Below are positions 1 through 64,000 of a stretch of DNA of 64,000 bases, one piece after another. Made by a program: the position numbers and the translations under genes. The DNA comes from Myxococcaceae bacterium (GTDB taxonomy: Bacteria > Myxococcota > Myxococcia > Myxococcales > Myxococcaceae). The stretch's first letter is position 1. Every line of letters starts with the position of its first letter. The stretch is taken from positions 6,714 through 70,713 of the forward strand of contig DASRBA010000259.1 in NCBI GenBank assembly GCA_035637895.1, written 5' to 3'. Below the pieces are notes generated by a model. That model was not told the DNA's origin. It ran no database searches and worked only from the letters and a program-made list of their open reading frames with translations.

Positions 1-267
1 CCCGTCCTCGACGCGTGCTTCCACCTCTTCGCGGGGGAGAAGCTGTCCCCGGCGGAGCTGGTGAGCGCGCTCGGGGGGATGTTCCCGGAGGTCGGGGTGG
101 AGGTGATGCAGGGGTACGTGGACAAGTTCGTCCGGCTGTTCCTGCAGTCCATCTACAAGTGGGTGCAGGCGCCGCTCTCGCTGCACATCGGCCACCTGGA
201 CCTCGACCGCGAGCGGGCGCTCCAGCTCCCCGTGGTCACCCGGCCGGACTGGACGCGCGCGAAGTGA
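1..267 (+). CDS. 3' end of a gene running in from upstream (partial CDS, unknown function)
   Basis: Frame 1 is open from nt 1 to the TGA at 265-267. Amino-acid composition looks protein-like (YVDKFVRLFLQSIYKWVQAPLSLHIGHLDL). Antisense and other frames are Arg/Ala/Gly-rich noise. Confidence 0.55.
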   Translation, partial: PVLDACFHLFAGEKLSPAELVSALGGMFPEVGVEVMQGYVDKFVRLFLQSIYKWVQAPLSLHIGHLDLDRERALQLPVVTRPDWTRAK

Positions 268-280
268 GCATCTTCTGAGG

Positions 281-448
281 GTGCTGGACGCGGTGGTCAT
301 CGGAGGGGGAGTCGCCGGGCTGGCGGCTCCGGTGGACGGCACGCTCTTCTTCGCCGGCGAGGCCACGCACCTCGACCAACCCGGCACCGTCCAAGGCGCC
401 ATCGAGACCGGCGAGCGCGCCGCCCGCCACGTCCTCGACTACGCCTGA
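281..448 (+). pseudogene. Probable relic of a flavin-dependent amine oxidase / desaturase-type gene: N-terminal dinucleotide-binding motif fused directly to the C-terminal FFAGEAT motif (internal deletion)
   Basis: Frame-2 ORF of about 55 aa, VLDAVVIGGGVAGLAAP...GTLFFAGEATHLDQPGTVQGAIETGERAARHVLDYA*. It has a GxGxxG Rossmann start and the typical amine-oxidase C-terminal signature only about 20 aa apart, and is much too short for a functional enzyme. Confidence 0.4.
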
Positions 449-1083
449 GCCGCTGGCCGCGAGCGGCGTTCGGACTTCTTCTCCGCCTTGCCGAAGCCCT
501 CGTAGAAGCGGACCGCCTCTTCCCCCACTGCCTGGATGTGCTGGTTGTTCAGGTAGGCGGTGATCGGCGCGGCCACCAGGGGCAGCGCGCGGCCGAGGGA
601 GGACAGGCCGCCCTTCTCCAGCAGCTTCCCGGCGATGCTGCCCAGCATCTTCGGTCCCGCGCGCTGGAACGGGCCGACGCCGTTGGCGTAGCCCAGCACG
701 TCCATCAGCTCCGTCCGCCCGCGGTCGCTCTTGAGGTTCGCCTTGTAGAGGGTGGCGATGTCCACCAGCAGGATGATCTGCAGGTACGTCATCACCAGCA
801 GGTCCGCGGGGATGGACACCAGCCCGAACATGCCCGACACCCCACCGACCGTCCCGGCGATCGCCTTCTTGCCGTCGATCAGCCGCTGCGCCTTCTCCCG
901 CTGGTCCGCGCTGGGATACCGCCGCTCCAGGTCGCCCACGCGTTCCTTCGACCGCGTCAGCTCCCGCAACACGAGGTCATTCACCCGCGTGTTGGCCAGC
1001 TTGCGCAGGTTTGCGGGCGTGAGCTTCTTCAGCTCGCGGCCGAACGAGGACAGGCGCTCGGTGACTGGATCCCAGAAGGCCAT
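439..1083 (-). CDS. Hypothetical protein (possibly EcsC-like)
   Basis: 214-aa ORF with balanced composition. The competing plus-strand ORFs are Arg/Gly/Pro-rich and look like high-GC antisense artefacts. Confidence 0.65.
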   Translation of the reverse strand: MAFWDPVTERLSSFGRELKKLTPANLRKLANTRVNDLVLRELTRSKERVGDLERRYPSADQREKAQRLIDGKKAIAGTVGGVSGMFGLVSIPADLLVMTYLQIILLVDIATLYKANLKSDRGRTELMDVLGYANGVGPFQRAGPKMLGSIAGKLLEKGGLSSLGRALPLVAAPITAYLNNQHIQAVGEEAVRFYEGFGKAEKKSERRSRPAAQA

Positions 1084-1132
1084 CGTCTTCGCTTACGTAA
1101 CGAACGTGCCGGGATTTCGCTCTCCGCCCGCC

Positions 1133-1489
1133 CTAACCCTTCTTCACGTTCCCGGACCCGGACAGCCCTTCCGTGAACGCCGTCAGCCGCGCCTGGTCTG
1201 CCTCCGCCATGTTGAAGAACTTCAAGCCCATGCCGAAGTTCTTCCGGTCCGGCACGTTCACCACCTCACCCTCGCACTGGATGGGCGTCTCGCCGGGCAG
1301 GTGCAGCGTCACCTTCACCTTCGACCCCACCGCGTTGGGGATGGATCGATCGAAGAACGCGCCGCCCGGCGACAGGTCGCTCACCGAGTGCAGGGAGAAC
1401 CCGTGCTGGTCCCGGACCTCCACTGACACCGAGACCCGGACTCGCTGGGCCCGGCGCCGCTCGCTGCCAGCTCCTTCTGAGGCCGTCAT
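1133..1489 (-). CDS. PilZ domain protein (c-di-GMP receptor-like)
   Basis: RRAQRVRV (RxxxR) followed by DLSPGGAFF (D/N-x-S-x-G-G), the two PilZ signature motifs. 118 aa. Confidence 0.8.
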   Translation of the reverse strand: MTASEGAGSERRRAQRVRVSVSVEVRDQHGFSLHSVSDLSPGGAFFDRSIPNAVGSKVKVTLHLPGETPIQCEGEVVNVPDRKNFGMGLKFFNMAEADQARLTAFTEGLSGSGNVKKG

Positions 1490-1539
1490 CGCGGGCGGAG
1501 CATCGCAGAAGGCGAAGGCGCCTCCAACACCCCAGCCCC

Positions 1540-2046
1540 TCAGGCCTCGCCCTGCGCCTCCATCCGCGAGAAGAGGAACTTGTGCAGCCGGCGCACGGCG
1601 TCCCGCGACGGGTGCTTGAACGCCATCCGCATCCCGCCGGTCCGCCCCACGAGGCCCACCACCTTCGCCCTCAGCAGCAGCGGCCGCGAGCTCTCGTCCG
1701 GCAGCTGCAGCTCCAGGTCCAGCTCCGTCCCCACCGGGTGCACGTGCCCGCGCTGCGTGGACAGCCCGAACGTCGACAGGTCGTACGTGGTGCGAAGGTA
1801 GCGCGTCCCCTCGAAGCGCTCCACGCAGATGACCTCCACCTGCAGCCGCGGGGTCGCCCGCCGGTCCGCCGTCAGCCGCGGCCGCGCCGCCGCCGCCTGC
1901 GCGAACAGCGCCTTGAGCGAATCCGTGAGCGACGAGCTCTCCGCGTCCTGGTCCATCAGGGAGCGCGAGTACGCCGGCTTCGGAGCGAGGATGGTGAACT
2001 CGTCGGAGTGGGGAGCGTCAGCGGACATAGGGGGCAAAACGAACAA
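1540..2046 (-). CDS. PilZ domain protein (second, tandem). Start uncertain, possibly M7 at 2028
   Basis: RRATPRLQV followed by DLSTFGLST, a PilZ-like motif pair in a 168-aa ORF directly upstream of the first PilZ gene on the same strand. Confidence 0.65.
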   Translation of the reverse strand: MFVLPPMSADAPHSDEFTILAPKPAYSRSLMDQDAESSSLTDSLKALFAQAAAARPRLTADRRATPRLQVEVICVERFEGTRYLRTTYDLSTFGLSTQRGHVHPVGTELDLELQLPDESSRPLLLRAKVVGLVGRTGGMRMAFKHPSRDAVRRLHKFLFSRMEAQGEA

Positions 2047-2241
2047 GGTTCCAGGTGGCGATTATCCCACATTGTGGGCTTGAGGTCGCGTGAGCGCATT
2101 ATCAGGGCACCCCCGCGTCCGGTTTCGGCCTGGAAATTTATCTACAGAAGATCGATCAGACTGGTCAGGCCATGTCCCAGATCGAGACACGTGCCTTGAC
2201 AAGTCAAGGCGACACCAGCGTTTTTTGGAGGTCGCGGGCCT

Positions 2242-3084
2242 TCAGCGGCCAGCCCGAACGTTCTGCTGGAGGTGGACGGGGAACTTGGCTGGTCCGGACC
2301 TGATTTCCGCGTCAAACACCACCATCGCGCCGCCCGGGCGCTGCAGGGCCATGACGGCGGTCGCAGCCTGGGCGAAGTCCAGCCGCACCGGGAGCATGAC
2401 CGGGACGGTCGACTGGGGACCGATGGCGCCGATGTCCGGCGAGCTCACCGTGCCCACCCGCGAGCCGCCCACGCTCACCGCGCCGGAGACGCCGCTGATG
2501 GGGATCGGGAAGGCGTTGCGGTTGGTGACCACCAGCGGCAGTTGCAGCGTCGCGGAGGTGAGCGTCACCTCGGCCAGCTGGGGCGGCTGGAGCTCGACGG
2601 TGGGGAGCTTGGGCACCGGGAACGTCCCGGAGTGCTCGATGGGCAGGGTGATGATGCCGATGGGCGTCTCCACGCCGAAAGCCCCCTTCGCGGTGTAGGC
2701 CGCCTCGTCCTTGGTGAGGAAGGTCTCGAGCACCGGCGCCACCTCCGCGAACTTCACGTTGGCGGGGAGCACCACGTCCGCGCTCCCGGAGGCCGGGATG
2801 GTCAGCCCGTTCGGCGGCTGGCCGGCGACCACCTGGTGGCCCTCGACGAGGAGCTCGTACTGCACGGTCGCCAGCGACAGGCCGAAGGGATTCGGATTGT
2901 CCAGCCGGTAGTTGAGGTTGATGGTGGCGTCGCCCAGCGACACGTTCGCCAGCGAGGCGCTCTTGAACGTCAGTGTGGGTTTCTTCACCGACCCGGTCAG
3001 CAGCGCCTGGATGGCGGCGCAGCTGGACCCGGAGACGGCGAGGGTGACCACGGCGAGGCAGCAAAAGGCTTTCTGGAGGGTCAT
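2242..3084 (-). CDS. Lipoprotein with LEA_2 / NDR1-HIN1-like (water-stress) repeat domains
   Basis: Start trimmed to the ATG at 3084, giving MTLQKAFCCLAVVTLAVSGSSC, a lipoprotein signal with lipobox. The remainder is Thr/Val/Pro-rich beta-sandwich-like repeats typical of LEA14-type proteins. Confidence 0.75.
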   Translation of the reverse strand: MTLQKAFCCLAVVTLAVSGSSCAAIQALLTGSVKKPTLTFKSASLANVSLGDATINLNYRLDNPNPFGLSLATVQYELLVEGHQVVAGQPPNGLTIPASGSADVVLPANVKFAEVAPVLETFLTKDEAAYTAKGAFGVETPIGIITLPIEHSGTFPVPKLPTVELQPPQLAEVTLTSATLQLPLVVTNRNAFPIPISGVSGAVSVGGSRVGTVSSPDIGAIGPQSTVPVMLPVRLDFAQAATAVMALQRPGGAMVVFDAEIRSGPAKFPVHLQQNVRAGR

Positions 3085-3104
3085 GGTGTGTTGAGGACGA
3101 ACGG

Positions 3105-4262
3105 TTGGCGCGCCGTATTCGGGCAGGGAGGCTCGACGCGGCGCTGATGCATCCCTACCCTGTTGGCACCGCCCCGGAGGCACCCATGATGATGCCCGAG
3201 CTGTTCGCGCCGCCGGCCCCCGCCCTCCAGCCCGCGCCGCGGCTCATTCACGACTCCAACGGACAGCCGTCCTTCGGCACCTACCAGGGCGAGCTGGACG
3301 AGGTGGACCTCACCCGGTTGGGCGGCGACTACCACCTGGCGCGGCCGCTCCGCGTCCTCCGGGAGAAGAAGTGGCAGTACGTGATGGTGGTCACCCCGGA
3401 GCTCATCGCGGCGTACCTGGTGGCCGACCTCTCGTACACGGCCAGCGCCTTCGTCTTCGCGGTGGACCTGCGCGAACGCCGCCCGCTGGTGGACCGCAGC
3501 TACCTGGGCGTCCCCGGCCCGCTGGCCGGCGTGGGCAACAAGCCCAGCCAGGGCTTCGAGGCGCACTTCACCACCGTCAACGCCACCTTCCGTGTCTCCC
3601 GCGCCGGCAACGGGGAGCGCTACCGCACCGCCATCGACGTCTGGGACATCCCGCTGCTCAAGCGCGCGCTGCGCTGGGAGGGGGAGATCCTCGCCGTGGG
3701 CGGCGCGCCCGCGCTCAGCGTCATCGCCCCCACGGACGGCGGCGCGGGCGTCAACGTGACGCAGAAGCAAGCGGGGCTCCTGGCCTTCGGGTCGCTCCAG
3801 GCCAACGGGCGCCGCTACCCTCTGGACGGCGGCGTGGCAGGCATCGACTACACCCACGGCTACCTCCCGCGGCACACCGCGTGGCGCTGGGCCATGGCCT
3901 GCGGCCGCCTGGACGACGGGACGCCGGTCGGTCTCAACCTGGTGGAGGGCTTCAACGAAGGCTCGGACCATGCGAACGAGAACGCCCTCTGGATCGGCCC
4001 TCGACTGTACCCGTTGGGACGGGCGCGCTTCTCGTACAGCAAGCGCGACCCGCTCGACGAGTGGCACATCACCACCACCGACAACGAGCTGGAGCTGCGC
4101 TTCCGCCCGGTGTTCGTCCACCGCGAGGAGCGGGACCTGAAGTTGGTGAAGAGCCGCTTCGTGCAGCCGGCAGGTACCTTTACCGGGAGCTTCAAGGCGG
4201 GCGGCCGGCGCATCCCGCTCGGGCTGGCCGGCGTGACCGAGGAGCAGGACGTCCTCTGGTGA
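3105..4262 (+). CDS. Conserved hypothetical protein (possibly DUF2804-like)
   Basis: 385-aa ORF with Trp/Tyr/Phe/Asn-containing composition. The antisense ORF 3081..4121 is Arg/Ala/Gly-rich and looks spurious. Confidence 0.7.
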   Translation: MARRIRAGRLDAALMHPYPVGTAPEAPMMMPELFAPPAPALQPAPRLIHDSNGQPSFGTYQGELDEVDLTRLGGDYHLARPLRVLREKKWQYVMVVTPELIAAYLVADLSYTASAFVFAVDLRERRPLVDRSYLGVPGPLAGVGNKPSQGFEAHFTTVNATFRVSRAGNGERYRTAIDVWDIPLLKRALRWEGEILAVGGAPALSVIAPTDGGAGVNVTQKQAGLLAFGSLQANGRRYPLDGGVAGIDYTHGYLPRHTAWRWAMACGRLDDGTPVGLNLVEGFNEGSDHANENALWIGPRLYPLGRARFSYSKRDPLDEWHITTTDNELELRFRPVFVHREERDLKLVKSRFVQPAGTFTGSFKAGGRRIPLGLAGVTEEQDVLW

Positions 4263-4302
4263 GGCGGTCCCCGGCTCGGGGGCCTGCTATCCTCCGCCCA
4301 AC

Positions 4303-5856
4303 GTGCCGATTGACCCCGGAACACAGGTCGGGCGCTTTCGCATCGTCCGGCTCGTCGCCCAGGGCGGCATGGCCGAGGTGTACCGGGCGGAGCAGGAGCT
4401 GACCACCGGCATCTACCGGCCGGCCGCGCTGAAGGTCATCCGCCCGGAGTACGCCGCCTCGGAGGACTTCCGCGAGATGTTCCTCGACGAGGCGCGCACC
4501 GCCTGCACGCTCTCGCACCCGAACATCGTCCACATCTACGAGGTGGGCGAGGCGGAAGGCCTGCTCTACATGGGGATGGAGCTGGTGGCCGGCGAGTCGC
4601 TGGCCATCGTGAGCAAGGAGCTGGGCCAGCGCGGCCACAAGTTCACCGACGAGGCGCTCATCGCCATCGGCTCGTTCACCTGTTCGGCGCTGGAGGCGGT
4701 GCACGCGCTCAAGGTCGGCGGCTCCACCACCGGCGAGTCGCTCAACCTCGTCCACCGCGACGTCTCCCCCCACAACCTGCTCCTCAGCCCCAACGGCACG
4801 CTGAAGCTCATCGACTTCGGCATCGCCAAGGCCGCCACCAACCGCAACCTCACCAACGTAGGCGTGACGAAGGGGAAGGCCGGCTACTTCTCGCCCGAAC
4901 AGGCCGTGGGGATGCCGCTCGACGGGCGGTCGGACCTCTTCTCCCTGGGGGTGACGCTCTACAAGCTGGCCGCGGGCGTGACCCCGTTCGAGGAGCACCA
5001 CACCCACCACGACCGGCACTCGGCGCTGGTGGCGGGGAAGTGGAAACCGCTGTCGGCGGTGGCGCCGGGCCTGCTCCAGGGCTTCTACACCATCGTCGGC
5101 AAGTCGCTGCAGGTCCGCCGCGAGGACCGCTACCAGAGCGCCGAGGAGATGCGCGAGGAGTTGGAGGCGCTGGCGTACGACGCCGGAATCCAGATCGGCC
5201 AGGCGTCGCTGGCGGGCTACGTGGAGGAGCGGGACGGGGAGGTCTCCATCCCCAACGCGCCCCGCCACTCGGGGACGCACCTGGCGCGCCGCCGCACCAT
5301 GGAGACCAAGGCGCGGCGGGACCGCCGGTTCATCACCTGGATCGCCGCCGGCGCCGCCGTGCTGGTAGCCGGGGTGGCCGCCGCCTACGCCCTCCGGCCC
5401 ACCCCGGTGGCGCCGCCTCCGCCGCCCGGGCCGATCGCGGTCGCGCCCAAGCCCGTCCCCCCGCCGGTCCCGCCGGCCGCCACGCCCACCGAGGTGGCGC
5501 CGACGCAGATCCTCACGCCCACCAAGGCCCGCGGTGAGCGGGAAGGGGCGCACAAGCGCGCGCCCCCGAAGTCGGAGGGGCCGAAGTCCTCCGGCGGCGC
5601 CGAGGTGGAGGTCTTCAGCGGCGAGGGGAAGCTCCGCGTGGGCACCGTGCCGCAGGGCGGCCAGGTCACCGTCTCCGGCAAGTCGCTGGGCGAGGCGCCC
5701 ATCAGCACCACGATGCACTCCGGGCCGTACGTGGTGGAGATCAACTGGCCGGACCTGCACAAGAAGCAGACCTGTTCGGTGAAGGTGCTCGCGGACAAGA
5801 CGGCGCGCGTGAAGGGCGACGCCCAGAACGACCGCTGCTCGTCGGAAACCAATTAG
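4303..5856 (+). CDS. Ser/Thr protein kinase with TM segment, Pro-rich linker and C-terminal PEGA-like domain
   Basis: Gly-rich loop GRFRIVRLVAQGGMAEVYRAE, catalytic HRDVSPHNLL, DFGIAK and SPEQ motifs. A TM helix (FITWIAAGAAVLVAGVAAAYAL) precedes a PPPPPGP linker. Confidence 0.9.
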   Translation: MPIDPGTQVGRFRIVRLVAQGGMAEVYRAEQELTTGIYRPAALKVIRPEYAASEDFREMFLDEARTACTLSHPNIVHIYEVGEAEGLLYMGMELVAGESLAIVSKELGQRGHKFTDEALIAIGSFTCSALEAVHALKVGGSTTGESLNLVHRDVSPHNLLLSPNGTLKLIDFGIAKAATNRNLTNVGVTKGKAGYFSPEQAVGMPLDGRSDLFSLGVTLYKLAAGVTPFEEHHTHHDRHSALVAGKWKPLSAVAPGLLQGFYTIVGKSLQVRREDRYQSAEEMREELEALAYDAGIQIGQASLAGYVEERDGEVSIPNAPRHSGTHLARRRTMETKARRDRRFITWIAAGAAVLVAGVAAAYALRPTPVAPPPPPGPIAVAPKPVPPPVPPAATPTEVAPTQILTPTKARGEREGAHKRAPPKSEGPKSSGGAEVEVFSGEGKLRVGTVPQGGQVTVSGKSLGEAPISTTMHSGPYVVEINWPDLHKKQTCSVKVLADKTARVKGDAQNDRCSSETN

Positions 5857-5995
5857 CGCGTGGGCTTCGCCCGCGGCACCCTTCTCCAGAGGCGAGCTCG
5901 CCGGGCTCCGGCCCATGACGCCCTGCCGTCGCGGGGCGGCGGAGACGAGATCGGGCCGCGCGAGGGGGCACCCCTGAGCAGGGCACCGGCGCCGT

Positions 5996-6979
5996 TCAGC
6001 GCCCGGGCTGCGACGCCAGGAACACCGCGCCCGCGGCGCCCACCAGCACCGCGCTGGCGCCGACCCAGACGAGCGGGTTGGTGAACCACGGCTTGTCGAT
6101 CTGCACCACCACCTGCATCGGCGAGTCCGGGCCCGCGGCCCTCGCCAGGGTGTTCCCCTCGGAGTCGTTGGCCTCCACGTAGTACCAGGCGGTGTACGCC
6201 GACGAGGCGCCCTGCGGCAGGTCGCCCACGCACTGGTCGCCCCGGCAATTCATCGGCGACGCCCAGTACGGGCCCTCGGAGGCCAGCGCGTGGCGCAGCA
6301 GCATGGTCCGCGCGCGATGGTCCGGGTCCGACATCTTCGCCCGCACCCGCGAGGGCGGCTCGTTCTCCTCGCGCGGGACGAGGTCCACCTTCACCCGCGA
6401 GCGGAGCTGCTTCTGGGCCGCCTCCAGCAGCGCCATCTGCTTCGCCGGCGTCCCCGGCGGGAGCTGGAAGGACGGGTTGAGCTCCAGCGCCTCCACCGCG
6501 CGCTTGAGCGCGCTCACCTGGTCCGCCAGCACCTGGTGGAGGACGGCCAGCTCGAACAGGGCTTGCGCGCGCTCGCGCGCGGGGCGCGAGGTGTCGCCCA
6601 GGTAGCGCTGGTACTCCACCACCGCCTCCTCGAAGCGCAGGTCCTCCGCCAGCTTGCGGGCCTGCACCAGCCCGGGCGCCACCGCGGTGGGGGCGTCGGC
6701 CCAGTAGACAGCGGGAGCGGGAGGCGCGGCGAGGAGACAGAGCGTCAGAGCGAGCACGGCCGGCAGCCTACCAAACGGTCGCCGCGCGGGCCCCGGGTCG
6801 GAACAAAGAGAAGCGTTGCTGTGCCACCGGGTCGCCGCGCCGCGGGCGCGCCGGAACAGAGAGAGAAGAGTTGCTGCGGGAGGTCGGGCCGCTCGCCACC
6901 GGGTCGCCGCGCCGCGGGCGCGCTGGAACAGAGAGAGAAGACCGGTGTGGAGGTCGGGCCGCGTGGCGCCGAGACCCAA
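5996..6979 (-). CDS. Membrane-anchored TPR-like protein. Start uncertain (the track start is a TTG inside a tandem repeat)
   Basis: Signal-like segment RRPFGRLPAVLALTLCLLAAPPAPA at residues 67-90, helical middle region, C-terminal TM LVWVGASAVLVGAAGAVFLA. The first 55 aa are encoded by the 72-bp tandem repeat (LLSLFQRARGAATRW appears twice). No ATG or TTG lies between the repeat and the signal peptide; the only alternative start is a GTG at 6757. Confidence 0.6.
   Translation of the reverse strand: MGLGATRPDLHTGLLSLFQRARGAATRWRAARPPAATLLSLFRRARGAATRWHSNASLCSDPGPARRPFGRLPAVLALTLCLLAAPPAPAVYWADAPTAVAPGLVQARKLAEDLRFEEAVVEYQRYLGDTSRPARERAQALFELAVLHQVLADQVSALKRAVEALELNPSFQLPPGTPAKQMALLEAAQKQLRSRVKVDLVPREENEPPSRVRAKMSDPDHRARTMLLRHALASEGPYWASPMNCRGDQCVGDLPQGASSAYTAWYYVEANDSEGNTLARAAGPDSPMQVVVQIDKPWFTNPLVWVGASAVLVGAAGAVFLASQPGR
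6777..6968. repeat. About 72-bp tandem direct repeat, roughly 2.7 copies (the first copy is shortened)
   Basis: CACCGGGTCGCCGCGCCGCGGGCGCGCCGGAACAGAGAGAGAAGAG... occurs at about 6825 and again at about 6897 (period 72). A shorter diverged copy begins at about 6777. The repeat lies between the mreB stop and the signal-peptide coding region of the downstream gene. Confidence 0.8.
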
Positions 6980-6997
6980 CCGGCTCGAGCGCGGCTT

Positions 6998-8933
<1,936 letters not shown>

Positions 8934-9030
8934 GGGCCTGCCTACCTAGCGGTCGCCCGGGCGGGCGGCCAGCGGATTATGAAGGCGCCGTCCGGGGCGC
9001 TACCGTGCGCCCGCCACAGGTCCTGAACGC

Positions 9031-11226
9031 GTGCCCTCCACCGAGCCCCGGATAGAGCAGCTCCCCAGCTGCCCCAAGTGCGGAAAGGCCCTGGAGGGCT
9101 CGCCGAACTACTGCCCGGCGTGCGGCGAGGACCTCCGCGGGCTCACTCCCACCTCGGACACGCTGTCGGTGCCGTGGAAGGGGAAGCTGATCGACGGCCG
9201 GTACCGCGTCAAGGAGAAGCTGGGCGAGGGCGGGATGGGGGCGGTCTACAAGGTGGAGCACGTCCGCATCGGCAAGGTGCTGGCGCTCAAGGTGCTGCGG
9301 CCGGACCTGCTCAAGGACAAGCGGGTGCGGACCCGGTTCCACCAGGAGGCGCGCATCGTCTCCAAGCTGTCCCACCCCAACACCATCCAGGTGTTCGACT
9401 TCGGCGAGCTGGAGGATGGGTCGCTCTACATCGCCATGGAGTACCTGAACGGGCGGGACCTGGCGTGGACGCTGCGCGCGCACGGGCCGCTCACCGAGGA
9501 GCGCGCCATCCAGGTGGGCGTCCAGGTGCTGGCGTCGCTCGCCGAGGCGCACGACGAGGGCATCATCCACCGCGACATCAAGCCGGCGAACTGCATGCTG
9601 GTGAAGGGGCGGCGGTCGCGCGGGGACGACATGGTGAAGGTGCTGGACTTCGGCATCGCCAAGCTGATGGAGGGCGAGAGCCGCAAGCACATCACCGGGG
9701 TCACCGACTTCGTGGGCACGCCCACGTACATGTCGCCGGAGCAGGCGTCCGGGGAAGAGTTGGACCCGAGGAGCGACCTCTACTCGCTGGGGGCGATGCT
9801 GTTCGAGCTGGTCTCCGGCCGCGGCCCGTACGTGGGCCCCAACCCCATGAACATCGTCACCCAGCACCTGGCGAGCGCCGAGGCGCCCCGGCTGTCGGAG
9901 GTGATGAAGGACAAGCCGGTCAGCCCGGAGCTGGAGGCGATCGTCGCCCGGGCGCTGGAGAAGAAGCGCGACAAGCGGTTCGCGGGCGCGGAGGAGATGC
10001 GGGCCGCGCTGGAGGAGGCGGGGAAGAAGCTGCACGCGGTCCACGAGGCGACGGCGGAGACGGCCGCGGAGGGGGAGGAGAGCCAGGACCTGGTCCGGCG
10101 CGCGGACTTCGACCGCTTCGAGCGGCGGCTGAAGGTGCGGCGGTCGGCGGCGCCCATGGCGGTGCTGCTGGTACTGGCGGGGGCGGGGCTGGGCGTCGCG
10201 GGGCTGTGGCGGCGGCAGGCGGCGAAGACGGTGGTGGTGGAGCGGGAGCCCAACGACGACCCGTCGCGCGCCAACCGGATCGCCCTGGGGACGGCGGTGC
10301 GCGGGCACATCGGTCCGCCCATCAGCGACGAGGTGTCGGACCGGGACGTGTTCGTGGTGGACCTGGACGCGCCGGCGGTGGTGACCGCGGAGCTGAGCGC
10401 GGTGCCGGACCTGAACCTGGTGATGGAGCTGACCCACGTGGCCGCGTCCGGGAAGCAGCGGTCCACGGTGTTCGTGGACGACGCGCCCAGCGGCGAGGGC
10501 GAGCGCGTGGACGGGGTGGCGGTGGGCCCCGGGCGGTTGTTCGTGCGGGTGGAGGAGCGGTACCACTTCACCGAGGCGCCGCGGCCGCCGCGGGAGAGCT
10601 CGCGGGCGGAGTACACGCTGGAGGTGCGGCAAACCGAGGAGCCGGTGAGCGCGGGCGCGGTGGAGGTGGAGCCGGACGACTCGCTGCAGACGGCGACCAT
10701 GGTGCGGCCGGAGCAGACGGCCTCCGGGTTCACCGGGGCGCCGGTGGCGTGGAAGGCGCCGCTGGTGATGCAGGACCTGATGTCGACGGCGGACTTCTAC
10801 GCGCTGCAGGACGCGCCGGACGGGGCCGTGGCGGCCGTGGTGGTGCCCCCGGAGGAGGGGAAGCTGGCGGTGCTGGACGCCGCCGAATACGAGCGCTGGC
10901 GCACCGGGATGCGCCACGCCGGGGAGAATCCGCCGCTGCCGGAGGCGGTGGTGGCGTCCGGGAAGCCGGCGCTGGTGGCGCTCAAGGCCACCGAGCGGCG
11001 CGGGGTGCGCATCCAGCCGCTGCCGCCCACGCCGCCGGGGACGCCCTACAAGGTGGTGTTCGTCACCGGGCGTCCGGGCGGGCTGTCGGCGGCGCTGGAG
11101 CTGGCGCGGACGCTGGACGCGGAGGGGCGGCGGCCGGACGCGGCGGGGGTGCTGAAGCTGGTGGCGTCGGCGTTCGCGGAGTCGCCGCAGCTGGCCGAGG
11201 TGAAGGCCGCATTGTCGGGGCAGTGA
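9031..11226 (+). CDS. Ser/Thr protein kinase with N-terminal zinc-ribbon and TM-anchored C-terminal domain
   Basis: CPKCGKAL...CPACGED zinc ribbon, GEGGMGAVYKVEH, HRDIKPANCML, DFGIAK, SPEQ. A TM helix (MAVLLVLAGAGLGVAGLW) follows the kinase domain. Confidence 0.9.
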   Translation: MPSTEPRIEQLPSCPKCGKALEGSPNYCPACGEDLRGLTPTSDTLSVPWKGKLIDGRYRVKEKLGEGGMGAVYKVEHVRIGKVLALKVLRPDLLKDKRVRTRFHQEARIVSKLSHPNTIQVFDFGELEDGSLYIAMEYLNGRDLAWTLRAHGPLTEERAIQVGVQVLASLAEAHDEGIIHRDIKPANCMLVKGRRSRGDDMVKVLDFGIAKLMEGESRKHITGVTDFVGTPTYMSPEQASGEELDPRSDLYSLGAMLFELVSGRGPYVGPNPMNIVTQHLASAEAPRLSEVMKDKPVSPELEAIVARALEKKRDKRFAGAEEMRAALEEAGKKLHAVHEATAETAAEGEESQDLVRRADFDRFERRLKVRRSAAPMAVLLVLAGAGLGVAGLWRRQAAKTVVVEREPNDDPSRANRIALGTAVRGHIGPPISDEVSDRDVFVVDLDAPAVVTAELSAVPDLNLVMELTHVAASGKQRSTVFVDDAPSGEGERVDGVAVGPGRLFVRVEERYHFTEAPRPPRESSRAEYTLEVRQTEEPVSAGAVEVEPDDSLQTATMVRPEQTASGFTGAPVAWKAPLVMQDLMSTADFYALQDAPDGAVAAVVVPPEEGKLAVLDAAEYERWRTGMRHAGENPPLPEAVVASGKPALVALKATERRGVRIQPLPPTPPGTPYKVVFVTGRPGGLSAALELARTLDAEGRRPDAAGVLKLVASAFAESPQLAEVKAALSGQ

Positions 11227-11313
11227 GCGGACCCCAGAAGGTCGCCGAGAGGCGCGGTCACGGGAGCGCCCCCGCTCTCCAGCGAGGCGTGAACCGGCGG
11301 CAAGCCCAGCTTC

Positions 11314-12465
11314 TCAGAACGGCACCGGCAGCGCGAAGGCGTGCTGGGAGAAGAGGCCGGCGGCGCCGCGGTGGTCGATGAGCGGGGCGAGGAAGAGCAT
11401 CACCGCCACCGCGAGGATCAGCGCGGCGGTGAGGGCGCGGCAGGTCCAGCGGAGGAGCGGGTGGGAGGGTCGGTCGAGGCGTGAGGCGCGGCGGTAGGCG
11501 AGCGCGACCGCCACGCGGCCCGGGAGGAGCGCGGAGACGAAGCAGAGGGTGGCGATCCACATCGCGTCCTGGGGCGGGAGGACGATGGTGAGGAGGTAGA
11601 GGGGGAGGGACAGCCCGTAGAGCGCCAGGAGCGCGGCGAGGGCGCTGAGCGGGGCGGCGGCGGTGAGGCGGCGGGCGGCGCGCCAGTCGAGGTACGCGCG
11701 CGGGTTCCCCTCGACGGCGAAGCGCGCCTGGACGAACGGGAGCCACGCGAGGACGGGGAGCAAGAGGAGGAGGCCGGGGAGGAACGCGGCGGGCTTGGGG
11801 GCGCCGGTGCGGGAGAGCCAGAGGAGGCCGACCGGGAGCGCCAGCCAGGCGGTGGCGCCGAGGAGCCCGGCGCCGCCCTTCCAGAAGAGCTGGCGCCAGG
11901 GGACGTCCGCCCAGGCGTCCCGGAGCGCGTCGAGGCCCTGGAGCTCCGCGCGGCCGCGGAGGGCAGAGAGGAGCCAGCGGGCGCCGGCGAGGGGGCGGAA
12001 GAAGTCGCGCGCTCGGGCGCCGCGGGCGAGGACGGCGAAGAGGTGGAGCGCGACGAGGGTGGCGAGGGCGGCGCGGAGGAAGGTCGTCCAGGACTGGGCG
12101 GCGGTGCCGGGGGAGATCCAGGCGGCGTCCTCGGCGAGCGTGGCGATGAAGCGGACGGGGAGGAGCCAGGCCCAGCACAGCGCCAGCGCCAGGCCGATCC
12201 GCGGCGCGCGGCGGACGAACGGTAAGGCGTCGGAGAGCGGGACGCCGCGGGCGATGCGGCCTTCGACCTCCAGCAAGTAGCCGAGCACCGCGATGTTCAG
12301 GACGGGCACCGCCGCGGCGGCGGCGAGCAGGATGATGGTCACGAACAGCCCCGCGCCCCATCGGGCGCCCGCGAGCACGCGCGCGCCCGTACGACGCAGC
12401 CAGCCAGCACGCGCCGTCTGTACGGCGGGAATGAGCCCGAGTGGCGATTCGGCAGCCGCGCTCAC
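11314..12465 (-). CDS. Multi-pass membrane protein, hypothetical
   Basis: Leu/Trp/Ala-rich 383-aa ORF with multiple hydrophobic helices. The alternative frame 11258..12592 is Pro/Arg-rich and looks spurious. Confidence 0.65.
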   Translation of the reverse strand: MSAAAESPLGLIPAVQTARAGWLRRTGARVLAGARWGAGLFVTIILLAAAAAVPVLNIAVLGYLLEVEGRIARGVPLSDALPFVRRAPRIGLALALCWAWLLPVRFIATLAEDAAWISPGTAAQSWTTFLRAALATLVALHLFAVLARGARARDFFRPLAGARWLLSALRGRAELQGLDALRDAWADVPWRQLFWKGGAGLLGATAWLALPVGLLWLSRTGAPKPAAFLPGLLLLLPVLAWLPFVQARFAVEGNPRAYLDWRAARRLTAAAPLSALAALLALYGLSLPLYLLTIVLPPQDAMWIATLCFVSALLPGRVAVALAYRRASRLDRPSHPLLRWTCRALTAALILAVAVMLFLAPLIDHRGAAGLFSQHAFALPVPF

Positions 12466-12601
12466 GCTCCTCTCCTGAGCATGGTGTGCTCCATCTCACG
12501 TGCGTGCGCGCTGGTGAGCGCGCGTGTTGGTGAGCCATGCGGGCGCGCGCGTGGTGCACGTGTCGATGAGGCGCGCAACGCCGAAGACTCATTCACCGCG
12601 C

Positions 12602-13828
12602 TCACAGCAGCCTCCGGATCGGCGTGCCCTTGGTGACCGGGATGGGCCGGCCCTCGGGTGTCTCCAACTCCAGGTGCATGTCCACTCCCAGCGCCGCCAG
12701 CACCGTCGCCGCCACGTCCTCCACGGGCACCGCCGACGCCGGCGCCTCCTTCGCGCCCGAGGGATCCGTCTCGCCGATCACCTGTCCGCCCGCGATGCCC
12801 CCGCCGCCGAGGAGACACGAGAACCCGTGCGGCCAGTGGTCTCGTCCGCCCGCCACGTTGATCTTCGGCGTCCGCCCGAACTCCCCGGTCACCAGCACCA
12901 CGGTCGACCGCAACAGGTCCCGCTCCGCCAGCTCCGCCACCAGCGTCGACAGCGCCGGATCCAGTACCTGCGCCGCCGCGCGATGGGCCTCATGGTTGCC
13001 CGCATGGCTGTCGAACCCGCCCAACGTCACCTCCACCGCCCTCACCCCCGCCTCCAGCAACCGCCTCGCCACCAGGCACCCGCGCCCGAACGGGTGGTCT
13101 CCGTACGCCGCGCGCACCGCCCGCGGCTCGTCGTCCAGCACGAACGCCCGCCTCCTCGGGCTGGACATCATCGCCAGCGCCCCATCCACCGCCTCCCGGT
13201 GTCGCCCGGGCGCCGCCCCGAACCCCGCCTCCACCACATTCAGCGCCTCCAGCCTCCGCTCCTCCCGCGCCTGTACCTTCGCCGGCGGCTCCAGGTTCTC
13301 CAGCGTCCCCGGATTGACGATCCGGAACGCGTCCAGCCCGGGCCCCAGGAACCCGCCCCGCGCCGGCCACTGGCTCTTTCCCAGCGACACGTGCGGCGGC
13401 AGCCCGCGCTCCGCCACCGGCACCTCGTGGCAGACGATCGCCCCCAGGCTGGGGTGGATCGTCGCGCCCTCCGGCCGGTGCCCCGTCTTCACCGCGTACG
13501 TCCCGCGCTCGTGGTCGCCCTCCTTGGACACCACCGACCGCAGCACCGACAGCCGGTGCATCTGCTCCGCCATCCGCGGATAGAAGTCCGCGATCTCCAG
13601 CCCCGGCATCCGCGTCTTCACCGCCCCCACCTGCCCGCCAATCGCCGTCCCCGGATGCGGGTCCCACGTCTCCAACTGGCTCGGCCCGCCCTCCAGCCAC
13701 ACGACCAGCAGCGACTTCGGCTTCGCGGCAGACCTCGCCCCCGCGCCCAGCACACCCCGGGGCATCACCGCCGCCGCCGCCGCGGCCGCCAGCAACGACC
13801 TCCGACTGAAGCTCAGTGGTTCCACGAG
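12602..13828 (-). CDS. DUF1501 family protein (sulfatase-like fold) with Tat signal
   Basis: Start trimmed to a GTG at about 13828, giving (M)EPLSFSRRSLLAAAAAAAVMP, a twin-arginine signal. The body is typical of DUF1501 (HWPHGFS, GGGGIAGGQVIGETD). The upstream 150 aa of the track ORF is Gly/Ala/Arg-rich junk. Confidence 0.8.
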   Translation of the reverse strand, partial: LVEPLSFSRRSLLAAAAAAAVMPRGVLGAGARSAAKPKSLLVVWLEGGPSQLETWDPHPGTAIGGQVGAVKTRMPGLEIADFYPRMAEQMHRLSVLRSVVSKEGDHERGTYAVKTGHRPEGATIHPSLGAIVCHEVPVAERGLPPHVSLGKSQWPARGGFLGPGLDAFRIVNPGTLENLEPPAKVQAREERRLEALNVVEAGFGAAPGRHREAVDGALAMMSSPRRRAFVLDDEPRAVRAAYGDHPFGRGCLVARRLLEAGVRAVEVTLGGFDSHAGNHEAHRAAAQVLDPALSTLVAELAERDLLRSTVVLVTGEFGRTPKINVAGGRDHWPHGFSCLLGGGGIAGGQVIGETDPSGAKEAPASAVPVEDVAATVLAALGVDMHLELETPEGRPIPVTKGTPIRRLL

Positions 13829-15396
13829 AACTCCGCCGAGTTGAACAGCGCCCACGCCAGGTCCCCCAGCACCTTCCCCCGCTCCCCTCCGCGCGCCTCC
13901 GCCAGCCACGGCAGGAACTTCTCCCGCTCCACCTCCGTGGGCCGCCGCGTCACCAGCGCCAGCCAGGTCACCTCCAGCGCCCGCGGCGCATCGCCCGCCA
14001 TCAGCGCGATCCGCCCGGTGGCCGTGAACGGGTTCGGGTCCAGCACCTCGTCCGGCAGCTTGTTGTTCATCCGCAGCAACGCCTGCGCGATGGTCGCCGG
14101 CCGCTCCGCCAGCTCGTCCGCGCCGGGGTCGCCGTACTCCGCGACGAAGCTCTTCTCCCGCAGCGCCCGCACCACCCGCGTCACCAGGTCCGAGTCCCGG
14201 TCGATGGTCCGCACCGAGCCCGCCTGGAGCAACCCGCCGATGAGCTGCTCGGGGCGGAGCGGGGTGACCGGGAACACCGCCCACGCCTTCTCCATTGCCG
14301 CGCGCGGCGCGCCCTCCGGCAGCTCCGACGACGCCCGGAACGCCTTCGACGAGGCCACCGCCAGCACCAGCCGCCGCCAGTCGTACCCGGTCCGAGCAAA
14401 GTCGTCCGCCAGCAGGTCCAGCGCCTCCGCCCCCTTCGTCCCGGCGGGCGGCACGTCATCCACCGGCTCGACGAACGGCCTGCCGAACATCAGCCCCCAC
14501 ACCCGGTTCGCGGTGGCGCGCGCGAAGTGCGGGTTCCTCGGGTCCGTCAGCCACGCCGCCAACCGCTCCCGGGGCCGTCCCTGCTCCGGCATCCACTCCG
14601 CCCCGAAGGGCACGCGTGGCTCGGCCCCCGGCTTCCGCTCCAGCCCGAGCGGCGACGGCTTCAACCCTCCATAGAATGCCGCCAGCCCCTTGAACTGCGC
14701 CTGCTTCCAGTCCGCGAACGGGTGGTCGTGGCACTGCGCGCAATCCATCCGCACGCCGAGGAACGCTCGGGCCGTCCGCGCCGCCAGCTGGTCCTCGTCC
14801 ACCTTCCCATCCACCACCGCCGCGGTGATGAAGTTCACCTCCGGCGACCCCGTCCACAGCCCCTCTGACGACACCAGCTCGCGCACCATGGCGTCGAAGG
14901 GCTCCCGGCGGGCCAGTCGCTCCGCCAACCAGTCCATCAGGAGGTCGCGCCGGTACACCACGAACGCCCCTGCCTGCGAGCCGGCGAACACCCGCGCCAG
15001 GCGCTCGGCGAGGTAGCGGTGGGACCGGGGGTCGTCCAGGAGCGCTGCGGCCCACCGGTCCAGCCGGCCCGGGGTGGCGTCCGCCTCGAAGCGGCGGATC
15101 TCCTCCAGTGACGGGACGGTCCCCATGAGCGCCAGCGTCAGCCGCCGCAGCACCGCCAGGTCATCCGCCGGCGCCGCCGGGGTCAGCCCCTGCGCCTTCC
15201 AGTGCGTCTGGAGCGCGGCATCCACCGCGCCGCCCCCTTGAGGAGGGACCGCCACGCGGCCCGGCGCGGCGCGGGAGGTCGGCCGGACCGCCGCGAACAC
15301 CGCGCCACCCACCAGGATGGCCAGCGCCGCCGCCGTCAGCCCCCGAGCTCCGGTCATCGCACACGCTCCTGCACCACCGGCCCAGCCCATAGACAC
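13813..15396 (-). CDS. DUF1549/DUF1553 family protein (PSD1-like), partner of DUF1501
   Basis: CAQCHDHPFADWKQAQFKGLAAFY is the hallmark CxxCHDHxFD motif of DUF1553. N-terminal TM segment. The 3' end overlaps the DUF1501 start by about 16 nt. Confidence 0.82.
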   Translation of the reverse strand: MSMGWAGGAGACAMTGARGLTAAALAILVGGAVFAAVRPTSRAAPGRVAVPPQGGGAVDAALQTHWKAQGLTPAAPADDLAVLRRLTLALMGTVPSLEEIRRFEADATPGRLDRWAAALLDDPRSHRYLAERLARVFAGSQAGAFVVYRRDLLMDWLAERLARREPFDAMVRELVSSEGLWTGSPEVNFITAAVVDGKVDEDQLAARTARAFLGVRMDCAQCHDHPFADWKQAQFKGLAAFYGGLKPSPLGLERKPGAEPRVPFGAEWMPEQGRPRERLAAWLTDPRNPHFARATANRVWGLMFGRPFVEPVDDVPPAGTKGAEALDLLADDFARTGYDWRRLVLAVASSKAFRASSELPEGAPRAAMEKAWAVFPVTPLRPEQLIGGLLQAGSVRTIDRDSDLVTRVVRALREKSFVAEYGDPGADELAERPATIAQALLRMNNKLPDEVLDPNPFTATGRIALMAGDAPRALEVTWLALVTRRPTEVEREKFLPWLAEARGGERGKVLGDLAWALFNSAEFSWNH

Positions 15397-15570
15397 CGCC
15401 GGGGCGGCGCCGCTGAAAACGGTACGCGCTCCCGCCCGGCTGCTTGCGTAACGGTTTGTTTCAACTGCCGAAGGCGGCGCAGCGGGAGCCTCGCCCGGCG
15501 CTGGCGAGCGGCGTGCGGTTCACGCGGGTTGGCTCACGGCTGATGGCTCGAGGCACCGCGGCCCTGCGGC

Positions 15571-16605
15571 TCAGTGCGCCATGCCGGGCGGGAGCAGCCC
15601 CGGCGGCAGCTCGTTGTTCTGCTCCGCGGCGTGGTCCCCCAGCGTGGTCAGCCGGGACGGGGCCCACTTCGACGGCGCCTCCATCCCGCGCGCGCGCCGG
15701 GGCGACGCGCCGGCGCCCGGCAGCGCCCGGTTCACCACCCCCAGCGCGTCGGACACCATCCCCGGCATCAGCCCGTGGGCCCAGGTGATCAGCTTGGCCT
15801 GCCAGGAGAGGATCACCTCCGCGTCCCCGCGCGCGCAGGCGGCGGCGATTTGCCGGGCCGCCCGCGCCGCGCTCATGGAGAAGAGCGGGAACGCGTCGGA
15901 GATGCTGAACCAGGCGTGCTCGGCGGCGGGCTGGCCGACGAACTCCGCCTGCGCCGGGCTCCCGGTGCGCATCAGACCGGGGCAGATGGTGGTGACGCGG
16001 ATGCCGTCCTTGTGCAGCTCGGCGCGGAGGCCCTGTGAGAAGCCGGTGAGCGCGAACTTGCCGGCGCTGTAGGGGGCCAGGTGCGGGATGGCCACCTTCC
16101 CGCCAATGGAGGAGATGTTCACGATGCGCCCCCACCGCCGGGCGCGCATCCCGCGGAGGACCGCCAGCGTCGCGTGCAGCGGCCCCCAGAAGTGGACGCC
16201 CAGGGACCTGGCGAAGTCCCCCGCGGTCATCGCCTCCACCGGGCCCACGACGGCGGTGCCGGCGTTGTTCACCAGTACCTCGATGGGCCCCAGCTCCCGC
16301 TCCACCCGCGCCACCAGGTCGGCCACCTGGCCCGGCTGGGACACGTCGCACGGGGCGGTGAACGCCGCGATGCCCTGCGCGGCGAGGAGGCTCCTGGCGC
16401 GCTCCAGCTCGGCGGCGTCGCGGGCGCAGATGGCCACCCGCGCGCCCCGGCGCCCGAATTCGCGGGCCAGCAGCAGCCCCAGCCCGCGCGACCCGCCGGT
16501 GACCAGGACGACCCGCTCCCGGAGAGACGCGGCGCGCGCTCGGCGGAGCGCCCACAGTCCACCCAGGCCAGCCAGCGCCCACCACTTCCAGCCGCCACGC
16601 GCCAT
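15571..16605 (-). CDS. Short-chain dehydrogenase/reductase (SDR) with N-terminal membrane anchor
   Basis: VVLVTGGSRGLGLLLAREFGRRGARVAICARD (TGxxxGxG), NNAG, and the YxxxK region (YSAGKFAL). Confidence 0.88.
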   Translation of the reverse strand: MARGGWKWWALAGLGGLWALRRARAASLRERVVLVTGGSRGLGLLLAREFGRRGARVAICARDAAELERARSLLAAQGIAAFTAPCDVSQPGQVADLVARVERELGPIEVLVNNAGTAVVGPVEAMTAGDFARSLGVHFWGPLHATLAVLRGMRARRWGRIVNISSIGGKVAIPHLAPYSAGKFALTGFSQGLRAELHKDGIRVTTICPGLMRTGSPAQAEFVGQPAAEHAWFSISDAFPLFSMSAARAARQIAAACARGDAEVILSWQAKLITWAHGLMPGMVSDALGVVNRALPGAGASPRRARGMEAPSKWAPSRLTTLGDHAAEQNNELPPGLLPPGMAH

Positions 16606-16715
16606 TTCGGGAGTCCTCCTGCGGCCAATGTAGGGAGGATCCCCGGTTGCGGCTTTTGGTCAGGCTGCGGACCGCCGCTCTAGCCATGGACCCGCGTCCG
16701 CGCGTAGATCGCCGC

Positions 16716-18215
16716 ATGCACAAGCTCGACGCCAACCAGGACCGGTACGGGAACTTCATCGGGGGCGAGTGGGTGCCGCCCTCCACCGGCAACTTCGCCG
16801 CCAACCGGAACCCCGCCGACCGGGACGACGTCGTCGGCCACTTCCCGGTGAGCGGGCAGAAGGACGCCGAGGACGCGGTGGCCGCCGCCAGGGCCGCCTT
16901 CCCGGGGTGGGCCGGCACGCCCGCTCCCTCGCGCGGCCGGGTGCTGTGGAAGGCGGTGGAGCTGTTCCGCCAGCGGCTGGACGAGATCGCCCGCACCCTC
17001 TGCCGCGAGGAGGGCAAGACCCTGGCCGAGGCCAAGGGCGAGGTGCAGAAGGGCATCAACCTCTTCGAGTTCTACGCGGGCGAGGGCTTCCGCCTCCACG
17101 GCAAGACGCTGCCGTCGGAGATGAAGCAGACGCTCACCTTCACCATCCGCCAGCCGCTGGGCGTGGTGGCCCTGGTGACGCCGTGGAACTTCCCGTTCGC
17201 GATCCCCGCGTGGAAGAGCGCGCCGGCGCTGGTCACCGGGAACACGGTGGTGCTCAAGCCGGCGTCCAACACGCCCGGCACCGCCACGCTGATCGCCGAG
17301 GTGCTGCACGACGCGGGGCTCCCCAAGGGCGTGTTCAACCTGGTCACCGGGCCGGGCGGCGCGGTGGGGAACACGCTGGTCGACCACCCGGAGGTGAAGG
17401 CGGTCTCGTTCACCGGGTCCAACGAGATCGGCCTGGCGCTCAACCAGCGCTGCGCCCGGCGCGGCATCAAGGTCACCTGCGAGATGGGGGGGAAGAATCC
17501 GGTGGTGGTGATGGATGACGGCGACCTCGACCTGGCGGTGAGCGGCATCCTGGGCGGGGCGTACGGGTCGACGGGGCAACGGTGCACCGCCACCTCGCGC
17601 GTCATCCTGCACAAGGCCATCGCGTCGAAGGTGACGGAGCGGCTGGTGGCGGGGGCGAAGGCGCTCAAGGTGGGGAACGGGCTGGAGGCGGGCATCGACA
17701 TGGGGCCGGCGGTGGATGACGGCCAGCTCCAGACGGACCTCAAGTACATCGAGGTGGCGCAGTCGGAGGGGGCGAAGCTGCAGTGCGGCGGGCAGCGGCT
17801 CACCGGCGGCGCGTACGACAAGGGCTACTTCGTGACGCCCACGGTGTTCAGTGGGGTGAAGCCGGGGATGCGCATCCACCAGGAGGAGGTCTTCGGGCCG
17901 GTCATCGCCGTGGTGGAGGTGGGTGACTTCGAGGAGGCGGTGGCGGCGGCGAACGGCGTGGAGTTCGGGTTGACCGCGTCGCTGTACACGCGGGACGCGA
18001 ACCTGGCGATGAAGTTCGTCGAGCGGTCGGAGGTCGGGATGGTGCACATCAACAACCCGACCGTCGGCGGGGAGGCGCAGCTCCCGTTCGGTGGGATCAA
18101 GTCCACCGGCGTCGGAGAGCGCGAGATGGCTGAGGAGGGGGCGGAGTTCTTCACCCACCTGAAGACGGTGTTCTTCGACTACACGGGGCAGGCGCGGACG
18201 TCGAAGATCTACTGA
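16716..18215 (+). CDS. NAD(P)-dependent aldehyde dehydrogenase
   Basis: MHKLDANQDRYGNFIGGEWV... N-terminus, VTPWNFP, catalytic CEMGGKNP and GQRCTA motifs. Start trimmed to the ATG at 16716. Confidence 0.9.
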   Translation: MHKLDANQDRYGNFIGGEWVPPSTGNFAANRNPADRDDVVGHFPVSGQKDAEDAVAAARAAFPGWAGTPAPSRGRVLWKAVELFRQRLDEIARTLCREEGKTLAEAKGEVQKGINLFEFYAGEGFRLHGKTLPSEMKQTLTFTIRQPLGVVALVTPWNFPFAIPAWKSAPALVTGNTVVLKPASNTPGTATLIAEVLHDAGLPKGVFNLVTGPGGAVGNTLVDHPEVKAVSFTGSNEIGLALNQRCARRGIKVTCEMGGKNPVVVMDDGDLDLAVSGILGGAYGSTGQRCTATSRVILHKAIASKVTERLVAGAKALKVGNGLEAGIDMGPAVDDGQLQTDLKYIEVAQSEGAKLQCGGQRLTGGAYDKGYFVTPTVFSGVKPGMRIHQEEVFGPVIAVVEVGDFEEAVAAANGVEFGLTASLYTRDANLAMKFVERSEVGMVHINNPTVGGEAQLPFGGIKSTGVGEREMAEEGAEFFTHLKTVFFDYTGQARTSKIY

Positions 18216-18327
18216 GGGAATGATCCGCACTGTGTTCAAGGAGTTGCTATTCAGTGGGGCTGAATAGTCGAACGGGTCGGCACGAGTCCCTTCTCGCGGA
18301 CAATGGTCCTTTCTTTACGGAGAAGAA

Positions 18328-19227
18328 GTGAGAAAGGTCTATCGCAACTCAAGTTACTCCATCTACCTTGATGACTGCTTGGAGTGGTTGCCCCGCCAAA
18401 AGGCGAACACGTTCCATGCCGTAGTCACAGATCCTCCATTTAGCACGCTTGAGTACAGTGCAAAGGAATTGCGGAAACGTCGCCGAGGACCCGGAGGTGT
18501 ATGGCGACTTCCACAAGCATCAGATGGCGCAATCCGACAGCCCGTTCCAAGATTCACGATCCTGAGTGGACATGACCACATCGGGGTGCTGGCGTTCCAC
18601 TTGCGCTTAGCGCCAGAGCTTCACCGCGTGTTGGTGCCTGGCGCGCATGTCTTCATTGCGAGCCATCCCCTCCTGTCACATCTGGTCGCACAGGCGTTCG
18701 GCATGGCTGGATTCGAGACGCGTGGTCAGATTATCAGGATCGTCAAGACGCTGAGAGGAGGGGATCGGCCGAAGCCCGACGACAAAGACTACAGAGGTTT
18801 GTCAGTCATCCCAAAATCGTGCTTCGAGCCTTGGCTTCTCTTCAGAAAGCCATGCAAGGGACGCGTTGTAGACAACTTAAGGCGCTATGGAGTTGGAGCC
18901 CTTAAAAGGCCGAGCGAGAAGGAGCCCTTCGCGGATTTGCTCAGTGTCTCTCAGACAAGAGCTTCTGAGCGACAACTAGGGGATCACCCTTCCTTGAAGC
19001 CCCAAGAATTGATGCGAAAGCTCGTACGAGCAGCTTTACCACTTGGGCAGGGAACAATCCTCGACCCCTTCATGGGCGCGGGCTCGACCATTGCGGCAGC
19101 GACGAACTTGGGGCTGCGGAGTGTGGGGGTTGAAAGCGACAAGACTTACTACCGATTGGCCAAAAGAGCGATTCCGAAGCTAGCGTGGTTCGAGGTGCCA
19201 GAAAGACCAACGGCGACAGTTGACTAA
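18328..19227 (+). CDS. DNA methyltransferase, beta-class N6-adenine/N4-cytosine type (motif IV DPPF before motif I FxGxGS)
   Basis: GTG start preceded by GGAGAAG. AVVTDPPFS at residue about 33 and DPFMGAGSTIAAA near the C-terminus. GC is markedly lower than the surrounding genome. Confidence 0.88.
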   Translation: MRKVYRNSSYSIYLDDCLEWLPRQKANTFHAVVTDPPFSTLEYSAKELRKRRRGPGGVWRLPQASDGAIRQPVPRFTILSGHDHIGVLAFHLRLAPELHRVLVPGAHVFIASHPLLSHLVAQAFGMAGFETRGQIIRIVKTLRGGDRPKPDDKDYRGLSVIPKSCFEPWLLFRKPCKGRVVDNLRRYGVGALKRPSEKEPFADLLSVSQTRASERQLGDHPSLKPQELMRKLVRAALPLGQGTILDPFMGAGSTIAAATNLGLRSVGVESDKTYYRLAKRAIPKLAWFEVPERPTATVD

Positions 19228-19880
19228 ATGCGTTTGGGGCTAAGCAGGTCCATTTGCTCTGCTGATGCTTTGGGGGCTTCTTGCAAATACACCCAGTTCT
19301 TCCGTAATTTCGCGATGCCCTTTCGGTCGAGAGTAGCCGTTCGGGTACCCAATTCACCTCGTGAATTGCGCCGAAAGTCAGCCCTGGTGACCTGAGCCAA
19401 GTATATCTCGGTAAACGTCATCGGCTTGCGATCCACGGCGGGCTCGGTCTCCCGGTCGATGCTGTACACAAACACGCACATCCACTGGTCGCGCGCTCCG
19501 TGGGTGTCGACCGCACCTCCCATCTTCCTAGTGGTCTTGATTTTCAAGCCCTGGGCGCCAGCCTTCACGCTGTTGCGCGGATACACGCCTTGCACCACTA
19601 GGTCTGGGTGGCCATTGAAGTACTTATTTTGGACCAGTGTTCGAGAATGCTTCGCCAGGCTCGCTGCCAGCATGTCTGATAGCAGTCCGGACATAATTGC
19701 GGGGCGAAGTGTGTCGTCCAGGCGGTGAAGACCCTTGCGGGTGAGAAGGAGGTTAACGTCAGAAAAGAAGTCGTACACGTCCTGAAGAGCCAGCTCAAAA
19801 TCCTTCAGGCGAAGTTCATATGGAAGCGCTCTGCCGGTGTTGAAGCTGGATGGGTTCGGGGTGTTCTTAGTGATTGGCAT
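19224..19880 (-). CDS. Hypothetical protein, candidate restriction endonuclease cognate to the adjacent methyltransferase (assignment by position only)
   Basis: 218-aa ORF convergent with the MTase and overlapping it by 4 bp at the stops. Low GC like the MTase. No recognisable family motif. Confidence 0.55.
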   Translation of the reverse strand: MPITKNTPNPSSFNTGRALPYELRLKDFELALQDVYDFFSDVNLLLTRKGLHRLDDTLRPAIMSGLLSDMLAASLAKHSRTLVQNKYFNGHPDLVVQGVYPRNSVKAGAQGLKIKTTRKMGGAVDTHGARDQWMCVFVYSIDRETEPAVDRKPMTFTEIYLAQVTRADFRRNSRGELGTRTATLDRKGIAKLRKNWVYLQEAPKASAEQMDLLSPKRI

Positions 19881-20051
19881 ATTCGAGGGAGCCTATTCTG
19901 CTGGACCTCCGATTCTGGCATAACTTGGCTCCTTGGAGAACCCAGGTCTTTAGCTGTTGTCTCCGTTGCGGATGCGGCCAAGCGCGAAAGACGGTGCAAA
20001 GTCGTGGGAATTCAAGAGTCTGTGTCGAAAGTTCGCGGATTCCTCGAAAGC

Positions 20052-21296
20052 ATGTATCCGGGCACGAAGCCCTTTGCGCGAGTGCGTGCTGTCCTCGAGC
20101 GAGTCGCAACGTGGCCGGGAGGGCCCGTGGCGATCGTTCTTCAGGGGCCACCGGGCGTAGGAAAGACGACCGCCGCGCGCGCCCTCGCCGTCGCCCGCGC
20201 TATCGCCACTGTTGACCCCGAGGTGCTCAATCTGGGGGAGGATCGAGCTGCGAAGATGGTGTTGCGGGACATCGAGATCGGTTGGTACCGCTCCATTTCC
20301 CTGCCCGGCCTGACCCCGTCATTAGCCGACAGCCAACTCTTTGGCCTAAAACCCAAGGGCGCAACGGACGTAGCTCCGCGGATTGGGCTGTTCGAGCAGA
20401 CCATGACCGGCGCTCGGGCCGGTTCCGGTGAATCGCACCAAGCCCTCATCCAGGAGGCACAAAAGGAGCGGCGCCGTATCAATCTCGTCACTGGAGGAGT
20501 CGTCCTCCTCGACGAGATCGGCGATGCACCTGAATGGGTGCAATTGAAGCTGCTTCGTCTGCTCAACGGGGAGCGAGTGGCACGTGTGCAAGGGGAAGGA
20601 GATCCTGATTACGAATTCTGTTTTCGCGGCATCATCGTGCTTGCTACCTGGCGGGAGCTTGACGGGAACAATGGGCTGCGGCCGGACTTCAAGCAAAGAA
20701 TCATAAGCAATCGTCTTCGGATGCCCAGTCTCTCAGAGTATCCAATTGAGGCTCGGCAGCGACTCGTTGTCTCAGTCGTCGAGGGCTCCAAAACAGCTCG
20801 AAGCGAAGCCCTGGCAGAGTTGGAAGGACTGTTCAGTGGGGCGGATGACCCGATCGCAAGCTCCTACCGCCTCGCGCTAAGCAAATCGAGGACGCTGACG
20901 ACCGCGGAGGTCACTGAGATCGCGAGTCAGGACTGGAGCCAACTGAGTGAGTTGCGCGGGCTCCGGGCCATTGTGCAGAAGGTCTATGACGGGTCCTCGG
21001 TCAAGGAGGCAGTCGCTGAGATTACCGATGAACTCCAAGCGCCGCAGGAAGGTGCTGTCCAAGAAGAGGCCGATCTAGCCCGATTCAAGCGGTATCTCTC
21101 CATGCCCGTGCCGCTCGCCACCGCGTTGCGGCAAGACAGCGTCGAGTGGGCAGGCAGGGTCAATAAACAACTGACCGAGCGCACCCACCGCTTCGATGAA
21201 GCCATCAGGAGCAGCGGGAGGAAGCGCGCTCAGGTCAAGAAGGACCTCGAAAACCTCCGACGCTCAAAAGCGAGTGGTCGACGCACTCCCAAGTGA
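20052..21296 (+). CDS. AAA+ ATPase, sigma54-activator-like core without GAFTGA loop or obvious HTH. Start uncertain (ATG 20052, or GTG 20004)
   Basis: Walker A IVLQGPPGVGKTT; Walker B VVLLDEIGDAPEWVQLKLLRLLNGERVARV...IIVLATWREL...DFKQRIISNRLRMPSLSEYP follows the bEBP AAA+ pattern. The track ORF start at 19725 overlaps the convergent gene, so the start was trimmed. Confidence 0.75.
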   Translation: MYPGTKPFARVRAVLERVATWPGGPVAIVLQGPPGVGKTTAARALAVARAIATVDPEVLNLGEDRAAKMVLRDIEIGWYRSISLPGLTPSLADSQLFGLKPKGATDVAPRIGLFEQTMTGARAGSGESHQALIQEAQKERRRINLVTGGVVLLDEIGDAPEWVQLKLLRLLNGERVARVQGEGDPDYEFCFRGIIVLATWRELDGNNGLRPDFKQRIISNRLRMPSLSEYPIEARQRLVVSVVEGSKTARSEALAELEGLFSGADDPIASSYRLALSKSRTLTTAEVTEIASQDWSQLSELRGLRAIVQKVYDGSSVKEAVAEITDELQAPQEGAVQEEADLARFKRYLSMPVPLATALRQDSVEWAGRVNKQLTERTHRFDEAIRSSGRKRAQVKKDLENLRRSKASGRRTPK

Positions 21297-21393
21297 GTGG
21301 CCGAACATCCGAGGAGCTTCGCCAACCCAGTGGTTCTGGGGTCTTGCAGAGCCAGAATGGGAGGCCCGCTGGTTGCAATTCAGTGGTCGCGAG

Positions 21394-21849
21394 GTGGCGT
21401 GCGCGATGATCAAGGTCGACGATGGCGAGCTACTCAGCGACATCCTCAAATGGTCGGTTGCTGGATTTGGCACCGCCTTCGAGGTGGCGGTTCCCTCTTT
21501 CGAGCCCTCCGGGTTGTTCTCGCGGAGCATGATGCAGGCGGCCGCTCTCGGGACGCGGGTCCGATTCTTCACCCGCTGGCCGGAGGAGAAGGACAAGCAG
21601 GACGCCTTGGCCCAGTTGATGGCTCACGATGTGGCCGTGGTCATCGTCCCCCACCTTCAAGCCCAAGCGGCGCTGCTGACCGATGAGTCCACCGGCCTGT
21701 GGTACGGCTGGGTCGAAGGGGTCGCCTTCCTGGGCTGCGGCGACGCCGAGGCCGTGTTGCTTCGGGAACTGCTGGAGACGATCGAAGATTGGGAGAGGGC
21801 GGCTAGCCGCGAGGTGCGGCGGCGCGCCTTCCAGAGGCGGCTGAACTGA
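21394..21849 (+). CDS. Small hypothetical protein (start uncertain: TTG 21373, GTG 21394 or ATG 21406)
   Basis: ORF in the operon gap between the AAA+ gene (ends 21296) and the P-loop gene (starts 21882), with protein-like composition (WFWGLAEPEWEARWLQF...). The portion of the track ORF upstream of 21296 overlaps the preceding gene. Confidence 0.5.
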   Translation: MACAMIKVDDGELLSDILKWSVAGFGTAFEVAVPSFEPSGLFSRSMMQAAALGTRVRFFTRWPEEKDKQDALAQLMAHDVAVVIVPHLQAQAALLTDESTGLWYGWVEGVAFLGCGDAEAVLLRELLETIEDWERAASREVRRRAFQRRLN

Positions 21850-21881
21850 AGCTAGCGGGTGGAGGAGAAAGGACAACGTCG

Positions 21882-23036
21882 ATGCAGAAGCGGATGTCGG
21901 AGTGGTTCTTCCTGAAGGACGAGTTCAGTTCGTTCATCGTCGACGCGCAGAAGCATGCGCAGCACCTGTGTGGTGTCGAGGATCGCAAGCTGCGCGACGA
22001 CCTGGCCCTTTCTTTGAGGGAGTGTGCCTACTCGCAGCGGGGTCACCATGCGATCATTTGGGGCAACGCCGGTCGTGGAAAGACACATCTAGCCCACCAT
22101 CTGGTGGTCACCGCTGTCGACAACCAGGCCATCCTGCCCATCTACGTGGACTGTCCGCCGTTTCCGTCGGCTAAGGCACCGCTCCACATGTTCTTCGGGG
22201 CGCTCCTCAAGTCGATTCCCTGGAAGACAGTCAAGGACTTCGTGGGCAAATACCGCGCGAAGGCAGAAAACGACTCGACGCTTGAGAAGCGCGTCCAAGA
22301 TGTACTCCAAGCAGACACGAACATCTACGACGCGATGGTGGAGGGACTGGGGATGGGAAAGGAGTCCTCGATCCGGAGTACTCTGGGCTGGCTTGGGGGC
22401 GAGCCCGGTGGGAAGGTGAACGCCGCCCACGAGGCACCCGAGCAGTTCACGGACGAGGGGCAATTAGCTCGCAACATCGGCGCGTTGGGGGAGATGCTCC
22501 TCATCGCAGAGGGAAAGAACCTCATTTTCTTGGTGGACGAAGCAGAGCGCTTTCAGACGATTGCCAGCGGAGAGCGTTACTGGATCTGGCTCTCCGCGAT
22601 TCGCGAGCTCTTCCGCCGGCCAGCTGTGGGATTGATCCTCTTTATCATCGCTCGGAATCGCGACGATATTCCAAATATCCTCTGGGAGGACGAAATAAGC
22701 TCAGTTATCGGTGGCAACAATATTCATGAGTCGGCGAATTTCGCGCAGCCGAGCGCCGAGAGCTTCCTCAAGGATCTGCTAGACACAGTGGTCAAGCGCA
22801 GTCCGGCGCCCACCGAATTGCAGAAGATTGTGCAGGAGAAGGGCGAGTCTCTGGAGACGTATCCTTTCACAAAATCCGCCTTCGAAGAATTTATTGCCCA
22901 CCATTCAATAGGCACGCTGACGAATATTCCACGAGCCATTATCGGGAGCCTTGAGCACTGCGCTCGTCGCGCGATGACCCTTGACAAGAAGTTGATCGAC
23001 CATGACGTCCTACGCAGGGTGATCGAAGGGGTCTGA
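21882..23036 (+). CDS. P-loop NTPase (Walker A GNAGRGKT, Walker B IFLVDEAE), unknown family
   Basis: HAIIWGNAGRGKTHLAHHLV and LIFLVDEAERF. 384 aa. Confidence 0.8.
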   Translation: MQKRMSEWFFLKDEFSSFIVDAQKHAQHLCGVEDRKLRDDLALSLRECAYSQRGHHAIIWGNAGRGKTHLAHHLVVTAVDNQAILPIYVDCPPFPSAKAPLHMFFGALLKSIPWKTVKDFVGKYRAKAENDSTLEKRVQDVLQADTNIYDAMVEGLGMGKESSIRSTLGWLGGEPGGKVNAAHEAPEQFTDEGQLARNIGALGEMLLIAEGKNLIFLVDEAERFQTIASGERYWIWLSAIRELFRRPAVGLILFIIARNRDDIPNILWEDEISSVIGGNNIHESANFAQPSAESFLKDLLDTVVKRSPAPTELQKIVQEKGESLETYPFTKSAFEEFIAHHSIGTLTNIPRAIIGSLEHCARRAMTLDKKLIDHDVLRRVIEGV

Positions 23037-23052
23037 AGGGCAGGGGAAGATC

Positions 23053-24414
23053 ATGGCCAGGATTAGAGTGGAATGCGAGCCGCGCATCACCTGGGATCCC
23101 GTCGTCGGCGGTCCGGGTGAGCAGTACGTCCACCTTGGCGCGGTCATCGACAGCGGGCGCCGCCGGACGGTCAAGTTTGACGCCGATGGGAATTTCGTCG
23201 TCTTGGAGGTCGGAAAACGAGGGAGTGGGAAGTCATTCGGATTGGGTTCGATTATGGAGGCCTTCGCCGCCGCCGCTGACACGTGCACCATTGCCAAGCA
23301 GAGCCCGAACCGGCGGGGTGTCCTGCTCTTGGACCCGCTGGATGTGCATTGGACCGCCATCTACCCCGTCCGGAAGGATGGTTCGGTCCACATGCAGGAG
23401 CAATACAAACTCCTGGAGCGTTTTCCAGAGGTCGCGGTCGAACCCATCAATGTCGCAGTGTACATGCCCGCCGGACGAGGTCGACCCGAGGACCCTGCTG
23501 TCTTCCGGGCATACCACCTTCCTGTCTGCGACCTCACGTCGGAGGACTTCGCGTTGCTCTACGGCGCGAACCTGGTGAGTGACCCGGCAGGAATGCTGAT
23601 TGGGGAAATCCACGACAAGGTGAGCCGGTTGGGGTTCACCCGAGGCGCCACCGACGTTCCTGCCAAGGAGGTCTTTGGCCTCCAGGACCTCATCGATTGC
23701 TTGCAGGATACGGACATACAGGCCAACTACACAGTGCAGACTCTGCGAGCCGTCCGGCAGCGCCTGCTGTCCTGGCTTCGCGATCCGCTTTTCCAACAGC
23801 CCTCCGGGACCCCGGTGACGGAACTGGTCCAGCCGGGGCGAATGGGCATCTTATGCCTCAACCGCCTCTCGGAAGAGATGCGTAACGTGGTCACCGCCGT
23901 CATCGTCCGGCGGCTCAAGGCGGATCGGAGCCGGGCGAGCAACCTGGAGCGTGATCGCGCCTTCAATCCGCACCCCCTCAATAGACCTGCGGGGTTACCG
24001 CGGACGATCCTAGCCATCGACGAGGCCCAAATGATCCTGCCGGCGACGGGAAATAGCCACGCGCGGAGCGCAATCGAGTCCTATGTCCTCGAAGGTCGAA
24101 ACTTCGGGCTCTCGATCTGGATGGCTACCCAACGGCCGCGAGGGGCCATCTCGGAAAGAGCTAAGAGCCAGATCGACACGCTAATCGTCCACAAACTATC
24201 CACGGCGGAGGATCTGGAGGCCGTGGCGGGTCTCCTCCAGTCTGCGGAGCCCCTCAAAATTAAGGTCAACGAGTCGGTGGTCCCCCTAGCAGAATTGACG
24301 CGCAGCCTCGATGTGGGGATGGCCATCGTCTCCAGCGGGAACGGGAACGTCCATCGCGCCTTCGTGGTCGAGATGCGGCCACGGGTCGTCGCCCACGGTG
24401 GCCAGGCGTTCTGA
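23053..24414 (+). CDS. HerA/FtsK-superfamily (DUF87-like) ATPase
   Basis: Walker A VGKRGSGKSFG, Walker B ILAIDEAQ, and the characteristic IWMATQRP...DTLIVHKL (ATQRP / arginine-finger region) seen in HerA/VirB4-like translocases. Confidence 0.8.
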   Translation: MARIRVECEPRITWDPVVGGPGEQYVHLGAVIDSGRRRTVKFDADGNFVVLEVGKRGSGKSFGLGSIMEAFAAAADTCTIAKQSPNRRGVLLLDPLDVHWTAIYPVRKDGSVHMQEQYKLLERFPEVAVEPINVAVYMPAGRGRPEDPAVFRAYHLPVCDLTSEDFALLYGANLVSDPAGMLIGEIHDKVSRLGFTRGATDVPAKEVFGLQDLIDCLQDTDIQANYTVQTLRAVRQRLLSWLRDPLFQQPSGTPVTELVQPGRMGILCLNRLSEEMRNVVTAVIVRRLKADRSRASNLERDRAFNPHPLNRPAGLPRTILAIDEAQMILPATGNSHARSAIESYVLEGRNFGLSIWMATQRPRGAISERAKSQIDTLIVHKLSTAEDLEAVAGLLQSAEPLKIKVNESVVPLAELTRSLDVGMAIVSSGNGNVHRAFVVEMRPRVVAHGGQAF

Positions 24415-24426
24415 CGAGGACCGGCC

Positions 24427-25707
24427 ATGCTCATCCCCCGTTTCTGCAACTACTACACCGATTACCAGCAGCGCTTGGGCTTCCTGAAGGTCTTGGCGAG
24501 AACGGGCGAAGGTGTGCGCGGGGGCCACGATCAGTACGTCGCTCGGCTAGAAGAACTCTACAACACTCGCGGCGCACGCCGGGGAAATCGACGGGCTGTT
24601 TTCGATCCGGAAGCGTTGCTTCAGCGCACTGAGATCCCCTCTTGGCAGGTGGGCTTCTACAAGCCTTACCTCGGACGCCTGGTCAACTGGGGCGAGATGT
24701 GCGGAATCATCGCCGCCAACGGCCGCCTCTCTGAATGGGCGCGCATCCTACTCATCATTGGCAAGGAACAATCGGAAGAACGAAAAGAAAACCCATTCAT
24801 CCTCTCCGAAGTCGAACGGGCCTTCTTCCTCCAACTCTTGTTGGTCCACGACCAGGTGCTGCGGGACCTGATCGTCAGCTTGGGCCAGCGTGCCCCAGGA
24901 ACACGGCTTGGCGTGCTGGAGAGTTGCTTGGTCACGCTGGATGCCCTGGGCTCCTTCGCTGACGGTATTCAAGGGCCAGGTATTGAGGCGGTGCAACTGC
25001 GCGTTGAGTTGCGCAACCTCCTCGAGCGCATCGCCAGAAAGTGGAAATTCGACCGTACGGCGTTCATGTCGCCAGACCGCCGGGCGGAGGCGCTGGCTGC
25101 CGTTCGGGAGGAGGGTTCACGAAGGAAACCACGCAACCGGTTGCTGGAGATGAACGCCATCTGCCGCTTCGAACAGCTCACCGACCTAGGCTTGCTGGTC
25201 AAGGAGCCCGCGGGCCGACGAGACTTAACTGGTGAGCAACGGCGCGCCGTGCGGACGGGGTGGGACTGGGAGGTGGCTCCTGGCCTGAACGACATGGCCT
25301 ACCGGCTCGCCTCGAACGCGTCGATAACAGAGATCCTCACCCACCATTGGATCGAGGTGTCGACCTGTGGGATGGGACCGGCACCACTAAAGGAGCTCCA
25401 GAAGGCGGAACTGGTCGAGGTACTGGATCGCGTGTTGCCGATGGCGCGTCGGCAGCTGGGGCCGGTCCAGGTCCATACCTGGGCGACGCTCGCTTCGCTG
25501 GAGGCGCTGCGCGGCCATGGCCGGCTGGAGATTGGCCAGGTCCACGAACTATTGGACGCACTGCAGCGAGATCCTGGCGCTGGCGACGTCATCCGGCAGG
25601 GCGGACGGCCGGATTTCTTGGGGCGGACCGCAGTGGTCTCCAGGGGTGGCTTGTCCTCGCTTCTTAGCTCCCATGGATCCGAGCGGCGAGGAGGCGACCG
25701 TGTCTGA
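24427..25707 (+). CDS. Hypothetical protein (defence-operon component, no recognisable domain)
   Basis: 426-aa ORF starting 13 nt after the HerA-like stop, with protein-like composition. Confidence 0.7.
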   Translation: MLIPRFCNYYTDYQQRLGFLKVLARTGEGVRGGHDQYVARLEELYNTRGARRGNRRAVFDPEALLQRTEIPSWQVGFYKPYLGRLVNWGEMCGIIAANGRLSEWARILLIIGKEQSEERKENPFILSEVERAFFLQLLLVHDQVLRDLIVSLGQRAPGTRLGVLESCLVTLDALGSFADGIQGPGIEAVQLRVELRNLLERIARKWKFDRTAFMSPDRRAEALAAVREEGSRRKPRNRLLEMNAICRFEQLTDLGLLVKEPAGRRDLTGEQRRAVRTGWDWEVAPGLNDMAYRLASNASITEILTHHWIEVSTCGMGPAPLKELQKAELVEVLDRVLPMARRQLGPVQVHTWATLASLEALRGHGRLEIGQVHELLDALQRDPGAGDVIRQGGRPDFLGRTAVVSRGGLSSLLSSHGSERRGGDRV

Positions 25708-26488
25708 TGAGTTTCACACCGCATGGATGGCCAGAATGCAGCAGGCAGAAAGAACGGCAAAGGACGTCATCGACATCTGCTCGAAGCTCCCGGCGAACCC
25801 CTTTGAGGCCCGAGCGCGCCTCCACAGTACCGCCAGCAAGCTCGAAGCGTCAGGCTTGCGTCCGCTGGCTCCCCCGATGGACTTGGTGCGCCATGTTGAG
25901 GACGAATGCGTGCGGGCGCGGGCTGAGTTCTGGGACCAGATGGCCGAGGCCTGCCGCCGCAAGGAATGGCCGATCGACGGCTCCACAAACCGGCGCCTGG
26001 TGGGTCGAGGGCTGATAATTGAGCTAACCGACGACGAAGTGCGCATCGATGAGATTTCACTCCGCCTTTCTCCTCACGCAGCTTCGGTGGTGGAGGTAAT
26101 CGCTGGCGAGGTCAGCGCATTGGTGCCGACGGACTTCAACCCTGAAAGATATATGGCCTTGCTGGTAACGGCTTACGACGCGGCCCCGGGCGGAGTGGAG
26201 AAGCCGCTGGAGGCGGTCTACCGAGCTGCCGTCTTTGCTTCTCAGAAGTCGGCGTTCTGGAAGGGGCTCAACCCGGACCATTTCGTGCGGTTAACGCGTC
26301 CCGCGTTCCGGGCGCGACTGGCCCGCTTGCTTCATCTTGGCACACGGACCGCAGACGGGCGGGAGATCAGGTTTGGGAGCACTGTCGTCGCAAAGGACGC
26401 CTGGGAAGTCTATTCCCCTGGCGAGGAACGGCTAGTACAGGTCGGCCGTATCTCGTTGGGTTACGCAGGTAGCCAACATGAACATTGA
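25673..26488 (+). CDS. Hypothetical protein (start uncertain: ATG 25673 overlapping the upstream gene, or ATG 25727)
   Basis: ORF continuing the operon. Its 3' end overlaps the next gene's start by 11 nt. Confidence 0.65.
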   Translation: MDPSGEEATVSDEFHTAWMARMQQAERTAKDVIDICSKLPANPFEARARLHSTASKLEASGLRPLAPPMDLVRHVEDECVRARAEFWDQMAEACRRKEWPIDGSTNRRLVGRGLIIELTDDEVRIDEISLRLSPHAASVVEVIAGEVSALVPTDFNPERYMALLVTAYDAAPGGVEKPLEAVYRAAVFASQKSAFWKGLNPDHFVRLTRPAFRARLARLLHLGTRTADGREIRFGSTVVAKDAWEVYSPGEERLVQVGRISLGYAGSQHEH

Positions 26489-27785
26489 CCAAGTTGATGA
26501 GTCGGAAGCGCGGCGAATCCTCCGTTCACTGCGCTCAGGTGCCACGCCCACTCAGTACGCCAGTCAGATCTTCGTAGGGCAGGGACCCTGGTTCGATACC
26601 GCGCGGAAGATGATGCACGACACCGCAATAGATGAGGACTTTGAGGTGCGGTTCCTCCGAGCCGCCTACGGCGGCGGCAAGACACTGTTCCTCCGCTGCC
26701 TCGAGGAGGCGGCCCGGGCCGACGGATGGGTCACGGCTTACGTACTCCTCAAGCAGGGCTCTGTGGAGTTGGACAAGTTCGACACGTGGGTGCGAGAGGT
26801 GGCACGCACCGTTGAGTTTCCTGACGCAAGCCGAGGGATGAACACTCTGCTAGAGCGGGCGATGGCTACGCACCTGAAGTCCCACGGCTATGATCCTAGC
26901 CGTGCTACTTCCTTGAATGTCCTGGAGCGCGCCGGAGAGGGCCTCGCGAAATTCTGCCGCGGGAGGGCGCTCGAATACGATTTCTCCTTAGCCCTACGTG
27001 CGACCCTCGAGGCCCGCTTTGAGCGTGACGAAATTCGACTCCATGAGATTGCCAAGTGGCTGAGTGGAGGATCTGAGAGACTGGCGGTCGACCCCGCCCG
27101 TTTCGGTTCGAACCCGCACCGCCCGGCTACGCGAGCTGGAGCAGTCCAGCTGAAACAGCTAGGACCGGGGACGGCCGATCAGTTGCTCCGGCTCCTGGCT
27201 CTGCTGACGAAGATGAGCGGGCAAAAGGGCCTGATGCTTTCCTTCGATGAGGTCGAATTGATCGGCACGCTTCCGGAGAAGCGATTGAAAATTGCACTCC
27301 AGACGCTTCGGGAGTTGGTCGATCACACGGATCCGGCTCTGGAACCGCCCTCGACGTGCCTGTTCGTGGCCGCGACGCCAGAGATGTTCGAGAGCCCGAG
27401 GATGCTGCCCAGTTACAAAGCGCTCCAGGACCGAGTCGACAAGCTTCCCACCTCGCGGCGTGGTCCCCCTAATCTGCGCGGTACGGTGATTGACCTCGAC
27501 GCGACCGAGTTAGGCGAAGGCGACCTCGCGGCACTGGCAGAGCGCATCATGGCGCTGTACCGGAAGAGCGGGGAGGACGTGCCTCCCAACTTGGATGGGC
27601 AGCTAAAGGAGTTGGTCAAGACCATCACGGTACGTCGCTACAGCATCGCCCGGCCGCGACTCTTATGCCGGTGCCTGCTTGACATCTTAGACGGCAAGTT
27701 CGGGGCCGACATGCCCCAGGAGATCGCTGCCAGGAACGAGCAGATGACGAAGGAACGTCAGACAGAGATGAGGGTTAAGGCGTGA
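26478..27785 (+). CDS. P-loop ATPase, BrxD/DUF2791-like (family recalled, not searched)
   Basis: N-terminal EARRILRSLRSGATP box followed by Walker A AAYGGGKTLFL and Walker B LMLSFDEVE. 435 aa. Confidence 0.75.
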   Translation: MNIDQVDESEARRILRSLRSGATPTQYASQIFVGQGPWFDTARKMMHDTAIDEDFEVRFLRAAYGGGKTLFLRCLEEAARADGWVTAYVLLKQGSVELDKFDTWVREVARTVEFPDASRGMNTLLERAMATHLKSHGYDPSRATSLNVLERAGEGLAKFCRGRALEYDFSLALRATLEARFERDEIRLHEIAKWLSGGSERLAVDPARFGSNPHRPATRAGAVQLKQLGPGTADQLLRLLALLTKMSGQKGLMLSFDEVELIGTLPEKRLKIALQTLRELVDHTDPALEPPSTCLFVAATPEMFESPRMLPSYKALQDRVDKLPTSRRGPPNLRGTVIDLDATELGEGDLAALAERIMALYRKSGEDVPPNLDGQLKELVKTITVRRYSIARPRLLCRCLLDILDGKFGADMPQEIAARNEQMTKERQTEMRVKA

Positions 27786-28855
27786 GTAGCCGCGACTCCT
27801 CTGCCCGACGGATCGTCCGCGCGCTGCGAAGCGGCGTAGCCAGTCCAGAGTCAGTGGTTCGCATGAAGATCGGAAGCGAGGAGATCGAGGCCCAGTTTAA
27901 TGCCGCGTTCGACGCCTTCCTGCAGGGCGGTCAGACGCCCGGCCCGATACTTTTAGAAGGCGACTGGGGGTCGGGGAAAACACACATCAAAACGCTGCTG
28001 CGCCATGAAATGCGGCGCCGCCAGATTCCGCATGTAGCAACCGCTCTTGGCCGTTACCAAGGCTCTCTGGCCCACCTGCACTTGACTGTGCCACAGTGGC
28101 TCACAACGGTCGACTTCGGGGGCGCGCGTGGACTGCGCGCCGCCCTGGACGCTGGCATTCTGTCTCCGGGCGGCACCCACGCCTGGGCCAATACTAAGGT
28201 CACGCCCTTCGCGGAAGGCTTACGATGGGCGTTAGGGGGCTGGGACGAGGCTGGTTGGCTGCGTGCGCTCGGACATTGCTACGCCATGCCGAACCAAGGC
28301 TACCAGCACTGGAAGGCGCTCGACTTAGTATTGTCGGCCGGGGAGTACGTGGCGACGGTCGGTGGAAGGGGAATCGCCCTCCTTTTGGACGAGGCCGAAA
28401 ACGTCTGCTTACAGCACGACATCAGGGGACGGAGGCGTAGCTACGATGCGCTGCGCCGGCTGTATCTCAGTCAACACTTCCTATTAACCTTGTTCGTGAC
28501 GGCACGGTTTCTCGATCAGGTTCAACAGGACTGGAGGCAGGGCCTGGCCTCGGGCTGGGTCTACTGGACGGAGGAGGCTCGTGAATTCGTCTCGAATCTG
28601 CGCCACATGACGCGCTTGAAGACGCCGGCCCTGAGGCTGAGCGACGCCAAGGAGTTGGTGCGGCGCATTCATGCTGTCTACCAGGAAGCATACGGGCCCA
28701 TTTCGTTCGCTACCTCGGAGGCGGACATCCTCCGGGCGTGGACGCGGACCCCAACTCACTCCGTGCGACTGTTGATCCGCTTGACCGTCAGCGATCTGGA
28801 CGTTGCGGCCGGGGTAACATCGACACGGACTCTAAATGAAGAGTCGGTTGCCTAG
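27782..28855 (+). CDS. P-loop ATPase, paralog of the preceding BrxD/DUF2791-like gene
   Basis: Same N-terminal box SARRIVRALRSGVASP, Walker A GDWGSGKTHIK, Walker B IALLLDEAE. 4-nt overlap (ATGA) with the upstream paralog. Confidence 0.75.
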   Translation: MSSRDSSARRIVRALRSGVASPESVVRMKIGSEEIEAQFNAAFDAFLQGGQTPGPILLEGDWGSGKTHIKTLLRHEMRRRQIPHVATALGRYQGSLAHLHLTVPQWLTTVDFGGARGLRAALDAGILSPGGTHAWANTKVTPFAEGLRWALGGWDEAGWLRALGHCYAMPNQGYQHWKALDLVLSAGEYVATVGGRGIALLLDEAENVCLQHDIRGRRRSYDALRRLYLSQHFLLTLFVTARFLDQVQQDWRQGLASGWVYWTEEAREFVSNLRHMTRLKTPALRLSDAKELVRRIHAVYQEAYGPISFATSEADILRAWTRTPTHSVRLLIRLTVSDLDVAAGVTSTRTLNEESVA

Positions 28856-29146
28856 TGCTATCGCAGGGTGAATGCTCGGGACTCTACGGGAGATGCACTT
28901 CGATGACGAGCGCTCTCAAGCGAAGGGTGTTGGGATGATACCTGTTCGGGGGATGCTCCACGGCGGCAACGGGACGTTGAAACCCAGTTCGTCGAACAGC
29001 ACGTCACGGGCCACCCCCTGTAGGTTGGGAGGCCGGCACGGCGAGTCCCGCCACGATGGCCGTACCTCCGACTATCACCCCGGGCCGCGTTGCGTTCCAC
29101 GCAAGTGCCTGTAGCGCCAGATTCTCACCGTCGAAACCGATCTCGG

Positions 29147-30028
29147 TTATGCACCGAGCGTAGCAAGCAGCGGGATGGCACGGGTGGCGGTGTCGAAATG
29201 GGTGGCGTCCAGTTCAATGCCGATGCTGCGGTAGCCAACCGCGACGGCGGCGGCAATGGTGGAACCTGCGCCCATGAACGGGTCCAAGACAACGCCCTCA
29301 CCGAGCGGCAGCGCGGCGCGAACGAGCTGGCGCATGAGAGCCTGCGGCTTGAGCGACGGGTGGGGCGCGATGGCGCGCTCCTTCTTGTGGGTGGGCGAAG
29401 ACCGGATAACGTCGACGAAAGGTGCATCCTCCGAGATGCGGCGGAGGCCGCCAGTCTTCCACTTGCGGAGGTTGTCTTGGACGCGGCCTTCGCAGGGCTT
29501 GCGGAACAGGCCCCAGGGCTCCCAACAGGAGCGAGGCATCACGGTGACGTTGGCGAACTCCTCGTGTGCGTTTTTGGGACGGTCGCCACCGCGGAGGGTC
29601 TGCACGAGGCGGATGATCTCCCCACGCTTCTCGAAGCCAGCACCCGTTAGCGCTTGGTAAAGGACATGCGAAAGCAGTGGGTTCGTGGCGATAAACATGT
29701 GGGCGCCGGGAACGAGCACGCGGTAGGCGCGCACAGCGAAGTCTGCGAAGAATCGTCCCAGTGCCTCAAGGTCATCGACCGTAAGCACGGTGAAGCGCGG
29801 CAGGGGACTTCGCCTGGAGCCGTCGAATGACGGAGGAATCCGCCAGACGCCGCCGCGGTCTCGCCGGAGCTTCTCCTGCTCCCGCGCAGAGTACTCCTTC
29901 AGACCATACGGTGGGTCAGTGACAATTGCGTGGATGGAGTCGGGTGGTTGCGCGTCCATCCACCCCAAACAGTCTCCTTGGTGGATGGTGTGGCTGGCAT
30001 CGAACGCTAGCGCGGCCAGAGCGGTCAT
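29147..30028 (-). CDS. DNA methyltransferase, beta-class N6A/N4C type, paralog of the 18328..19227 MTase and in inverted orientation
   Basis: AIVTDPPYGL (motif IV) and DPFMGAGSTIAAA (motif I). Collinear with MTase-1 along the whole length at about 55% identity by eye (RDRGGVWRIP, LPRFT, RVLVPGAHMFIA, NPLLSH, LRGGDRPK, HPSLKPQ, LVRAALPLG). Confidence 0.88.
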   Translation of the reverse strand: MTALAALAFDASHTIHQGDCLGWMDAQPPDSIHAIVTDPPYGLKEYSAREQEKLRRDRGGVWRIPPSFDGSRRSPLPRFTVLTVDDLEALGRFFADFAVRAYRVLVPGAHMFIATNPLLSHVLYQALTGAGFEKRGEIIRLVQTLRGGDRPKNAHEEFANVTVMPRSCWEPWGLFRKPCEGRVQDNLRKWKTGGLRRISEDAPFVDVIRSSPTHKKERAIAPHPSLKPQALMRQLVRAALPLGEGVVLDPFMGAGSTIAAAVAVGYRSIGIELDATHFDTATRAIPLLATLGA

Positions 30029-30064
30029 CGCGCCGATCTTGCCAGTGTTTATGATACCTCAAAT

Positions 30065-30526
30065 TTAATTTCCGTAGTGACCTTCCTCAAAGTCCCAGAT
30101 TCCCCCTTGCTCGCCCTGTTCCAGGACCGAGTAGACGGCATGGACGTCGGCCTGCGGGGGGACATCGACCGCCCGGAGACATCCAGATCCCTGCTCAAAA
30201 GTGCATCCTAGCTCCGACAGCCGCGCCCACCACTCCCCGACTCGGCCGGCTTCGGCATCGTTGTTGAGCATGACGCGGTAGGTGGAGTGGCCGCCGCGGA
30301 TCGACACACTTTCGAACTCGAACAGCCCGTCCGCAGGGTGCGCAAAGACGACGTCTTCTGCGCTCACCCCGAAGGCGTAGAACGGCACGTTGCGAAGTCG
30401 CAGTCGGCGCTCGTCGATGCGTTCCGCCCAGAGTGTCTCGGTCGCTGAGCCATGCCATGCCCCCGGCTCCAACTGGAACCGCACCTTCACGAGATCGCCT
30501 TCGGCACGGTGGTGATCGGCCGTCAT
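30065..30526 (-). CDS. Candidate immunity protein for the upstream HNH toxin (DUF4265-like, recalled)
   Basis: 153-aa ORF whose start overlaps the toxin's stop by 4 nt. Acidic, Trp-containing composition (ETLWAERIDERRLRLRNVPFYAFG). Confidence 0.55.
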   Translation of the reverse strand: MTADHHRAEGDLVKVRFQLEPGAWHGSATETLWAERIDERRLRLRNVPFYAFGVSAEDVVFAHPADGLFEFESVSIRGGHSTYRVMLNNDAEAGRVGEWWARLSELGCTFEQGSGCLRAVDVPPQADVHAVYSVLEQGEQGGIWDFEEGHYGN

Positions 30527-31692
30527 TTGGCACCTTGGAGGTGCTCTTCCGTGGTCTTTGCGCCCTTCTCCAAATTACAAGTCCGACAGGTGTTCTGAGC
30601 GTTGTCGATCGTGTTGTTTCCTCCCCGCGACTTGGGCTGAGCGTGGTCCGTGTTCCGTTGGCTCGGTCCTGGTTCGTCGGTGGTCTCCTTGCCACAGAAC
30701 ACGCATTTCCCATCCGCGTGGGACTCAGCAGCGTCCTTGGTCTGTGGAGAGAATCTCTTGCCCGCTCCGGGTCCGCCGGACGCTCCCGCCTTGGGACCAG
30801 CGGACATGGCCACCGCGCCGCCGAGGTCGATGACCACGCTCCCATTCGCCGCGAGCGTGAGGGAGCGGGTGCCTTCAATTTCGGGAATCCGGAAGCCTTG
30901 TGCCTCCGCCAGCGCGGCAGCTCTCGAGCCTCCGGGGAGGTCGAGGGCGCTTCCCTTGAACAGCCCCGCGAACTTGGCGACGCCATACGTGGCGACCATC
31001 ACCACGATGCGCCCCACCGTTGGGCCCATGCGCTGTCCGTAGTGGATGCCGGCCACTCGGACGCCCGCGAAGTCCCGAGCGAGCTTCAGTTCGTCCAGCA
31101 TGGAGATGAAGCCCTTCACCACATTGTTGAAGACGTCCACCCCCACGAAGGCGATCAGGTTGCTCATCGAGACCATGAACAGAATCTTCGTGACCGGCTC
31201 AGGAGAGAGCAGTTCCACGATCATCCCCAGGAACAGCACGCTCAACATCGCGCGCACCTGGTCAGCGGTCATGGAACGGACCGCGGAGGCCGCATCCTCC
31301 AGTGCCTCAGCGAACGCGAAGTGCAGGGCTACGAAGGTGGCGCCTTCGTCATCCAACTCGCCTGAGGCGTTCAGGTCGTCCCAGCAATCGAACCGCTTGC
31401 CGGTGATGTGGTGGCACCACCGGAGGTACCCCTCGGCCTTGAGCCGCTGCATCGGGTCATCGCCAGCGAGGATGAACCGCGGTCTTCCGTTCTTCGGCAG
31501 ACCAGGAAGCGGGCCGTTGGCGTACAGCATCCGCATCCCTTGCTGGAGCTCCTCGCGGCTGAGGTCCACGGGCTTGTATCCGCCCGGACGGATGACCAGC
31601 ACCGACGGCGCAGAGACACGGCGTTGCTGGACCGGCAGCCCAGGAATGGCCGTCGAGCAAGCGCACAGGAAGGTGACCACCCACACAGCCAT
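30523..31692 (-). CDS. Lipoprotein polymorphic-toxin-like protein with C-terminal HNH nuclease domain
   Basis: Start trimmed to the ATG at 31692, giving MAVWVVTFLCACSTA (lipoprotein signal). The C-terminus CVFCGKET...DHAQPKSRGGNNTIDNAQNTCRTCNLEKG is a classic HNH (C..C...DH..P.S.GG.N..N....C..CN..K). Confidence 0.72.
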   Translation of the reverse strand: MAVWVVTFLCACSTAIPGLPVQQRRVSAPSVLVIRPGGYKPVDLSREELQQGMRMLYANGPLPGLPKNGRPRFILAGDDPMQRLKAEGYLRWCHHITGKRFDCWDDLNASGELDDEGATFVALHFAFAEALEDAASAVRSMTADQVRAMLSVLFLGMIVELLSPEPVTKILFMVSMSNLIAFVGVDVFNNVVKGFISMLDELKLARDFAGVRVAGIHYGQRMGPTVGRIVVMVATYGVAKFAGLFKGSALDLPGGSRAAALAEAQGFRIPEIEGTRSLTLAANGSVVIDLGGAVAMSAGPKAGASGGPGAGKRFSPQTKDAAESHADGKCVFCGKETTDEPGPSQRNTDHAQPKSRGGNNTIDNAQNTCRTCNLEKGAKTTEEHLQGAK

Positions 31693-31733
31693 GGTCTTCG
31701 GCCAGCCGAGCATGCCGGCATTATGGTCTACGC

Positions 31734-33401
31734 GTGCTCGGTCCACTCATGCGGGTCGCGCTCTCCGTGGGCGCCTCCCGTTTCCGCGGGAAGTTCCTCT
31801 TCGATACCCGGCGCGCCCAGGCGGTGAATGACGCGCTCCTCATGGGGCTGCTCCGGCGGAACGAGGGCACCGTCTACGGACGGCGGTACGGCTTCTCGCG
31901 GCTCTCGACCCCGGACGGCTACCGCGCCTCCGTCCCGCTCACCTCGTACCCGGACTACGAGCCCTACGTGGCGCGGATCGCCAGGGGCGAGCAGGGCGTG
32001 CTCACCATGGAGCCCGTCCACCACCTCGGGCTCTCCTCGGGGACCACCGGCAAGCAGAAGATGATCCCCATCACGCGCACCGCGCAGCGGCAGGTCGCGC
32101 TGAGCATGGTGTTCCTCTCCCAGGGAATGCTGAACGCCGCCCTCCCCGCCTCCCGAGGGCGCGGCGTGCTGATGATGAGCGCCGGCACCAGCGGCAAGAC
32201 CGAGGCGGGCATCACCTATGGGCCGGCCACGGCGAGCGGCATGGCCTCCATGATCCGCATGAGCAAGCACCTGTGGACCACGCCGCCGGACGCGCTCGTG
32301 CTGCTGGACCAGCGCACCGTGCTCCACCTCCACCTGCTGTTCGGGCTCAAGGAGCGCGACCTCCGCTACCTGAGCGCGACGTTCGCGTCGTCGATCATGG
32401 ACCTCTTCCACCTGCTCGAGCGCGCCGGCCCGGTGCTCGCGGAGGAGCTGGCGACCGGGAAGCTGTCCGACGAGCTGAACCTCTCCGGCGAGTCGCGGGC
32501 GCGGCTGGAGGCGGCCCTCGGCAAGGATCCCGGGCGCGCCAGGCAGCTCCTGGACGAGCTGGCGCGGGGGCACGACGGGATCGCCAGAAGGCTCTGGCCC
32601 CGGCTCGAGTACGTCAACACCGTCACCGGTGGAAGCTTCGCCGTCTACGCCCAGAAGCTGCGCCCGTACCTCGGAGGGGTGCCGCTGTTCTCGTCCGTCT
32701 ACGCATCGACGGAGGGAGTCATCGGCGTCGCCACGAAGTCCGAGGACACCAGCTACGCCATGGTGCCGTCCGCGTGCTACTTCGAGCTGCTGCCCGCCGG
32801 CGAGGTGGACTCCGCGGCGCCGAGGACGGTGACGCTGGAGGAGGCACAGGACGGCGAGCACTACGAGGTCGTCCTCACCAACCGTTCCGGGTTCTACCGG
32901 TACCGGCTGGGGGACATGGTGAAGGTGGTGGGGCGGCTCCATCGGACGCCGGTCGTGGAGTTCCTCTTCCGGCGCGGTCAGCTCCTCAACCTCTCCGGCG
33001 AGAAGACGTCGGAGCAGGCGGCGCTGGCCGCCGTGATGGACTCCGCGAAGCGGTGGGGAACGCCGCTGATCGACTTCACCACGCAGGCGGACGCGGATGC
33101 CGCGCCCGCCAGGTACGTGTTCTTCGTCGAGGTGAAGGAGCCGGCGGCGCTGGTAGGGCGCGCGACCGCCGCGGATGACCTGGATCAGGCGCTCGGGAAG
33201 GCGAATCCCCGGTACGAGGCGGCGAGGGAGGCCGGGAAGCTGGGGAGGCCTGTCCTTCATCCGGTGAAGCCGGAGACGTTCGCGCGGGTGAAGGCGCTGC
33301 TGATCGAGAAGGGCGCGTCGATCAACCAGGTGAAGATCCCGCGCGTGGTCGGCGCCGGCGACGTCCTCCAGCTCCTCCGGGCGTCAGGCGCCGGCGTGTA
33401 G
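31734..33401 (+). CDS. GH3 family (auxin-responsive GH3-like acyl-adenylate) protein
   Basis: GTG at 31734 (or ATG 31749). LTSYPDYEPYV...LGLSSGTTGKQKMIPIT... matches the GH3 N-terminal adenylation motif region. 555 aa. Confidence 0.8.
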   Translation: MLGPLMRVALSVGASRFRGKFLFDTRRAQAVNDALLMGLLRRNEGTVYGRRYGFSRLSTPDGYRASVPLTSYPDYEPYVARIARGEQGVLTMEPVHHLGLSSGTTGKQKMIPITRTAQRQVALSMVFLSQGMLNAALPASRGRGVLMMSAGTSGKTEAGITYGPATASGMASMIRMSKHLWTTPPDALVLLDQRTVLHLHLLFGLKERDLRYLSATFASSIMDLFHLLERAGPVLAEELATGKLSDELNLSGESRARLEAALGKDPGRARQLLDELARGHDGIARRLWPRLEYVNTVTGGSFAVYAQKLRPYLGGVPLFSSVYASTEGVIGVATKSEDTSYAMVPSACYFELLPAGEVDSAAPRTVTLEEAQDGEHYEVVLTNRSGFYRYRLGDMVKVVGRLHRTPVVEFLFRRGQLLNLSGEKTSEQAALAAVMDSAKRWGTPLIDFTTQADADAAPARYVFFVEVKEPAALVGRATAADDLDQALGKANPRYEAAREAGKLGRPVLHPVKPETFARVKALLIEKGASINQVKIPRVVGAGDVLQLLRASGAGV

Positions 33402-33411
33402 AGCCGCACCC

Positions 33412-35763
<2,352 letters not shown>

Positions 35764-35990
35764 GCCGGGGTCATAGCAGGTGGGGAAACACCGAGCGCAT
35801 GGTGCACGGCGCGGTCGAAGGGGGTGAAGCCCGCCTCACCCGCGCACCATGCGCTCCGGTACGTTTCCAGCCCGGAGTCGGCAAGAAGCCCCGGGCCCTG
35901 CGATCGGAAGACTCGCCCAGCCCCTGAGTTGTCGCATTCGGCCTCGAGGCCCGCGGATTCCGCGTGGTTGGCGGTCCGTGCCGCCGCGCG

Positions 35991-36881
35991 TCACCGGCTT
36001 TTCAGGTAGCGGTGGATGCTGGCGTCGAGCTGACTTCCCAACAGTCCCATGACGCTCTCCAGCTCGTCCTGGCCGATCTGGAGGCGCCCGGCCATGGCGC
36101 GCCGCGTCTCCTCCAGCAGCTTCTCGCGGGAGCGGGCGATCCACCGCGCCACCGTGGAGCGGTGCGTCCCGTAGATGGCGCCGATCTTCTCGATGTTGAG
36201 CCCGTCCAGCAGGTGCAGCCTGAGCACGCTCATCTCGTGGTCGGAGAGCTGGTCCATGGCGGCGCGGAAGGCGGCCTTGAACTCCTCGCGGTAGTGGGCC
36301 TTGAGGTAGTCCAACTCCGGGTCCTCGCCGGGCAGCTCCAGCTCCTCCGCGCCGGCGTCCTCCAGCGAGACCTGCCGCTCGTCGCGCCGGTGCAGCGTGA
36401 GGCCGATGCGGGTGGCGGCGGCGCGCAGCCAGGACAGCAGCGGCCCGCGGCCGGAGAACTCGCCGATCTTCTTCCGCATCCCATCGTGGTCGAGGAACAG
36501 CTTCTGCCGGAGGAGCTGCTTCACCTCGGAGATGAAGCCGGGGGACGGGTCCAGCCGGCGGAGCGTGTCGTCCAGGCGGGAGAAGTACTGCTGGTCCAGC
36601 TCCGCCATCGCCTGCGCGCAGGAGCGATGGCACGCGGCGGCGAGGTAGAGGTCCTCGGCGCGGAGCTCCTGGAGCGCGGCGAGCGGGTCGCCGTCGGCGG
36701 GGAGGCGCTCGCCGAGGTAGGCGGCGAAGGCCTCGTCCTCCAGCCACTCCGCGGGCCACTGCTTGCGGGCGGCGGTGAGCTTCAGGGCGAGCACGTCCGC
36801 CATGGCGGAGTTCCCCGCGGCGCGCGCCGCGACAGGTTGGGGAGCGGCCTGCAGCATGGCGCGGAGAGCGGCGTCCATGGC
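35991..36881 (-). CDS. RNA polymerase sigma-70 family factor (ECF-like region 2/4)
   Basis: Start trimmed to M78 of the track ORF (MDAALRAMLQAAPQP...). C-terminal region-4 HTH LNIEKIGAIYGTHRSTVARWIARSREKL. The upstream part of the track ORF overlaps dapD antisense. Confidence 0.78.
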   Translation of the reverse strand, partial: AMDAALRAMLQAAPQPVAARAAGNSAMADVLALKLTAARKQWPAEWLEDEAFAAYLGERLPADGDPLAALQELRAEDLYLAAACHRSCAQAMAELDQQYFSRLDDTLRRLDPSPGFISEVKQLLRQKLFLDHDGMRKKIGEFSGRGPLLSWLRAAATRIGLTLHRRDERQVSLEDAGAEELELPGEDPELDYLKAHYREEFKAAFRAAMDQLSDHEMSVLRLHLLDGLNIEKIGAIYGTHRSTVARWIARSREKLLEETRRAMAGRLQIGQDELESVMGLLGSQLDASIHRYLKSR

Positions 36882-36957
36882 CAACGTGGGGCGGCACAGT
36901 ACCAGCCCGTGCGCCCGCGCGTTGATTCCCGTCCCCTTCGCGGATAGGTCACGTTCC

Positions 36958-37773
36958 ATGAAAGCGCTGGAGGAGCGGATCTCCGCGGCGTTCGCGGATC
37001 GAGAGCAGCTGAAGGACCCGGACACGGCGGCGGCGGTACGGCAGGTCCTCGACCTGCTGGACCAGGGGCAGCTCCGGGTCGCCGAGAAGGGACCGGAGGG
37101 CTGGAAGGTCAACGCCTGGGTGAAGGAGGCGATCCTCCTCTACTTCGGGCTGGCCCCGATGAAGGTGATGGAGGTCGGGCCCTTCGAGTTCTTCGACAAG
37201 ATCCCGCTGAAGAAAGGGCTGGAGAAGGCGGGCGTGCGCGTCGTCCCGCCCGGCACCATCCGCTACGGCGCCTTCGTCGAGCGCGGCGCGGTGGTGATGC
37301 CCGGCTACGTGAACATCGGCGCGCACGTCGGCAGCGGCACCATGGTGGACACCTGGGCCACCGTCGGTTCCTGCGCGCAGGTGGGGAAGAACGTCCACCT
37401 CTCCGGCGGCGTGGGGCTGGGCGGCGTGCTGGAGCCGCCCTCGGCCTCGCCGGTCATCGTCGAGGACGGCGCGTTCATCGGGTCGCGGTGCATCGTCGTC
37501 GAGGGGTGCGTCGTGGAGGAGGAGGCGGTGCTGGGCGCCAACGTGGTGCTCACCGCGTCCACGCAGATCATCGACGTCACCGGGCCGCAGGAGGTGGTGC
37601 ACAAGGGGCGCGTCCCGGCGCGGAGCGTGGTCATCCCCGGCGCGCGGGAGAAGAAGTTCCCCGCCGGCACGTACCTGGTGCCCTGCGCGCTGATCATCGG
37701 CAAGCGGAGCGAGAGCACCGACAAGAAGACCTCGCTCAACCAGGCGCTGCGCGACTTCGGCGTGTCGGTATGA
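36958..37773 (+). CDS. dapD: 2,3,4,5-tetrahydropyridine-2,6-dicarboxylate N-succinyltransferase
   Basis: MKALEERISAAFADREQLKD..., then left-handed beta-helix hexapeptide repeats (GYVNIGAHVGSGTMVDTWATVGSCAQVGKNVHLSGGVGLGGV). Confidence 0.88.
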   Translation: MKALEERISAAFADREQLKDPDTAAAVRQVLDLLDQGQLRVAEKGPEGWKVNAWVKEAILLYFGLAPMKVMEVGPFEFFDKIPLKKGLEKAGVRVVPPGTIRYGAFVERGAVVMPGYVNIGAHVGSGTMVDTWATVGSCAQVGKNVHLSGGVGLGGVLEPPSASPVIVEDGAFIGSRCIVVEGCVVEEEAVLGANVVLTASTQIIDVTGPQEVVHKGRVPARSVVIPGAREKKFPAGTYLVPCALIIGKRSESTDKKTSLNQALRDFGVSV

Positions 37774-38861
37774 GCGGGGACCTCGCGGCCCGCCTGGCGC
37801 AGCGAGCGCTGGCGCTGTGCCGCATCCCCAGCCCCATCGGCCAGGAGGCGGCGATCGCGGACTGGGTGGAGGCGTGGGCGAAGGAGCGGTACGCGCCGCA
37901 GGAGATCCTCCGCAAGTCGCACTCGTTCGTGCTGGGCAACCTCCAGGATCCGCGGCCCGCCGTGCTGCTGGTGGGGCACCTGGACACGGTCCCGCCCCAC
38001 CCGACCGACGCGCCGCCGCGCATCGAGGGAGACCGGCTTCACGGGCTGGGCGCGTCCGACATGAAGGGTGGGGTGGCGGTGATGCTGGCGCTGGCGGAGG
38101 ACCTCCCGCGCTCGGCGTTGCCGGTGAACCTGCTGCTGTTGCTCTACGAGCGCGAGGAGGGCCCGTACCTCGAATCCGGTCTCGGCCCGCTGTTCGAGGC
38201 GGCGCCCATGCTGTCGAAGGCGAAGCTGGGGATCGCGCTGGAGCCGACGGACGGCGCCATCCAGGTCGGGTGCGTGGGGAGCCTGCACGTCACGCTGCGG
38301 TTCAAGGGCAAGAGCGCGCACTCGGCAAGGCCGTGGCAGGGGGAGAACGCCATCCACCGCGCGGGGCCGCTCCTGGCCGAGCTGTTGGAGAAGCCGCGCC
38401 GCGAGGTGCAGATCGACGGCTTCCCTTTCTTCGAGGTGTTCTCCATCACGAAGGCGAGCGGTGGCCGCGCGCGCAACGTCATTCCGGATGAGTTGGAGCT
38501 GAACCTCAACTACCGCTTCGCGCCGGGGAAGTCGGTCGCGCAGGCGAGGGACGACGTGCGGGCGTTGATCGGCGGGCGCGCCGAGGTCGAGGTGACCGAC
38601 GAGGCCCCCTCCGGGCGCGTCTGCACGGACAACCCGCTGCTGGCGCACCTGCGCTCCACCTCCGGCTTCCGGGCGGAGGCGAAGCAGGCATGGACGGACG
38701 TGGCGCGTCTGTCGGCGATGGGCGTGGACGCGGTGAACCTGGGGCCGGGCGAGACCGCGCAGGCCCACCAGGCGCGCGAGAGCGCCGGAATCCCAGCAAT
38801 GGCAGTGGTTTACGAGGCGCTCGCCGAGTTCCTTCGAACCGCCCCCGCGCGACGCGAATGA
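37770..38861 (+). CDS. dapE: M20 family metallopeptidase, probable succinyl-diaminopimelate desuccinylase
   Basis: ATGA overlap with the dapD stop. HLDTVPP...GASDMKGG...LLLYEREEG are M20 metal-binding motifs. Confidence 0.8.
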   Translation: MSGDLAARLAQRALALCRIPSPIGQEAAIADWVEAWAKERYAPQEILRKSHSFVLGNLQDPRPAVLLVGHLDTVPPHPTDAPPRIEGDRLHGLGASDMKGGVAVMLALAEDLPRSALPVNLLLLLYEREEGPYLESGLGPLFEAAPMLSKAKLGIALEPTDGAIQVGCVGSLHVTLRFKGKSAHSARPWQGENAIHRAGPLLAELLEKPRREVQIDGFPFFEVFSITKASGGRARNVIPDELELNLNYRFAPGKSVAQARDDVRALIGGRAEVEVTDEAPSGRVCTDNPLLAHLRSTSGFRAEAKQAWTDVARLSAMGVDAVNLGPGETAQAHQARESAGIPAMAVVYEALAEFLRTAPARRE

Positions 38862-38975
38862 CCCTTCGGCATCCGCAGAATGTAGTGCAATTTAAGGAAA
38901 TGAAGGATACAAACACACCTTAAATCCTGAGACGGGCGAGAACTCTCGCAAGCTACCTGGAGAGAGAACCCCCGC

Positions 38976-39551
38976 ATGTCTTCGTACACCGTCCAGTCCG
39001 GGGACAACCTGTCCCGCATCGCGCAGCAGCACGGCACCTCGCTGAATCAGCTGCTGCAGGCGAACCCTCAGTTCCAGAAGAACCCGAACCTCATCCACCC
39101 CGGCGAGAAGGTGAACTTCCCCGGGTCGAAGGACTCCTTCGACCCGAAGCCGGCGGGCGGCAGCTCGGCGCGTCCGGCCCCGGGCGGCGCGGGCAGCGCT
39201 GGCGGCACGGCGCCGACGCAGGCGCCCCAGGCCGGAGCGACCGGCCGGGCGGCTCTGCAGGGCGCCGCGGACCGCGCCACCTCGCAGGCGGGCGTGCCGG
39301 CGTCGTGGTCGAAGTCGCCCGCGCTGTGGACGCTGCTCCAGCACGAGTCGAGCCTCAACCCGCGCGCGCAGAACCCGAGCTCCACCGCGTACGGCCTGTT
39401 CCAGTTCCTCGATTCGACCTGGAAGACGGTGGGCGCGACGAAGACCTCCGACCCGGAGAAGCAGTTCGTGGCCGGGTACAAGTACATCAAGCAGCGCTAC
39501 GGGACGCCGGAGAACGCCTGGGCGTTCTGGCAGAAGCACCACTGGTACTAG
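38976..39551 (+). CDS. LysM domain plus lytic transglycosylase (SLT-like) domain protein
   Basis: N-terminal LysM (YTVQSGDNLSRIAQQHGTSLNQLLQANP), then LLQHESSLNPRAQNPSSTAYGLFQFLDSTW (ES...A.GL.Q SLT motif). SD GGAGAG upstream. Confidence 0.85.
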   Translation: MSSYTVQSGDNLSRIAQQHGTSLNQLLQANPQFQKNPNLIHPGEKVNFPGSKDSFDPKPAGGSSARPAPGGAGSAGGTAPTQAPQAGATGRAALQGAADRATSQAGVPASWSKSPALWTLLQHESSLNPRAQNPSSTAYGLFQFLDSTWKTVGATKTSDPEKQFVAGYKYIKQRYGTPENAWAFWQKHHWY

Positions 39552-39850
39552 GACTTCGCCGGGAGCGCCTCGTCCGCGAGCGCCGCGACCTTCGGGTCCC
39601 GGAAGGTGAGCCCGCCTGCGTCGTGGGTGGTGAGGCGCAGGGTCACCTTCCGATAGCGGATGTCGATGTCCGGGTGGTGGTCCTCGCGCTCCGCGGCCTC
39701 CGCCACCCGCCCCACGAAGGCGATCGCCTCGAGGAAGGACGGCAGCTCGTACGTCCGGGTGAGCTCCTTTCCTTCCACGCGCCACGCCGGGTGACTGGTG
39801 AGGAACGCCTTCAGCTCCGCCTCGGTCAGCAACGTTCGGTCATAGGCCAT
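39548..39850 (-). CDS. Pterin-4a-carbinolamine dehydratase (PCD/DCoH)
   Basis: 100-aa ORF with EREDHHPDIDIRYRKVTLRLTTHD, the E-x-HHP signature of PCD. Confidence 0.85.
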   Translation of the reverse strand: MAYDRTLLTEAELKAFLTSHPAWRVEGKELTRTYELPSFLEAIAFVGRVAEAAEREDHHPDIDIRYRKVTLRLTTHDAGGLTFRDPKVAALADEALPAKS

Positions 39851-39852
39851 GG

Positions 39853-41337
39853 TCACGCTCGCTCCACGGCGCGGCGCCACTTGGAGAGGTGGCGGTCGCG
39901 GACGTCCGCGGACATCTTGGGTTTGAAGGTCCGGTCCGCCTTCCACGCCTTGCGGATCTCCTCCGGGCTCTGCCACACACCGGCGCCGAGGCCGCCGAGG
40001 AACGCCGCGCCCAGGCTGGTGGTCTCCAGGTTCTTCGGCCGGATGACCTCCGTCCCCAGCAGGTCCGCCTGGAACTGCATCATCAGGTCGTTCGCCGCCG
40101 CGCCGCCGTCCACCTTGAACGCCGGGATGTCGCGCCCGGAGTCCTTCTTCATCGCCTCCGCCAGGTCGCCGATCTGCAGCGCGATGCCCTCCAGCACCGC
40201 TCGCGCCAGGTGGCCCGCGGTGGTGGACCGGTCGATGCCGCAGAACAACCCGCGCGCCTCCGGCCGCCAGTGCGGCGCGCCCAGCCCCGCCAGCGCCGGC
40301 ACGAACACCACGTCCCCGGACTCCTTCACCGTCATCGCCAGCGCCTCGATCTCCGGCGCCTTCTTGATCAGCTTCAGCCCGTCCCGCAGCCACTGCACCG
40401 CCGCGCCGGCGATGAACGCGGACCCCTCCAGCGCGTAGCTCACCCGGTCGCCCAGCTTCCACGCCACGGTGGTCAGCAGCCCCGCGTTCGACGCCACCGC
40501 CACCTCCCCGGTGTTCATCAGCAGGAACGCGCCCGTCCCGTACGTGCACTTCGCCTCGCCGGGCGCGAAGCACGCCTGCCCGAACAGCGCGGCCTGCTGG
40601 TCCCCCGCCATCCCCGCCACCGGGATGCCGTCCGGGAGCGCCTTCAGCCCTCGCGTCGTCCCGTACACCTCGGCGGACGCCTTCACCTCCGGCAGCACCG
40701 ACTGCGGCACGGAGAACAGCCCGCGCATCTCGTCGTCCCAGGCCAGGGTCTTCAGGTCCAGCAGCAGCGTGCGGCTGGCGTTCGAGACGTCGGTGACGTG
40801 CGACTGGTGGCCAGTCAGCTTGAACACCAGCCAGGTGTCGATGGTGCCGAAGCAGAGCAACCCCTTGTCCGCCCGCTCCCGCGCGCCCTTCACGTTGTCC
40901 AGCAACCACTGGAGCTTCGTCCCGGAGAAGTACGGGTCCAGCACCAGCCCGGTGCGCGCCTTCACCTTGTCGTTCAGCCCGCGCCCGCGCAGCTCGAAGC
41001 ACCGGTCCGAGGTGCGGCGGTCCTGCCAGACGATGGCGTGGTGCACCGGCTTTCCGGTCTCCCGGTGCCACAGCCCCGTCGTCTCGCGCTGGTTGGTGAT
41101 GCCGACGGCGGAGACGTCCTTCCCCTTCACCCCCGCCGCTTTGAGGCACCCGGCGATGCACGCCTCCACGGTCCCCCAGATCTCGAGCAAGTCGTGCTCC
41201 ACCCAACCCGGTTTCGGGAAGATCTGCCTGAACTCGCGGTAGGCTTTGCCCACCACCTTGACCTTCTCGTCCAGCAGCGCCACGTGGGTGCCGGTCGTCC
41301 CCTGGTCGATCGCGAGCACGAACTTCTTCTTGGCCAT
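39853..41337 (-). CDS. glpK: Glycerol kinase
   Basis: MAKKKFVLAIDQGTTGTHVALLDE... N-terminal sugar-kinase motif, GTGAFLLMNTGE, and GGAAANDLMMQFQADLLG FGGY-family motifs. Start trimmed to the ATG at 41337. Confidence 0.93.
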   Translation of the reverse strand: MAKKKFVLAIDQGTTGTHVALLDEKVKVVGKAYREFRQIFPKPGWVEHDLLEIWGTVEACIAGCLKAAGVKGKDVSAVGITNQRETTGLWHRETGKPVHHAIVWQDRRTSDRCFELRGRGLNDKVKARTGLVLDPYFSGTKLQWLLDNVKGARERADKGLLCFGTIDTWLVFKLTGHQSHVTDVSNASRTLLLDLKTLAWDDEMRGLFSVPQSVLPEVKASAEVYGTTRGLKALPDGIPVAGMAGDQQAALFGQACFAPGEAKCTYGTGAFLLMNTGEVAVASNAGLLTTVAWKLGDRVSYALEGSAFIAGAAVQWLRDGLKLIKKAPEIEALAMTVKESGDVVFVPALAGLGAPHWRPEARGLFCGIDRSTTAGHLARAVLEGIALQIGDLAEAMKKDSGRDIPAFKVDGGAAANDLMMQFQADLLGTEVIRPKNLETTSLGAAFLGGLGAGVWQSPEEIRKAWKADRTFKPKMSADVRDRHLSKWRRAVERA

Positions 41338-41352
41338 GGAAGGGCTTCTAAA

Positions 41353-42336
41353 ATGAGGCGTAGCGCTCCGGCAATCCTGCTGCTGTGTCTCTTCGCCTGC
41401 GGCCCCAAGACCATGAAGGCGCGGATGGAGTCCGGCGAGCGCCTGTCCGACCGCGCCGCCGGGGCGCTCGACGACGCCGACAAGGCGCTGGCCAAGGGCG
41501 ACTACGACCGGGCCGACGACCGGCTGAAGGAGGCGGACAAGGCCCTCGCCGACCCGGACGTGATGACCAACCCGGAGTCGGACCTGCTCAAGGGCCGGCT
41601 CACCGACCTCAAGGTGAAGATCCCCGCCGCGCGCAAGCAGCACGAGAAGGAGGAGCTGGCCAAGAAGGTCGCCGCCCGCCGCGAGGTCATCTCCAAGGCG
41701 GTCACCCAGTACCGGCGCGACCTGGCCAAGCTGGACGAGAAGCCGGGGGACCGCGGGGCGCTCCAGGCCGCGCGAGACGCCGGCAAGAAGGTCCACGACG
41801 AGATGGAGTGGGACAAGGACCTCCCGCAGAAGGACGCGGAGTTCAAGGGCTACCTGGACGGCCTCCGCCAGGACCTCCAGGACGGCGACAAGGCGGTCGC
41901 CACCGCGGAGAAGGCGATGGCGTACATCGACGGGCCGGTGAAGGCGCGCGACGACGCGGCCGCGGCCCTGACCAAGGCCAAGGCGGAGAAGGACCCGGCC
42001 GAGAAGCTGAAGCAGCTCACCGACGTGGAGGACGGCTTCAAGCGCTGCGTCTCCGACAGCGAGAAGGCGTTCGCCGACGCGCCGGCGCTGGAGAAGGCGA
42101 CGGTGGTCGCTTCACCCAAGCCGCTCACCGGGGCGCTGGTGGTCAAGGACTGCAAGGCGCAGGAGACCGTCACCGGGAAGCTGTTGGTCTACGCGAAGAA
42201 GGCCGCCGACCTCGCCGCCAAGAAGGCGGAGGTCGCCAAGAAGAAGGCCGAGCTGGCGGAGAAGAAGAAGGCCGCCGCCGAGGCGAAGAAGGCCGCGGCG
42301 GACGCGAAGAAGAAGTCCCGCGCCAGCGCGAAGTGA
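41353..42336 (+). CDS. Lipoprotein with coiled-coil body and Lys/Ala-rich histone-H1-like C-terminal tail
   Basis: MRRSAPAILLLCLFACGPK lipobox. C-terminus KKAEVAKKKAELAEKKKAAAEAKKAAADAKKK. Confidence 0.75.
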   Translation: MRRSAPAILLLCLFACGPKTMKARMESGERLSDRAAGALDDADKALAKGDYDRADDRLKEADKALADPDVMTNPESDLLKGRLTDLKVKIPAARKQHEKEELAKKVAARREVISKAVTQYRRDLAKLDEKPGDRGALQAARDAGKKVHDEMEWDKDLPQKDAEFKGYLDGLRQDLQDGDKAVATAEKAMAYIDGPVKARDDAAAALTKAKAEKDPAEKLKQLTDVEDGFKRCVSDSEKAFADAPALEKATVVASPKPLTGALVVKDCKAQETVTGKLLVYAKKAADLAAKKAEVAKKKAELAEKKKAAAEAKKAAADAKKKSRASAK

Positions 42337-42353
42337 GCGCACCCGGGTGAGCC

Positions 42354-43148
42354 TCAGGCGCCGCTCCGCGCGCGGTCGAAGAACTCGCCCATCTCGACCG
42401 CCAGCAGCTCGCCGCCCTTGTCGCGCGGGAGGATGTGCGCGCCCTCGGTGAGGCGGATGAAGCGGACGGACGGGGCCTTCACCAGGCCGCGCACCAGCTC
42501 GCGGGCGCCGGCCTGGTCCACCACGTTGTCCCGGTCCGCCACCGCCACGAAGACCGGCGCCTGCACCAGCGGGAGCGACTCCCGCGCCAGCTTCTGCAGC
42601 GTGAAGACGTCGCGCAGCCGGGCGATGGGGAACCACGGGAGGATGGGCGCCTGGGCGCGCACCGCCTTGTCCTCGATGTCCGTCCCGGTCTTCTCCACGG
42701 TGGGCTTCACCAACTCCCACACCGGCCAGCGCTGGAACCGTTCCAGCAGGCGGACGTCGCGGCCCAGGAAGCGCAGGGCCGGCGCCATCAGCCCCAGCGC
42801 GCTCACCCGCTCCTGGTGGCGCGCCGCCAGCACCACCGCCAGGAGCGCGCCCACCGAGAGCCCGGCGACGAACACGTTCCGGTAGGGCGCCAGCGCGCGC
42901 AGGGCGTCCTCCGCCGCCTGCTCCCAGTCGCGGTGGCTGACCGCGGTCATCGCCTCCGGGGTGGTGCCGTGGCCGGGCAGGCGGATGGCGCGCACGAACA
43001 TCCCGCGCGCGGCGAGGCGCTCCCCCAGCGGGCGCACGTCCCACGGGCTCCCGGTGAAGCCGTGGAGCAGAAGGCAGGCGTCGTCCCCCGAGCCCAGCTC
43101 GAAGGGAGCGGTCTTCTCCGGGTCCATCCGTTCCGCGTCCAAGCGCAC
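42354..43148 (-). CDS. Alpha/beta hydrolase (esterase / lysophospholipase-like)
   Basis: CLLLHGFTGSP near the N-terminus. Nucleophile elbow GLSVG (GxSxG) in VFVAGLSVGALLAVVLAARH. Confidence 0.85.
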   Translation of the reverse strand: MRLDAERMDPEKTAPFELGSGDDACLLLHGFTGSPWDVRPLGERLAARGMFVRAIRLPGHGTTPEAMTAVSHRDWEQAAEDALRALAPYRNVFVAGLSVGALLAVVLAARHQERVSALGLMAPALRFLGRDVRLLERFQRWPVWELVKPTVEKTGTDIEDKAVRAQAPILPWFPIARLRDVFTLQKLARESLPLVQAPVFVAVADRDNVVDQAGARELVRGLVKAPSVRFIRLTEGAHILPRDKGGELLAVEMGEFFDRARSGA

Positions 43149-43200
43149 GCCTGGCGCGCCACGCTAGCAACGGACGGCTCGCCCGAGATATGGACTCGTC

Positions 43201-43491
43201 ATGGCGGACACCCCCAAGCCGGCAGAGATCCAACTGCAGATCCAGCTCGACGAGGACATCGCGCTCGGCCACTACTGCAACATGGCCCTGGTGAACCACA
43301 CCGAGACGGAGTTCACCCTGGACTTCATCTACGTGCAGCCCCAGCAGCCCAAGGCCAAGGTCCGCTCGCGGATCATCACCAACCCCAAGCACATGAAGCG
43401 GCTGATGCTGGCGATGCAGGACAACCTCGCCAAGTTCGAGTCGAAGTTCGGGGTGATCGAGCTGCTGGAGAACGACAACCCGGTCCACTGA
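43201..43491 (+). CDS. Small conserved protein (DUF3467-like)
   Basis: 96-aa ORF NMALVNHTETEFTLDFIYVQPQ, recalled as DUF3467-type. Confidence 0.7.
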   Translation: MADTPKPAEIQLQIQLDEDIALGHYCNMALVNHTETEFTLDFIYVQPQQPKAKVRSRIITNPKHMKRLMLAMQDNLAKFESKFGVIELLENDNPVH

Positions 43492-44264
43492 TGCGCGCGT
43501 TCCTCGCCGTCCTGGTCCTCGCCCTCCCGGCCGCTGCGCCGGCCGAGGATGTCAACCTCGAGTCCTCCGACTGCAACGCCCACGGCGTGGCGCTCTATCC
43601 ACCGCCGTCCTCCGTCATCCCCACCAACGCCCGGCTGTTCCTGGAGGGGGTGGGCGTGGAGGTGCGGCGGGTGCAGGCGCTGGAGGGGGACGCCATCCTC
43701 GCGCGGGCGGGGGACGACGCGGTGCCGTTCCAGGTGCAGTTCGCGTGGCGGAGCGGGATGAACCGGGTGGCGATGCTGCTCAAGCCGCGCGCGCTGCTGA
43801 AGGCGAACCGGACGTACGCGCTGAACCTGCGGGCCAAGCTGCCCGGCTTCCACTTCCTGGACGGCAGCGACGGCGAGCCGGCCTACCTCACCGGGAAGGG
43901 ACCGGACGACCAGAAGCCGGAGTGGGTCTCCTCCCCCAGCGTGAGCGAGGGCATCTACCGCAAGTGGGACGAGAAGACGTTCACCCGCTTCCTCCGGTTC
44001 AACGTGAAGCTGAACGAGGTCAGCCCGGCGTACCTGGTGCTCTCGCTCCAGCGCGCGCGGGGGAGCGTGGTGAAGCAGACGTACTTCCTGCCGGTGATGG
44101 ACGACCAGGTGTTGGTGGGCCACGACGGGTGCAGCGGGAGATTCCTGCTGGAGGACGGGCGCGCGTACCGGGGGGAGTTCCAGGTCTTCGACATCGCCGG
44201 CAACGAGGGCGTCAGGCTGAAGCCGATGGAGTTCAACGCGCCGAAAGAGGTCGGGGTGCCGTGA
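43491..44264 (+). CDS. Secreted hypothetical protein
   Basis: ATG overlaps the upstream stop (TGATG). MRAFLAVLVLALPAAAPA signal peptide. Protein-like composition. Confidence 0.72.
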   Translation: MRAFLAVLVLALPAAAPAEDVNLESSDCNAHGVALYPPPSSVIPTNARLFLEGVGVEVRRVQALEGDAILARAGDDAVPFQVQFAWRSGMNRVAMLLKPRALLKANRTYALNLRAKLPGFHFLDGSDGEPAYLTGKGPDDQKPEWVSSPSVSEGIYRKWDEKTFTRFLRFNVKLNEVSPAYLVLSLQRARGSVVKQTYFLPVMDDQVLVGHDGCSGRFLLEDGRAYRGEFQVFDIAGNEGVRLKPMEFNAPKEVGVP

Positions 44265-45151
44265 CGGACCCGGAGTCGATCAAGGCGCGGATGGAGCCGT
44301 ACCTCCAGGCGCTGCAGGACGAGATCTGCGCGGCGCTGGAGCAGCTGGACGGGAAGGGGAAGTTCAAGGAGGACCTCTGGACGCGGGAGGGCGGCGGCGG
44401 TGGGCGGACGCGGGTGATGGAGGAGGGTGCCGTCTTCGAGCGCGCGGGCATCGGCTTCTCCGCGGTGCACGGCGAGCTGTCCGAGCAGTTCGCCAAGCGG
44501 CTCCAGGGGCAGGGGCGGTCGTTCTACGCCACCGGGGTGTCGCTGGTGTTCCACCCGCGCAGCCCGCTGGTGCCCACGGTGCACGCCAACTTCCGGTTCA
44601 TCCACCAGGGCGGCAAGGCGTGGTTCGGCGGCGGGGCGGACCTGACGCCGTACTACCTGGAGGAGGAGGACGCGCGGCACTTCCACCGGACCCTGAAGGC
44701 CGCGTGCGACCGGCACGACCCGGCGTACTACGCGCGGTTCAAGAAGGTCTGCGACGACTACTTCCTGGTGAAGCACCGCGGGGAGCGGCGGGGCGTGGGC
44801 GGGCTGTTCTTCGAGGACGTGGGCGGGGACCTGGAGAAGGAGTTGGCCTTCGTGCAGGACTGCGGGAAGGCGTTCCTCCCGGCGTACCTGCCCATCGTGG
44901 AGCGGCGGAAGGACCTGCCGTACACGGACGCGCAGCGGGCGTGGCAGGAGATCCGCCGCGGGCGGTACGTGGAGTTCAACCTGGTCTATGACCGCGGGAC
45001 GACGTTCGGGCTGGAGACCGGCGGGCGCACCGAGTCCATCCTGATGTCCCTGCCGCCGCGCGTCCGCTGGGTCTACGACTACCGGCCGGCGGAGGGCAGC
45101 CCGGAGGCCAGGCTGCTGGACGTGCTGAGAACGCCCCGCGAGTGGGCGTAG
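44261..45151 (+). CDS. hemF: Oxygen-dependent coproporphyrinogen III oxidase
   Basis: GTG start overlapping the upstream stop. LQDEICAALEQLDG...WTREGGGGGRTRVMEEGAVFERAGIGFS...HANFRFIH...YFLVKHRGERRGVGGLFFED are HemF signature stretches. 297 aa. Confidence 0.9.
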   Translation: MTDPESIKARMEPYLQALQDEICAALEQLDGKGKFKEDLWTREGGGGGRTRVMEEGAVFERAGIGFSAVHGELSEQFAKRLQGQGRSFYATGVSLVFHPRSPLVPTVHANFRFIHQGGKAWFGGGADLTPYYLEEEDARHFHRTLKAACDRHDPAYYARFKKVCDDYFLVKHRGERRGVGGLFFEDVGGDLEKELAFVQDCGKAFLPAYLPIVERRKDLPYTDAQRAWQEIRRGRYVEFNLVYDRGTTFGLETGGRTESILMSLPPRVRWVYDYRPAEGSPEARLLDVLRTPREWA

Positions 45152-45184
45152 TACGATTCACCCGTCGCGGCCGGCGGGTGACGC

Positions 45185-46240
45185 ATGAGCGATCTCAAGA
45201 TCCCAGGCGCACAGATCCAGCTCCCCATCGGGAACGCGGGCGGCGAGGTCCAGCTCCCCGCGGTGGCGAAGAAGCTGGAGGCGCCGCCGCTGCTGCCCGG
45301 CGGACTGGCGGACGCGTTCAAGGGCATCGTCCAGCAGGCGGCGAACGCCGGCGCCGCGCTCACGGGGCAGGCGCTGGGGCTCCCGCTGTCGGCCGCGGAG
45401 CTCGCGGTCCAGGCGAAGCAGATCGCCAACCCGGGCGACGTCCAGGGCGCTTTCCACGGCGCCTTCGCCGTCATCAAGGACCAGCTCCTCGACCACCCGG
45501 CCCTGAACAAGGAGGAGCTGGGCCAGCGCGCCAACGAGTTCTTCACCGAATACGCCCAGCAGTTCGTCCAGACCGCCTCCGAGCCGCCGCCTCCACCACC
45601 CCCGCCGCCCGGCGACCAGGCGCAGCCGCAACCGCAGCCGGAGCCACAGCAGCCACCGCCGCAGCAACAGCAATCGGAGCGCCCCCTCACCCAGGAACAG
45701 CAGAACACCCTCGCGCGTGAGTTCGCCGATTCGCTCAAGGGTCTCGGCTTCGGCGCGCTGAAGAACCTGGCCAACGGGAAGGACGGCGTGGAGAACGCCT
45801 TCCAGCTCCTCTCCGCGGAGGGGAAGCAGGAGCTCGAGGCGCTCGCCAAGGAGCAGAAGATCGTCATCGAGGGGACGTTCCCGCCCCGGCCGGAAGGGGA
45901 GATCGACATCCCCGACGCGCGGCCCACCGCCGCTCCGGACCAGCCCGCCGCCCCGACGACCGACGCCACCACCCCCGGCACCCAGGCGGAAGGGGCTCAG
46001 GTCCCCGAGGAGGTGAACCTCCCCGGCAACCGCCCCCAGGAAGAAGAGGAGGACGAGGACATCGGCAAGCGGAAGAAGAAGCCGGGCAAGAACATCCTCT
46101 GGAGCGTCCTCGGCACCCTCCGCCGCAAGGACGAGCAGGTGCGCCAGGCCGAGGAGAAGTGGGACCGGGTGGTCGTCGCCGGCCTGCTGTTCCTCCTGCT
46201 CCTCACGCTCCTCACCGTCGCGCTGGTCAGCCTGGACTGA
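45185..46240 (+). CDS. Hypothetical tail-anchored membrane protein with Pro/Gln-rich linker
   Basis: PPPPPPPPPGDQAQPQPQPEPQQPPPQQQQ low-complexity linker. C-terminal TM VVVAGLLFLLLLTLLTVALVSL. Confidence 0.7.
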   Translation: MSDLKIPGAQIQLPIGNAGGEVQLPAVAKKLEAPPLLPGGLADAFKGIVQQAANAGAALTGQALGLPLSAAELAVQAKQIANPGDVQGAFHGAFAVIKDQLLDHPALNKEELGQRANEFFTEYAQQFVQTASEPPPPPPPPPGDQAQPQPQPEPQQPPPQQQQSERPLTQEQQNTLAREFADSLKGLGFGALKNLANGKDGVENAFQLLSAEGKQELEALAKEQKIVIEGTFPPRPEGEIDIPDARPTAAPDQPAAPTTDATTPGTQAEGAQVPEEVNLPGNRPQEEEEDEDIGKRKKKPGKNILWSVLGTLRRKDEQVRQAEEKWDRVVVAGLLFLLLLTLLTVALVSLD

Positions 46241-46266
46241 GTTGACAGCCGCAGTCCCCGGTATTA

Positions 46267-46282
46267 TTGGTTGGTCAACCAA
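46267..46282. promoter_or_regulatory. Perfect 7-bp inverted repeat TTGGTTG-GT-CAACCAA, 8 nt upstream of the TetR start. Candidate TetR operator
   Basis: Read directly from the sequence. Sits within GTATTATTGGTTGGTCAACCAACTCAATTATG. Confidence 0.6.
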
Positions 46283-46289
46283 CTCAATT

Positions 46290-46895
46290 ATGGCGCGACC
46301 CTCGAACACCGACGAACGCAGGGAGCAGATCACCCAGGCGCTGGTGAAGGTGATGGCCAAGCGCGGCTACGACGGCGCGTCCATCGGGGACATCGCCAAG
46401 GCCGCTCGCCTGACGCCCGGCCTGGTCCACTACCACTTCAAGAGCAAGCAGGAGATCCTCCTCGAAGCCCTGCGCCTGCTGGTGGTCCGCCACGAGTCGC
46501 GGCTGGAGGCCCGGCTGGCGACGGTGGAGGGTGACCCCGGGGCGGAGGTGGCCGCGTTCATCGACGTCCACCTCGGGTTGGGCGCGGACGCGGACCCGGA
46601 GGCGCTGGCCTGTTGGATCCTCCTCAGCGGGGAAGCGCTCCGCGAGCCGAAGGTCCGGACGGAGTACGCCGGCGAGCTGGAGCGGCTGGCCAAGCGGCTG
46701 GCGGCGATCATCCGCCGGGGCATCCAGAGCGGCGCCTTCGGTTGCGCTCCGGCCGAGGCGGACGCGGCGGCGGGTGCCCTGGTCGCCACCATCCAGGGCT
46801 ATTTCACGCTCGCGGCCACCGCGCGCTCGGTCATCCCCAAGGGGTCTGCGGCGGCTTCCACCAAGAAGATGGCGCGGGGGCTCCTCAATGGCTGA
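46290..46895 (+). CDS. TetR family transcriptional regulator
   Basis: REQITQALVKVMAKRGYDGASIGDIAKAARLTPGLVHYHFKSKQEIL is an HTH of TetR type. Start trimmed to the ATG at 46290. Confidence 0.9.
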   Translation: MARPSNTDERREQITQALVKVMAKRGYDGASIGDIAKAARLTPGLVHYHFKSKQEILLEALRLLVVRHESRLEARLATVEGDPGAEVAAFIDVHLGLGADADPEALACWILLSGEALREPKVRTEYAGELERLAKRLAAIIRRGIQSGAFGCAPAEADAAAGALVATIQGYFTLAATARSVIPKGSAAASTKKMARGLLNG

Positions 46896-47637
46896 CGCAT
46901 TCCAGGTGATCGTCCTCGGCGCCGGAGACACCTTCTCCGAGCACCACCGCCCCTCCTCGCTCCTCCTCCGCTGCGGCGGCGCCTCCCTCGCCGTCGACTG
47001 CCCGGACATGTACCGGTCCGTCCTGCGCGAGGCGTCCGAGCGCTCCAACGCGAACCTCGACCTCACCGCCATCGACCAGGTCCTCATCACCCACGTCCAC
47101 GGCGACCACATGAACGGCCTGGAGGGCGTGGCCTTCTTCAAGCACTTCGCCGAAGGGAAGCGGCTGCGCTTGGTCACCTCCCCCGAGGTCCGCGCGTCCA
47201 TCTGGGACGAGCGCCTCAAGGCCCCCATGGGCGTCCTCTGGGACGGCGAGCGCCACCGGCAGCTCGGCTTCGACGACTACTTCGAGCACGTGCCGCTCGA
47301 CTGGGCCCAGCCCCTCACCCTGGGCCCCTTCCGGATCCGCGCCCGCCGCACCGTCCACCACGTCCCTACCAGCGCGCTCCTCGTCGAGGCCGGCGGCCGC
47401 ACCTTCGGATACTCCGCCGACACCGCCTTCGACCCGACGCTGATCGACTTCCTCTCCGCCGCGGACCTCATCCTCCACGAGACCAACCTCGGCCCCGCGC
47501 ACACGCCCTACGAATCCCTCGCCGCCCTCCCCGCGGACCTCCGGGCGCGGATGCGGCTCATCCACTACCCGGACGGGTTCGACATCGCCTCCAGCGCCAT
47601 CGCCGCGGTCCAGGAAGGACAGGTGCTCACGCCATGA
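46888..47637 (+). CDS. MBL-fold metallo-hydrolase
   Basis: ITHVHGDHMNGL (HxHxDH). Overlaps the TetR 3' end by 8 nt. Confidence 0.85.
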   Translation: MADAFQVIVLGAGDTFSEHHRPSSLLLRCGGASLAVDCPDMYRSVLREASERSNANLDLTAIDQVLITHVHGDHMNGLEGVAFFKHFAEGKRLRLVTSPEVRASIWDERLKAPMGVLWDGERHRQLGFDDYFEHVPLDWAQPLTLGPFRIRARRTVHHVPTSALLVEAGGRTFGYSADTAFDPTLIDFLSAADLILHETNLGPAHTPYESLAALPADLRARMRLIHYPDGFDIASSAIAAVQEGQVLTP

Positions 47638-48557
47638 CGTTCCTCCGCTGGTACTTCGCCGCCCAGCCCGACGAGTGGCTGCTCCGCATCCGCAACGGAC
47701 GCCTCATCGAGGCCGGCGTGGGCATCTCCCTCTGGCGCCGCCCCGGCGACGTCGTGGTCCGCTTCACCAGCACCGTCCAGCGGGTCTCCTTCTCCGTCTC
47801 CGCGCTCAGCCGCGAGCGCATCCCCACCCTCCTCGAAGGCTTCATCCTCTGGTCCGTCTCTCCCGACGGCGACGGCCCCTTCCGCGCCTTCCAGAAGCTG
47901 GGCGTGGTGAACCTGGACGCGCCGCCGAGGGACCTCAAGAGCCCCAAGCACCTGCTCTCCACTCCGCAGCACCGCGCCTTCCAGCAGCTCCTCGGCGCGA
48001 TGGTGCAGAGGCTCGCCGCGCTGCGCCCGCTGGACGAGCTGCTGGGGGACCAGAAGGCGCTGGTGGAGACGCTCGTCCGCCACCTGGCGCCGCTCGAACA
48101 AGACCTGGGCGCCCGCGTCGAGCGCGTGGAGCTCCTCCAGGTCCGCCCCCAGGACGACGTCCTCCTCCGCGAGCTCTCCGGCGAGGCCCGCGCCCAGTCC
48201 CGCCGGCAGGAGCTGGAGCGGGAGCACGCGCTCCGCCTGGCCGAGGAGGCGAACGCCCTCAAGCTCCAGCAAGCCGCCCAGGCCCGCGAGGACCTCGTGC
48301 TCGAAGCCCGCCTGGACCGCACCCGGCGCGAGGCGGAGGCGAACCGGGACGCCATCGCCGCCGTCGCCGCCGCCGAGGAGCAGAAGTCGGCGGCCGTCCG
48401 GGACCACGAGCTGTCGCGCCTGGTGGCGGAGAAGGTGGGAGAGGCGCTCAAGGTCCTGCCGCTCAAGGACGCCCGCTGGGTGACCGTCAGCCCGGACACG
48501 CCCGCCGGCAGCCTGGCGGCGCTCATCGAGAGCACGCGCGCGGCCATCTCCCGCTAG
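47634..48557 (+). CDS. Hypothetical protein with C-terminal coiled-coil (possibly SPFH/band-7-like)
   Basis: ATGA overlap with the upstream stop. N-terminal beta-rich part, then RQELEREHALRLAEEANALKLQQAAQAREDL coiled coil. Confidence 0.7.
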   Translation: MTFLRWYFAAQPDEWLLRIRNGRLIEAGVGISLWRRPGDVVVRFTSTVQRVSFSVSALSRERIPTLLEGFILWSVSPDGDGPFRAFQKLGVVNLDAPPRDLKSPKHLLSTPQHRAFQQLLGAMVQRLAALRPLDELLGDQKALVETLVRHLAPLEQDLGARVERVELLQVRPQDDVLLRELSGEARAQSRRQELEREHALRLAEEANALKLQQAAQAREDLVLEARLDRTRREAEANRDAIAAVAAAEEQKSAAVRDHELSRLVAEKVGEALKVLPLKDARWVTVSPDTPAGSLAALIESTRAAISR

Positions 48558-48591
48558 ACGCGCCCAGGCTCGCTGGTAAGGTGCCGCGCCG

Positions 48592-49209
48592 GTGGCCACC
48601 GACGACCTCACGCTCGTCAAGCGCGTCAAGACCGGCGACCAGCGGGCGTTCAAGCTCCTCGTCGAGCGCTACCAGCGGAAGATCTACGCCGTCGCCCTCG
48701 GGATGGTGAAGGACAAGGAGGAGGCCCTCGACGTCTCCCAGGAGGCCTTCGTCAAGGTCTACAAGTACCTGGACCACTTCAAGGGCGACTCCAGCTTCTA
48801 CACGTGGCTGTACCGCATCACCGTCAACATCTGCATCGACGCGCTGCGGAAGAAGCAGGCCCTGCGCGGCGAGCAGGTGGAGCTGGACGAGGCGGTGAAG
48901 ATGGACACCGCGGAGGCCAACATCGGCGCGCTCGGCTCGCGCCTGGGGACCAACCCCCAGAAGAGCGCCCTCCGGAAGGAGCTGGCGGAGAAGATCCAGC
49001 AGGCGCTCGAGACCGTGCCCGAGAAGCACCGCGCCATCCTCCTGCTCCGCGAGGTGGAGGGGATGAGCTACGAGGACCTCTCCCGGACCCTCCAGATCCC
49101 CAAGGGAACGGTCATGTCCCGCCTCTTCCACGCCCGGACCAAGGTCCAGAAAATCCTCAGCGAATACCTGGAGTTGGACGAATCGAAGAGCGGGCTGGGG
49201 AATGAGTAA
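48592..49209 (+). CDS. ECF-type RNA polymerase sigma factor (sigma-24/RpoE-like)
   Basis: GTG start. Region 2 (EALDVSQEAFVKVYKYLDHF...FYTWLYRITVN) and region 4 (LLLREVEGMSYEDLSRTLQIPKGTVMSRLFHAR). Confidence 0.9.
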   Translation: MATDDLTLVKRVKTGDQRAFKLLVERYQRKIYAVALGMVKDKEEALDVSQEAFVKVYKYLDHFKGDSSFYTWLYRITVNICIDALRKKQALRGEQVELDEAVKMDTAEANIGALGSRLGTNPQKSALRKELAEKIQQALETVPEKHRAILLLREVEGMSYEDLSRTLQIPKGTVMSRLFHARTKVQKILSEYLELDESKSGLGNE

Positions 49210-49269
49210 AAGGTTAAAGAAATATCGGCCGCGGGGCTCCGTCACACCACTGGATCCAGAGGTGTCGCC

Positions 49270-49881
49270 ATGGCGCTGAACCCCGCCTGCTTGAGTTTCA
49301 TCCCCCAGCTCTCCCCCTTCGTGGACGGAGAGCTGCTCCCCAACGACCGCGTCACCGTCGAGCGCCACCTGGCCGTCTGCCGCGACTGCACCGGGCGGGT
49401 GGCCGACCTCCGCGCCGAGTCCGGCCTCATCCGCCACGGGCTGGACCTCGCCGCGGACGAGGTGGACTTCAAGGACTTCGCGACGAACGTGATGGCGCGG
49501 CTGACGCCCTACAAGCCGCCGCTGTGGGAACAGGTCCGGATCTCCCTCTCGGAGATGTTCCTCTACCAGCGCAAGATGATGATGGCCTCCATGGCGGGCG
49601 CCGCCGCGGTGCTGGCCATCGCCATCCCCACGCTGATCATCGGCAAGAGCATCCCGGACGGCTACGCGCGCGAGATGATGGCGGTGCAGTCGGTCACCAC
49701 CGAGGCCGGCGCCAAGGTGACGCCGGTGGTGATGACCAGCGACAAGGGTGACGCCATCATCTGGATGGTGAGCACCGAGCAGCAGGTCGAGCCGCCGGCA
49801 CCGGCGCCTCCCGCCGCGCAGGACAAGAGCGGCGAAGGGCAGAAGCTGGAGCAGACGAAGCCGAAGGGAGGAGAGCTGTGA
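49270..49881 (+). CDS. Anti-sigma factor, zinc-finger (ZAS) type, single TM
   Basis: HLAVCRDCTGRV (HxxxCxxC). TM MMMASMAGAAAVLAIAIPTLIIG. Immediately downstream of the ECF sigma gene. Confidence 0.82.
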   Translation: MALNPACLSFIPQLSPFVDGELLPNDRVTVERHLAVCRDCTGRVADLRAESGLIRHGLDLAADEVDFKDFATNVMARLTPYKPPLWEQVRISLSEMFLYQRKMMMASMAGAAAVLAIAIPTLIIGKSIPDGYAREMMAVQSVTTEAGAKVTPVVMTSDKGDAIIWMVSTEQQVEPPAPAPPAAQDKSGEGQKLEQTKPKGGEL

Positions 49882-50339
49882 CGGATCGACTGGGCCGGCG
49901 CTTCCATCCGTACGCGCTGGCGATCGCCCTGGCGTTGCCGGGCATCGCCTGGGCGGAGGGCAACAAGGTGGAGGTGATGGCGGACGTGGTGCTGGCGTCC
50001 AACAACGGGAACAAGGTGGAGCCGCCCGCGCTGGAGGAGGCCAAGAAGTTCTTCGAGGCGAAGAACGTCAAGTACTCCTCGTGGCAGTCGCTGTCCCAGC
50101 GGCGGCTGTCGCTGGAGCCGAAGAAGACCGCCGAGGTTCCGCTGCCCAACGGCAAGAAGGCCCAGTTCACCCTGGAGTCGGTGGCCAACGACGTGGCGAC
50201 GGTGAAGGTCACGGTGGCGCCCACCACGCTCACGCTGCAGCTGGGGCGCGAGGGCAACCTCTACGTGGACGGGGGCCAGCACCAGGGCGGCCAGGTGTTC
50301 GTGATGATCTCCCCGGCCCTCAAGCCCGCCGGCAAGTAA
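49878..50339 (+). CDS. Secreted hypothetical protein, third gene of the sigma/anti-sigma operon
   Basis: ATGA overlap with the anti-sigma stop. Signal peptide ALAIALALPGIAWA. Confidence 0.7.
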   Translation: MTDRLGRRFHPYALAIALALPGIAWAEGNKVEVMADVVLASNNGNKVEPPALEEAKKFFEAKNVKYSSWQSLSQRRLSLEPKKTAEVPLPNGKKAQFTLESVANDVATVKVTVAPTTLTLQLGREGNLYVDGGQHQGGQVFVMISPALKPAGK

Positions 50340-50377
50340 CCCGGGCCCGGCCCGATCGAACCCCGCAAAAGACACAG

Positions 50378-50428
50378 CCGGTAGGCGCGCTCCCGAGGCG
50401 GGCGCGCCTACCGGCCGCGATTTTTTTT
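50378..50428 (+). terminator. Rho-independent terminator: 13-bp GC stem CCGGTAGGCGCGC / GCGCGCCTACCGG, then T8 after a 6-nt gap
   Basis: Read directly from the sequence about 40 nt after the stop of the 49878..50339 gene. The complementary side has only a short A-run, so it is mainly plus-strand directed. Confidence 0.7.
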
Positions 50429-50599
50429 CACTCGACGTCCTGAGTACGACGCAAAGTCGAGCGGCGTTGACGAGGGCTGCTGGAGACAACCATCGCCCGC
50501 TGAAGTGCTACCTGCCTGCATTATCCGCGGGTCCCTTTTCGGGTTGCCTTTAAGGCGCCTTAAAACTGACCACCCGATCTGCGCCGAAATGGATCAGCA

Positions 50600-52165
50600 C
50601 TACCGGGGTGGGAGGTCCTTCAACTTCTTGATTTCAGGCTGGACGAAGGAGTCGATGCCGATCTTCTGGGCGGCCTTCCATGCCAGATCGGCCAGCTCCT
50701 TCTCCTCCTCGGCGCTGAGGACGCCGGTGAGCTTCCCGAGCGTCTCCTGGATGGCCGTCCGGTAGGCGTCCACCATCGCGCCGTCGAACGCGTGCCGGTA
50801 CGCGTCCGCCTTCTGCTGCGGGGTCAGCCGATCATCCGCCCAGATGCGCGCCGCGTCCGCCGCGAAGCTCTTGGTGGCGTTGACCGCGGCGTTGCGCAGC
50901 GCCTGGGAGAAGAAGCTGCCCGCGCCCTTGATCTTCTCGGCGGGGATGGCCGCGCTCACCAGGTTGCCCGCGGTCTTCGCCGCGAACTCGGCGCCGGACA
51001 TCTCGCCGGAGGCGATGCGGATGCCCGCCTCCGTCTCCTTGAGCGCGAAGGAGAGCGCCTTGCCGAATGGGCCCGGGATCAGCCCGGCGATGTCGCCGGC
51101 GCGGGAGAGCGCGTTGAGGTTCTCCTCGCGCTCGTCGTGGAGCAGCTTGGCCGGGTCCACGCCCCTGGGGAACGCCTTCAGCCGCTCCTGGGCGGTGGCC
51201 AGGGCCGCCTCCACCGCCTGCTTCTTGGCGGGGTCGTCGTCCGGCATCGCCAGCGCGCTCTTCAGCGGCTCCAGCGAGCGGATGGCGGTGTCCGCCGCGC
51301 TCCCCAGGTACCCGCCGCTGCTGTACCAGCCGTTCTTCGAGTCGCGGAAGTCCTTGATGCCCTGGATGGTGTCCAGCACCGCGCCGGCGCGCGTGTAGAG
51401 CGCCTTCTTCTCCGCCTGCTCGCGGGCGGCGGCGATGGGCGCGTTGATCCGCGCCTGCTCCTCCGCCTTGTTCACGATGCCGCGGTAACGCGAGGCCAAC
51501 CCCTGCAGCGGCGCGAGGTCCTTGCCGCGGATGTAGCCCTTGGCGGCGAAGCCGCGGAGCTTGGCGAGGTGCCCGTCCAGCTCCGCCAGCGCTTTCTTGG
51601 TGCCCTCGGTGCCGAAGGGGTACTTGCGGGGCACGTCGAACGCGGCGGTGAGCGCCTGCTCCACCTCGGCGCGCACCTCCGGCTTCAGCGCCTGGCCCTC
51701 GGGCGAATTCCGGAAGGCCTCGACGTACTTCTGCACGTCCTTGTCGCCCAGCGCGTAGAAGGAGCGTTGCGCGTCCTTCGCCGCGGCGGCCGGGACGGCG
51801 CCCAGCTGGCCCTTGGCGGAGAGCGCGCCACCGCCCGCGGAGCCGAACGAATTGGCGATCCGGCGCAGCGACTGCGCGTCGGAGGCGCTCAGGGCGCCGG
51901 TCTTCACGCCCTCGTCGATCCGCATCAGCATGTCCTTCACGTTGGACTGCAGGCCCGCCTTGTCCCCCTTGGCCGAAGCCGCCTTCAGCTTCTGCATCGT
52001 CCACAGGATGTTCTGGAGCGGCGCCGCCATCGCGGGCATCTGCCCCATCTGGGCGGTGCTCCAGTGGTCGTTCACGTACTCGAGCCAGCTCCAGAAGACC
52101 TGCGGAGCGGCGCTCTGGGTGGCGGCCTGCGCGGTGCGCTGGGCGGTGGCGGTGGCGACGGTCAT
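50600..52165 (-). CDS. Hypothetical protein, Ala/Lys-rich helical. Start trimmed to ATG 52165; the track ORF runs on to 52279
   Basis: MTVATATAQRTAQAATQSAAPQVFWSWLEYVNDHW... Protein-like composition throughout. No recognised family. Confidence 0.68.
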   Translation of the reverse strand: MTVATATAQRTAQAATQSAAPQVFWSWLEYVNDHWSTAQMGQMPAMAAPLQNILWTMQKLKAASAKGDKAGLQSNVKDMLMRIDEGVKTGALSASDAQSLRRIANSFGSAGGGALSAKGQLGAVPAAAAKDAQRSFYALGDKDVQKYVEAFRNSPEGQALKPEVRAEVEQALTAAFDVPRKYPFGTEGTKKALAELDGHLAKLRGFAAKGYIRGKDLAPLQGLASRYRGIVNKAEEQARINAPIAAAREQAEKKALYTRAGAVLDTIQGIKDFRDSKNGWYSSGGYLGSAADTAIRSLEPLKSALAMPDDDPAKKQAVEAALATAQERLKAFPRGVDPAKLLHDEREENLNALSRAGDIAGLIPGPFGKALSFALKETEAGIRIASGEMSGAEFAAKTAGNLVSAAIPAEKIKGAGSFFSQALRNAAVNATKSFAADAARIWADDRLTPQQKADAYRHAFDGAMVDAYRTAIQETLGKLTGVLSAEEEKELADLAWKAAQKIGIDSFVQPEIKKLKDLPPR

Positions 52166-52260
52166 GGGGAAGACGAACTCCAAGGGTTGCGGCGTGGGAT
52201 GACGACTGGATCTGCTACGCCGACAGCCCGGGCCGGGATTTGGTCTCCCCGTAAGACCCA

Positions 52261-52272
52261 TTGACATTGACA
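52261..52272 (+). promoter_or_regulatory. Tandem TTGACA TTGACA (-35-like hexamers) 31-42 nt upstream of the FAH-family gene start
   Basis: Read directly from the sequence. No convincing -10 identified. If the second hexamer is used, the transcript would be nearly leaderless. Confidence 0.3.
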
Positions 52273-52302
52273 GGCCCACGCGGCGCGTCGCAAAAGCCCG
52301 GC

Positions 52303-53289
52303 ATGAAGCTCGCCACCTTGCGGGATGGGACCAGGGACGGGGCGCTCGTCGTCGTCCGCTCAGACGGCGAGGCGTTCGCGCCGGGACGGCCGGCGGCGCC
52401 CACCCTCCAGGCCGCGCTGGACGACTGGGCGGCCGCGGAGCCCAAGCTGCGCGAGATCGCCTCGAAGCTGGAGTCGCGGGCGATCGCCGGAGAGCCCCTG
52501 GACATCCGCGCGCTCCACTCGCCGCTCCCCCGCGCCTACGAGTGGGTGGACGGGTCCGCGTACCTCAACCACGTTCGCCTCGTCCGCAAGGCGCGCGGGG
52601 CGGAGCCGCCGAAGACCCTGGAGACGGACCCTTTGGTGTACCAGGGCGGCTCCGGCGTCTTCCTCGGGCCCACCGAGGACATCCCGCTGGGCGACCCGGC
52701 CTGGGGCCTCGACTTCGAGTCCGAGGTCTGCGTCATCCTCGGGGACACGCCCATGGGGACGACGAAGGCCGAGGCCGGCGCGCACGTCCGGCTGCTGATG
52801 CTGGCCAACGACGTCTCCTTGCGGAACCTCATCCCGGCGGAGCTGGAGAAGGGCTTCGGCTTCTTCCAGGGCAAGCCGTCCACCGCTTTTTCCCCCTTCG
52901 CGATCACGCCGGACGAGCTGGGCCCCGCCTGGCGCGACGGGCGCGTGCACCTGCGCCTGTGGACCACGCTCAACGGCGCGCTGGTGGGGAACACCGACGC
53001 CGGGCCGGAGATGCACTTTTCCTTCTTCGACCTGGTACAGCACGTGACGAAGACGCGGGCGCTCTGTGCCGGGACCATCCTCGGCTCGGGTACGGTGTCG
53101 AACGCCGACAGGGCCCGAGGGGTTTCCTGCCTGGCGGAGCGGCGCATGATCGAGATCATCGACACCGGCAAGGCGCAGACCCCATTCATGCAGGCCGGAG
53201 ACTCGGTGGAGATCGAGATGCGCGACGCGGCGGGACAGAACCTGTTCGGGACCATCCGGCAGAAGGTCGTCGACTGGAGGAAATCGTGA
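52303..53289 (+). CDS. Fumarylacetoacetate hydrolase (FAH) family protein
   Basis: FAH-fold motifs (VCVILGDTPMGTTK..., GTILGSGTVSN). Position upstream of maiA/hppD/hmgA-like genes. Confidence 0.82.
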   Translation: MKLATLRDGTRDGALVVVRSDGEAFAPGRPAAPTLQAALDDWAAAEPKLREIASKLESRAIAGEPLDIRALHSPLPRAYEWVDGSAYLNHVRLVRKARGAEPPKTLETDPLVYQGGSGVFLGPTEDIPLGDPAWGLDFESEVCVILGDTPMGTTKAEAGAHVRLLMLANDVSLRNLIPAELEKGFGFFQGKPSTAFSPFAITPDELGPAWRDGRVHLRLWTTLNGALVGNTDAGPEMHFSFFDLVQHVTKTRALCAGTILGSGTVSNADRARGVSCLAERRMIEIIDTGKAQTPFMQAGDSVEIEMRDAAGQNLFGTIRQKVVDWRKS

Positions 53290-53927
53290 AGCTGTACAGC
53301 TACTGGCGGTCCAGCAGCTCCTGGCGCGTGCGCATCGCGCTCAACCTCAAGGGCGTCCGCTACGAGTACGCCGCGGTCCACCTCGGCCGCGACGGCGGCG
53401 CCCAGAACACCCCCGAGTACCGGGAGAAGAACCCGCTCCGCACCGTGCCGCTGCTGGAGTGGGAGGAGGGCGGGAAGGTCCACCGCCTCTCGCAGTCGAT
53501 GGCGATCCTGGCGTACCTCGAGGAGCGCTGGCCGGAGCCGGCGCTATGGCCCAAGGACCCGCTGAAGAAGGCGCAGGTGTGGATGCTGGCGGAGATCCCC
53601 AACTCCAGCATCCAGCCGCTGCAGAACCTGGCGGTGTCCAAGCAGGTGGGCGCGGCCGGAGGCGACGGGAACGCGTGGTCGAAGCACTGGAACGAGCGCG
53701 GGCTGGAGGCGCTGGAGGCCTGGGCGAAGCCGCTGGCCGGGCAGTTCCTGGTGGGCGACCAGGTCTCCGCGGCGGACGTGTGCCTCATCCCCCAGCTCTA
53801 CAGCGCGCGGCGCTTCGGCGTGGACCTCGCGGCGTTCCCCACCCTCACCCGCGTCGAGAAGGCGTGCGAGGCGCTGGACGCCTTCGCGCGCGCGCGACCG
53901 GAGCGGCAGCCGGACGCGGAGTCGTAA
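53286..53927 (+). CDS. maiA: Maleylacetoacetate isomerase (GST zeta)
   Basis: GTG start overlapping the FAH stop (GTGA). VKLYSYWRSSSSWRVRIALNLKG is the canonical MaiA N-terminus. Confidence 0.88.
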   Translation: MKLYSYWRSSSSWRVRIALNLKGVRYEYAAVHLGRDGGAQNTPEYREKNPLRTVPLLEWEEGGKVHRLSQSMAILAYLEERWPEPALWPKDPLKKAQVWMLAEIPNSSIQPLQNLAVSKQVGAAGGDGNAWSKHWNERGLEALEAWAKPLAGQFLVGDQVSAADVCLIPQLYSARRFGVDLAAFPTLTRVEKACEALDAFARARPERQPDAES

Positions 53928-53952
53928 GAAGACGAAAGGAGCCCAGCGAACC

Positions 53953-55119
<1,167 letters not shown>

Positions 55120-55123
55120 GTCG

Positions 55124-56296
55124 ATGCTGGAGCGCCTCGTCTTCGGGAAGGTCCCCCGCAAGCACCACATCCAGCTCCGCGACGAGCAGGGAGCGCTGCG
55201 CTACGAGGAGTGCCTCACCCGCGAGGGTTTCGAGGGGCCGTACACCATCACCTACCACCTGCGGCCGCCGCAGGCGCAGCGGCTGGGGAAGGTGGAGCAT
55301 GGCTGGCCGCTCCCGCTGGCGCTCCCGGACCGGCCGCTGGCGAAGCGGCACTACCGGACGCAGGAGGCGAGGCCGAAGAAGGGGCCGGCGGTGGACGTCC
55401 GCGCGCCGCTGCTCTTCAACGCCGATCTCACCGCTTCGGTGTTGTTCCCCACCGAGCCGGACCCGGTCTACTTCTCCAACGGCGACGCGGACGAGCTGTT
55501 CTACGTGTTCCAGGGGGGCGGCACGCTGCGCACCCAGCTGGGCGACCTCCGCTTCGAGCAGGACGACTACGTCCACGTCCCGCGCGGGATGCTCCACCGG
55601 TTTCTCCCGGACGCGGGCAAGCCGCAGCACTGGCTGTCGCTGGAGCTGCTGGGCGGGATGCACCTGCCGAACCAGTGGCGAAACGAGACCGGCCAGCTCC
55701 GGATGGACGCGCCGTACTGCCACCGCGACTTCCGGCACGTGGAGTTCAAGGGGCCGCAGGACGAAGGCATCCGCCAACTGCTGGTGAAGAAGAACGGCGC
55801 CTTCCACGGGTTCGTCTACGACGACTCGCCGCTGGACCTGGTGGGCTGGGACGGGACGGTCTACCCGTTCGCCTTCCCCATCCTGAATTTCCAGCCGCGC
55901 GCCGGGCTGGTCCACCTGCCGCCCACCTGGCACGGGACGTTCGCCGCGCGCGGAGCGCTGATCTGCAGCTTCGTGCCGCGGGTGGTGGACTTCCACCCGG
56001 AGGCCATCCCCTGCCCGTACCCGCACTCGTCCGTGGACTGCGACGAGATCCTCTTCTACTGCCGGGGCAGCTTCACCTCGCGCAAGGGCGTCGGCCCCGG
56101 GAGCATCTCGCACCACCCGGCCGGCGTCGGCCACGGACCGCACCCCGGCACCTACGAGGCGAGCATCGGGACCAAGGAGACCTCGGAGCTGGCGGTGATG
56201 GTGGACACCTTCCTGCCGCTCAAGGCGACCGCCGCGGCCTCCGCGGTCGAGGACCCCGGCTACCAGGACAGCTTCTTCGCGCCCCCGCCGCGGTAG
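55124..56296 (+). CDS. hmgA: Homogentisate 1,2-dioxygenase-like cupin (shorter than canonical HmgA)
   Basis: Cupin-type protein with His-rich C-terminal region (HHPAGVGHGPHPGTYEAS) directly after hppD. Assignment rests largely on pathway context. 390 aa versus about 430-450 for typical HGD. Confidence 0.65.
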   Translation: MLERLVFGKVPRKHHIQLRDEQGALRYEECLTREGFEGPYTITYHLRPPQAQRLGKVEHGWPLPLALPDRPLAKRHYRTQEARPKKGPAVDVRAPLLFNADLTASVLFPTEPDPVYFSNGDADELFYVFQGGGTLRTQLGDLRFEQDDYVHVPRGMLHRFLPDAGKPQHWLSLELLGGMHLPNQWRNETGQLRMDAPYCHRDFRHVEFKGPQDEGIRQLLVKKNGAFHGFVYDDSPLDLVGWDGTVYPFAFPILNFQPRAGLVHLPPTWHGTFAARGALICSFVPRVVDFHPEAIPCPYPHSSVDCDEILFYCRGSFTSRKGVGPGSISHHPAGVGHGPHPGTYEASIGTKETSELAVMVDTFLPLKATAAASAVEDPGYQDSFFAPPPR

Positions 56297-59200
56297 TCAG
56301 TCGTCCCCTTCCGGCTCCGGGCGCCAGTCGTCCGGGACGGTGATGGTGACGGCGACCTCGTGCGAGCCGCCGCCCAGCACGAGCGGCCGCGGATCCACGT
56401 ACATCCCGCCGGGGCTGCTGCCGAAGAGCATCACCGCCACCCGGTAGGTGCCGTCCGGGACGTGCACGAAGCGGGTGGGGCCGTGCTGGCCGGGGCGCTC
56501 CGGGACCACGATCTGCTCCAGCTTGATGCCCAGGGGGTTGGCCCGCATCCGGTCGATGTCGACGCCTGCCGGGATGAGCACCGTCTGCAGGTCCGCGTCC
56601 GGCGCCACCCCGTTGACCGTCACGTCCACGTTCGTGCCTGACGTGCGCAGGCGGAAGTGCAGCTCGCCCGTCCCCTCGATCGGGAAGGAGATCTCCATGG
56701 GCTGCACCGGCGCCAGGGTCCCCTTCCACTTCTGGCCGGGGACCGGCGGCGAGCGCCACAGCGCCACCGTGTAGTCGCCGCTGGGCAGCTTGGTGAAGGT
56801 GGCGCCCGCCCTCGGGTCCAGCGGGGCGGTGTGGTCCTCCGCCCCCTCCAGCGACACCCAGAGCGGCGCATCGAACGGGTCGTCCAGGAAGACGCGGAGG
56901 GCGCCGTTGGGCTCCAGCTTCACGGTCTCCGACGTCCCTGGCCCCACCGGCGTGGTCGCCGACTGGTAGCCGTCCGCGTCCACGCACACCACCGCGCCGT
57001 CGGGCACGTGGGTAAGGGCCGCGCTGCCGTCGGTGCGCGTGCGGCGCGCCGGTTCGTCCACCGACGTGGGGAAGTCCGGGTCGCCGGAGGCGTCGATGCC
57101 CGTCACGTGGACGCTGGCGCCGCCCACCGGCTGGTTGGTCCGCGCGTCCACCACCCGCACCGTCACCGCGCGGCCCCCGGAGAGCGACAGGTCTCCCAGG
57201 TCGCGGTCCTCGCCGGGCTGGACGGTGGTGTTGACCACCCGCGGCGCGAAGCCGGGCGCGGTGAGGGTGAGGTGGATGTCGCCGGTGGACACCTCCTGCT
57301 CGAAGCGGCCGGCGACGCCCTTGATGCGCTCGCCGTTGATCACGAAGCCGGAGGCGGGGGCGCCGTCCGGGTAGAGGACGCGGCCGTGCACCTTGGCGGG
57401 GTTCGAGAGGATGATCTTCACCGGCGCGCCGTCCACCGTCGCCACCACGCCCGTCGCCGGCGGCCGGTTGTCCTTCATCGCGAACAGCGTGTAGCGGCCG
57501 CCGCGCCGGGCCGACAGCCGGAACTCGCCGTGCTCGTCGGTCCGCGCGCTGGAGCCGCCCCGCTTTTTATCGCCGTCCAGCACCTCGGTCGCGCGCACGT
57601 AGCATTCGGGCAGCGGCGCGCCCGCGGGCGTCACCACCACGCCGGAGATGTGCCCCGGCGCCGGCAGCCGCACCGCCAGCTCCTGGCGCGAGTGCCCGTC
57701 CGAGCGCACCACCCGCATCTCCTCCGAGTCGGCGTGGATCTGCACCCGGTAGTCGCCGGCGGTGAGGCCCTCCAGCAGGTACTCGTTCTTCGGACCCGTC
57801 GTCGCGTGCGAGCCCACCGTCCGCCGCTCCGCCGACCCGCGCAGCGGCGCCGCGACGAGGGTCGCCTCCGTCACCGGGTGGCCCTCGGTGTCCTCCAGCC
57901 GCACCAGCAGGCTCCCGCCCCGGTGGAGGACGACGCGCTCCTGGGTGTCCGCGGCCATCGCCCGCCGCACCGGCACGTAGCCCTGGGCCTCCACCTCCAC
58001 CTGGGTGTGGGCGGAGGCGGTCTCCAGCTCGAACGCGCCGTCCTTGTCGGTGGAGGCCTGGTTGCCGTCGGCGGTGGTGTCGTCGCGGATGACCAGGTTG
58101 GCGAGGTGGACGGGCTGGCCGCCCTCGTCCACCACCTTCCCGCGGACGACCAGCGTGCGCTGGAGGGAGATCTCCCGCTCCAGCGCGGTGCCGGCGGGGA
58201 CCTTGATCTCCTCGTCCACGGGCATGAAGCCTTCGGCGCGGACGATCAGCCGCTCCTGGGGGCCGGCCTCGGTCAGCTCGAAGCGGCCGTCCTCCTTAGT
58301 GTGCGCCACCTCGTGCCCGGTGAGGAAGACGCTCGCGTCCGGTACCGGGCGCCCGCCGTCGTCCCGGATCACGCCTCGGACCACGCCCACCGGCTCCAGG
58401 TCCACCGTCACCGGCCCCGGGTCGCGGTCGGCCGGCACGGTGACCGCCTCCTGCCCGACCTCGAAGAGCCGGGAGGCGTGCACGGTGAGGTCGCCGGGGT
58501 GGATGTGCTCGAAGGTGAAGCGCCCGGCCGAGTCGGTGGTCACCTCCGGGATGCCGTCGCTGTCTTCTCCGGCGAGGGAGACCTTCACGCCCGCGGCGGG
58601 CCCCCCGTCGTCCAGCACCACGCCGGTGAGGCGCCGGGGCGAATCCAGGCTCAGGATCACCTCCGAGCTGGACTCGCGCACGCTGCCCAGGTCCTCCACC
58701 ACCTCGTGCGCGCCCAGGTATCCCTCGAGGAAGGTGGAGACGATGGCGCGGTCCGTGGCCGGCACCGGGCCCAGCGAGAACGCGCCCTCCGCCCCGGTCT
58801 GGACCTCGAAGATGCGTGGGAAGCCGGCCACCGCGCCGGAGACCAGCAGCGCTCCCCTGGGCGGTTCGCCGTTCACCTCCACCTTGCCGTTCACCAGCAC
58901 GCCCGCCTCCAGCGTCAGCTCCAGGTCGTCGGCGGGGGCCTCCTGCCCGGCCTGGTGCGCGAAGCCGCCCTCGCGCTCTGCCCAGACGTCGTAGCTGCCG
59001 GCCGACAGCCCTTCGAGCGCGAAGCGCCCGTCCGCGTCCGTGACGGCGCGGGCCATGGCCGGGTGCTCCGTGGCGCGCGAGGCGAACGCCTCCGCCACCG
59101 CGACCGACGCCTCGTCGCCGCTCTCGCAGTCGAAGGGGTCCTCCTTCGGTTCACTGTCCTCGCCTTCCTCGGCGGGTTTGATGCCCGCGCACAGCGCCCG

Positions 59201-59524
59201 GGCCAGCGGGTCCGAGGCGACGTCGTACGGGGCGAAGGCGGCCACCACCGCGCCCGCCACCGGGCCGGCCGGGCCGACGACGCGGCCGTGGATGGCGAGC
59301 GGACCGGAGGACGCGGTCACCGCTCCGTCCCCCAGGCCCCCGCTCCTCGGCGCGCGCGCCAGGTGCGGGACGGCCGCATGTTCCGGAGAGGTTCCGCTGT
59401 CGCTGGATGTGGCCCAGAGGTGGACGGCCACCGCGGCCACCAGGGCACAGACCGCGGTACCGGCGACCGCAACTGCCCGCTTCATCCTTCCTCCGGCAGG
59501 CCCCATCAGCAGGGAGCGTGCCAT
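56297..59524 (-). CDS. Large secreted protein built of repeated carboxypeptidase-regulatory-like / PEGA-like beta-sandwich domains
   Basis: 1075 aa. N-terminal signal (probable start M14 at 59485). At least 8 repeats of the pattern G.V.D..G.P..GA.V (for example GRVVGPAGPVAGAVV, GKVEVNGEPPRGALL, GVVLDDGGPAAGVKV, GVIRDDGGRPVPDASV). Confidence 0.78.
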   Translation of the reverse strand: MARSLLMGPAGGRMKRAVAVAGTAVCALVAAVAVHLWATSSDSGTSPEHAAVPHLARAPRSGGLGDGAVTASSGPLAIHGRVVGPAGPVAGAVVAAFAPYDVASDPLARALCAGIKPAEEGEDSEPKEDPFDCESGDEASVAVAEAFASRATEHPAMARAVTDADGRFALEGLSAGSYDVWAEREGGFAHQAGQEAPADDLELTLEAGVLVNGKVEVNGEPPRGALLVSGAVAGFPRIFEVQTGAEGAFSLGPVPATDRAIVSTFLEGYLGAHEVVEDLGSVRESSSEVILSLDSPRRLTGVVLDDGGPAAGVKVSLAGEDSDGIPEVTTDSAGRFTFEHIHPGDLTVHASRLFEVGQEAVTVPADRDPGPVTVDLEPVGVVRGVIRDDGGRPVPDASVFLTGHEVAHTKEDGRFELTEAGPQERLIVRAEGFMPVDEEIKVPAGTALEREISLQRTLVVRGKVVDEGGQPVHLANLVIRDDTTADGNQASTDKDGAFELETASAHTQVEVEAQGYVPVRRAMAADTQERVVLHRGGSLLVRLEDTEGHPVTEATLVAAPLRGSAERRTVGSHATTGPKNEYLLEGLTAGDYRVQIHADSEEMRVVRSDGHSRQELAVRLPAPGHISGVVVTPAGAPLPECYVRATEVLDGDKKRGGSSARTDEHGEFRLSARRGGRYTLFAMKDNRPPATGVVATVDGAPVKIILSNPAKVHGRVLYPDGAPASGFVINGERIKGVAGRFEQEVSTGDIHLTLTAPGFAPRVVNTTVQPGEDRDLGDLSLSGGRAVTVRVVDARTNQPVGGASVHVTGIDASGDPDFPTSVDEPARRTRTDGSAALTHVPDGAVVCVDADGYQSATTPVGPGTSETVKLEPNGALRVFLDDPFDAPLWVSLEGAEDHTAPLDPRAGATFTKLPSGDYTVALWRSPPVPGQKWKGTLAPVQPMEISFPIEGTGELHFRLRTSGTNVDVTVNGVAPDADLQTVLIPAGVDIDRMRANPLGIKLEQIVVPERPGQHGPTRFVHVPDGTYRVAVMLFGSSPGGMYVDPRPLVLGGGSHEVAVTITVPDDWRPEPEGDD

Positions 59525-59680
59525 GGCAAGGACATCCGGCGCACGCTGGGGGTTCCCATTCCCGGCGGGCAGAGATCTCCGGGCCGTTGGTTACCCGGAA
59601 GTAACCGTCGATTCTGGTAGCGCCGGGGTTGGCCGCCTCCTATTCATGCGGCCCCACCCCAACCCCCTCGGAGAGAAGCC

Positions 59681-60532
59681 ATGATCGTCGTCACTGGTGC
59701 CACCGGCACCGTCGGGTCGGAAGTCGTCCGCCAGCTCAACGCCGCCGGCCAGAAGGTCCGCGCGCTCGTCCGCGACCCCGCGAAGGCGGAGAAGATCAAG
59801 GGCGCCAACGTGGAACTGGCCAAGGGCGACCTCACCAAGCCGGAGACCGTCCGCGCCGCGCTCCAGGGGGCCGACAAGCTGTTCCTGCTGTACACCGGGG
59901 CGGACCTCCCCGCCGTCGAGGCGAAGGTGGTGGAGGAGGCGAAGAAGGCCGGCGTGAAGCACGTCGTGTACCTGTCCGTGATCGGCGCGGAGATGGAGCC
60001 GGGCATCGCGCTGGGCCGCGGCCACCGGGACACGGAGAAGGCGATCGAGAAGGCCGGCATCCCGTACACGTTCCTCCGGCCGAGCGGCTTCATGAGCAAC
60101 ATGTTCAACAACCTGGACTCCATCAAGGCGCAGGGGAAGTTCTACGGGCCGTGGGGCGACGGGAAGATGGGCCTCATCCACCCGGCGGACATCGCCGCGT
60201 CGGCGGTGAAGGCGCTCACTACTCCGGGCCACGAGGGCAAGGCGTACGTCCTCACCGGAACCGAGTCGATCAACAACGGCGAGCAGGCGAAGATCCTCAG
60301 CCAGGCGGTGGGCAAGAACATCGAGTACGTCGCCGTCCCGCCCGAGGCCGCCGCGGACGGCATGCTCAAGGGCGGCATGCCCAAGGCGTACGTGGACATG
60401 CTGATCGAGTTCTCCGGGGTGGTCCGCGCCGGCTTCGCGGCCGCGACTACCGGCGACCTGGAGAAGCTGCTGGGCCGCAAGCCGAAGACCTTCGCCGACT
60501 GGTCGAAGGAGAACGCCGCCGCGTTCAAGTAG
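59681..60532 (+). CDS. NmrA-like / NAD(P)H-binding atypical SDR
   Basis: MIVVTGATGTVGSEVVRQL (Rossmann GxxGxxG at the extreme N-terminus) with NmrA-like length and composition. Confidence 0.88.
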   Translation: MIVVTGATGTVGSEVVRQLNAAGQKVRALVRDPAKAEKIKGANVELAKGDLTKPETVRAALQGADKLFLLYTGADLPAVEAKVVEEAKKAGVKHVVYLSVIGAEMEPGIALGRGHRDTEKAIEKAGIPYTFLRPSGFMSNMFNNLDSIKAQGKFYGPWGDGKMGLIHPADIAASAVKALTTPGHEGKAYVLTGTESINNGEQAKILSQAVGKNIEYVAVPPEAAADGMLKGGMPKAYVDMLIEFSGVVRAGFAAATTGDLEKLLGRKPKTFADWSKENAAAFK

Positions 60533-60540
60533 CGCTCCCG

Positions 60541-60800
60541 GCGCGAATGGTCGGCGGCGGCGCGCAGCACGGATCGCTGCCCGCCGCGCACCCACGGTGC
60601 TGAACCGCGCTGGCACGAATGGTCGGTGGGCGGCGCGCAGCACGGATCGCTGCCTGCCGCGCACCCACGGTGCTGAACCGCGCTGGCACGAATGGTCGGT
60701 GGGCGGCGCGCCGCACGGATCGCTGCCCCGCCGCGCACCCGCGGTGCCGAACCGCGCTGGCGCGAATGGTCGGTGGGCGGCGCCGCGCCGCACGTACCGT
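60541..60800. repeat. About 73-bp intergenic tandem direct repeat, roughly 3.5 copies, each with small GC hairpins
   Basis: GAATGGTCGG(T/C)GGGCGGCGCGCAGCACGGATCGCTGCC(T/C)GCCGCGCACCCACGGTGCTGAACCGCGCTGGCAC starts at 60545, 60617, 60690 and 60764 (the last copy decays). Internal palindromes GCAGC-acggatc-GCTGC and GCACC-cac-GGTGC. Confidence 0.85.
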
Positions 60801-60876
60801 CACCCGCCGCGTTTCTCGGCGACGCGAGCCGCGAATTTGAGCACGGGCTCCAGCGGCGGCACGCTCCGCCGCCGCG

Positions 60877-62130
60877 ATGCTCGTCATCTCATTTGCGCTC
60901 CTCGGGCTCTCGCTGGGGCCAGTCCCCGCGGACGAGCCGATTCCGTCAGCTCAGGCCGGCCCATCGTCCCTGGAGCTCCTGGGTGGCGCGGAGGTCGGGC
61001 CGGCGCTGGTCGCCCACGCGTGGGCGCTGCAGGTGCGGCCCACGCTCTCCCTGGGGCTGTCCGCGGACTTCGGCGCCGAGCTGGGGCCGTGGCTCCGGTT
61101 CACCGGCACCGGCCCGCTGTTGCTGCGCGCCGAGGACTGGGACGAGCGCTCCGACCTGGGCCAGCTCCTGCAATCCCTCTCCATCGGCGCCACCGGTCGC
61201 CCGGTCCAGCTCCGCGCCGGCGAGCTGCGCGCCTTCACCCTGGGCCTCGGCCACCTCGTCTCCGGCTACTCCAACCGCGTCGCCGAGGACTACCACCCCG
61301 CCGGCGCGCAGCTGGTCGCCTTCGCCGGGCCGGTGGCGCTGGAGGTGATGGCCAGCGACGTCCTCGCGGCGCGGATGTTCGCGGGCGCGGTGCGCGCCGC
61401 CGCCCTCGACGATCACCTCCACGCCGAGCTCTCCGCGCTCCACGACTTCGGCCTGGCCGGTGGGACGGCGCCGCCGCTGTCGCTGCTCCAACTCGACCTC
61501 GACGCCGGCCTGTTCCGCGGCCCGCTGTTCTGGCTCGACGTCTTCCTCGGCGGTGGGGCCCGGGTGGGCGTACCGGACCCCTCCGGCGGCGGCGAGCTCG
61601 GTATCTCGGTGGACGCGCGCCGCGGGGCGCTGTCGCTGGGAGGCCGCCTGGAGGCGCGGATGGTGCGCGGCGGCTATCGGCCGGGGATGGTTGGCCTGGG
61701 CTACGAGGTGTCGCGCCTGGCCGGCACCGGCTTCCAGGGCGTTCCCCTCGCGGACGAGCGGCTCCCGCCCGCGTTCTCCGCCTTCTTCGAGCTCCAGCTC
61801 GCCTACGCCGCCCGCGGTGCCAGCCTCTCCGGGCAGGCGCAGGTGGAGGTGTTCACCGCCGGCCGCACGGACGCGCGCGCCTGGCTCACCGCCGAGCTGT
61901 TCTCCGGATGGCTGGCCGCCTCCGGCATGGTGGAGGCGGTGGGGCTGGGGAGCGCGCCGCGGATCCTGGCGCAGGGCGAGGCGCGGGTCCGCTTCGCGCC
62001 CTCCCTCTACGCGGCGGCGCGCGCGGGCACCGGGTTCCGGCCGGCGCCGGGCGGAGGGCTGGAGCGCTCGGTCACCGCCGGGGTGGCGCTGGGCGCCGAC
62101 TTCGACCTCGTCCCCGGCGCGCGTCTATAG
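60877..62130 (+). CDS. Secreted hypothetical protein (possibly an outer-membrane beta-barrel)
   Basis: Signal peptide MLVISFALLGLSLGPVPA. Gly/Ala/Leu-rich with alternating hydrophobicity. Followed 10 nt later by the K+ channel gene. Confidence 0.55.
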   Translation: MLVISFALLGLSLGPVPADEPIPSAQAGPSSLELLGGAEVGPALVAHAWALQVRPTLSLGLSADFGAELGPWLRFTGTGPLLLRAEDWDERSDLGQLLQSLSIGATGRPVQLRAGELRAFTLGLGHLVSGYSNRVAEDYHPAGAQLVAFAGPVALEVMASDVLAARMFAGAVRAAALDDHLHAELSALHDFGLAGGTAPPLSLLQLDLDAGLFRGPLFWLDVFLGGGARVGVPDPSGGGELGISVDARRGALSLGGRLEARMVRGGYRPGMVGLGYEVSRLAGTGFQGVPLADERLPPAFSAFFELQLAYAARGASLSGQAQVEVFTAGRTDARAWLTAELFSGWLAASGMVEAVGLGSAPRILAQGEARVRFAPSLYAAARAGTGFRPAPGGGLERSVTAGVALGADFDLVPGARL

Positions 62131-62139
62131 TCGCCGCCC

Positions 62140-63099
62140 GTGGCAGACAACGGCGCAGCGCCCGGCCCGGCCCCCAAGATCCTCCCCGCTCCGGTGCGCA
62201 CCCGCCCCCGCTTCGCGGCGGCGGGGAACCTGGCCACCGTCGGCACCATGGTGGTGGTGGGCGGGAAGCGGCCCGGCCTGTCGGACGCGTACCACTACCT
62301 GGTGCGCGCGCGCTGGGCGATCACCATCGGCATCATGGCGGGGACCTTCCTGCTCACCAACGTCCTCTTCGGATCGCTGTACTACGCCGTGGGCGGGATC
62401 GCCGAGGTGCGCCCGGACTCCTGGCTGGACCACTTCTTCTTCAGCGTGGAGACGCTCGGCACCATCGGCTACGGCGTGTTCCACCCCGCCACTCCCACCG
62501 CGCACTTCATCACCGTGCTGGAGACGATGGTGGGGATGTTCGGCGTGGCGCTGGTCACCGGCCTGGTGTTCGCCAAGTTCTCCCGCACCCGCGCGCGGGT
62601 GCTGTTCTCCAAGGTGGCGGTGGTGTCGGACCGGGACAAGGTGCCGACCCTGATGTTCCGGGTGGCCAACGAGCGCCGGAACTTCATCATGGAGGCCAAC
62701 CTCAAGCTGACCATGCTCAAGACGGTGAAGACCGCCGAGGGGGAGACGCTCCGCCGGCTGCTCGAGATCCCCCTGGTGCGCGCCAGCTCCTCCGCCTTCG
62801 TCCTCAGCTGGACGGCGATGCACCAGATCAACCAGCAGAGCCCGCTCTGGGGGGAGACGCCGCAGAGCCTGATGGATTCGGACTCGGAGATCCTGGTCAA
62901 CTTCATGGGCACCGACGAGATCACCTCCCAGACCATCCACGCCCGCCACTCGTACGCGCCGGAGGAGATCTTCTACGGGGCGCGGCTGGTGGACACCTTC
63001 TCCCAGCGCGAGGACGGCAAGCGGCAAATGGATTACGGGAAATTCCATGACATCGAGCCGTGGGTGGTGACCCTGCCCTGGCTCGCGGAAAAGCGCTGA
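62140..63099 (+). CDS. Inward-rectifier-type potassium channel (KirBac family)
   Basis: FFSVETLGTIGYGVF contains the TIGYG selectivity filter between two TM helices, followed by the cytoplasmic Kir beta-domain. Confidence 0.88.
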   Translation: MADNGAAPGPAPKILPAPVRTRPRFAAAGNLATVGTMVVVGGKRPGLSDAYHYLVRARWAITIGIMAGTFLLTNVLFGSLYYAVGGIAEVRPDSWLDHFFFSVETLGTIGYGVFHPATPTAHFITVLETMVGMFGVALVTGLVFAKFSRTRARVLFSKVAVVSDRDKVPTLMFRVANERRNFIMEANLKLTMLKTVKTAEGETLRRLLEIPLVRASSSAFVLSWTAMHQINQQSPLWGETPQSLMDSDSEILVNFMGTDEITSQTIHARHSYAPEEIFYGARLVDTFSQREDGKRQMDYGKFHDIEPWVVTLPWLAEKR

Positions 63100-63133
63100 C
63101 AAGGGGCCGCCGGCCCAACTACAAGGCGCGGCC

Positions 63134-63901
63134 ATGTTCCAGTACCTCGATCCCAACCTGAAGAAGGAAGTCTTCGGCTGGCACAGCCCCGCGCTGGGGA
63201 TGGACATGCCCATCGCCCGCTACGGCGACTGGGGCCACGCCCTGCTCGTCTTCCCCACCGCCTCCGGAGACTTCGAGGAGGCGGAGCGCTTCTTCCTCAT
63301 CAAGTCCATCGAACCGTTCATCTTCGAGGGGCGGATCCAGGTCTTCTCCATCGAGAGCATCAACAAGCACGCCTGGATGAACGACCACCTGGGCGTGGCG
63401 GAGCAGGCGCACAACACCAACCAGTACTCGAAGTACATCGAGAACGAGGTGGTGCCGCACATCCGCCGCTGCCTGCAGAACGACCGCGCGCGCATCGCGG
63501 TCACCGGCGCGTCGTTCGGGTGCTTCTTCGCCGCCAACGCGCTCTTCCGGCGGCCGGACCTGTTCGACATCCTGATCGCGATGAGCGGCTTCTTCGACCT
63601 GGGTCCGACCTACCTGCACGGCTACGGCGACCAGAACGTCTACTTCAACAACCCGTGGTCCTACATGAGCGAGCTGCGCGACCACGACCAGCTGGAGTTG
63701 TTCCGGCAGCACTGCCAGATCAACATCGTCACCGGGCAGGGCGCGTACGAGCGGCCGGAGGCGTCCGTTCGCTTCTCCGAGCTGCTGTGGTCCAAGAGCA
63801 TCCCGCACCGGCTGGACCTCTGGGGCCACGACGTGAACCACGACTGGCCGTGGTGGCGGCGGATGCTGCCGCACTACGTGGCCGAGAAGGTCCGCTGGTA
63901 G
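63134..63901 (+). CDS. Esterase family protein (enterochelin-esterase / esterase-D-like alpha/beta hydrolase)
   Basis: IAVTGASFGCFFAANALF (GxSxG nucleophile elbow). 255 aa. Confidence 0.82.
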   Translation: MFQYLDPNLKKEVFGWHSPALGMDMPIARYGDWGHALLVFPTASGDFEEAERFFLIKSIEPFIFEGRIQVFSIESINKHAWMNDHLGVAEQAHNTNQYSKYIENEVVPHIRRCLQNDRARIAVTGASFGCFFAANALFRRPDLFDILIAMSGFFDLGPTYLHGYGDQNVYFNNPWSYMSELRDHDQLELFRQHCQINIVTGQGAYERPEASVRFSELLWSKSIPHRLDLWGHDVNHDWPWWRRMLPHYVAEKVRW

Positions 63902-63905
63902 CGCC

Positions 63906-64000
63906 GTGGCCGACGGAGGAACGAAGAGGCTCGTGGGGCTCCTGGTGGGCCGGGAGCGCTCCTTCCCGGACGCGCTGATCGCCGAGGTGAACCGGCGCGG
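63906..64000 (+). CDS. 5' end of a gene continuing beyond the window (partial)
   Basis: GTG followed by the open frame VADGGTKRLVGLLVGRERSFPDALIAEVNRR running to the window edge. Confidence 0.35.
   Translation, partial: MADGGTKRLVGLLVGRERSFPDALIAEVNRR

Follow-up and report, generated by a model that had tools for sequence, protein, structure and literature searches.

The capture-system theme has been described in two previous reports (PMC10853773 and PMC12839542). In the window, i.e. the whole 64-kb stretch of DNA analyzed here, a rare and uncharacterized multi-ATPase module sits in an otherwise ordinary kind of island. This island is probably the young, un-ameliorated part of a chromosomal variable region that was assembled horizontally in an uncultured soil myxobacterium (Myxococcaceae), at a long-used insertion hotspot that begins where the coding sequence of an aldehyde dehydrogenase (ALDH) gene stops. 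Horizontal acquisition had already been proposed in a first-pass annotation and is borne out by a block that is missing from the relatives L087 and L093, and by the presence of the same 10-gene unit on an unrelated contig.

Composition and extent of the island

The first-pass annotation had placed a low-GC island at 18216–31733, and sliding and change-point analyses of GC content indeed revealed a discontinuity at 18151–31750, the best segment of an unsupervised two-breakpoint fit to 50-bp bins. The GC content of this segment is 0.611, compared with 0.718 in the left and 0.709 in the right flank. All 13 of the 1-kb bins inside the island (maximum 0.650) fall below all 51 bins outside (minimum 0.658; Mann–Whitney p = 3e-8). 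GC3 is 0.722 ± 0.052 in the 13 island genes (range 0.60–0.79, maximum 0.792) versus 0.926 ± 0.037 in 32 genes outside (minimum 0.799; p = 2e-7), and reaches 0.967 in ALDH and 0.946 in GH3, the flanking genes. The dinucleotide signature of the island lies within the host range.

The drop in GC content had thus been recognized correctly, whereas several of the earlier figures need revision. The stretch at 18.3–29.1 kb has a GC content of 60.6% and not 50–58%, a range that holds only for the RM pair (18.3–19.9 kb, ∼55.5%); the ATPase operon is at 62%. The stretch at 29.1–31.7 kb, estimated at ∼62%, is at 63.7%, and the flanking genes are at ∼70% (regional GC 71–72%) instead of 72–75%. A boundary between two compositional tiers at 29.1 kb does not hold in detail: the largest step within the island is located at ∼20050 (0.553 to 0.621), where the first ATPase gene starts, and lies inside one 10-gene unit. 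The 55% versus 62% GC of pair and operon would also fit two modules that had been fused earlier, ahead of the transfer.

Gene content of the imported block

The strain-specific imported block comprises 10.8 kb (18216–28970, GC 0.604) and begins directly after the ALDH stop codon (18213–18215), as determined by base-level alignment. Its first gene, MTase1 (18328–19227, + strand; GC 0.556, GC3 0.60), encodes a β-class N6/N4 DNA methyltransferase with a TDPPF motif IV and a C-terminal FMGAGS (Pfam N6_N4_Mtase, 2.2e-20; PADLOC MTase_II PDLC03215, 1e-92) that shares 54% amino acid identity with MTase2 at the right edge of the island. Tail-to-tail with MTase1, with a 4-bp overlap, lies the gene of a PD-(D/E)xK nuclease-like protein of 218 amino acids (19224–19880, − strand). 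This protein gave no match in Pfam or PDB sequence searches and a poor AF2 model, and its family comprises >8000 clusters at 70–82% identity, all annotated as “hypothetical.” The motif GHPD-x19-E-I-K is invariant in 26 of 26 homologues; only in the window copy is the catalytic Glu replaced by Lys. On account of this exchange (E113K), the window copy is probably inactive. The earlier designation as an RM pair therefore holds for the pairing, but not for the nuclease, whose catalytic Glu is substituted. The same convergent pairing is found on the contig JGI 3300050046, on Citrobacter pCAV1321-4938, and on Gordonia pGRS1; of the two window methyltransferases, MTase2 is the one nearer to the plasmid RM methyltransferases.

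The adjacent operon consists of eight genes on the + strand. Gene 1 (20052–21296) encodes an AAA+ ATPase of the sigma54-activator/RtcR type (Pfam Sigma54_activat, 9e-10, and AAA_5; PADLOC RtcR_PspF, 2.7e-10), in which no DNA-binding or receiver domain was recognizable. Its start is uncertain (20052 in the gene call of L082, 20127 in that of L081), and its orthologues in L089, L091, and L092 are 40–59% identical. Gene 2 (21406–21849) encodes a degenerate small PLD-family (HKD) nuclease. The window copy has no Pfam match, whereas its orthologues in L089, L090, and L091 match PLDc_2; aligned with these, it shows QAQ in place of HAK and a 15-residue deletion that takes out the GSHN segment. Gene 3 (21882–23036; 56–75% identity to orthologues) encodes a P-loop ATPase of the AAA_16/AAA_22 type (Orc/Cdc6-STAND-like), with Pfam matches to AAA_22 (1.7e-5) and AAA_16 (2.3e-5) that are both under the gathering thresholds. 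The product of gene 4 (23053–24414, 453 amino acids; 62–80% identity to orthologues) is a HerA/FtsK-superfamily ATPase (PADLOC mad8, 4.8e-16, and several HerA models at ∼1e-10; PDB HerA chains, 1.6e-5; NCBIfam HerA_antiphage, 2e-8, far under the cutoff).

Gene 5, orf426 (24427–25707), which serves as the signature of the module, encodes a DNA-binding protein with multiple winged helices and a fold like that of BrxA, the FokI recognition domain, and SspB. Gene 6 (25673–26488) encodes a conserved protein of ∼255–271 amino acids to which no fold was assigned; family and PDB searches gave no match, and in L089, L091, and L092 an orthologue (33–58%) is found at the corresponding place. Gene 7 (26478–27785) codes for a BrxD-family (Orc/Cdc6-class) ATPase (Pfam BrxC_BrxD, 6.2e-34, above gathering; PADLOC BrxD, 1.8e-31; NCBIfam BREX_BrxD, 106 bits, with the cutoff at 350). 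Gene 8 (27782–28855), which overlaps gene 7 by 4 bp, encodes a second, divergent BrxD/KAP-like P-loop ATPase with visible Walker motifs (Pfam BrxC_BrxD, 2.4e-10; KAP_NTPase, 3.4e-5; orthologues 38–59%). Walker A and B motifs are kept in all five P-loop ATPases of the operon, and both nucleases of the block (E113K; HAK to QAQ plus deletion) lack catalytic residues and look inactivated. Two damaged nucleases next to five ATPases with intact Walker motifs suggest that the imported module is probably disarmed or decaying in this copy.

RM-like pair and operon form one pre-assembled unit of 10 genes (18216–∼28970). The contig JGI 3300050046, which is unrelated, carries the same order (MTase, convergent nuclease, AAA+, PLD, etc.) at 60–73% amino acid identity, including a nuclease of 246 amino acids that is 73% identical to the window copy; therefore, the fusion of pair and operon is older than the transfer. 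The eight genes of the core keep their order in L089/L090, L091, and L092, where the contexts are unrelated (transposases; CBASS plus BrxR). Entry of the pair and the operon into this genome as two separate events is unlikely. The strongest GC step falls exactly at their border, three of five external operon copies are without the pair, and small plasmids also carry the pair on its own; however, the identical gene order on JGI 3300050046 speaks against separate arrival, as do L087 and L093, which lack both parts, and no intermediate state was seen.

The locus in relatives

In eight relatives (L005, L096–L098, and L100–L103; ALDH identity 74–77%), ALDH abuts DapD with gaps of 5–138 bp, and DapD directly after ALDH is the ancestral arrangement. 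In the window, DapD (36958–37770) is 18.7 kb away from ALDH. The part of this hotspot outside the low-GC island (31749–36957) is older and has host composition (GC3 0.93–0.95). According to Pfam, it contains GH3 (31749–33401, + strand), a Ser/Thr kinase-TPR gene (33412–35835, − strand), and a sigma70-r4/HTH regulator (∼35997–36878, − strand). GH3, previously taken as a core flank, is not a stable neighbor: it is missing from L093 and from the ALDH neighborhood in all other relatives. It adjoins MTase2 in L085, with no toxin pair between, and HNH in L086.

The relative L093 (core ∼89.5%) shows the order ALDH, 93 bp, MTase2, orf307, kinase, regulator, and DapD, with a uniform, host-like GC content of 70–79%. 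The closest relative, L087 (core 93–96%), carries MTase2, DUF4265/HNH, and GH3, and in place of the block (18216–∼28970) a 3.9-kb DSR2-like SIR2 gene with a GC content of 0.605. Its homology to the window ends at 18215, resumes at 29037 (82%), and continues over 30078–33381 (90%) and 33427–42381 (94%). In blastn searches with L087 and L093, the match stops at 18215/18216 and restarts at 29037/29076. In L094, ALDH is followed by unrelated DNA (GC 62–67%) with a PIN toxin.

The novel DNA is bounded on the right by a frameshifted remnant of orf120 (28971–29146, − strand), a small gene that is intact between ALDH and MTase2 in L087. The remnant shows 71% nucleotide identity to L087 positions 3485–3606, with weaker matches back to ∼28971, and its translation retains N-terminal similarity before the frame changes. 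The polarity is therefore gain, not loss.

The neighboring MTase2 (29147–30028, − strand; PADLOC MTase_II, 1.5e-119) is a resident orphan β-class methyltransferase of this clade. Its orthologues in L087, L085, and L093 have a GC3 of 0.90–0.96 and are 89–91% identical to each other at the nucleotide level, whereas the window copy has a GC3 of 0.76 and is 84–85% identical to them. In the core, the window groups with L087 as its sister, yet its MTase2 allele forms the outgroup, outside alleles from lineages that are more distant, and the private third-position changes of this allele are 48 S-to-W and no W-to-S. It is a discordant low-GC3 replacement of an old resident gene that is found in four lineages. 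Further right, sliding identity to L087 is 72–76% at 30029–30328 and 93% from 30329 on, so that a putative, sharp recombination breakpoint lies at ∼30330 inside the DUF4265 immunity-type gene (30065–30526, − strand; Pfam DUF4265, 1.5e-27).

The last gene of the island (30523–31713, − strand) encodes a predicted lipoprotein toxin that carries an HNH nuclease at its C terminus (Pfam HNH_5, 1.7e-10; HNH, 1.3e-8), whose N terminus, MLGWPKTMAVWVVTFLCAC/S, is followed by a ∼330-amino acid N-terminal domain. It is 91% identical to L087 at the nucleotide level (GC3 0.80 versus 0.81) and 80% identical at the amino acid level to a fragment in L086 that abuts GH3; its GC3 drops from 0.80–0.90 in the N-terminal part to 0.68 over the final 100 codons. 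With its core-like divergence and equally reduced GC3, HNH/DUF4265 is an older acquisition common to L087 and L086. The first-pass annotation had treated 29.1–31.7 kb as one compositional tier, a stretch that in fact mixes this older layer with the MTase2 replacement. The step within DUF4265 could instead reflect the SIR2 insertion of L087 itself, a third sequence being absent there.

History of the hotspot

The hotspot is layered, and the earlier proposal of at least two acquisition events agrees with this. The first layer has host composition and comprises the orphan MTase2, the kinase/TPR gene and regulator, and then GH3. The lipoprotein-HNH toxin and the DUF4265 immunity gene (GC3 ∼0.8) followed, which are common to two relatives. 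The last layer, found only in this strain, is the 10.8-kb block.

It is improbable that the region is ancestral and was lost by the relatives, its low GC reflecting a local mutational or selective peculiarity of defense genes. The first-pass annotation would have taken genes shared by relatives with the same composition as a sign of ancestry, and such sharing was found for HNH/DUF4265 (L087 and L086), whereas the block occurs in neither of the two closest relatives, whose junctions differ. MTase2 is likewise common to four lineages, but its window allele is the outgroup described above. Moreover, in each host examined, the module has a lower GC content than the DNA around it (in L089, the operon forms a ∼58% GC block next to 73–74% GC DNA), which makes composition alone a weak clock. 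Loss is also contradicted by orf120, as deletion cannot regenerate a gene that is whole in L087 and broken in the window, and by the ALDH–DapD junction of the eight more distant relatives.

Under the favored reading of a recent horizontal gain, import would have proceeded without a site-specific recombinase. Donor DNA, from a relative of lower GC content but similar backbone, has probably recombined in via a homology anchor on the right, replacing the resident orf120-MTase2-DUF4265 3′ segment up to the crossover at ∼30330, with the left junction at the ALDH stop. Sister lineages filled the same site otherwise, with a DSR2-like SIR2 protein (L087) or a PIN toxin (L094). The MTase2 discordance and the DUF4265 breakpoint point to import by recombination and not by an integrase. 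No donor genome was found, and the single 12-kb import and its right-hand anchor are deduced from divergence patterns only. ALDH shows 96–97% identity up to its stop codon, with no divergent patch at the left junction; a distant donor would thus require an illegitimate left join or a crossover that falls precisely where the gene ends.

A similarly improbable reading is an element of the classical integrase-mediated kind (genomic island, ICE, or prophage) that has since lost its integrase and att sites by decay. The low GC, the defense cargo, and the sharp left boundary would suit such an element, as would the operon copy of L091, which is placed among rve/DDE transposase and IstB genes. However, as the first-pass annotation had noted for integrase, tRNA, and att repeats, the searches came back empty: no tRNA or tmRNA was detected in the whole window or in nine comparator loci, direct or inverted repeats at the island boundaries did not exceed chance-level short matches, and integrase, recombinase, and transposase Pfam families matched neither an island gene nor any called gene at 13.0–42.4 kb. 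Phage Pfam families were likewise missing from the island and ±10 kb, and a scan of viral contigs with the orf426 profile gave no match. Coding sequence is dense in the island, and its noncoding gaps (112, ∼170, 291, and 36 bp) leave no space for a decayed integrase, the largest being filled by the orf120 remnant. Finally, the same junction holds different cargo in different lineages, and the resident gene next to the novel DNA is present as a discordant allele, as is typical of a hotspot that turns over by recombination.

A chimera from assembly or binning, in which foreign contig sequence was fused to a myxobacterial contig, is very improbable. The source is a metagenome-assembled genome, the comparators are all metagenome contigs or MAGs, and L081, L082, and L088 may stem from the same sample and read set and are not independent strains, but L081, a different assembly, reproduces both outer and all internal junctions at 99.98% identity, MTase2, DUF4265, and HNH orthologues keep order and position in L087, L085, L086, and L093 from other samples, and the orf120 remnant links the novel block to the resident backbone.

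Proposed function and comparison with known systems

Pfam and PADLOC assignments support the earlier view of a defense- or conflict-related content, with an RM-type pair, a multi-ATPase operon, a second methyltransferase, and a toxin/immunity pair. The RM-like pair is predicted to mark and restrict DNA, and the toxin/immunity pair may serve in kin discrimination. The operon would encode an anti-invader machine of the HerA/FtsK-Orc/Cdc6 “capture” type, in which the winged-helix protein and the Orc/Cdc6-class ATPases would find foreign DNA, the HerA/FtsK ATPase would translocate, and the PLD nuclease would cut.

Composition and boundaries of the island

The low-GC island spans 18216–31733 and is flanked by genes for an aldehyde dehydrogenase (ALDH, Pfam 1.9e-166) and a GH3-family enzyme. 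Its GC content is 0.611, compared with 0.718 upstream (1–18215) and 0.709 downstream (31734–64000). A two-breakpoint least-squares fit to 50-bp GC bins, performed blind to the coordinates of the first-pass annotation, placed the edges at 18151–31750. Inside and outside separate fully. In 1-kb bins, the highest value inside the island (0.650) stays below the lowest outside (0.658, p = 3e-8), and GC3 is 0.60–0.79 for the 13 genes inside (mean 0.72), compared with 0.926 ± 0.037 for the 32 other genes of the window (p = 2e-7); ALDH and GH3 reach 0.967 and 0.946. The island that had been delimited by eye is therefore real, and its base composition is atypical of the host. The Karlin δ* dinucleotide signature did not separate it from equal-sized host pieces.

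The depth and internal structure of the dip needed revision. A drop from 72–75% to 50–58% GC had been estimated for 18.3–29.1 kb. The drop itself stands, but this segment has 60.6% GC and only the RM-like pair at its left end comes near 55%, whereas the flanking genes have ∼70% and the segment 29.1–31.7 kb has 63.7%. The boundary between two compositional tiers, formerly set at 29.1 kb, is not the main internal step, which instead lies at ∼20050 (from 0.553 to 0.621).

The absence of an integrase, a tRNA, and clear att repeats, also part of the first-pass annotation, was borne out. ARAGORN detected no tRNA or tmRNA gene in the 64-kb window or in nine comparator loci, and Pfam revealed no recombinase, integrase, transposase, or phage families among the island genes or the genes called at 13.0–42.4 kb. 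The repeat search returned only short, chance-level matches at the island edges. A tRNA suspected in L094, a relative with ALDH, from the peptide “GFEPAT” in an ORF translation was not found by ARAGORN either. A classical integrase-mediated island, integrative conjugative element, or prophage is thus very unlikely, as the atypical composition is the only one of its marks that fits. A search of IMG/VR contigs found no relative of orf426 (operon gene 5; 24427–25707, forward strand), and phage carriage of the module was rejected. Promoter and terminator scans gave counts at chance level. A perfect hairpin with 8-bp stem (CTATTCAG-TGGGG-CTGAATAG, 18247–18267) lies in imported DNA, 32 bp past the ALDH stop codon; it has no T-tract and was hence missed by the terminator scan.

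Gene content and recurrence of the imported block

The left part of the island comprises MTase1, a β-class N6/N4 methyltransferase (18328–19227, forward strand), a convergent gene for a 218-amino acid PD-(D/E)xK nuclease-like protein (19224–19880, reverse strand), and an eight-gene operon (20052–28855, forward strand). These 10 genes form the imported block (18216 to ∼28970). The right part, encoded entirely on the reverse strand, holds a frameshifted remnant of orf120 (∼28971–29146), a second methyltransferase gene, MTase2 (29147–30028), a DUF4265 immunity-type gene (30065–30526), and a gene for a lipoprotein-like HNH toxin (30523–31713). From its first gene to its last, the operon codes for a sigma54-activator-type AAA+ protein, a small PLD-like protein, an AAA_16/22 ATPase, a HerA/FtsK-like ATPase, orf426, a ∼260-residue protein, BrxD, and a BrxD/KAP-like ATPase.

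Anchored on orf426, an operon of seven to eight genes was found collinear in three further contexts. The copy in L089/L090 shows 49–80% amino acid identity to the window operon, the copy in L091 is surrounded by transposases and a PIN toxin, and the copy in L092 lacks the PLD gene and lies beside a CBASS system and BrxR. At L092 14554–21296, the operon directly adjoins the CBASS genes (patatin, DncV-like NTase, E1/E2, and JAB), a BrxR-type regulator, and a C5 DNA methylase. Such surroundings are typical of defense islands and support a defense role for the operon.

On an unrelated contig (JGI 3300050046), an N6_N4 methyltransferase gene and a convergent 246-amino acid gene, whose product is 73% identical to the nuclease-like protein of the window, precede the operon in the same 10-gene order. 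Because this order recurs, the step from 55% to 62% GC at 20.05 kb does not indicate separate arrivals here. The operon of L089 (5400–14300) has ∼58% GC beside DNA of 73–74% GC (1–2000). The module is thus poorer in GC than a second high-GC host as well, so that little can be concluded from its composition on how long ago it was transferred. The operon is rare: among 1.84 billion proteins, the orf426 family counts 235 representatives at E ≤ 1e-3, of which 64 pass E ≤ 1e-30, and each of its 74 clusters is annotated as hypothetical.

A variable site between ALDH and DapD

The first-pass annotation had proposed to check whether ALDH and GH3 are adjacent in related genomes. In this comparison, GH3 turned out to be variable, and the adjacent pair is ALDH and DapD. 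The Myxococcaceae MAGs retrieved by a genome scan with ALDH (77–92% identity) keep the upstream synteny and show neither GH3 nor a GC dip downstream; among the relatives at 82% or below, GH3 is not nearby and downstream synteny is lost. The genome scan being insufficient alone, the evidence for an empty site comes from a metagenome scan with ALDH and from members of the GH3 cluster. Relatives were compared with the window by GC3-frame gene calls and tblastn. In eight relatives (L005, L096, L097, L098, L100, L101, L102, and L103; ALDH identity 74–77%), DapD directly follows ALDH after a gap of 5–138 bp. L099 and L007 have larger gaps (1.6 and 6.5 kb, respectively), and in the window, where DapD lies at 36958–37770, 18.7 kb are interposed. 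The ancestral neighbors are ALDH and DapD, and GH3 itself belongs to the variable region.

The closer relatives differ in what they carry at this site. L087, the closest (core identity 93–96%), has ALDH, orf120, MTase2 (GC3 0.90), an SIR2_2 protein, DUF4265, HNH, GH3, orf307, and the kinase gene. In the next closest, L093 (∼89.5% nucleotide identity in the core), ALDH is followed after 93 bp by MTase2 (GC3 0.96), orf307, a kinase/TPR gene, a sigma-like regulator, and DapD, with 70–79% GC throughout. GH3 abuts MTase2 (GC3 0.94) in L085, which lacks the toxin pair and has lower-GC small ORFs of its own upstream; in L086, GH3 is abutted by HNH. In L094, ALDH is followed by 2.5 kb of unrelated DNA (62–67% GC) with a PIN-domain gene. 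One and the same junction thus carries the 10-gene unit in the window, SIR2 in L087, a PIN gene in L094, small ORFs in L085, and no such cargo in the near-minimal site of L093, whereas ALDH and DapD adjoin in the eight relatives. By annotation the cargo is RM-type, Dsr2-like, PIN, and BrxD/HerA-like, none of it a complete known system. The feature is a core-flanked defense/conflict hotspot that is probably turned over by recombination.

Several other details of this region were observed. The SIR2_2 protein of L087 (1208 residues; 4596–8222, reverse strand; GC 0.605, GC3 0.65) lies between MTase2 and DUF4265 and matches PADLOC Dsr2 (1.1e-26) with its N-terminal domain only; it is a low-GC defense insertion that arose independently, at a second point of this hotspot. 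Upstream of MTase2 in L085 (1–1012), a segment of 60–67% GC encodes a 143-residue protein of two similar halves and, further upstream, an ORF ending in “...GTIRDGGINEVPR”. Neither has a family match, and the segment may be another toxin/immunity-type cassette. The 307-amino acid ORF (L087 11634–12688; L093 3948–4914), also without family match, precedes the kinase/TPR gene and follows GH3 in L087 or MTase2 in L093. The window, in which the ends of GH3 and the kinase gene lie at 33401 and 33412, lacks this ORF, which represents another indel of the region. GH3 (31749–33401) has a host-like GC3 of 0.95, yet is absent from L093 and all other ALDH neighborhoods, and its best homologues outside the small clade (Desulfolucanica, Clostridia, and Polyangiaceae) are only ∼48% identical; GH3 may itself be an old, ameliorated acquisition. 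Exact-protein lookups of the 555-residue GH3 ORF and of the protein P0001 returned no match, nor did a metagenome scan with GH3.

The HNH genes of the window and L087 are 91% identical (GC3 0.80 and 0.81, respectively). Because this divergence is close to that of the core, the HNH/DUF4265 layer is older than the split of the two lineages. MTase2 and the kinase/regulator genes, found in all clade members, form the first layer, GH3 (not in L093) the second, HNH/DUF4265 (window, L087, and L086) the third, and lineage-specific cargo the last. Horizontal acquisition in multiple events, suggested from the two-tiered composition, thus holds, but with other boundaries and with more layers than had been proposed. 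It had also been considered that the island would be ancestral if close relatives carried the same genes with the same composition, and this is in part the case for its right part.

Arrival of the imported block

Homology to L087 extends over 36 identical bases through the ALDH TGA, is then lost, and resumes at ∼29037. The window keeps the frameshifted remnant of orf120, a small gene that lies between ALDH and MTase2 in L087, beside MTase2. Hence, L087 shows the ancestral, intact state, and the window lineage gained the block rather than other lineages losing it.

MTase2 shows a discordant phylogeny. The MTase2 alleles of L087, L085, and L093 are 89–91% identical to each other at the nucleotide level (0.78–0.83 at third positions), whereas the window allele shows only 84–85% identity to these three (0.65–0.68 at third positions), unlike GH3 and ALDH, for which L087 is the nearest relative of the window. 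The window allele has 56 private third-position changes (48 S→W and 0 W→S), compared with 9–19 in the other alleles. Gene conversion by MTase1 as the source of the low GC3 was rejected, because the nucleotide identity of MTase2 to MTase1 (0.547) is the same as in the other alleles (0.546–0.560). Within the DUF4265 gene, the sliding identity to L087 changes from 0.72–0.76 (30029–30328) to 0.93 from 30329 on.

The junctions, the MTase2 discordance, and the breakpoint are most simply read as traces of one import event (∼12 kb, 18216 to ∼30330). The donor would have been a relative of lower GC whose backbone was similar, with the imported DNA anchored by homology at the right and joined to the end of ALDH at the left. 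Such a process is termed recombination-mediated hotspot turnover or homology-facilitated illegitimate recombination. Alternatively, the breakpoint in DUF4265 could be owed to the SIR2 insertion of L087, which sits next to this gene. For the single import, no donor genome was found. Three further assemblies, L081 (ENA ERZ27256644) and L082/L088 (Logan SRR6185295), are 99.9–100% identical to the window; they confirm the junctions at the assembler level and probably do not represent independent strains.

The RM-like pair

MTase1 features the motifs TDPPF and FMGAGS and matches Pfam N6_N4_Mtase (2.2e-20) and PADLOC MTase_II (1e-92), as expected for a type II methyltransferase. The 218-residue protein belongs to a family of more than 8000 clusters (at 90%) with 70–82% identity across phyla, annotated as “hypothetical” everywhere. 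Its assignment as a nuclease rests on motif and gene context: the motif GHPD-x19-E-(I/V)-K is invariant in 26/26 homologues and two plasmid copies, whereas the AF2 model (pLDDT 62.6) gave EcoRV as the best Foldseek PDB match at a non-significant E of ∼1. The window copy alone has a lysine (K113) at the position of the catalytic glutamate (codon 113, 19542–19544, reverse strand), and the endonuclease next to MTase1 thus lacks the intact catalytic motif of a type II RM system.

Convergent pairing of methyltransferase and nuclease occurs in four unrelated contexts, including pCAV1321-4938, a 4.9-kb ColE1-type plasmid of Citrobacter, and Gordonia pGRS1. In the window and on two plasmid loci (L173 2290–2895; L174 5998–6603), the nuclease gene is always convergent with a β-class methyltransferase gene, and the family is also found on mobilizable ColE1-type plasmids of 2–5 kb from Klebsiella, Citrobacter, and Raoultella. 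By motif and context, the family appears to be a widespread group of type II REases with no entry in Pfam, NCBIfam, or PADLOC. In the literature, we found no report of cleavage activity for the GHPD...EIK family, only the annotation “hypothetical protein.”

The eight-gene operon

The HerA/FtsK-class ATPase matches PADLOC HerA models (∼1e-10) and HerA chains of the PDB (1.6e-5) and has intact Walker A and B motifs; the call holds at superfamily level only, with all NCBIfam scores far below the equivalog cutoffs. BrxD matches Pfam BrxC_BrxD above gathering (6.2e-34), and a second, divergent copy matches KAP_NTPase. The model of orf426 (pLDDT 89.9) matches BrxA, the recognition domains of FokI, N.BspD6I, and BpuJI, and SspB. 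Pfam detected no REase domain in the operon ATPases, and a PDB sequence search with orf271 and BrxD returned nothing useful.

Orthologues of the operon feature a PLDc_2 nuclease. In the PLD-like protein of the window (21406–21849), HAK is replaced by QAQ, and the GSHN segment is missing due to a 15-residue deletion. This lesion and the E113K exchange of the nuclease-like protein are identical in L081 and L082. Judged from these motifs, both nucleases of the imported block are apparently inactivated, whereas Walker A and B are retained in all five ATPases.

It appears rather unlikely that the 10-gene unit is an undescribed composite defense system, in which RM-like methylation would provide self/non-self marking to a DNA-capture machine and of which the window carries a disarmed version. 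Such a version, with both nucleases dead and the ATPases intact, might be tolerated since the resident MTase2 had already modified the genome.

Significance

Integrase-free clustering of defense genes at a recombination hotspot is an already known pattern, and the island itself is ordinary in this respect. Hotspots of this kind have seldom been documented in Myxococcota, and the present one is well resolved. It shows the full series from the empty ALDH|DapD site over old layers of host-like composition to a recent import, whose footprint consists of the discordant allele of a resident gene and a sharp breakpoint.

What is most novel here is the cargo, a rare predicted HerA/Orc-Cdc6/BrxA-like/PLD module, optionally tied to an unannotated RM family. 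It provides three leads: an operon that fits a “capture” class predicted only computationally; a very large unannotated PD-(D/E)xK family that accompanies β-class methyltransferases from soil Acidobacteria to ColE1-type plasmids of Klebsiella and Citrobacter; and what looks like a natural loss of activity in both nucleases following transfer, which bears on the domestication or decay of costly defense modules.

Comparison with known systems

HerA/FtsK “capture” systems with Orc/Cdc6 ATPases and a DndG/SspB/FokI-like wHTH protein were predicted by comparative genomics (PMC10853773; also PMC12839542), and BrxD belongs to the Orc/Cdc6 AAA+ class (PMC12839542). The window operon shares with these systems a HerA/FtsK ATPase, a BrxD-family Orc/Cdc6 AAA+ protein in the same operon, and a fast-evolving multi-wHTH protein of the DndG/SspB/FokI/BrxA type, as well as a second Orc/Cdc6-like or KAP-like NTPase, a nuclease effector, and mobile neighborhoods. 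In capture systems, the nuclease is an REase, or an iREase sits within the Orc/Cdc6 protein; the nuclease of the window operon is instead a small stand-alone PLD (HKD) protein, and Pfam showed no REase domain in the ATPases. It also differs by an extra sigma54-activator-type AAA+ protein, an extra ∼255-residue protein, and an optional type II RM-like pair. We found no description of the exact eight-gene architecture in the literature and no match to PADLOC candidate systems.

Likeness to BREX is limited to a BrxD-family ATPase above the Pfam threshold, the BrxA-like fold of orf426, and the adjacent methyltransferase. The tripartite BREX core consists of the ATPase BrxC, the methyltransferase PglX, and the phosphatase PglZ, and BrxD is otherwise an accessory of type 2 BREX that is paired with the helicase BrxHI (PMC12839542). 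In the island, Pfam and PADLOC detected only the BrxD-family ATPases of BREX and no PglZ, PglX-type methyltransferase, BrxC, BrxB, or BrxL; BrxHI is absent from the operon as well. BREX membership is rejected, with PglZ, PglX, and BrxC missing. The resemblance to MADS consists of an eight-gene operon in a hotspot, a HerA-like ATPase that matches mad8 (4.8e-16), and methyltransferases that weakly match mad2, whereas the window operon has no kinase or specificity subunit. The published MacSyFinder model demands MAD6, MAD7, and MAD8 (bioRxiv 10.1101/2023.03.30.534895); beyond mad8 and the weak mad2, no mad profile, including mad6 and mad7, matched at E ≤ 0.01 (PADLOC), and with both mandatory components missing, MADS membership is rejected.

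The plasmid RM modules of Citrobacter pCAV1321-4938 and Gordonia pGRS1 share with the window a β-class methyltransferase that is convergent with and abuts a ∼200-residue GHPD...EIK nuclease. The plasmid nucleases are 65–67% identical to that of the window and have the catalytic glutamate where the window copy has lysine. The plasmid methyltransferases are longer (372–374 residues) and nearer to the resident MTase2 (58–61%) than to MTase1 (48–50%), which suggests that MTase2 is an orphan left over from an older RM system of this family.

The architecture of the putative toxin pair matches that of the myxobacterial SitA/SitI systems (PMC5562445, PMC8546572). In a myxobacterial host as well, the toxin begins with a lipobox-like N terminus (...VVTFLCAC|S), followed by a ∼330-residue N-terminal region and a C-terminal nuclease domain (HNH_5 and HNH at residues 348–401 of the 407-residue ORF translation), and the DUF4265 gene lies immediately downstream, with a 4-bp overlap at the stop codon of the toxin gene. 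The lower GC3 of the toxin and immunity parts, 0.68 in the toxin domain, would be expected of swapped cassettes. SitA proteins comprise six escort-domain families and are delivered in a TraAB-dependent manner (PMC8546572). In contrast to these systems, no sitB was seen at the window locus. DUF4265 was not found as a SitI or immunity family in the searchable literature.

The site as a whole compares with core-flanked hotspots such as the pheT–histidine kinase defense hotspot of Pseudomonas aeruginosa, described together with MADS (bioRxiv 10.1101/2023.03.30.534895). Both have conserved boundary genes, strain-varying cargo, and variable size, and neither requires a dedicated integrase. The window hotspot is known from six or seven metagenomic lineages and not from a population of complete genomes. 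Of its boundaries, only the left one, at the ALDH stop codon, is the same in all relatives, whereas the right one shifted outward as MTase2, the kinase/TPR gene, and GH3 became resident. Beyond anti-phage genes, the window hotspot also carries a kin-discrimination-type toxin pair.

What the first reader, a model, noticed from the sequence alone, without database searches (positions are those of the whole stretch)
18328..30028. Two paralogous beta-class DNA methyltransferases in inverted orientation flank the ATPase operon
MTase-1 (18328..19227, +) and MTase-2 (29147..30028, -) are collinear at about 55% amino-acid identity with identical motif order (DPPF versus DPPY, then DPFMGAGSTIAAA in both). 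Their DNA composition differs (about 52% versus about 62% GC), so they are not a recent duplication. MTase-1 is paired with a convergent candidate REase. MTase-2 is convergent with the end of the ATPase operon and may be its modification component. Two diverged paralogs could give distinct target specificities protecting the host from two different restriction-like modules.
Basis: seen in the sequence. Interest (0 to 1): 0.7.

Follow-up and report, generated by a model that had tools for sequence, protein, structure and literature searches.

The report
Two separately acquired methylases beside defence operon
Two related DNA-methylase genes do flank a multi-ATPase operon in this myxobacterial genome, but they are old, separately inherited members of one very common methylase family, and neither is a conserved part of the operon, so this is an ordinary mosaic defence island in which two nucleases look broken.

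Summary
MT1 (18328-19227,+) and MT2 (29147-30028,-) are PF01555 beta-class methylases, 56% identical over 280 residues with no gaps.

They are not a local duplication: third codon positions are 32% identical, and MT2 has thousands of closer relatives in other phyla.

MT2 is a lone methylase. Two related genomes carry its ortholog at the same site next to the aldehyde dehydrogenase gene, under purifying selection, with no operon, MT1 or restriction enzyme nearby. The 8-gene ATPase operon recurs in about 17 loci across many phyla, and none has this methylase family beside it.

MT1 and the convergent 218-aa gene form a widespread mobile type II restriction-modification cassette, also found on Klebsiella Col440I plasmids and viral contigs. 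The window's enzyme has Lys in place of the catalytic Glu (PD...ExK; 118 of 120 homologs keep Glu). MT1 also belongs to a different methylase clade from the usual partners of this enzyme, which resemble MT2 more. The operon's PLD nuclease has lost its HKD motif.

Target sequences remain unknown. Similarity runs through the target-recognition region, so distinct specificities are not indicated.

The parts
18328..19227 (+). MT1: beta-class PF01555 DNA methylase, 299 aa, motif IV DPPF, probably N6-adenine. It is the methylase of the convergent restriction-modification cassette, but belongs to a clade other than the usual partner clade.
   Evidence: Pfam and PADLOC. It is 48-54% identical to the methylases of 11 other RE218-type pairs, and 72% to L096_MT. 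It keeps 88 of 99 family-invariant columns. GC 55.6%, GC3 60%.
19224..19880 (-). RE218: PD-(D/E)XK type II restriction endonuclease homolog, 218 aa. The motif is HPD(92-93)...G-L-K113-I-K115. The K113 codon AAA lies at 19542-19544, where the family has Glu.
20022..21296 (+). Operon gene A: AAA+ ATPase of the sigma-54-activator / AAA_5 type. The start is probably GTG at 20022.
   Evidence: Pfam and PADLOC. The N-terminus matches the L088 homolog. Conserved in related loci.
21406..21849 (+). Operon gene B: degenerate PLD-family (HKD) nuclease. LHAK has become LQAQ, and a 14-aa deletion removes GSHN.
   Evidence: Homologs hit PF13091 PLDc_2. Alignment. The window copy has no Pfam hit.
21882..23036 (+). 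Operon gene C: ORC/Cdc6-like AAA ATPase (AAA_16/AAA_22). It forms a conserved pair with gene D.
   Evidence: The C-D pair is kept even in distant loci L027-L045.
23053..24414 (+). Operon gene D: HerA/FtsK-like ATPase, with a PADLOC mad8-like hit.
   Evidence: PADLOC mad8 4.8e-16 and HerA models. NCBIfam HerA_antiphage partial match. 324 homologs. 235 genome stretches encode a relative.
24427..25707 (+). Operon gene E: conserved, function unknown.
   Evidence: No Pfam, PADLOC or PDB hit. Conserved in related loci.
25673..26488 (+). Operon gene F: conserved, function unknown.
   Evidence: No significant hit. Conserved in related loci.
26478..27785 (+). Operon gene G: BrxD-family ATPase (PF10923).
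   Evidence: Pfam 6.2e-34, PADLOC BrxD 1.8e-31, NCBIfam BREX_BrxD below its cut-off.
27863..28855 (+). Operon gene H: second, diverged BrxD/KAP-like P-loop protein.
29147..30028 (-). MT2: lone beta-class PF01555 methylase, 293 aa, motif IV DPPY. It has orthologs at the same locus in related genomes. The window allele is AT-shifted at synonymous sites.
   Evidence: No restriction-enzyme remnant lies downstream.
18217..29075 (.). Segment absent from related genome L090, carrying MT1, RE218 and operon A-H. Relative to L099 the equivalent insertion is 18219-29162.
   Evidence: blastn of L090 and L099 against the window.
30065..31746 (-). DUF4265 immunity-like gene (30065-30526) and a lipoprotein-like protein with a C-terminal HNH nuclease (30523-31746). 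This is a strain-variable toxin/immunity cassette on the other side of MT2, absent from L090 and L099.
   Evidence: Pfam; blastn.

Best explanation
MT1 and MT2 are two anciently diverged members of one very large, horizontally mobile family of about 300-aa beta-class (PF01555) type II DNA methylases. They probably make N6-methyladenine. They reached this spot by different routes and serve different units.

MT2 is a lone ('orphan') methylase. The lineage keeps one at the aldehyde dehydrogenase/GH3 site under purifying selection, without any restriction enzyme. It would methylate its target site on the chromosome on its own.

MT1 and the convergent 218-aa PD-ExK enzyme form a compact two-gene type II restriction-modification cassette of a widespread mobile kind. 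In this copy the enzyme's catalytic Glu is Lys, so cleavage is probably lost. MT1 also comes from a methylase clade other than the one that normally accompanies this enzyme family.

The eight-gene ATPase operon between them is a third, independently mobile module. It is a predicted defence system of the HerA/FtsK plus ORC/Cdc6-type kind, with two BrxD-like ATPases and, in intact copies, a small PLD nuclease. It needs neither methylase, and its PLD gene is degenerate here.

Shown: the homologies, the gene contexts, the empty-site genomes, the substitutions and the selection statistics. Inferred: the methylated base, loss of nuclease activity, and the order of acquisition events.
For: (1) Ancient divergence. 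Protein identity is 56%, DNA identity 55.6%, third positions 32.5%. MT2 has 8000 or more relatives, at 73-91% identity, in Terriglobales, Nitrospira, Myxococcales and other groups, all closer than MT1. In a neighbour-joining tree MT1 groups only with L096_MT, at 72% identity.

(2) MT2 is independent of the operon. L090 has the order Aldedh | MT2 ortholog | 322-aa gene | kinase. L099 has Aldedh | MT2 ortholog | GH3. Their flanks are about 90-93% identical to the window at the DNA level, and neither carries MT1, RE218 or the operon. MT2 orthologs have dN/dS of 0.09-0.22.

(3) The usual partner is missing. MT2-clade methylases in three phyla are followed, in the same direction, by a conserved protein of about 200 aa carrying an HPD...ESK motif. 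No trace of it lies next to MT2.

(4) The operon is independent of these methylases. The A-H genes are collinear in about 17 loci from Acidobacteriota, Planctomycetota, Myxococcota, Alpha- and Betaproteobacteria, Gemmatimonadota and others. The only MT1/MT2 hit is a weak one in L024, 4.4 kb away. In the window's own clade (L009, L010, L012, L020, L022, L088/89, L097, L098) no methylase family appears among the neighbours, and two of these loci carry integrases.

(5) The cassette is real and mobile. RE218 has 8000 or more homologs and a restriction-enzyme fold. It lies convergent to a PF01555 methylase, overlapping or within about 40 bp (the window's own 4-bp overlap recurs in L093-95 and the Klebsiella/Raoultella plasmid), in 10 of 11 further pairs; in L109 the methylase lies about 400 bp downstream on the same strand. 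The pairs are two metagenomic loci, plasmids of Klebsiella (Col440I), Ralstonia, Gordonia and Rhizobium, and five IMG/VR contigs.

(6) The restriction enzyme looks inactive. D93 and K115 are invariant. E113 is present in 118 of 120 top homologs and in all 11 paired copies, but is K (codon AAA) here. The identical protein is recorded from several sources.

(7) MT1 is not the usual partner type. Among the six pairs compared all-against-all, enzyme identity of 63-75% goes with methylase identity of 57-75%. The window pair shows 82% for the enzyme and 52% for the methylase. The partner methylases are 60-70% identical to MT2 but only 48-54% to MT1.

(8) The PLD gene has lost its HKD and GSxN motifs.
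Against: The window's MT2 allele does not look like a simple vertical ortholog. Its GC3 is 76%, like the operon (68-84%), whereas the L090 and L099 orthologs have 96-98%. Its dS to those orthologs is 0.57-0.60, against 0.18-0.21 for the adjacent Aldedh gene. 59 of 84 synonymous third-position differences are A/T in the window and G/C in L090. This allele was therefore probably imported along with neighbouring island DNA, which leaves room for MT2 having travelled with the operon.

A JGI contig (the P0123 contig) carries a PF01555 methylase (clade unknown, no DNA held), an RE218 homolog and the operon. After gene H it has a minus-strand gene at the same spacing as MT2. Its identity could not be read because no DNA is held for that contig.

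In a sister clade of the operon, a C5 methylase and/or Vsr gene lies next to it in 6 of 17 loci sampled. Some link between the operon and methylation is therefore not excluded.

Loss of activity from E113K, and the placing of MT1 in a 'wrong' clade, are inferences from sequence. The tree is a simple neighbour-joining tree without support values.

A restriction enzyme for MT2 could lie outside the region examined.
Confidence: 0.6

Rival explanations
1. MT1 protects the host from the adjacent restriction enzyme. MT2 is the modification subunit of the ATPase operon, which would then act like BREX or MADS. The two methylases would have different target sequences.
For: MT2 lies next to and convergent with the operon. 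Its composition resembles the operon's. The operon contains BrxD-family ATPases and a mad8-like ATPase, both known from methylation-based defences. C5 methylase and Vsr genes often lie beside sister-clade operons.
Against: MT2 orthologs persist under purifying selection at the same locus without the operon in L090 and L099. About 17 operon loci lack any PF01555 methylase, and the eight closest have no methylase family of any kind among their neighbours. The C5 methylases beside sister-clade operons are only 23-52% identical to each other, while HerA is 60-71% identical, so they are not co-evolving with the operon. No PglX or PglZ is present. Of the MADS mandatory set, only a mad8-like protein was detected.
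Confidence: 0.07
2. One composite island. MT1, RE218, the operon, the MT2 allele and the toxin/immunity pair were imported together as a block of about 13.5 kb. The incoming MT2-like gene recombined with the resident MT2, giving homology-anchored allelic replacement. MT2 resembles the natural partner methylases of this enzyme family more than MT1 does, so it may methylate the same site as RE218's cognate methylases. That would make it a back-up or 'vaccine' against the cassette.
For: The whole stretch 18.2-31.7 kb has GC3 of 60-84%, against 95-98% in the host. The MT2 allele's dS is about three times that of the flanking gene, with an AT-ward bias. The JGI contig has a minus-strand gene at the MT2 position after H. 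Partner methylases of RE218-type enzymes are 60-70% identical to MT2, against 48-54% for MT1.
Against: No sharp recombination breakpoint is visible inside MT2, only a gradient. No repeats, tRNA or integrase mark the borders. L088/L089, whose HerA is 80% identical, carry the operon without either methylase. Relative to L099 the extra DNA comes as two separate insertions, one on each side of MT2. Shared specificity is untested.
Confidence: 0.22
3. Recent tandem or inverted duplication of one methylase gene within this genome, followed by divergence. That would make them true recent paralogs.
For: Same family, same length, gapless collinearity.
Against: Third-position identity is 32.5% and the longest identical run is 11 nt. 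Thousands of proteins in other phyla are closer to MT2 than MT1 is. MT1's nearest relative is on an unrelated 55%-GC metagenome contig. The two fall in different clades.
Confidence: 0.01

Closest known systems
Beta-class N6/N4 DNA methylases of type II restriction-modification systems (Pfam PF01555; PADLOC MTase_II model PDLC03215; solved relatives CcrM, M.RsrI, M.MboIIA, DpnA)
   Same: Both MT1 and MT2 pass the Pfam cut-off. Both match PDLC03215 end to end. Both have motif IV DPP[YF] ahead of the AdoMet motif DPFMGAGST.
   Different: Only the C-terminal AdoMet region matches any solved structure by sequence. No characterised enzyme with a known target was identified. MT1 belongs to a small, separate sub-clade marked by DPPF, F91H, W166F and S207V.
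Compact convergent type II restriction-modification cassettes on small mobilisable plasmids, such as the hypothetical-protein/methylase pair on Klebsiella pneumoniae Col440I plasmid pCol4401-L117 (NZ_CP040037.1)
   Same: Same restriction-enzyme family (66% identity). Same convergent arrangement with a 4-bp overlap to a PF01555 methylase.
   Different: The window's enzyme has K where the others have the catalytic E. Its methylase is only 50% identical to the plasmid's, whereas the other pairs compared all-against-all share 57-75%. The cassette is chromosomal here and sits beside an ATPase operon.
Lone (orphan) DNA methylases such as Dam and CcrM
   Same: MT2 has no adjacent restriction enzyme. 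It is kept at one chromosomal site in three related genomes and is under purifying selection.
   Different: MT2 belongs to a clade whose members normally have a partner of about 200 aa. No regulatory role is shown. The allele in this genome appears to have been replaced horizontally.
Predicted HerA/FtsK plus Orc/Cdc6 'capture' defence systems (PMC10853773, sections 22 and 26; PMC12839542, section 36); also MADS (bioRxiv 10.1101/2023.03.30.534895) and the BREX protein BrxD
   Same: The operon has an ORC/Cdc6-like ATPase directly followed by a HerA/FtsK-like ATPase, and this pair is kept across bacteria and archaea. It also has two BrxD-family ATPases, a mad8-like hit and, in intact relatives, a small PLD nuclease.
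   Different: There is no PglZ, PglX or DUF4007. Of the MADS mandatory proteins mad6, mad7 and mad8, only a mad8-like protein is detected. No PADLOC system matches the set. No methylase is consistently linked. The eight-gene composition was not found described in the papers read.

Membership tests
Beta-class PF01555 DNA methylase (MT1 and MT2) | Pfam N6_N4_Mtase score above the gathering threshold | tested here: met
   74.0 and 67.2 bits against a cut-off of 26.7.
Beta-class PF01555 DNA methylase (MT1 and MT2) | Circular permutation typical of the beta class: catalytic motif IV (D/S)PP(Y/F) lies N-terminal to AdoMet motif I (FxGxG) | tested here: met
   DPPF or DPPY at about residue 35-41; LDPFMGAGST at about residue 245-256.
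Beta-class PF01555 DNA methylase (MT1 and MT2) | Methyl transfer to N6-adenine or N4-cytosine at a defined sequence | not testable with these tools
   DPPY/DPPF and automated source names suggest adenine. No methylome is available.
Type II restriction-modification system (MT1 + RE218) | Adjacent methylase and endonuclease genes, with the arrangement conserved in relatives | tested here: met
   The window pair overlaps by 4 bp. Of 11 other pairs, 10 are convergent and overlapping or within about 40 bp, several with the same 4-bp overlap; L109's methylase lies about 400 bp downstream on the same strand.
Type II restriction-modification system (MT1 + RE218) | Endonuclease fold (PD-(D/E)XK) | tested here: met
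Type II restriction-modification system (MT1 + RE218) | Intact catalytic residues D...(D/E)xK | tested here: not met
   D93 and K115 are present. E113 is replaced by K, while 118 of 120 homologs and all 11 paired copies have E.
Type II restriction-modification system (MT1 + RE218) | Methylase and endonuclease co-diverge as a cognate pair | tested here: not met
   Enzyme identity 82% against methylase identity 52% to L091. Among the six pairs compared all-against-all, 63-75% goes with 57-75%. MT1 clusters with L096_MT, which has no RE218 nearby.
Orphan (lone) methylase (MT2) | No cognate endonuclease gene adjacent, and none of the clade's usual partner | tested here: met
   tblastn and HMM searches for the ~200-aa partner found nothing in the window. 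L090 and L099 lack it too.
Orphan (lone) methylase (MT2) | Kept at the same site in related genomes and under purifying selection | tested here: met
   Same locus in L090 and L099. dN/dS 0.09-0.22.
Methylation-based multi-gene defence (BREX or MADS-like) with MT2 or MT1 as its methylase | Methylase consistently encoded with the other components across genomes | tested here: not met
   About 17 operon loci have no PF01555 methylase. The closest eight have no methylase family at all among their neighbours.
Methylation-based multi-gene defence (BREX or MADS-like) with MT2 or MT1 as its methylase | Signature proteins: PglZ and PglX/BrxC for BREX; mad6, mad7 and mad8 for MADS | tested here: not met
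   Only BrxD-family and mad8-like hits were found. There were no PglZ, PglX, mad6 or mad7 hits.
HerA/FtsK plus Orc/Cdc6 capture-type defence system (the operon) | Orc/Cdc6-type AAA+ ATPase coupled to a HerA/FtsK ATPase, with a nuclease effector | tested here: inconclusive
   The C-D pair is conserved. A PLD nuclease is present in relatives but degenerate here. The inserted inactive-REase and wHTH features of the published class were not tested.
Recent paralogs by local duplication | Closest relatives of each other, with unsaturated synonymous sites | tested here: not met

The most novel reading that the evidence does not exclude
The lineage's resident lone methylase may work as a 'vaccine' and a landing pad. 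MT2-type methylases are 60-70% identical to the natural partners of RE218-type restriction enzymes, so MT2 may already protect the chromosome against this enzyme family. That would let a foreign island enter without lethal restriction. The island would carry the cassette, a methylase-independent HerA/ORC/BrxD multi-ATPase system and a homologous MT2 allele, and would integrate by recombination at the MT2 gene. Afterwards the cassette's own enzyme (E113K) and cognate methylase could decay or be swapped. A separate possibility is that the eight-gene operon is an undescribed defence system that pairs with interchangeable modification modules upstream of gene A: a C5 methylase with Vsr in one clade, MT1 with RE218 here.
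Probability: 0.12. Interest if true: 0.6.

Novelty: new member of a known kind. Interest (0 to 1): 0.3.

Why it matters
This case shows that two look-alike methylases bracketing an operon need not form one system. Here they reflect three mobile modules stacked at a variable chromosomal site.

It is useful as a caution for guilt-by-association annotation of defence islands. It is also a small, clear example of decay in such an island: a restriction enzyme with a point mutation in its catalytic Glu, a PLD nuclease that has lost its HKD motif, and a lone methylase that stays under selection.

The by-products deserve more follow-up than the methylase pair itself. The first is a widely distributed, uncharacterised eight-gene HerA/ORC/BrxD operon. 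The second is a very large, unannotated restriction-enzyme family that also occurs on Klebsiella Col440I plasmids.

Tried and rejected
- A profile search of the RE218 family against PDB sequences gave no hit, even at E = 10.
- Profile-profile comparison of the RE218 family with the ~200-aa partner family of MT2-clade methylases was not significant (probability 1.8%), although HPD...ExK aligns. Homology between the two enzyme families is therefore not claimed.
- HMM and tblastn searches for restriction-enzyme remnants downstream of MT2 and in L096 found none.
- I looked for island borders. There are no tRNA genes and no meaningful direct or inverted repeats. Promoter and terminator counts equal those of shuffled sequence.
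- A sliding-window comparison showed no mosaic origin for MT1. It is uniformly closest to L096_MT.
- The 50%-clustered representative search could not resolve sub-clades of MT1.
- The metagenome scan found one relative, L096. The viral scan with MT1 found none.
- I tried to identify the target sequence through the literature on Col440I plasmids and by accession search. Nothing was found.
- The afdb50 fold library was unavailable.
- MANTIS/Gao_RL and the BREX-related types were considered for the operon. The domain sets do not match.
- Operon genes E and F have no Pfam, PADLOC or PDB sequence match.
- The C5 methylase and Vsr genes near sister-clade operons were tested as possible co-evolving components. 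They are too divergent from one another.

Full report
Setting. The window has about 70-72% GC, and its host genes have GC3 of 95-98%. A stretch from about 18.2 to 31.7 kb has 55-65% GC and GC3 of 60-84%. Source names for the identical proteins point to a Myxococcaceae metagenome-assembled genome. The same sequence also occurs on an ENA contig (L001).

The genes in order:
- aldehyde dehydrogenase, ending at 18215 (+)
- MT1, 18328-19227 (+)
- a 218-aa gene, RE218, 19224-19880 (-)
- eight co-directional genes A-H, 20022-28855 (+)
- MT2, 29147-30028 (-)
- a DUF4265 gene, 30065-30526 (-)
- an HNH-ended lipoprotein-like gene, 30523-31746 (-)
- GH3, 31734-33401 (+)
- a protein kinase

Observation. 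MT1 and MT2 are 56% identical over 280 residues with no gaps, E = 5e-117. Shuffled controls reach 11% at most. Both are PF01555 proteins with the beta-class motif order, and both fit one PADLOC type II methylase model end to end. Similarity is not confined to the catalytic motifs. Every 30-residue block is 27-70% identical, including the region between motif VIII and motif X where beta-class enzymes carry their target-recognition domain. GC is 55.6% against 64.4%, not 52% against 62%.

Not a local duplication. Codon-aligned DNA identity is 55.6%, with 32.5% at third positions and a longest identical run of 11 nt. There is therefore no inverted repeat and no substrate for recombination between the two genes. 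MT2 has at least 8000 database relatives. The best are 73-91% identical and come from Terriglobales, Nitrospira, Myxococcales and other groups, all far closer than MT1. MT1 is 48-58% identical to everything sampled except one metagenome protein, L096_MT, at 72%. MT1 is not a decaying copy. It keeps 88 of 99 columns that are at least 97% conserved in 130 relatives, and six of its eleven departures are shared with L096_MT (Y38F, which gives DPPF, plus P63, F91H, F155Y, W166F and S207V).

MT2 is a lone methylase that does not depend on the operon. Two contigs from related organisms serve as 'empty sites'. L090 reads adh_short, Aldedh, MT2 ortholog (90% amino-acid identity), a 322-aa gene, kinase. 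Its flanks are about 89-90% identical to the window at the DNA level (93.5% within the Aldedh gene itself). The window's 18217-29075 (MT1, RE218 and the operon) is simply absent. L099 reads Aldedh, MT2 ortholog (91%), GH3. Relative to L099, the window has two insertions: 18219-29162, and 30040-31705 (the DUF4265 and HNH pair). MT2 orthologs evolve under purifying selection, with dN/dS of 0.09-0.22. In other phyla, MT2-clade methylases are followed in the same direction by a conserved protein of about 200 aa with an HPD...ESK motif, presumably their endonuclease (L002, L004-L008). No trace of that gene lies next to MT2 here or in L090 or L099.

One complication needs stating. The window's MT2 allele has GC3 of 76%, whereas the L090 and L099 orthologs have 96-98%. 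Of 84 synonymous third-position differences, 59 are A/T in the window and G/C in L090, and only 5 go the other way. Its dS to the orthologs is 0.57-0.60, against 0.18-0.21 for the neighbouring aldehyde dehydrogenase. Between L090 and L099, by contrast, the MT2 dS (0.146) equals the Aldedh dS (0.150). This allele is therefore not a plain vertical descendant. It was probably brought in with island DNA and replaced the resident allele. No sharp breakpoint is visible, only a gradient: the 3' half is more similar. This is the main evidence that keeps a 'composite island' rival alive.

The operon stands alone elsewhere. The HerA-like protein D has 324 detected homologs, and 235 stretches in the species-representative genomes encode a relative. 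Genes A-H, or most of them, are collinear in about 17 loci from Acidobacteriota, Planctomycetota, Archangium, Sphingomonadales, Burkholderiales, Gemmatimonadota, Thermodesulfobacteriota, Nitrospira and others. The C-D pair (ORC-like plus HerA-like ATPase) persists in much more distant loci. With 10-kb flanks, tblastn using MT1 or MT2 found only one weak hit, 4.4 kb away in L024. In the window's own clade (HerA identity 60-80%: L009, L010, L012, L020, L022, L088/89, L097, L098), neighbouring genes include integrases, an ArdC-like gene, DUF5131, SSB and KilA-N, but no DNA methylase family. Only one other contig repeats the methylase + RE218 + operon order, the JGI contig of P0123 with 78% HerA identity. 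Its last gene, on the minus strand after H, could not be read.

In a sister clade (HerA about 47% identical to the window's), a C5 methylase and/or a Vsr gene lies beside the operon in 6 of the 17 loci sampled. Those methylases are only 23-52% identical to one another, while HerA is 60-71% identical. This looks like defence-island neighbourhood, not co-evolution.

The operon best fits the predicted HerA/FtsK plus Orc/Cdc6 'capture' systems (PMC10853773, PMC12839542). It adds two BrxD-family ATPases and has a mad8-like hit. It matches no complete PADLOC system.

Two features set the window's copy apart.

First, the family motif is HPD(92-93)...G-V-E113-I-K115, a PD...ExK signature with D93 and K115 invariant. 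The window has K113 (codon AAA at 19542-19544). E is present in 118 of the 120 best homologs and in all eleven paired copies. From what is established about PD-(D/E)XK nucleases, replacing the metal-binding acidic residue with lysine should abolish cleavage. This is an inference and was not tested.

Second, the pairing is discordant. Among the six pairs compared all-against-all, enzyme identity of 63-75% goes with methylase identity of 57-75%. The window's enzyme is 82% identical to L091's, but MT1 is only 52% identical to L091's methylase. Across all eleven pairs, the partner methylases are 48-54% identical to MT1 and 60-70% identical to MT2. MT1 is uniformly L096-like along its length, so it is not a mosaic. 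In L096 the MT1-like gene follows a GmrSD_N/NsnA-like gene, and no RE218 is present. MT1 therefore seems to belong to a different methylase lineage from the one that normally accompanies this enzyme. Of the two window methylases, MT2 is the one that resembles the natural partners.

A second broken nuclease. Gene B homologs in L088, L098 and the JGI contig hit PLDc_2 and carry LHAKxxxL...GSHNxT. The window's copy reads LQAQ and lacks 14 residues that include GSHN. The other seven operon genes are full length relative to their homologs.

Most likely account. Three mobile units are stacked at a strain-variable site between the aldehyde dehydrogenase and GH3/kinase genes:
- a lone methylase that the lineage keeps;
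- a type II cassette with a probably dead endonuclease and a non-standard methylase;
- a methylase-independent multi-ATPase defence operon whose PLD gene is degenerate.

A toxin/immunity pair sits on the far side of MT2. Both methylases probably still methylate, given their intact motifs and, for MT2, the evidence of selection. Whether they share a target is unknown. Gapless similarity through the recognition region, and the 60-70% identity between MT2 and RE218-partner methylases, make the same or related targets at least as likely as distinct ones.

Verdict. The functional reading is only partly right. The feature is an ordinary, partly decayed defence-island mosaic built from known kinds of parts. 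The uncharacterised eight-gene operon and the very large unannotated endonuclease family are the more interesting by-products.

Noticed in passing
window 19542-19544 (within RE218, 19224-19880, -): The catalytic Glu of the PD...ExK motif is Lys (AAA) in this copy. 118 of the 120 best homologs and all 11 paired copies elsewhere have Glu. One other database protein, P0337, shows the same E-to-K change.
   Followed up: yes
window 21406-21849 (+): Operon gene B is a degenerate PLD/HKD nuclease. LHAK has become LQAQ, and a 14-aa in-frame deletion removes GSHN. The L010 homolog carries an in-frame stop. B is missing in L009 and L097, where gene A is inverted.
   Followed up: partly
window 20022-28855 (+); loci L009-L046, L088, L097, L098: The eight-gene operon comprises a sigma-54-type AAA+ protein, a PLD protein, an ORC-like ATPase, a HerA-like ATPase, two unknowns and two BrxD-like ATPases. 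It is collinear across many bacterial phyla. The ORC-like/HerA-like pair extends to distant bacteria and one archaeal locus (L032); only HerA-like relatives at about 25-29% identity were found in the other archaeal loci. It matches no PADLOC system and was not found described as such in the papers read.
   Followed up: partly
L015 1540-3322, L017 5623-6729, L018 5347-7253, L019 1500-3375, L025 16884-18591, L024 3278-3859: In a sister clade of the operon, a C5 cytosine methylase and/or a Vsr gene lies directly beside it. In three loci from different phyla the C5 methylase, followed by Vsr in two of them (L015, L018), lies just upstream of gene A and points away from it. These methylases are only 23-52% identical to one another.
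   Followed up: partly
window 29147-30028 compared with L090 8511-9392 and L099 878-1756: The window's MT2 allele has GC3 of 76%, against 96-98% in its orthologs. Its dS is about three times that of the flanking gene, with a strong AT-ward bias. This suggests horizontal replacement of the allele at a conserved locus.
   Followed up: yes
window 30065-31746 (-): A DUF4265 immunity-like gene lies next to a 407-aa protein with an N-terminal lipoprotein-like signal (FLCAC) and a C-terminal HNH nuclease. Both are absent from L090 and L099. The pair looks like a strain-variable polymorphic toxin/immunity cassette of the kind myxobacteria exchange. That resemblance is from memory and was not tested.
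   Followed up: no
L100 (NZ_CP040037.1, 2602-4322), L101, L102-L104, L105-L110: The RE218-type enzyme with its convergent methylase is annotated only as 'hypothetical protein' plus 'DNA methyltransferase'. It occurs on 4.9-kb Col440I plasmids of Klebsiella and Citrobacter, on plasmids of Ralstonia, Gordonia, Rhizobium and Mycobacterium, and on IMG/VR viral contigs. Its recognition sequence appears to be unreported.
   Followed up: partly
L096 998-2949: MT1's closest relative (72% identity) overlaps by 4 bp the end of a GmrSD_N/DUF262 gene that hits PADLOC NsnA (Menshen) at 3.5e-45. This suggests the MT1 clade can pair with a quite different nuclease.
   Followed up: no

Follow-up and report, generated by a model that had tools for sequence, protein, structure and literature searches.

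An eight-gene, five-ATPase cassette, apparently an unnamed variant of the predicted HerA/FtsK capture and BREX-related systems

Introduction

The HerA/FtsK ‘capture’ systems with Orc/Cdc6 AAA+ ATPases are a computational prediction (Rakesh, Aravind & Krishnan, NAR 2024, PMC10853773), and their core includes an inactive REase inserted in an Orc/Cdc6 protein together with an active REase. The BREX-Related Capture (BRC) system, also predicted computationally (NAR 2026, PMC12839542), has a STAND NTPase, an active BrxB homologue, beside HerA, and the same work classes the BrxC_BrxD family as Orc/Cdc6. MADS, which spans ~22 kb (bioRxiv 10.1101/2023.03.30.534895), is defined by its authors' model with mad6, mad7 and mad8 all mandatory.

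Here we analyze an operon carried by a 64,000-nt stretch of DNA from a Myxococcaceae bacterium (GCA_035637895.1, DASRBA010000259.1:6714-70713; hereafter the window). From its gene content and its relatives we consider it somewhat probable that the operon is a conserved, horizontally mobile, ATP-driven machine for surveillance and restriction of invading phage or plasmid DNA, belonging to the ‘HerA/FtsK capture’ type and sensing through BREX-like parts.

Results

The operon extends from position 20004 to 28855 of the window on the + strand and comprises eight co-directional genes, A-B-C-D-E-F-G-H, the same set being obtained when genes were called independently on a second assembly of this DNA. 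An earlier reading of the window, made from the sequence only, had recognized this tightly packed, co-directional operon but announced nine genes, although its own list also amounts to eight. It had described all junctions as ATGA overlaps, overlaps of 11-35 nt or gaps under 40 nt, which is true of six of them (gaps of 32 nt at B-C, 16 nt at C-D and 12 nt at D-E; overlaps of 35 nt at E-F, 11 nt at F-G and 4 nt at G-H) but not of A-B, where 109 nt separate the genes. Its two other structural claims were confirmed: five different ATPases are encoded, with intact Walker A and B motifs in A, C, D, G and H, and the block lies in a low-GC island (56-64% against 70-75% in the flanks of this Myxococcaceae contig). 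Its neighborhood in the window contains a type II R-M pair plus an HNH toxin accompanied by DUF4265 immunity.

Three of the ATPases are paralogous. Gene G (26478..27785, + strand) encodes a BrxD-type AAA+ ATPase of the Orc/Cdc6 clade, with matches to Pfam BrxC_BrxD (6e-34 over 398 residues) and PADLOC BrxD (2e-31); with 106 bits where the NCBIfam BREX_BrxD equivalog model requires 350, it is, as judged by profile matches, homologous to BrxD but not an equivalog. No inactive REase insert was seen in G by sequence search with Pfam. Gene H (27782..28855, + strand; GDWGSGKT, LLDEAE; Pfam BrxC_BrxD 2e-10) is a shorter paralogue of G (hhalign 99.7%, E 2e-26, 335 columns), and both carry the N-terminal box RRI(L/V)R(S/A)LRSG; the tandem BrxD-like pair with this box proposed earlier is thus upheld, G and H both belonging to the BrxC_BrxD family. 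Gene C (21882..23036, + strand) encodes, as had also been noted, a P-loop NTPase with the motif GNAGRGKT, followed by Walker B LVDEAE. Its Pfam matches (AAA_22, AAA_16, nSTAND3, NACHT) are all below cut-off and its relatives match BrxC_BrxD faintly, but hhalign comparisons with G (96.6%, E 7e-10) and H (94%) identify it at the profile level as a distant paralogue of both, in the Orc/Cdc6-STAND neighborhood.

Gene D (23053..24414, + strand) encodes a 453-aa HerA/FtsK-family ATPase with the motifs GKRGSGKS, IDEAQ and ATQRP. This assignment, already made on the ATQRP motif, is borne out by PADLOC (HerA 1e-10, mad8 5e-16), by NCBIfam, in which D matches HerA_antiphage and also the HerA repair models, and by the PDB, in which the defence HerAs 9c1m, 8xau and 8ziq are matched over the ATPase core. 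D has 324 homologues. A single plasmid-borne relative covers it fully, namely the HerA encoded at a haloarchaeal BRC locus (L026; 25% identity, E 6e-19).

Gene A (20004..21296, + strand) encodes a 430-aa NtrC/bEBP-type AAA+ ATPase (Pfam Sigma54_activat 4e-10; NCBIfam bEBP models; PDB matches to the sigma54 regulators 7vbs and FleQ). Its GTG start at 20004 was placed at 20127 by another caller, and homology reaches residues 3-18 as counted from 20004. The protein lacks a receiver domain and an HTH, and in a family alignment its sigma54-contact loop reads GATDVA in place of GAFTGA, in full agreement with the earlier description of a sigma54-activator-like ATPase deprived of both GAFTGA and HTH. 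Five related loci (L001, L006, L008, L010, L021) have a TGGCAC-N5-TTGC site, perfect or with one mismatch, 42-74 nt upstream of A; four of them also have a loop close to the canonical one (GAFTGA, GAFTGS or TAYTGA), while L006 has the site but the loop GAATGV. No sigma54 promoter was found upstream of A in the window, where the best match has 4 mismatches. Since the clade of the window has neither the site nor GAFTGA, a regulatory reading drawn from these relatives is not directly transferable to it.

Genes E and F had both been described as having no recognizable domain, which is not the case for E. This gene (24427..25707, + strand) encodes a 426-aa all-alpha/winged-helix protein whose structure model (pLDDT 91) matches FokI, BrxA and SspB, that is, a multi-wHTH fold like that of the FokI recognition domain; there is no DUF4007 match by sequence in Pfam. 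E is presumed to be the DNA reader. The product of the fast-evolving gene F (25673..26488, + strand; 271 aa), which has a helical hairpin at the N-terminus and an alpha/beta part at the C-terminus, gives only weak winged-helix-like matches and no confident fold match.

Gene B (21406..21849, + strand; 147 aa) overturns the claim that no nuclease partner is present, at least for the family. Relatives of B carry the motif LHAK...GSxN(L/F)T and match Pfam PLDc_2, the PADLOC models DrmC, ZacB and DpdK, and PLD3, BfiI and Nuc in the PDB, and alignments with them identify B as a degenerate, single-domain PLD/HKD nuclease homologue. The HxK(x)4D...GSxN catalytic motif of these nucleases is missing in the window, where the protein matches no Pfam or PADLOC model: compared with the closest relative, LHAK has become LQAQ, with loss of the catalytic His and Lys, and an in-frame deletion has removed the 15 residues that include GSxN (GSHNLTLSSERTSME in that relative). 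With these losses and the other seven genes near-intact, the window copy is predicted to be non-nucleolytic, either disabled or reduced to binding and translocating DNA without degrading it, and the dead nuclease makes it a weaker choice for cloning. In addition, B has His replaced by Asn in L013 and is absent from the L002/L024 variant, which together suggest that cutting by B may not be the essential output of the cassette.

The inactivation of B also raises the possibility that the window holds a decaying, non-functional remnant heading for loss after its effector was inactivated. This is consistent with the nature of the lesions and with B being the gene most diverged from the nearest relative (49% identity, the other genes having 58-80%). 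We nevertheless find it doubtful: none of the eight reading frames is interrupted, the seven proteins other than B keep 381 of 391 conserved positions (those at least 90% conserved across the cassette family, conservative changes being ignored) as well as all Walker motifs, and B and F are the fastest-evolving genes even among relatives with an intact B.

The A-B-C-D-E-F-G-H order recurs in ~14 loci from at least seven bacterial phyla, with representatives in Acidobacteriota, Planctomycetota, Myxococcota, Alpha- and Betaproteobacteria, Gemmatimonadota, Thermodesulfobacteriota and Nitrospirota. The family is rare and known almost solely from MAGs, so that some loci may be pseudo-operons. Neighbors of the relatives include RES-Xre, Fic, PIN, HEPN, NsnA, an AspBHI-like type IV REase, Dcm with Vsr, IS elements and an integrase, and no T4SS, relaxase, replication or conjugation gene adjoins the cassette in the window or in the relatives' loci. 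Homologous operons therefore lie among defence-type genes (TA, restriction and transposase neighbors) rather than within conjugative or secretion machinery, in line with the candidate defence role initially proposed. In L003 and L013 the cassette stands alone amid housekeeping genes, which indicates that it is self-contained.

Discussion

The PADLOC v2 HMMs place the block in no described system; matches are generic (mad8/HerA with D, BrxD with G and H), with none for B, E or F, and we found no paper describing its gene content. The sequence-only reading, which could map the operon onto no system that it could name, was right about published gene content, but the operon does map onto a kind. 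A PLD nuclease family member, a BrxA-like E and the BrxC/D-like C, G and H together place it with the computationally defined HerA/FtsK capture (PMC10853773) and BREX-related capture (PMC12839542) systems, and judged by these homologies it resembles a variant, so far without a name, of these predicted anti-invader systems.

The gene content of the cassette is nonetheless matched by neither of the two closest published kinds. With the capture systems (PMC10853773) it shares a HerA/FtsK ATPase (D), Orc/Cdc6-clade ATPases (G, H, C), a rapidly evolving multi-wHTH protein related to DndG/SspB/FokI (E), an endonuclease, mobility and defence-type neighborhoods. It differs in that its nuclease is a stand-alone PLD/HKD protein, dead in the window, with no REase domain detected, and in having three separate Orc/Cdc6-type paralogues and a bEBP-type AAA+ ATPase, none of these features being mentioned in PMC10853773. 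With BRC (PMC12839542) it has in common HerA, a BrxC/D-type ATPase and a BrxA-like tripartite DNA binder, but Pfam and PADLOC detect no PglZ, large DUF6079/BrxC, GNAT or TGT in the cassette, which has the PLD nuclease and the bEBP AAA+ ATPase instead. The haloarchaeal L026 illustrates the contrast, since it does have the BRC markers just listed as missing from the cassette, its genes including TGT, a 1363-aa BrxC-like protein, HerA and GNAT; between gene C and the protein upstream of its HerA, the similarity is limited to a short PIYVDCP stretch (hhalign 46%).

Other systems are more distant. The absence of PglZ, PglX, Sir2 and a helicase, stressed from the outset, was confirmed, and DUF4297 is absent too. 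BREX types 2 and 6 share with the cassette the BrxA-like fold of E and, below the BrxD equivalog cut-off, the BrxC_BrxD family membership of G, but PglZ, PglX, PglW and the BrxHI helicase are absent from it; PglZ has no match in any ORF of the operon or flanks (Pfam, PADLOC, NCBIfam), and neither a BREX PglX-type methyltransferase nor a PAPS reductase was found, the only methylases being small N6_N4 type II enzymes. Sir2-HerA and DUF4297-HerA likewise place a HerA-family ATPase beside a small effector enzyme; however, the effector here is a PLD protein, six further genes are conserved, D is shorter and aligns by sequence with only ~85 residues of these HerAs, and neither a Sir2 nor a DUF4297 domain occurs in the operon (PADLOC, Pfam). 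MADS resembles the cassette in its eight genes, its methylase association and the mad8 match of D (C matches weakly), but consists of different proteins, and mad6, mad7, the kinase and the specificity subunits were not found in the cassette by PADLOC. As for DISARM DrmC, Azaca ZacB and Dpd DpdK, their nuclease domain is matched by the B family while all of their partner genes are absent here.

We infer a defence role in which E, perhaps with F, would read DNA, and the Orc/Cdc6-type BrxC/BrxD relatives C, G and H would assemble on or scan the DNA read by E. The captured duplex would then be translocated by a hexamer of the HerA-like D and cut by the small PLD/HKD nuclease B, in the manner of DrmC, BfiI or Nuc. 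The domain-less bEBP-type ATPase A would act as a switch. It probably controls transcription in the clade that has a sigma54 promoter ahead of the operon and GAFTGA in A. The clade of the window has lost both features, and there A probably works directly on the complex or is subject to some other regulation.

The cassette could instead be a methylation-guided R-M or BREX-like system, in which adjoining methylases (Dcm with Vsr in one clade, the N6_N4 enzymes in the window) would be integral and mark self DNA while the eight-gene machine restricts unmarked DNA. Dcm (PF00145) and Vsr are encoded within ~2 kb of the cassette at 9 loci from 4 phyla (L001, L008, L010, L011, L012, L015, L016, L017, L021), keep their place beside it where A or F-G-H has been inverted, and in most cases have no recognizable cognate REase; moreover, BrxA and SspB, which E resembles, belong to modification-dependent systems. 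These loci may however share ancestry, and hence are not nine independent observations, and a 287-aa ORF beside Dcm, common to L010 and L016, could be its own REase. No methylase lies within 5-10 kb of the cassette at L003, L005, L013, L020, L022 and L023. N6_N4 methylases do adjoin the cassette in the window and in the P0003 contig, and the earlier remark that methyltransferases bracket the operon is correct as far as position goes: MT1 (18328-19227, + strand; PADLOC MTase_II 1e-92) and the solitary MT2 (29147..30028, - strand), 56% identical to each other, flank it. MT1, however, is convergent with a 218-aa gene (19224-19880, - strand; PADLOC REase_II 9e-4) whose product is 65-67% identical to that of an ORF facing a DNA methyltransferase gene in convergent orientation on 4.9-kb ColE1-type plasmids, and P0003 shows the same methylase/convergent-gene layout. 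By homology, 18328..19880 is probably a type II R-M pair forming a system separate from the cassette, which makes the bracketing mostly island context. We therefore regard the methylation-guided reading as unlikely.

Much less probable than the anti-invader machine is a module of a mobile element, combining Orc/Cdc6-type (TnsC/MuB/IstB-like) target selection or a DNA pump with a HerA/FtsK translocase. Its use would then be the element's own transfer, segregation or transposition. Transposons and conjugative elements do use Orc/Cdc6-clade ATPases and HerA/FtsK pumps (PMC10853773), the block lies in a low-GC island, and IS elements, transposases or an integrase occur near L001, L008, L022 and L024. 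Against this, the cassette has no conserved association with a transposase, integrase, relaxase or replication gene, its flanks differ at every locus and are housekeeping genes at L003 and L013, no tRNA or terminal repeats were found around the island of the window, and searches of 72,556 plasmids and 50,697 phages show the cassette to be essentially absent from both.

Least probable of all is a sigma54-controlled DNA-repair or stress module akin to HerA-NurA end resection, in which a bEBP would control the processing, by HerA and a nuclease, of damaged DNA belonging to the cell itself: HerA and nucleases act in archaeal double-strand-break repair, D matches HerA repair models, some relatives combine a sigma54 promoter with a GAFTGA-bearing A, and Vsr and a DNA glycosylase lie near the cassette in L001, but there is no NurA or Mre11/Rad50, the patchy, rare occurrence across 7 phyla in foreign-GC islands with TA and R-M neighbors is a pattern of defence rather than core repair, and a BrxA/FokI-like reader with BrxD-type ATPases is a hallmark of restriction-like systems.

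Conservation and gene content of the operon

The operon comprises eight co-directional genes on the + strand, with the same eight found in the ORF listing and by a separate gene prediction on another assembly of this DNA, so that the nine genes counted by the sequence-only reading were a miscount. These are A (20004/20127-21296; homology favours 20004 of the two alternative starts), B (21406-21849), C (21882-23036), D (23053-24414), E (24427-25707), F (25673-26488), G (26478-27785) and H (27782-28855), with junctions from A-B to G-H of +109, +32, +16, +12, −35, −11 and −4 nt. The window matches a Myxococcaceae MAG contig, and D and E match the NCBI entries VFA20_20950 and VFA20_20955 at 100% identity. 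The GC content is 56-64% from about 18 to 32 kb of the window, versus 70-75% outside.

Relatives were gathered by a scan with the D alignment, using one genome per species, and by look-ups of single homologues. We found about 25 loci (L001, L002 and so on). According to mapping by tblastn and HMMs, about 14 have the genes ordered A-B-C-D-E-F-G-H, in Acidobacteriota, Planctomycetota, Myxococcota (Archangium), Gemmatimonadota, Thermodesulfobacteriota, Nitrospira, Alphaproteobacteria (Bradyrhizobium, Sphingopyxis, Sphingomicrobium, Phenylobacterium) and Burkholderiales. Because this gene order is conserved across phyla, the operon is real, far beyond chance. Variants include an inverted A with B missing (L002 and L024), an inverted F-G-H block (L012) and truncated cassettes (L011 and L015). 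The cassette was absent from a collection of 50,697 phages and essentially absent from one of 72,556 plasmids. In L002 and L024, a DUF2130 gene and a 124-aa ORF follow the inverted A, and the PLD gene is missing; the possibility that the 124-aa gene, which takes the place of B, itself encodes a PLD protein was ruled out. A DUF2130 protein adjoins the cassette in two distant lineages (L001, 17349-18578; L002, 2737-4125; L024, 5328-6716), with 40% identity between the clades.

The five ATPases recognized from the sequence alone are genuine. A is an AAA+ protein of the bEBP/NtrC type (Pfam Sigma54_activat; sigma54 regulators in the PDB) devoid of receiver domain and HTH, in which a GATDVA loop stands in place of the activators' GAFTGA. 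D belongs to the HerA family according to PADLOC and NCBIfam HerA models and to the defence HerAs 9c1m, 8xau and 8ziq in the PDB. G is a BrxC_BrxD protein over its full length (6e-34) with two paralogues, H (hhalign 99.7%) and, more remotely, C (hhalign 96.6% to G and 94% to H). B, E and F of the window matched no HMM in Pfam, PADLOC or NCBIfam, and sequence searches of the PDB with E, G and the REase-like 218-aa gene next to the operon (see below) returned no match.

A short motif, (L/E)PIYVDCP, is common to C (window 22110-22140, residues ~79-97) and to an unannotated protein (6871-8013) encoded directly upstream of HerA in L026, a haloarchaeal BREX-related capture (BRC) locus. Their hhalign comparison reached 46% over 20 columns only, and the shared residues may be a trace of an ancient pairing of a C gene with a HerA gene.

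A nuclease family with a predicted inactive copy in the window

Relatives have a PLDc_2-annotated gene between A and C. It carries LHAK ... (G/T)SxN(L/F)T and matches the defence nucleases DrmC, ZacB and DpdK as well as, in the PDB, PLD3, BfiI and Nuc. Window B can be aligned to these relatives from end to end. At the stretch where B of L023, the locus nearest the window, reads RLHAKAALLTD...GWVGSHNLTLSSERTSMELGVAF, window B reads HLQAQAALLTD...GWVE---------------GVAF: Gln has taken the place of both the catalytic His and the catalytic Lys, and the GSxN segment has been lost by an in-frame deletion. As judged from these residues, B is a member of a predicted nuclease family whose window copy is dead. 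The earlier statement that the operon has no nuclease partner was thus incorrect, given that the partner is present as a PLD protein in relatives and inactivated here. The other seven window proteins show few changes at family-conserved positions, most of them conservative, and keep all Walker motifs. B has the lowest identity to L023 (49%, versus 58-80% for the other genes), but in general no genes of the cassette evolve faster than B and F. Since the nuclease is dead in the window copy, an intact relative, such as L023 or the Bradyrhizobium sp. 168 locus (GCA_023073655.1, JADPJY010000053.1, 701-722 kb), would be the better choice for cloning.

The Thermodesulfobacteriota copy L013 contains a PLD gene (8312-8776) with LNAK rather than LHAK, which by its sequence is a second, independent loss of the catalytic His in the B family.

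Structural matches of E include N.BspD6I, BpuJI, SspB and a BrxA-like structural-genomics protein, and E is accordingly the presumed DNA reader, of the multi-winged-helix type, which has been tied to DndG, SspB, FokI and BrxA (Krishnan/Aravind papers, PMC10853773, PMC12839542). The E family is rare, accounting for 238 of 1.84 billion cluster representatives at a cut-off of E <= 1e-3. E is not the counterpart of the first ORF of the BRC locus, which is a TGT with no similarity to it. F had no significant Foldseek match in the PDB.

Possible ancestral regulation by gene A

The family alignment reveals a canonical GAFTGA loop in A of L001 and L021, near-canonical loops in L008 (GAFTGS), L012 (GAYTGA) and L010 (TAYTGA), GAATGV in L006 and a degenerate loop in the window's clade. 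L001 (7022-7036) and L010 (7009-7023) have a perfect TGGCAC-N5-TTGC site 55-59 nt upstream of A, and a site with one mismatch lies 42-74 nt upstream in L006 (2444-2458), L008 (3383-3397) and L021 (7036-7050); for each locus, 0.7-5% of random 330-nt windows equal them. Site and GAFTGA-like loop occur together in four of these five loci (L001, L021, L008 and L010), L006 being the exception. This co-occurrence argues that A looks ancestrally like an activator of its own operon, and suggests that the operon was once gated by its own bEBP lacking a DNA-binding domain, which would be an unusual control for an immune operon. The window's clade has neither a sigma54-type site nor a GAFTGA-like loop. 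A sigma54 promoter in the window was rejected, as nothing exceeds chance (37 matches in the whole window versus 61 expected from shuffled sequence) and the best match upstream of A has four mismatches; by sequence, the putative sigma54/A circuit is lost there.

Neighbouring methylases and defence genes

Two N6_N4 methylases flank the operon. MT1 (18328-19227, +) is convergent with a 218-aa gene that it overlaps by 4 nt (window 18328-19880). The 218-aa protein shares 65-67% identity with an unannotated ORF that Klebsiella and Citrobacter carry on ColE1-type plasmids of 4.9 kb, in convergent arrangement with a DNA methyltransferase gene, and that is likewise paired with a methyltransferase on Gordonia and Ralstonia plasmids; the contig of P0003, a relative protein, also has this layout. 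The shared arrangement argues that MT1 and the 218-aa gene are most simply read as a separate, putative type II R-M module. MT2 (29147-30028, −) is a solitary MT1 paralogue (56% identity). A different association is seen in a clade more distant from the window (45-49% identity in D), where a C5 methylase and Vsr lie <= ~2 kb from the cassette at nine loci in four phyla (L001, L008, L010, L011, L012, L015, L016, L017 and L021). They remain adjacent through cassette rearrangements, and in L001 the cassette sits between the two genes. Usually no REase is recognizable alongside; a 287-aa ORF common to L010 and L016 could be one. Since no methylase occurs within 5-10 kb of the cassette at six loci, a methylation link is possible in the distant clade and unproven for the window.

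Other neighbours include RES-Xre, Fic, Gp49/HTH, PIN and HEPN genes (L021), a Menshen NsnA homologue (L010) and an AspBHI-like type IV enzyme (L007), with IS elements and an integrase near some relatives. In L003 and L013, housekeeping genes immediately flank the cassette on both sides. Relaxase, T4SS and replication genes do not recur around the related loci, which speaks against the homologues being conjugative or secretion machinery. At the island borders in the window, we found neither terminal repeats nor a tRNA. The far end of the low-GC island (30065-31746, −) encodes an HNH-endonuclease-tipped 407-aa protein and then a DUF4265 protein, a predicted polymorphic toxin/immunity-type pair. 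The cassette is located in a defence island, beside this predicted pair and the independent predicted type II R-M pair.

Relation to known systems and proposed role

PADLOC v2 called no system for the block. BREX, Sir2-HerA, DUF4297-HerA and DISARM were ruled out because their partner genes are absent, as was MADS, for which only the generic mad8 model matched, mad6 and mad7 being missing and the architecture different. "HerA/FtsK capture" systems have been predicted with Orc/Cdc6 ATPases, inactive and active REases and wHTH proteins (Rakesh, Aravind & Krishnan, PMC10853773), and a BREX-related capture system with PglZ, DUF6079, a STAND NTPase, DUF4007, HerA, GNAT and TGT (PMC12839542); the only full-coverage plasmid relative of D is the HerA of the haloarchaeal BRC locus. 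The PLD protein, bEBP and triple BrxD-type set of the cassette are mentioned in neither paper, nor was its architecture found in the supplement of PMC10853773. Our literature search, in which coverage of subscription journals was partial, found no description of this gene content, so that "undescribed" is provisional. The cassette fits best as a variant of the HerA/FtsK-Orc/Cdc6 (BREX-related) kind that has been predicted, with the PLD effector inactivated in the window copy. A candidate defence system was a reasonable proposal, though not one that maps onto nothing or lacks a nuclease partner.

The defence role is predicted, and we infer its mechanism from domain content. A bolder and rather doubtful reading is that the family would be a new self-contained defence class, in which the HerA motor would be loaded on foreign DNA for the PLD nuclease by three BrxD-type ATPases together with a BrxA-like reader. 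In one clade, a sigma54 promoter governed by the machine's own sensor-less bEBP would keep the whole machine silent, and in the window lineage it would have evolved into a BREX-like block to invader DNA that does not depend on the nuclease. If true, this class would offer a genetically simpler handle on non-self DNA recognition by BrxA/BrxC/BrxD-type parts without PglZ or PglX. As a working defence system of whatever class, the cassette would add to the catalogue a widely scattered eight-gene machine in which a HerA motor and a PLD nuclease like that of DISARM are united with a reader and ATPases of BREX type, modules hitherto known from different systems. It also provides a PglZ/PglX-free setting for the roles of BrxA- and BrxD-like proteins, an open question for BREX.

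The Aulosira laxa plasmid AP018310.1 (L025, 8145-13539) encodes, straight after a type-2 BREX locus, a 279-aa protein, BrxD, a BrxD-like protein and a DEAD-box helicase. The 279-aa protein was rejected as a relative of F (hhalign probability of 13% only). The tandem BrxD pair resembles G-H, while the helicase is a feature of the plasmid locus.
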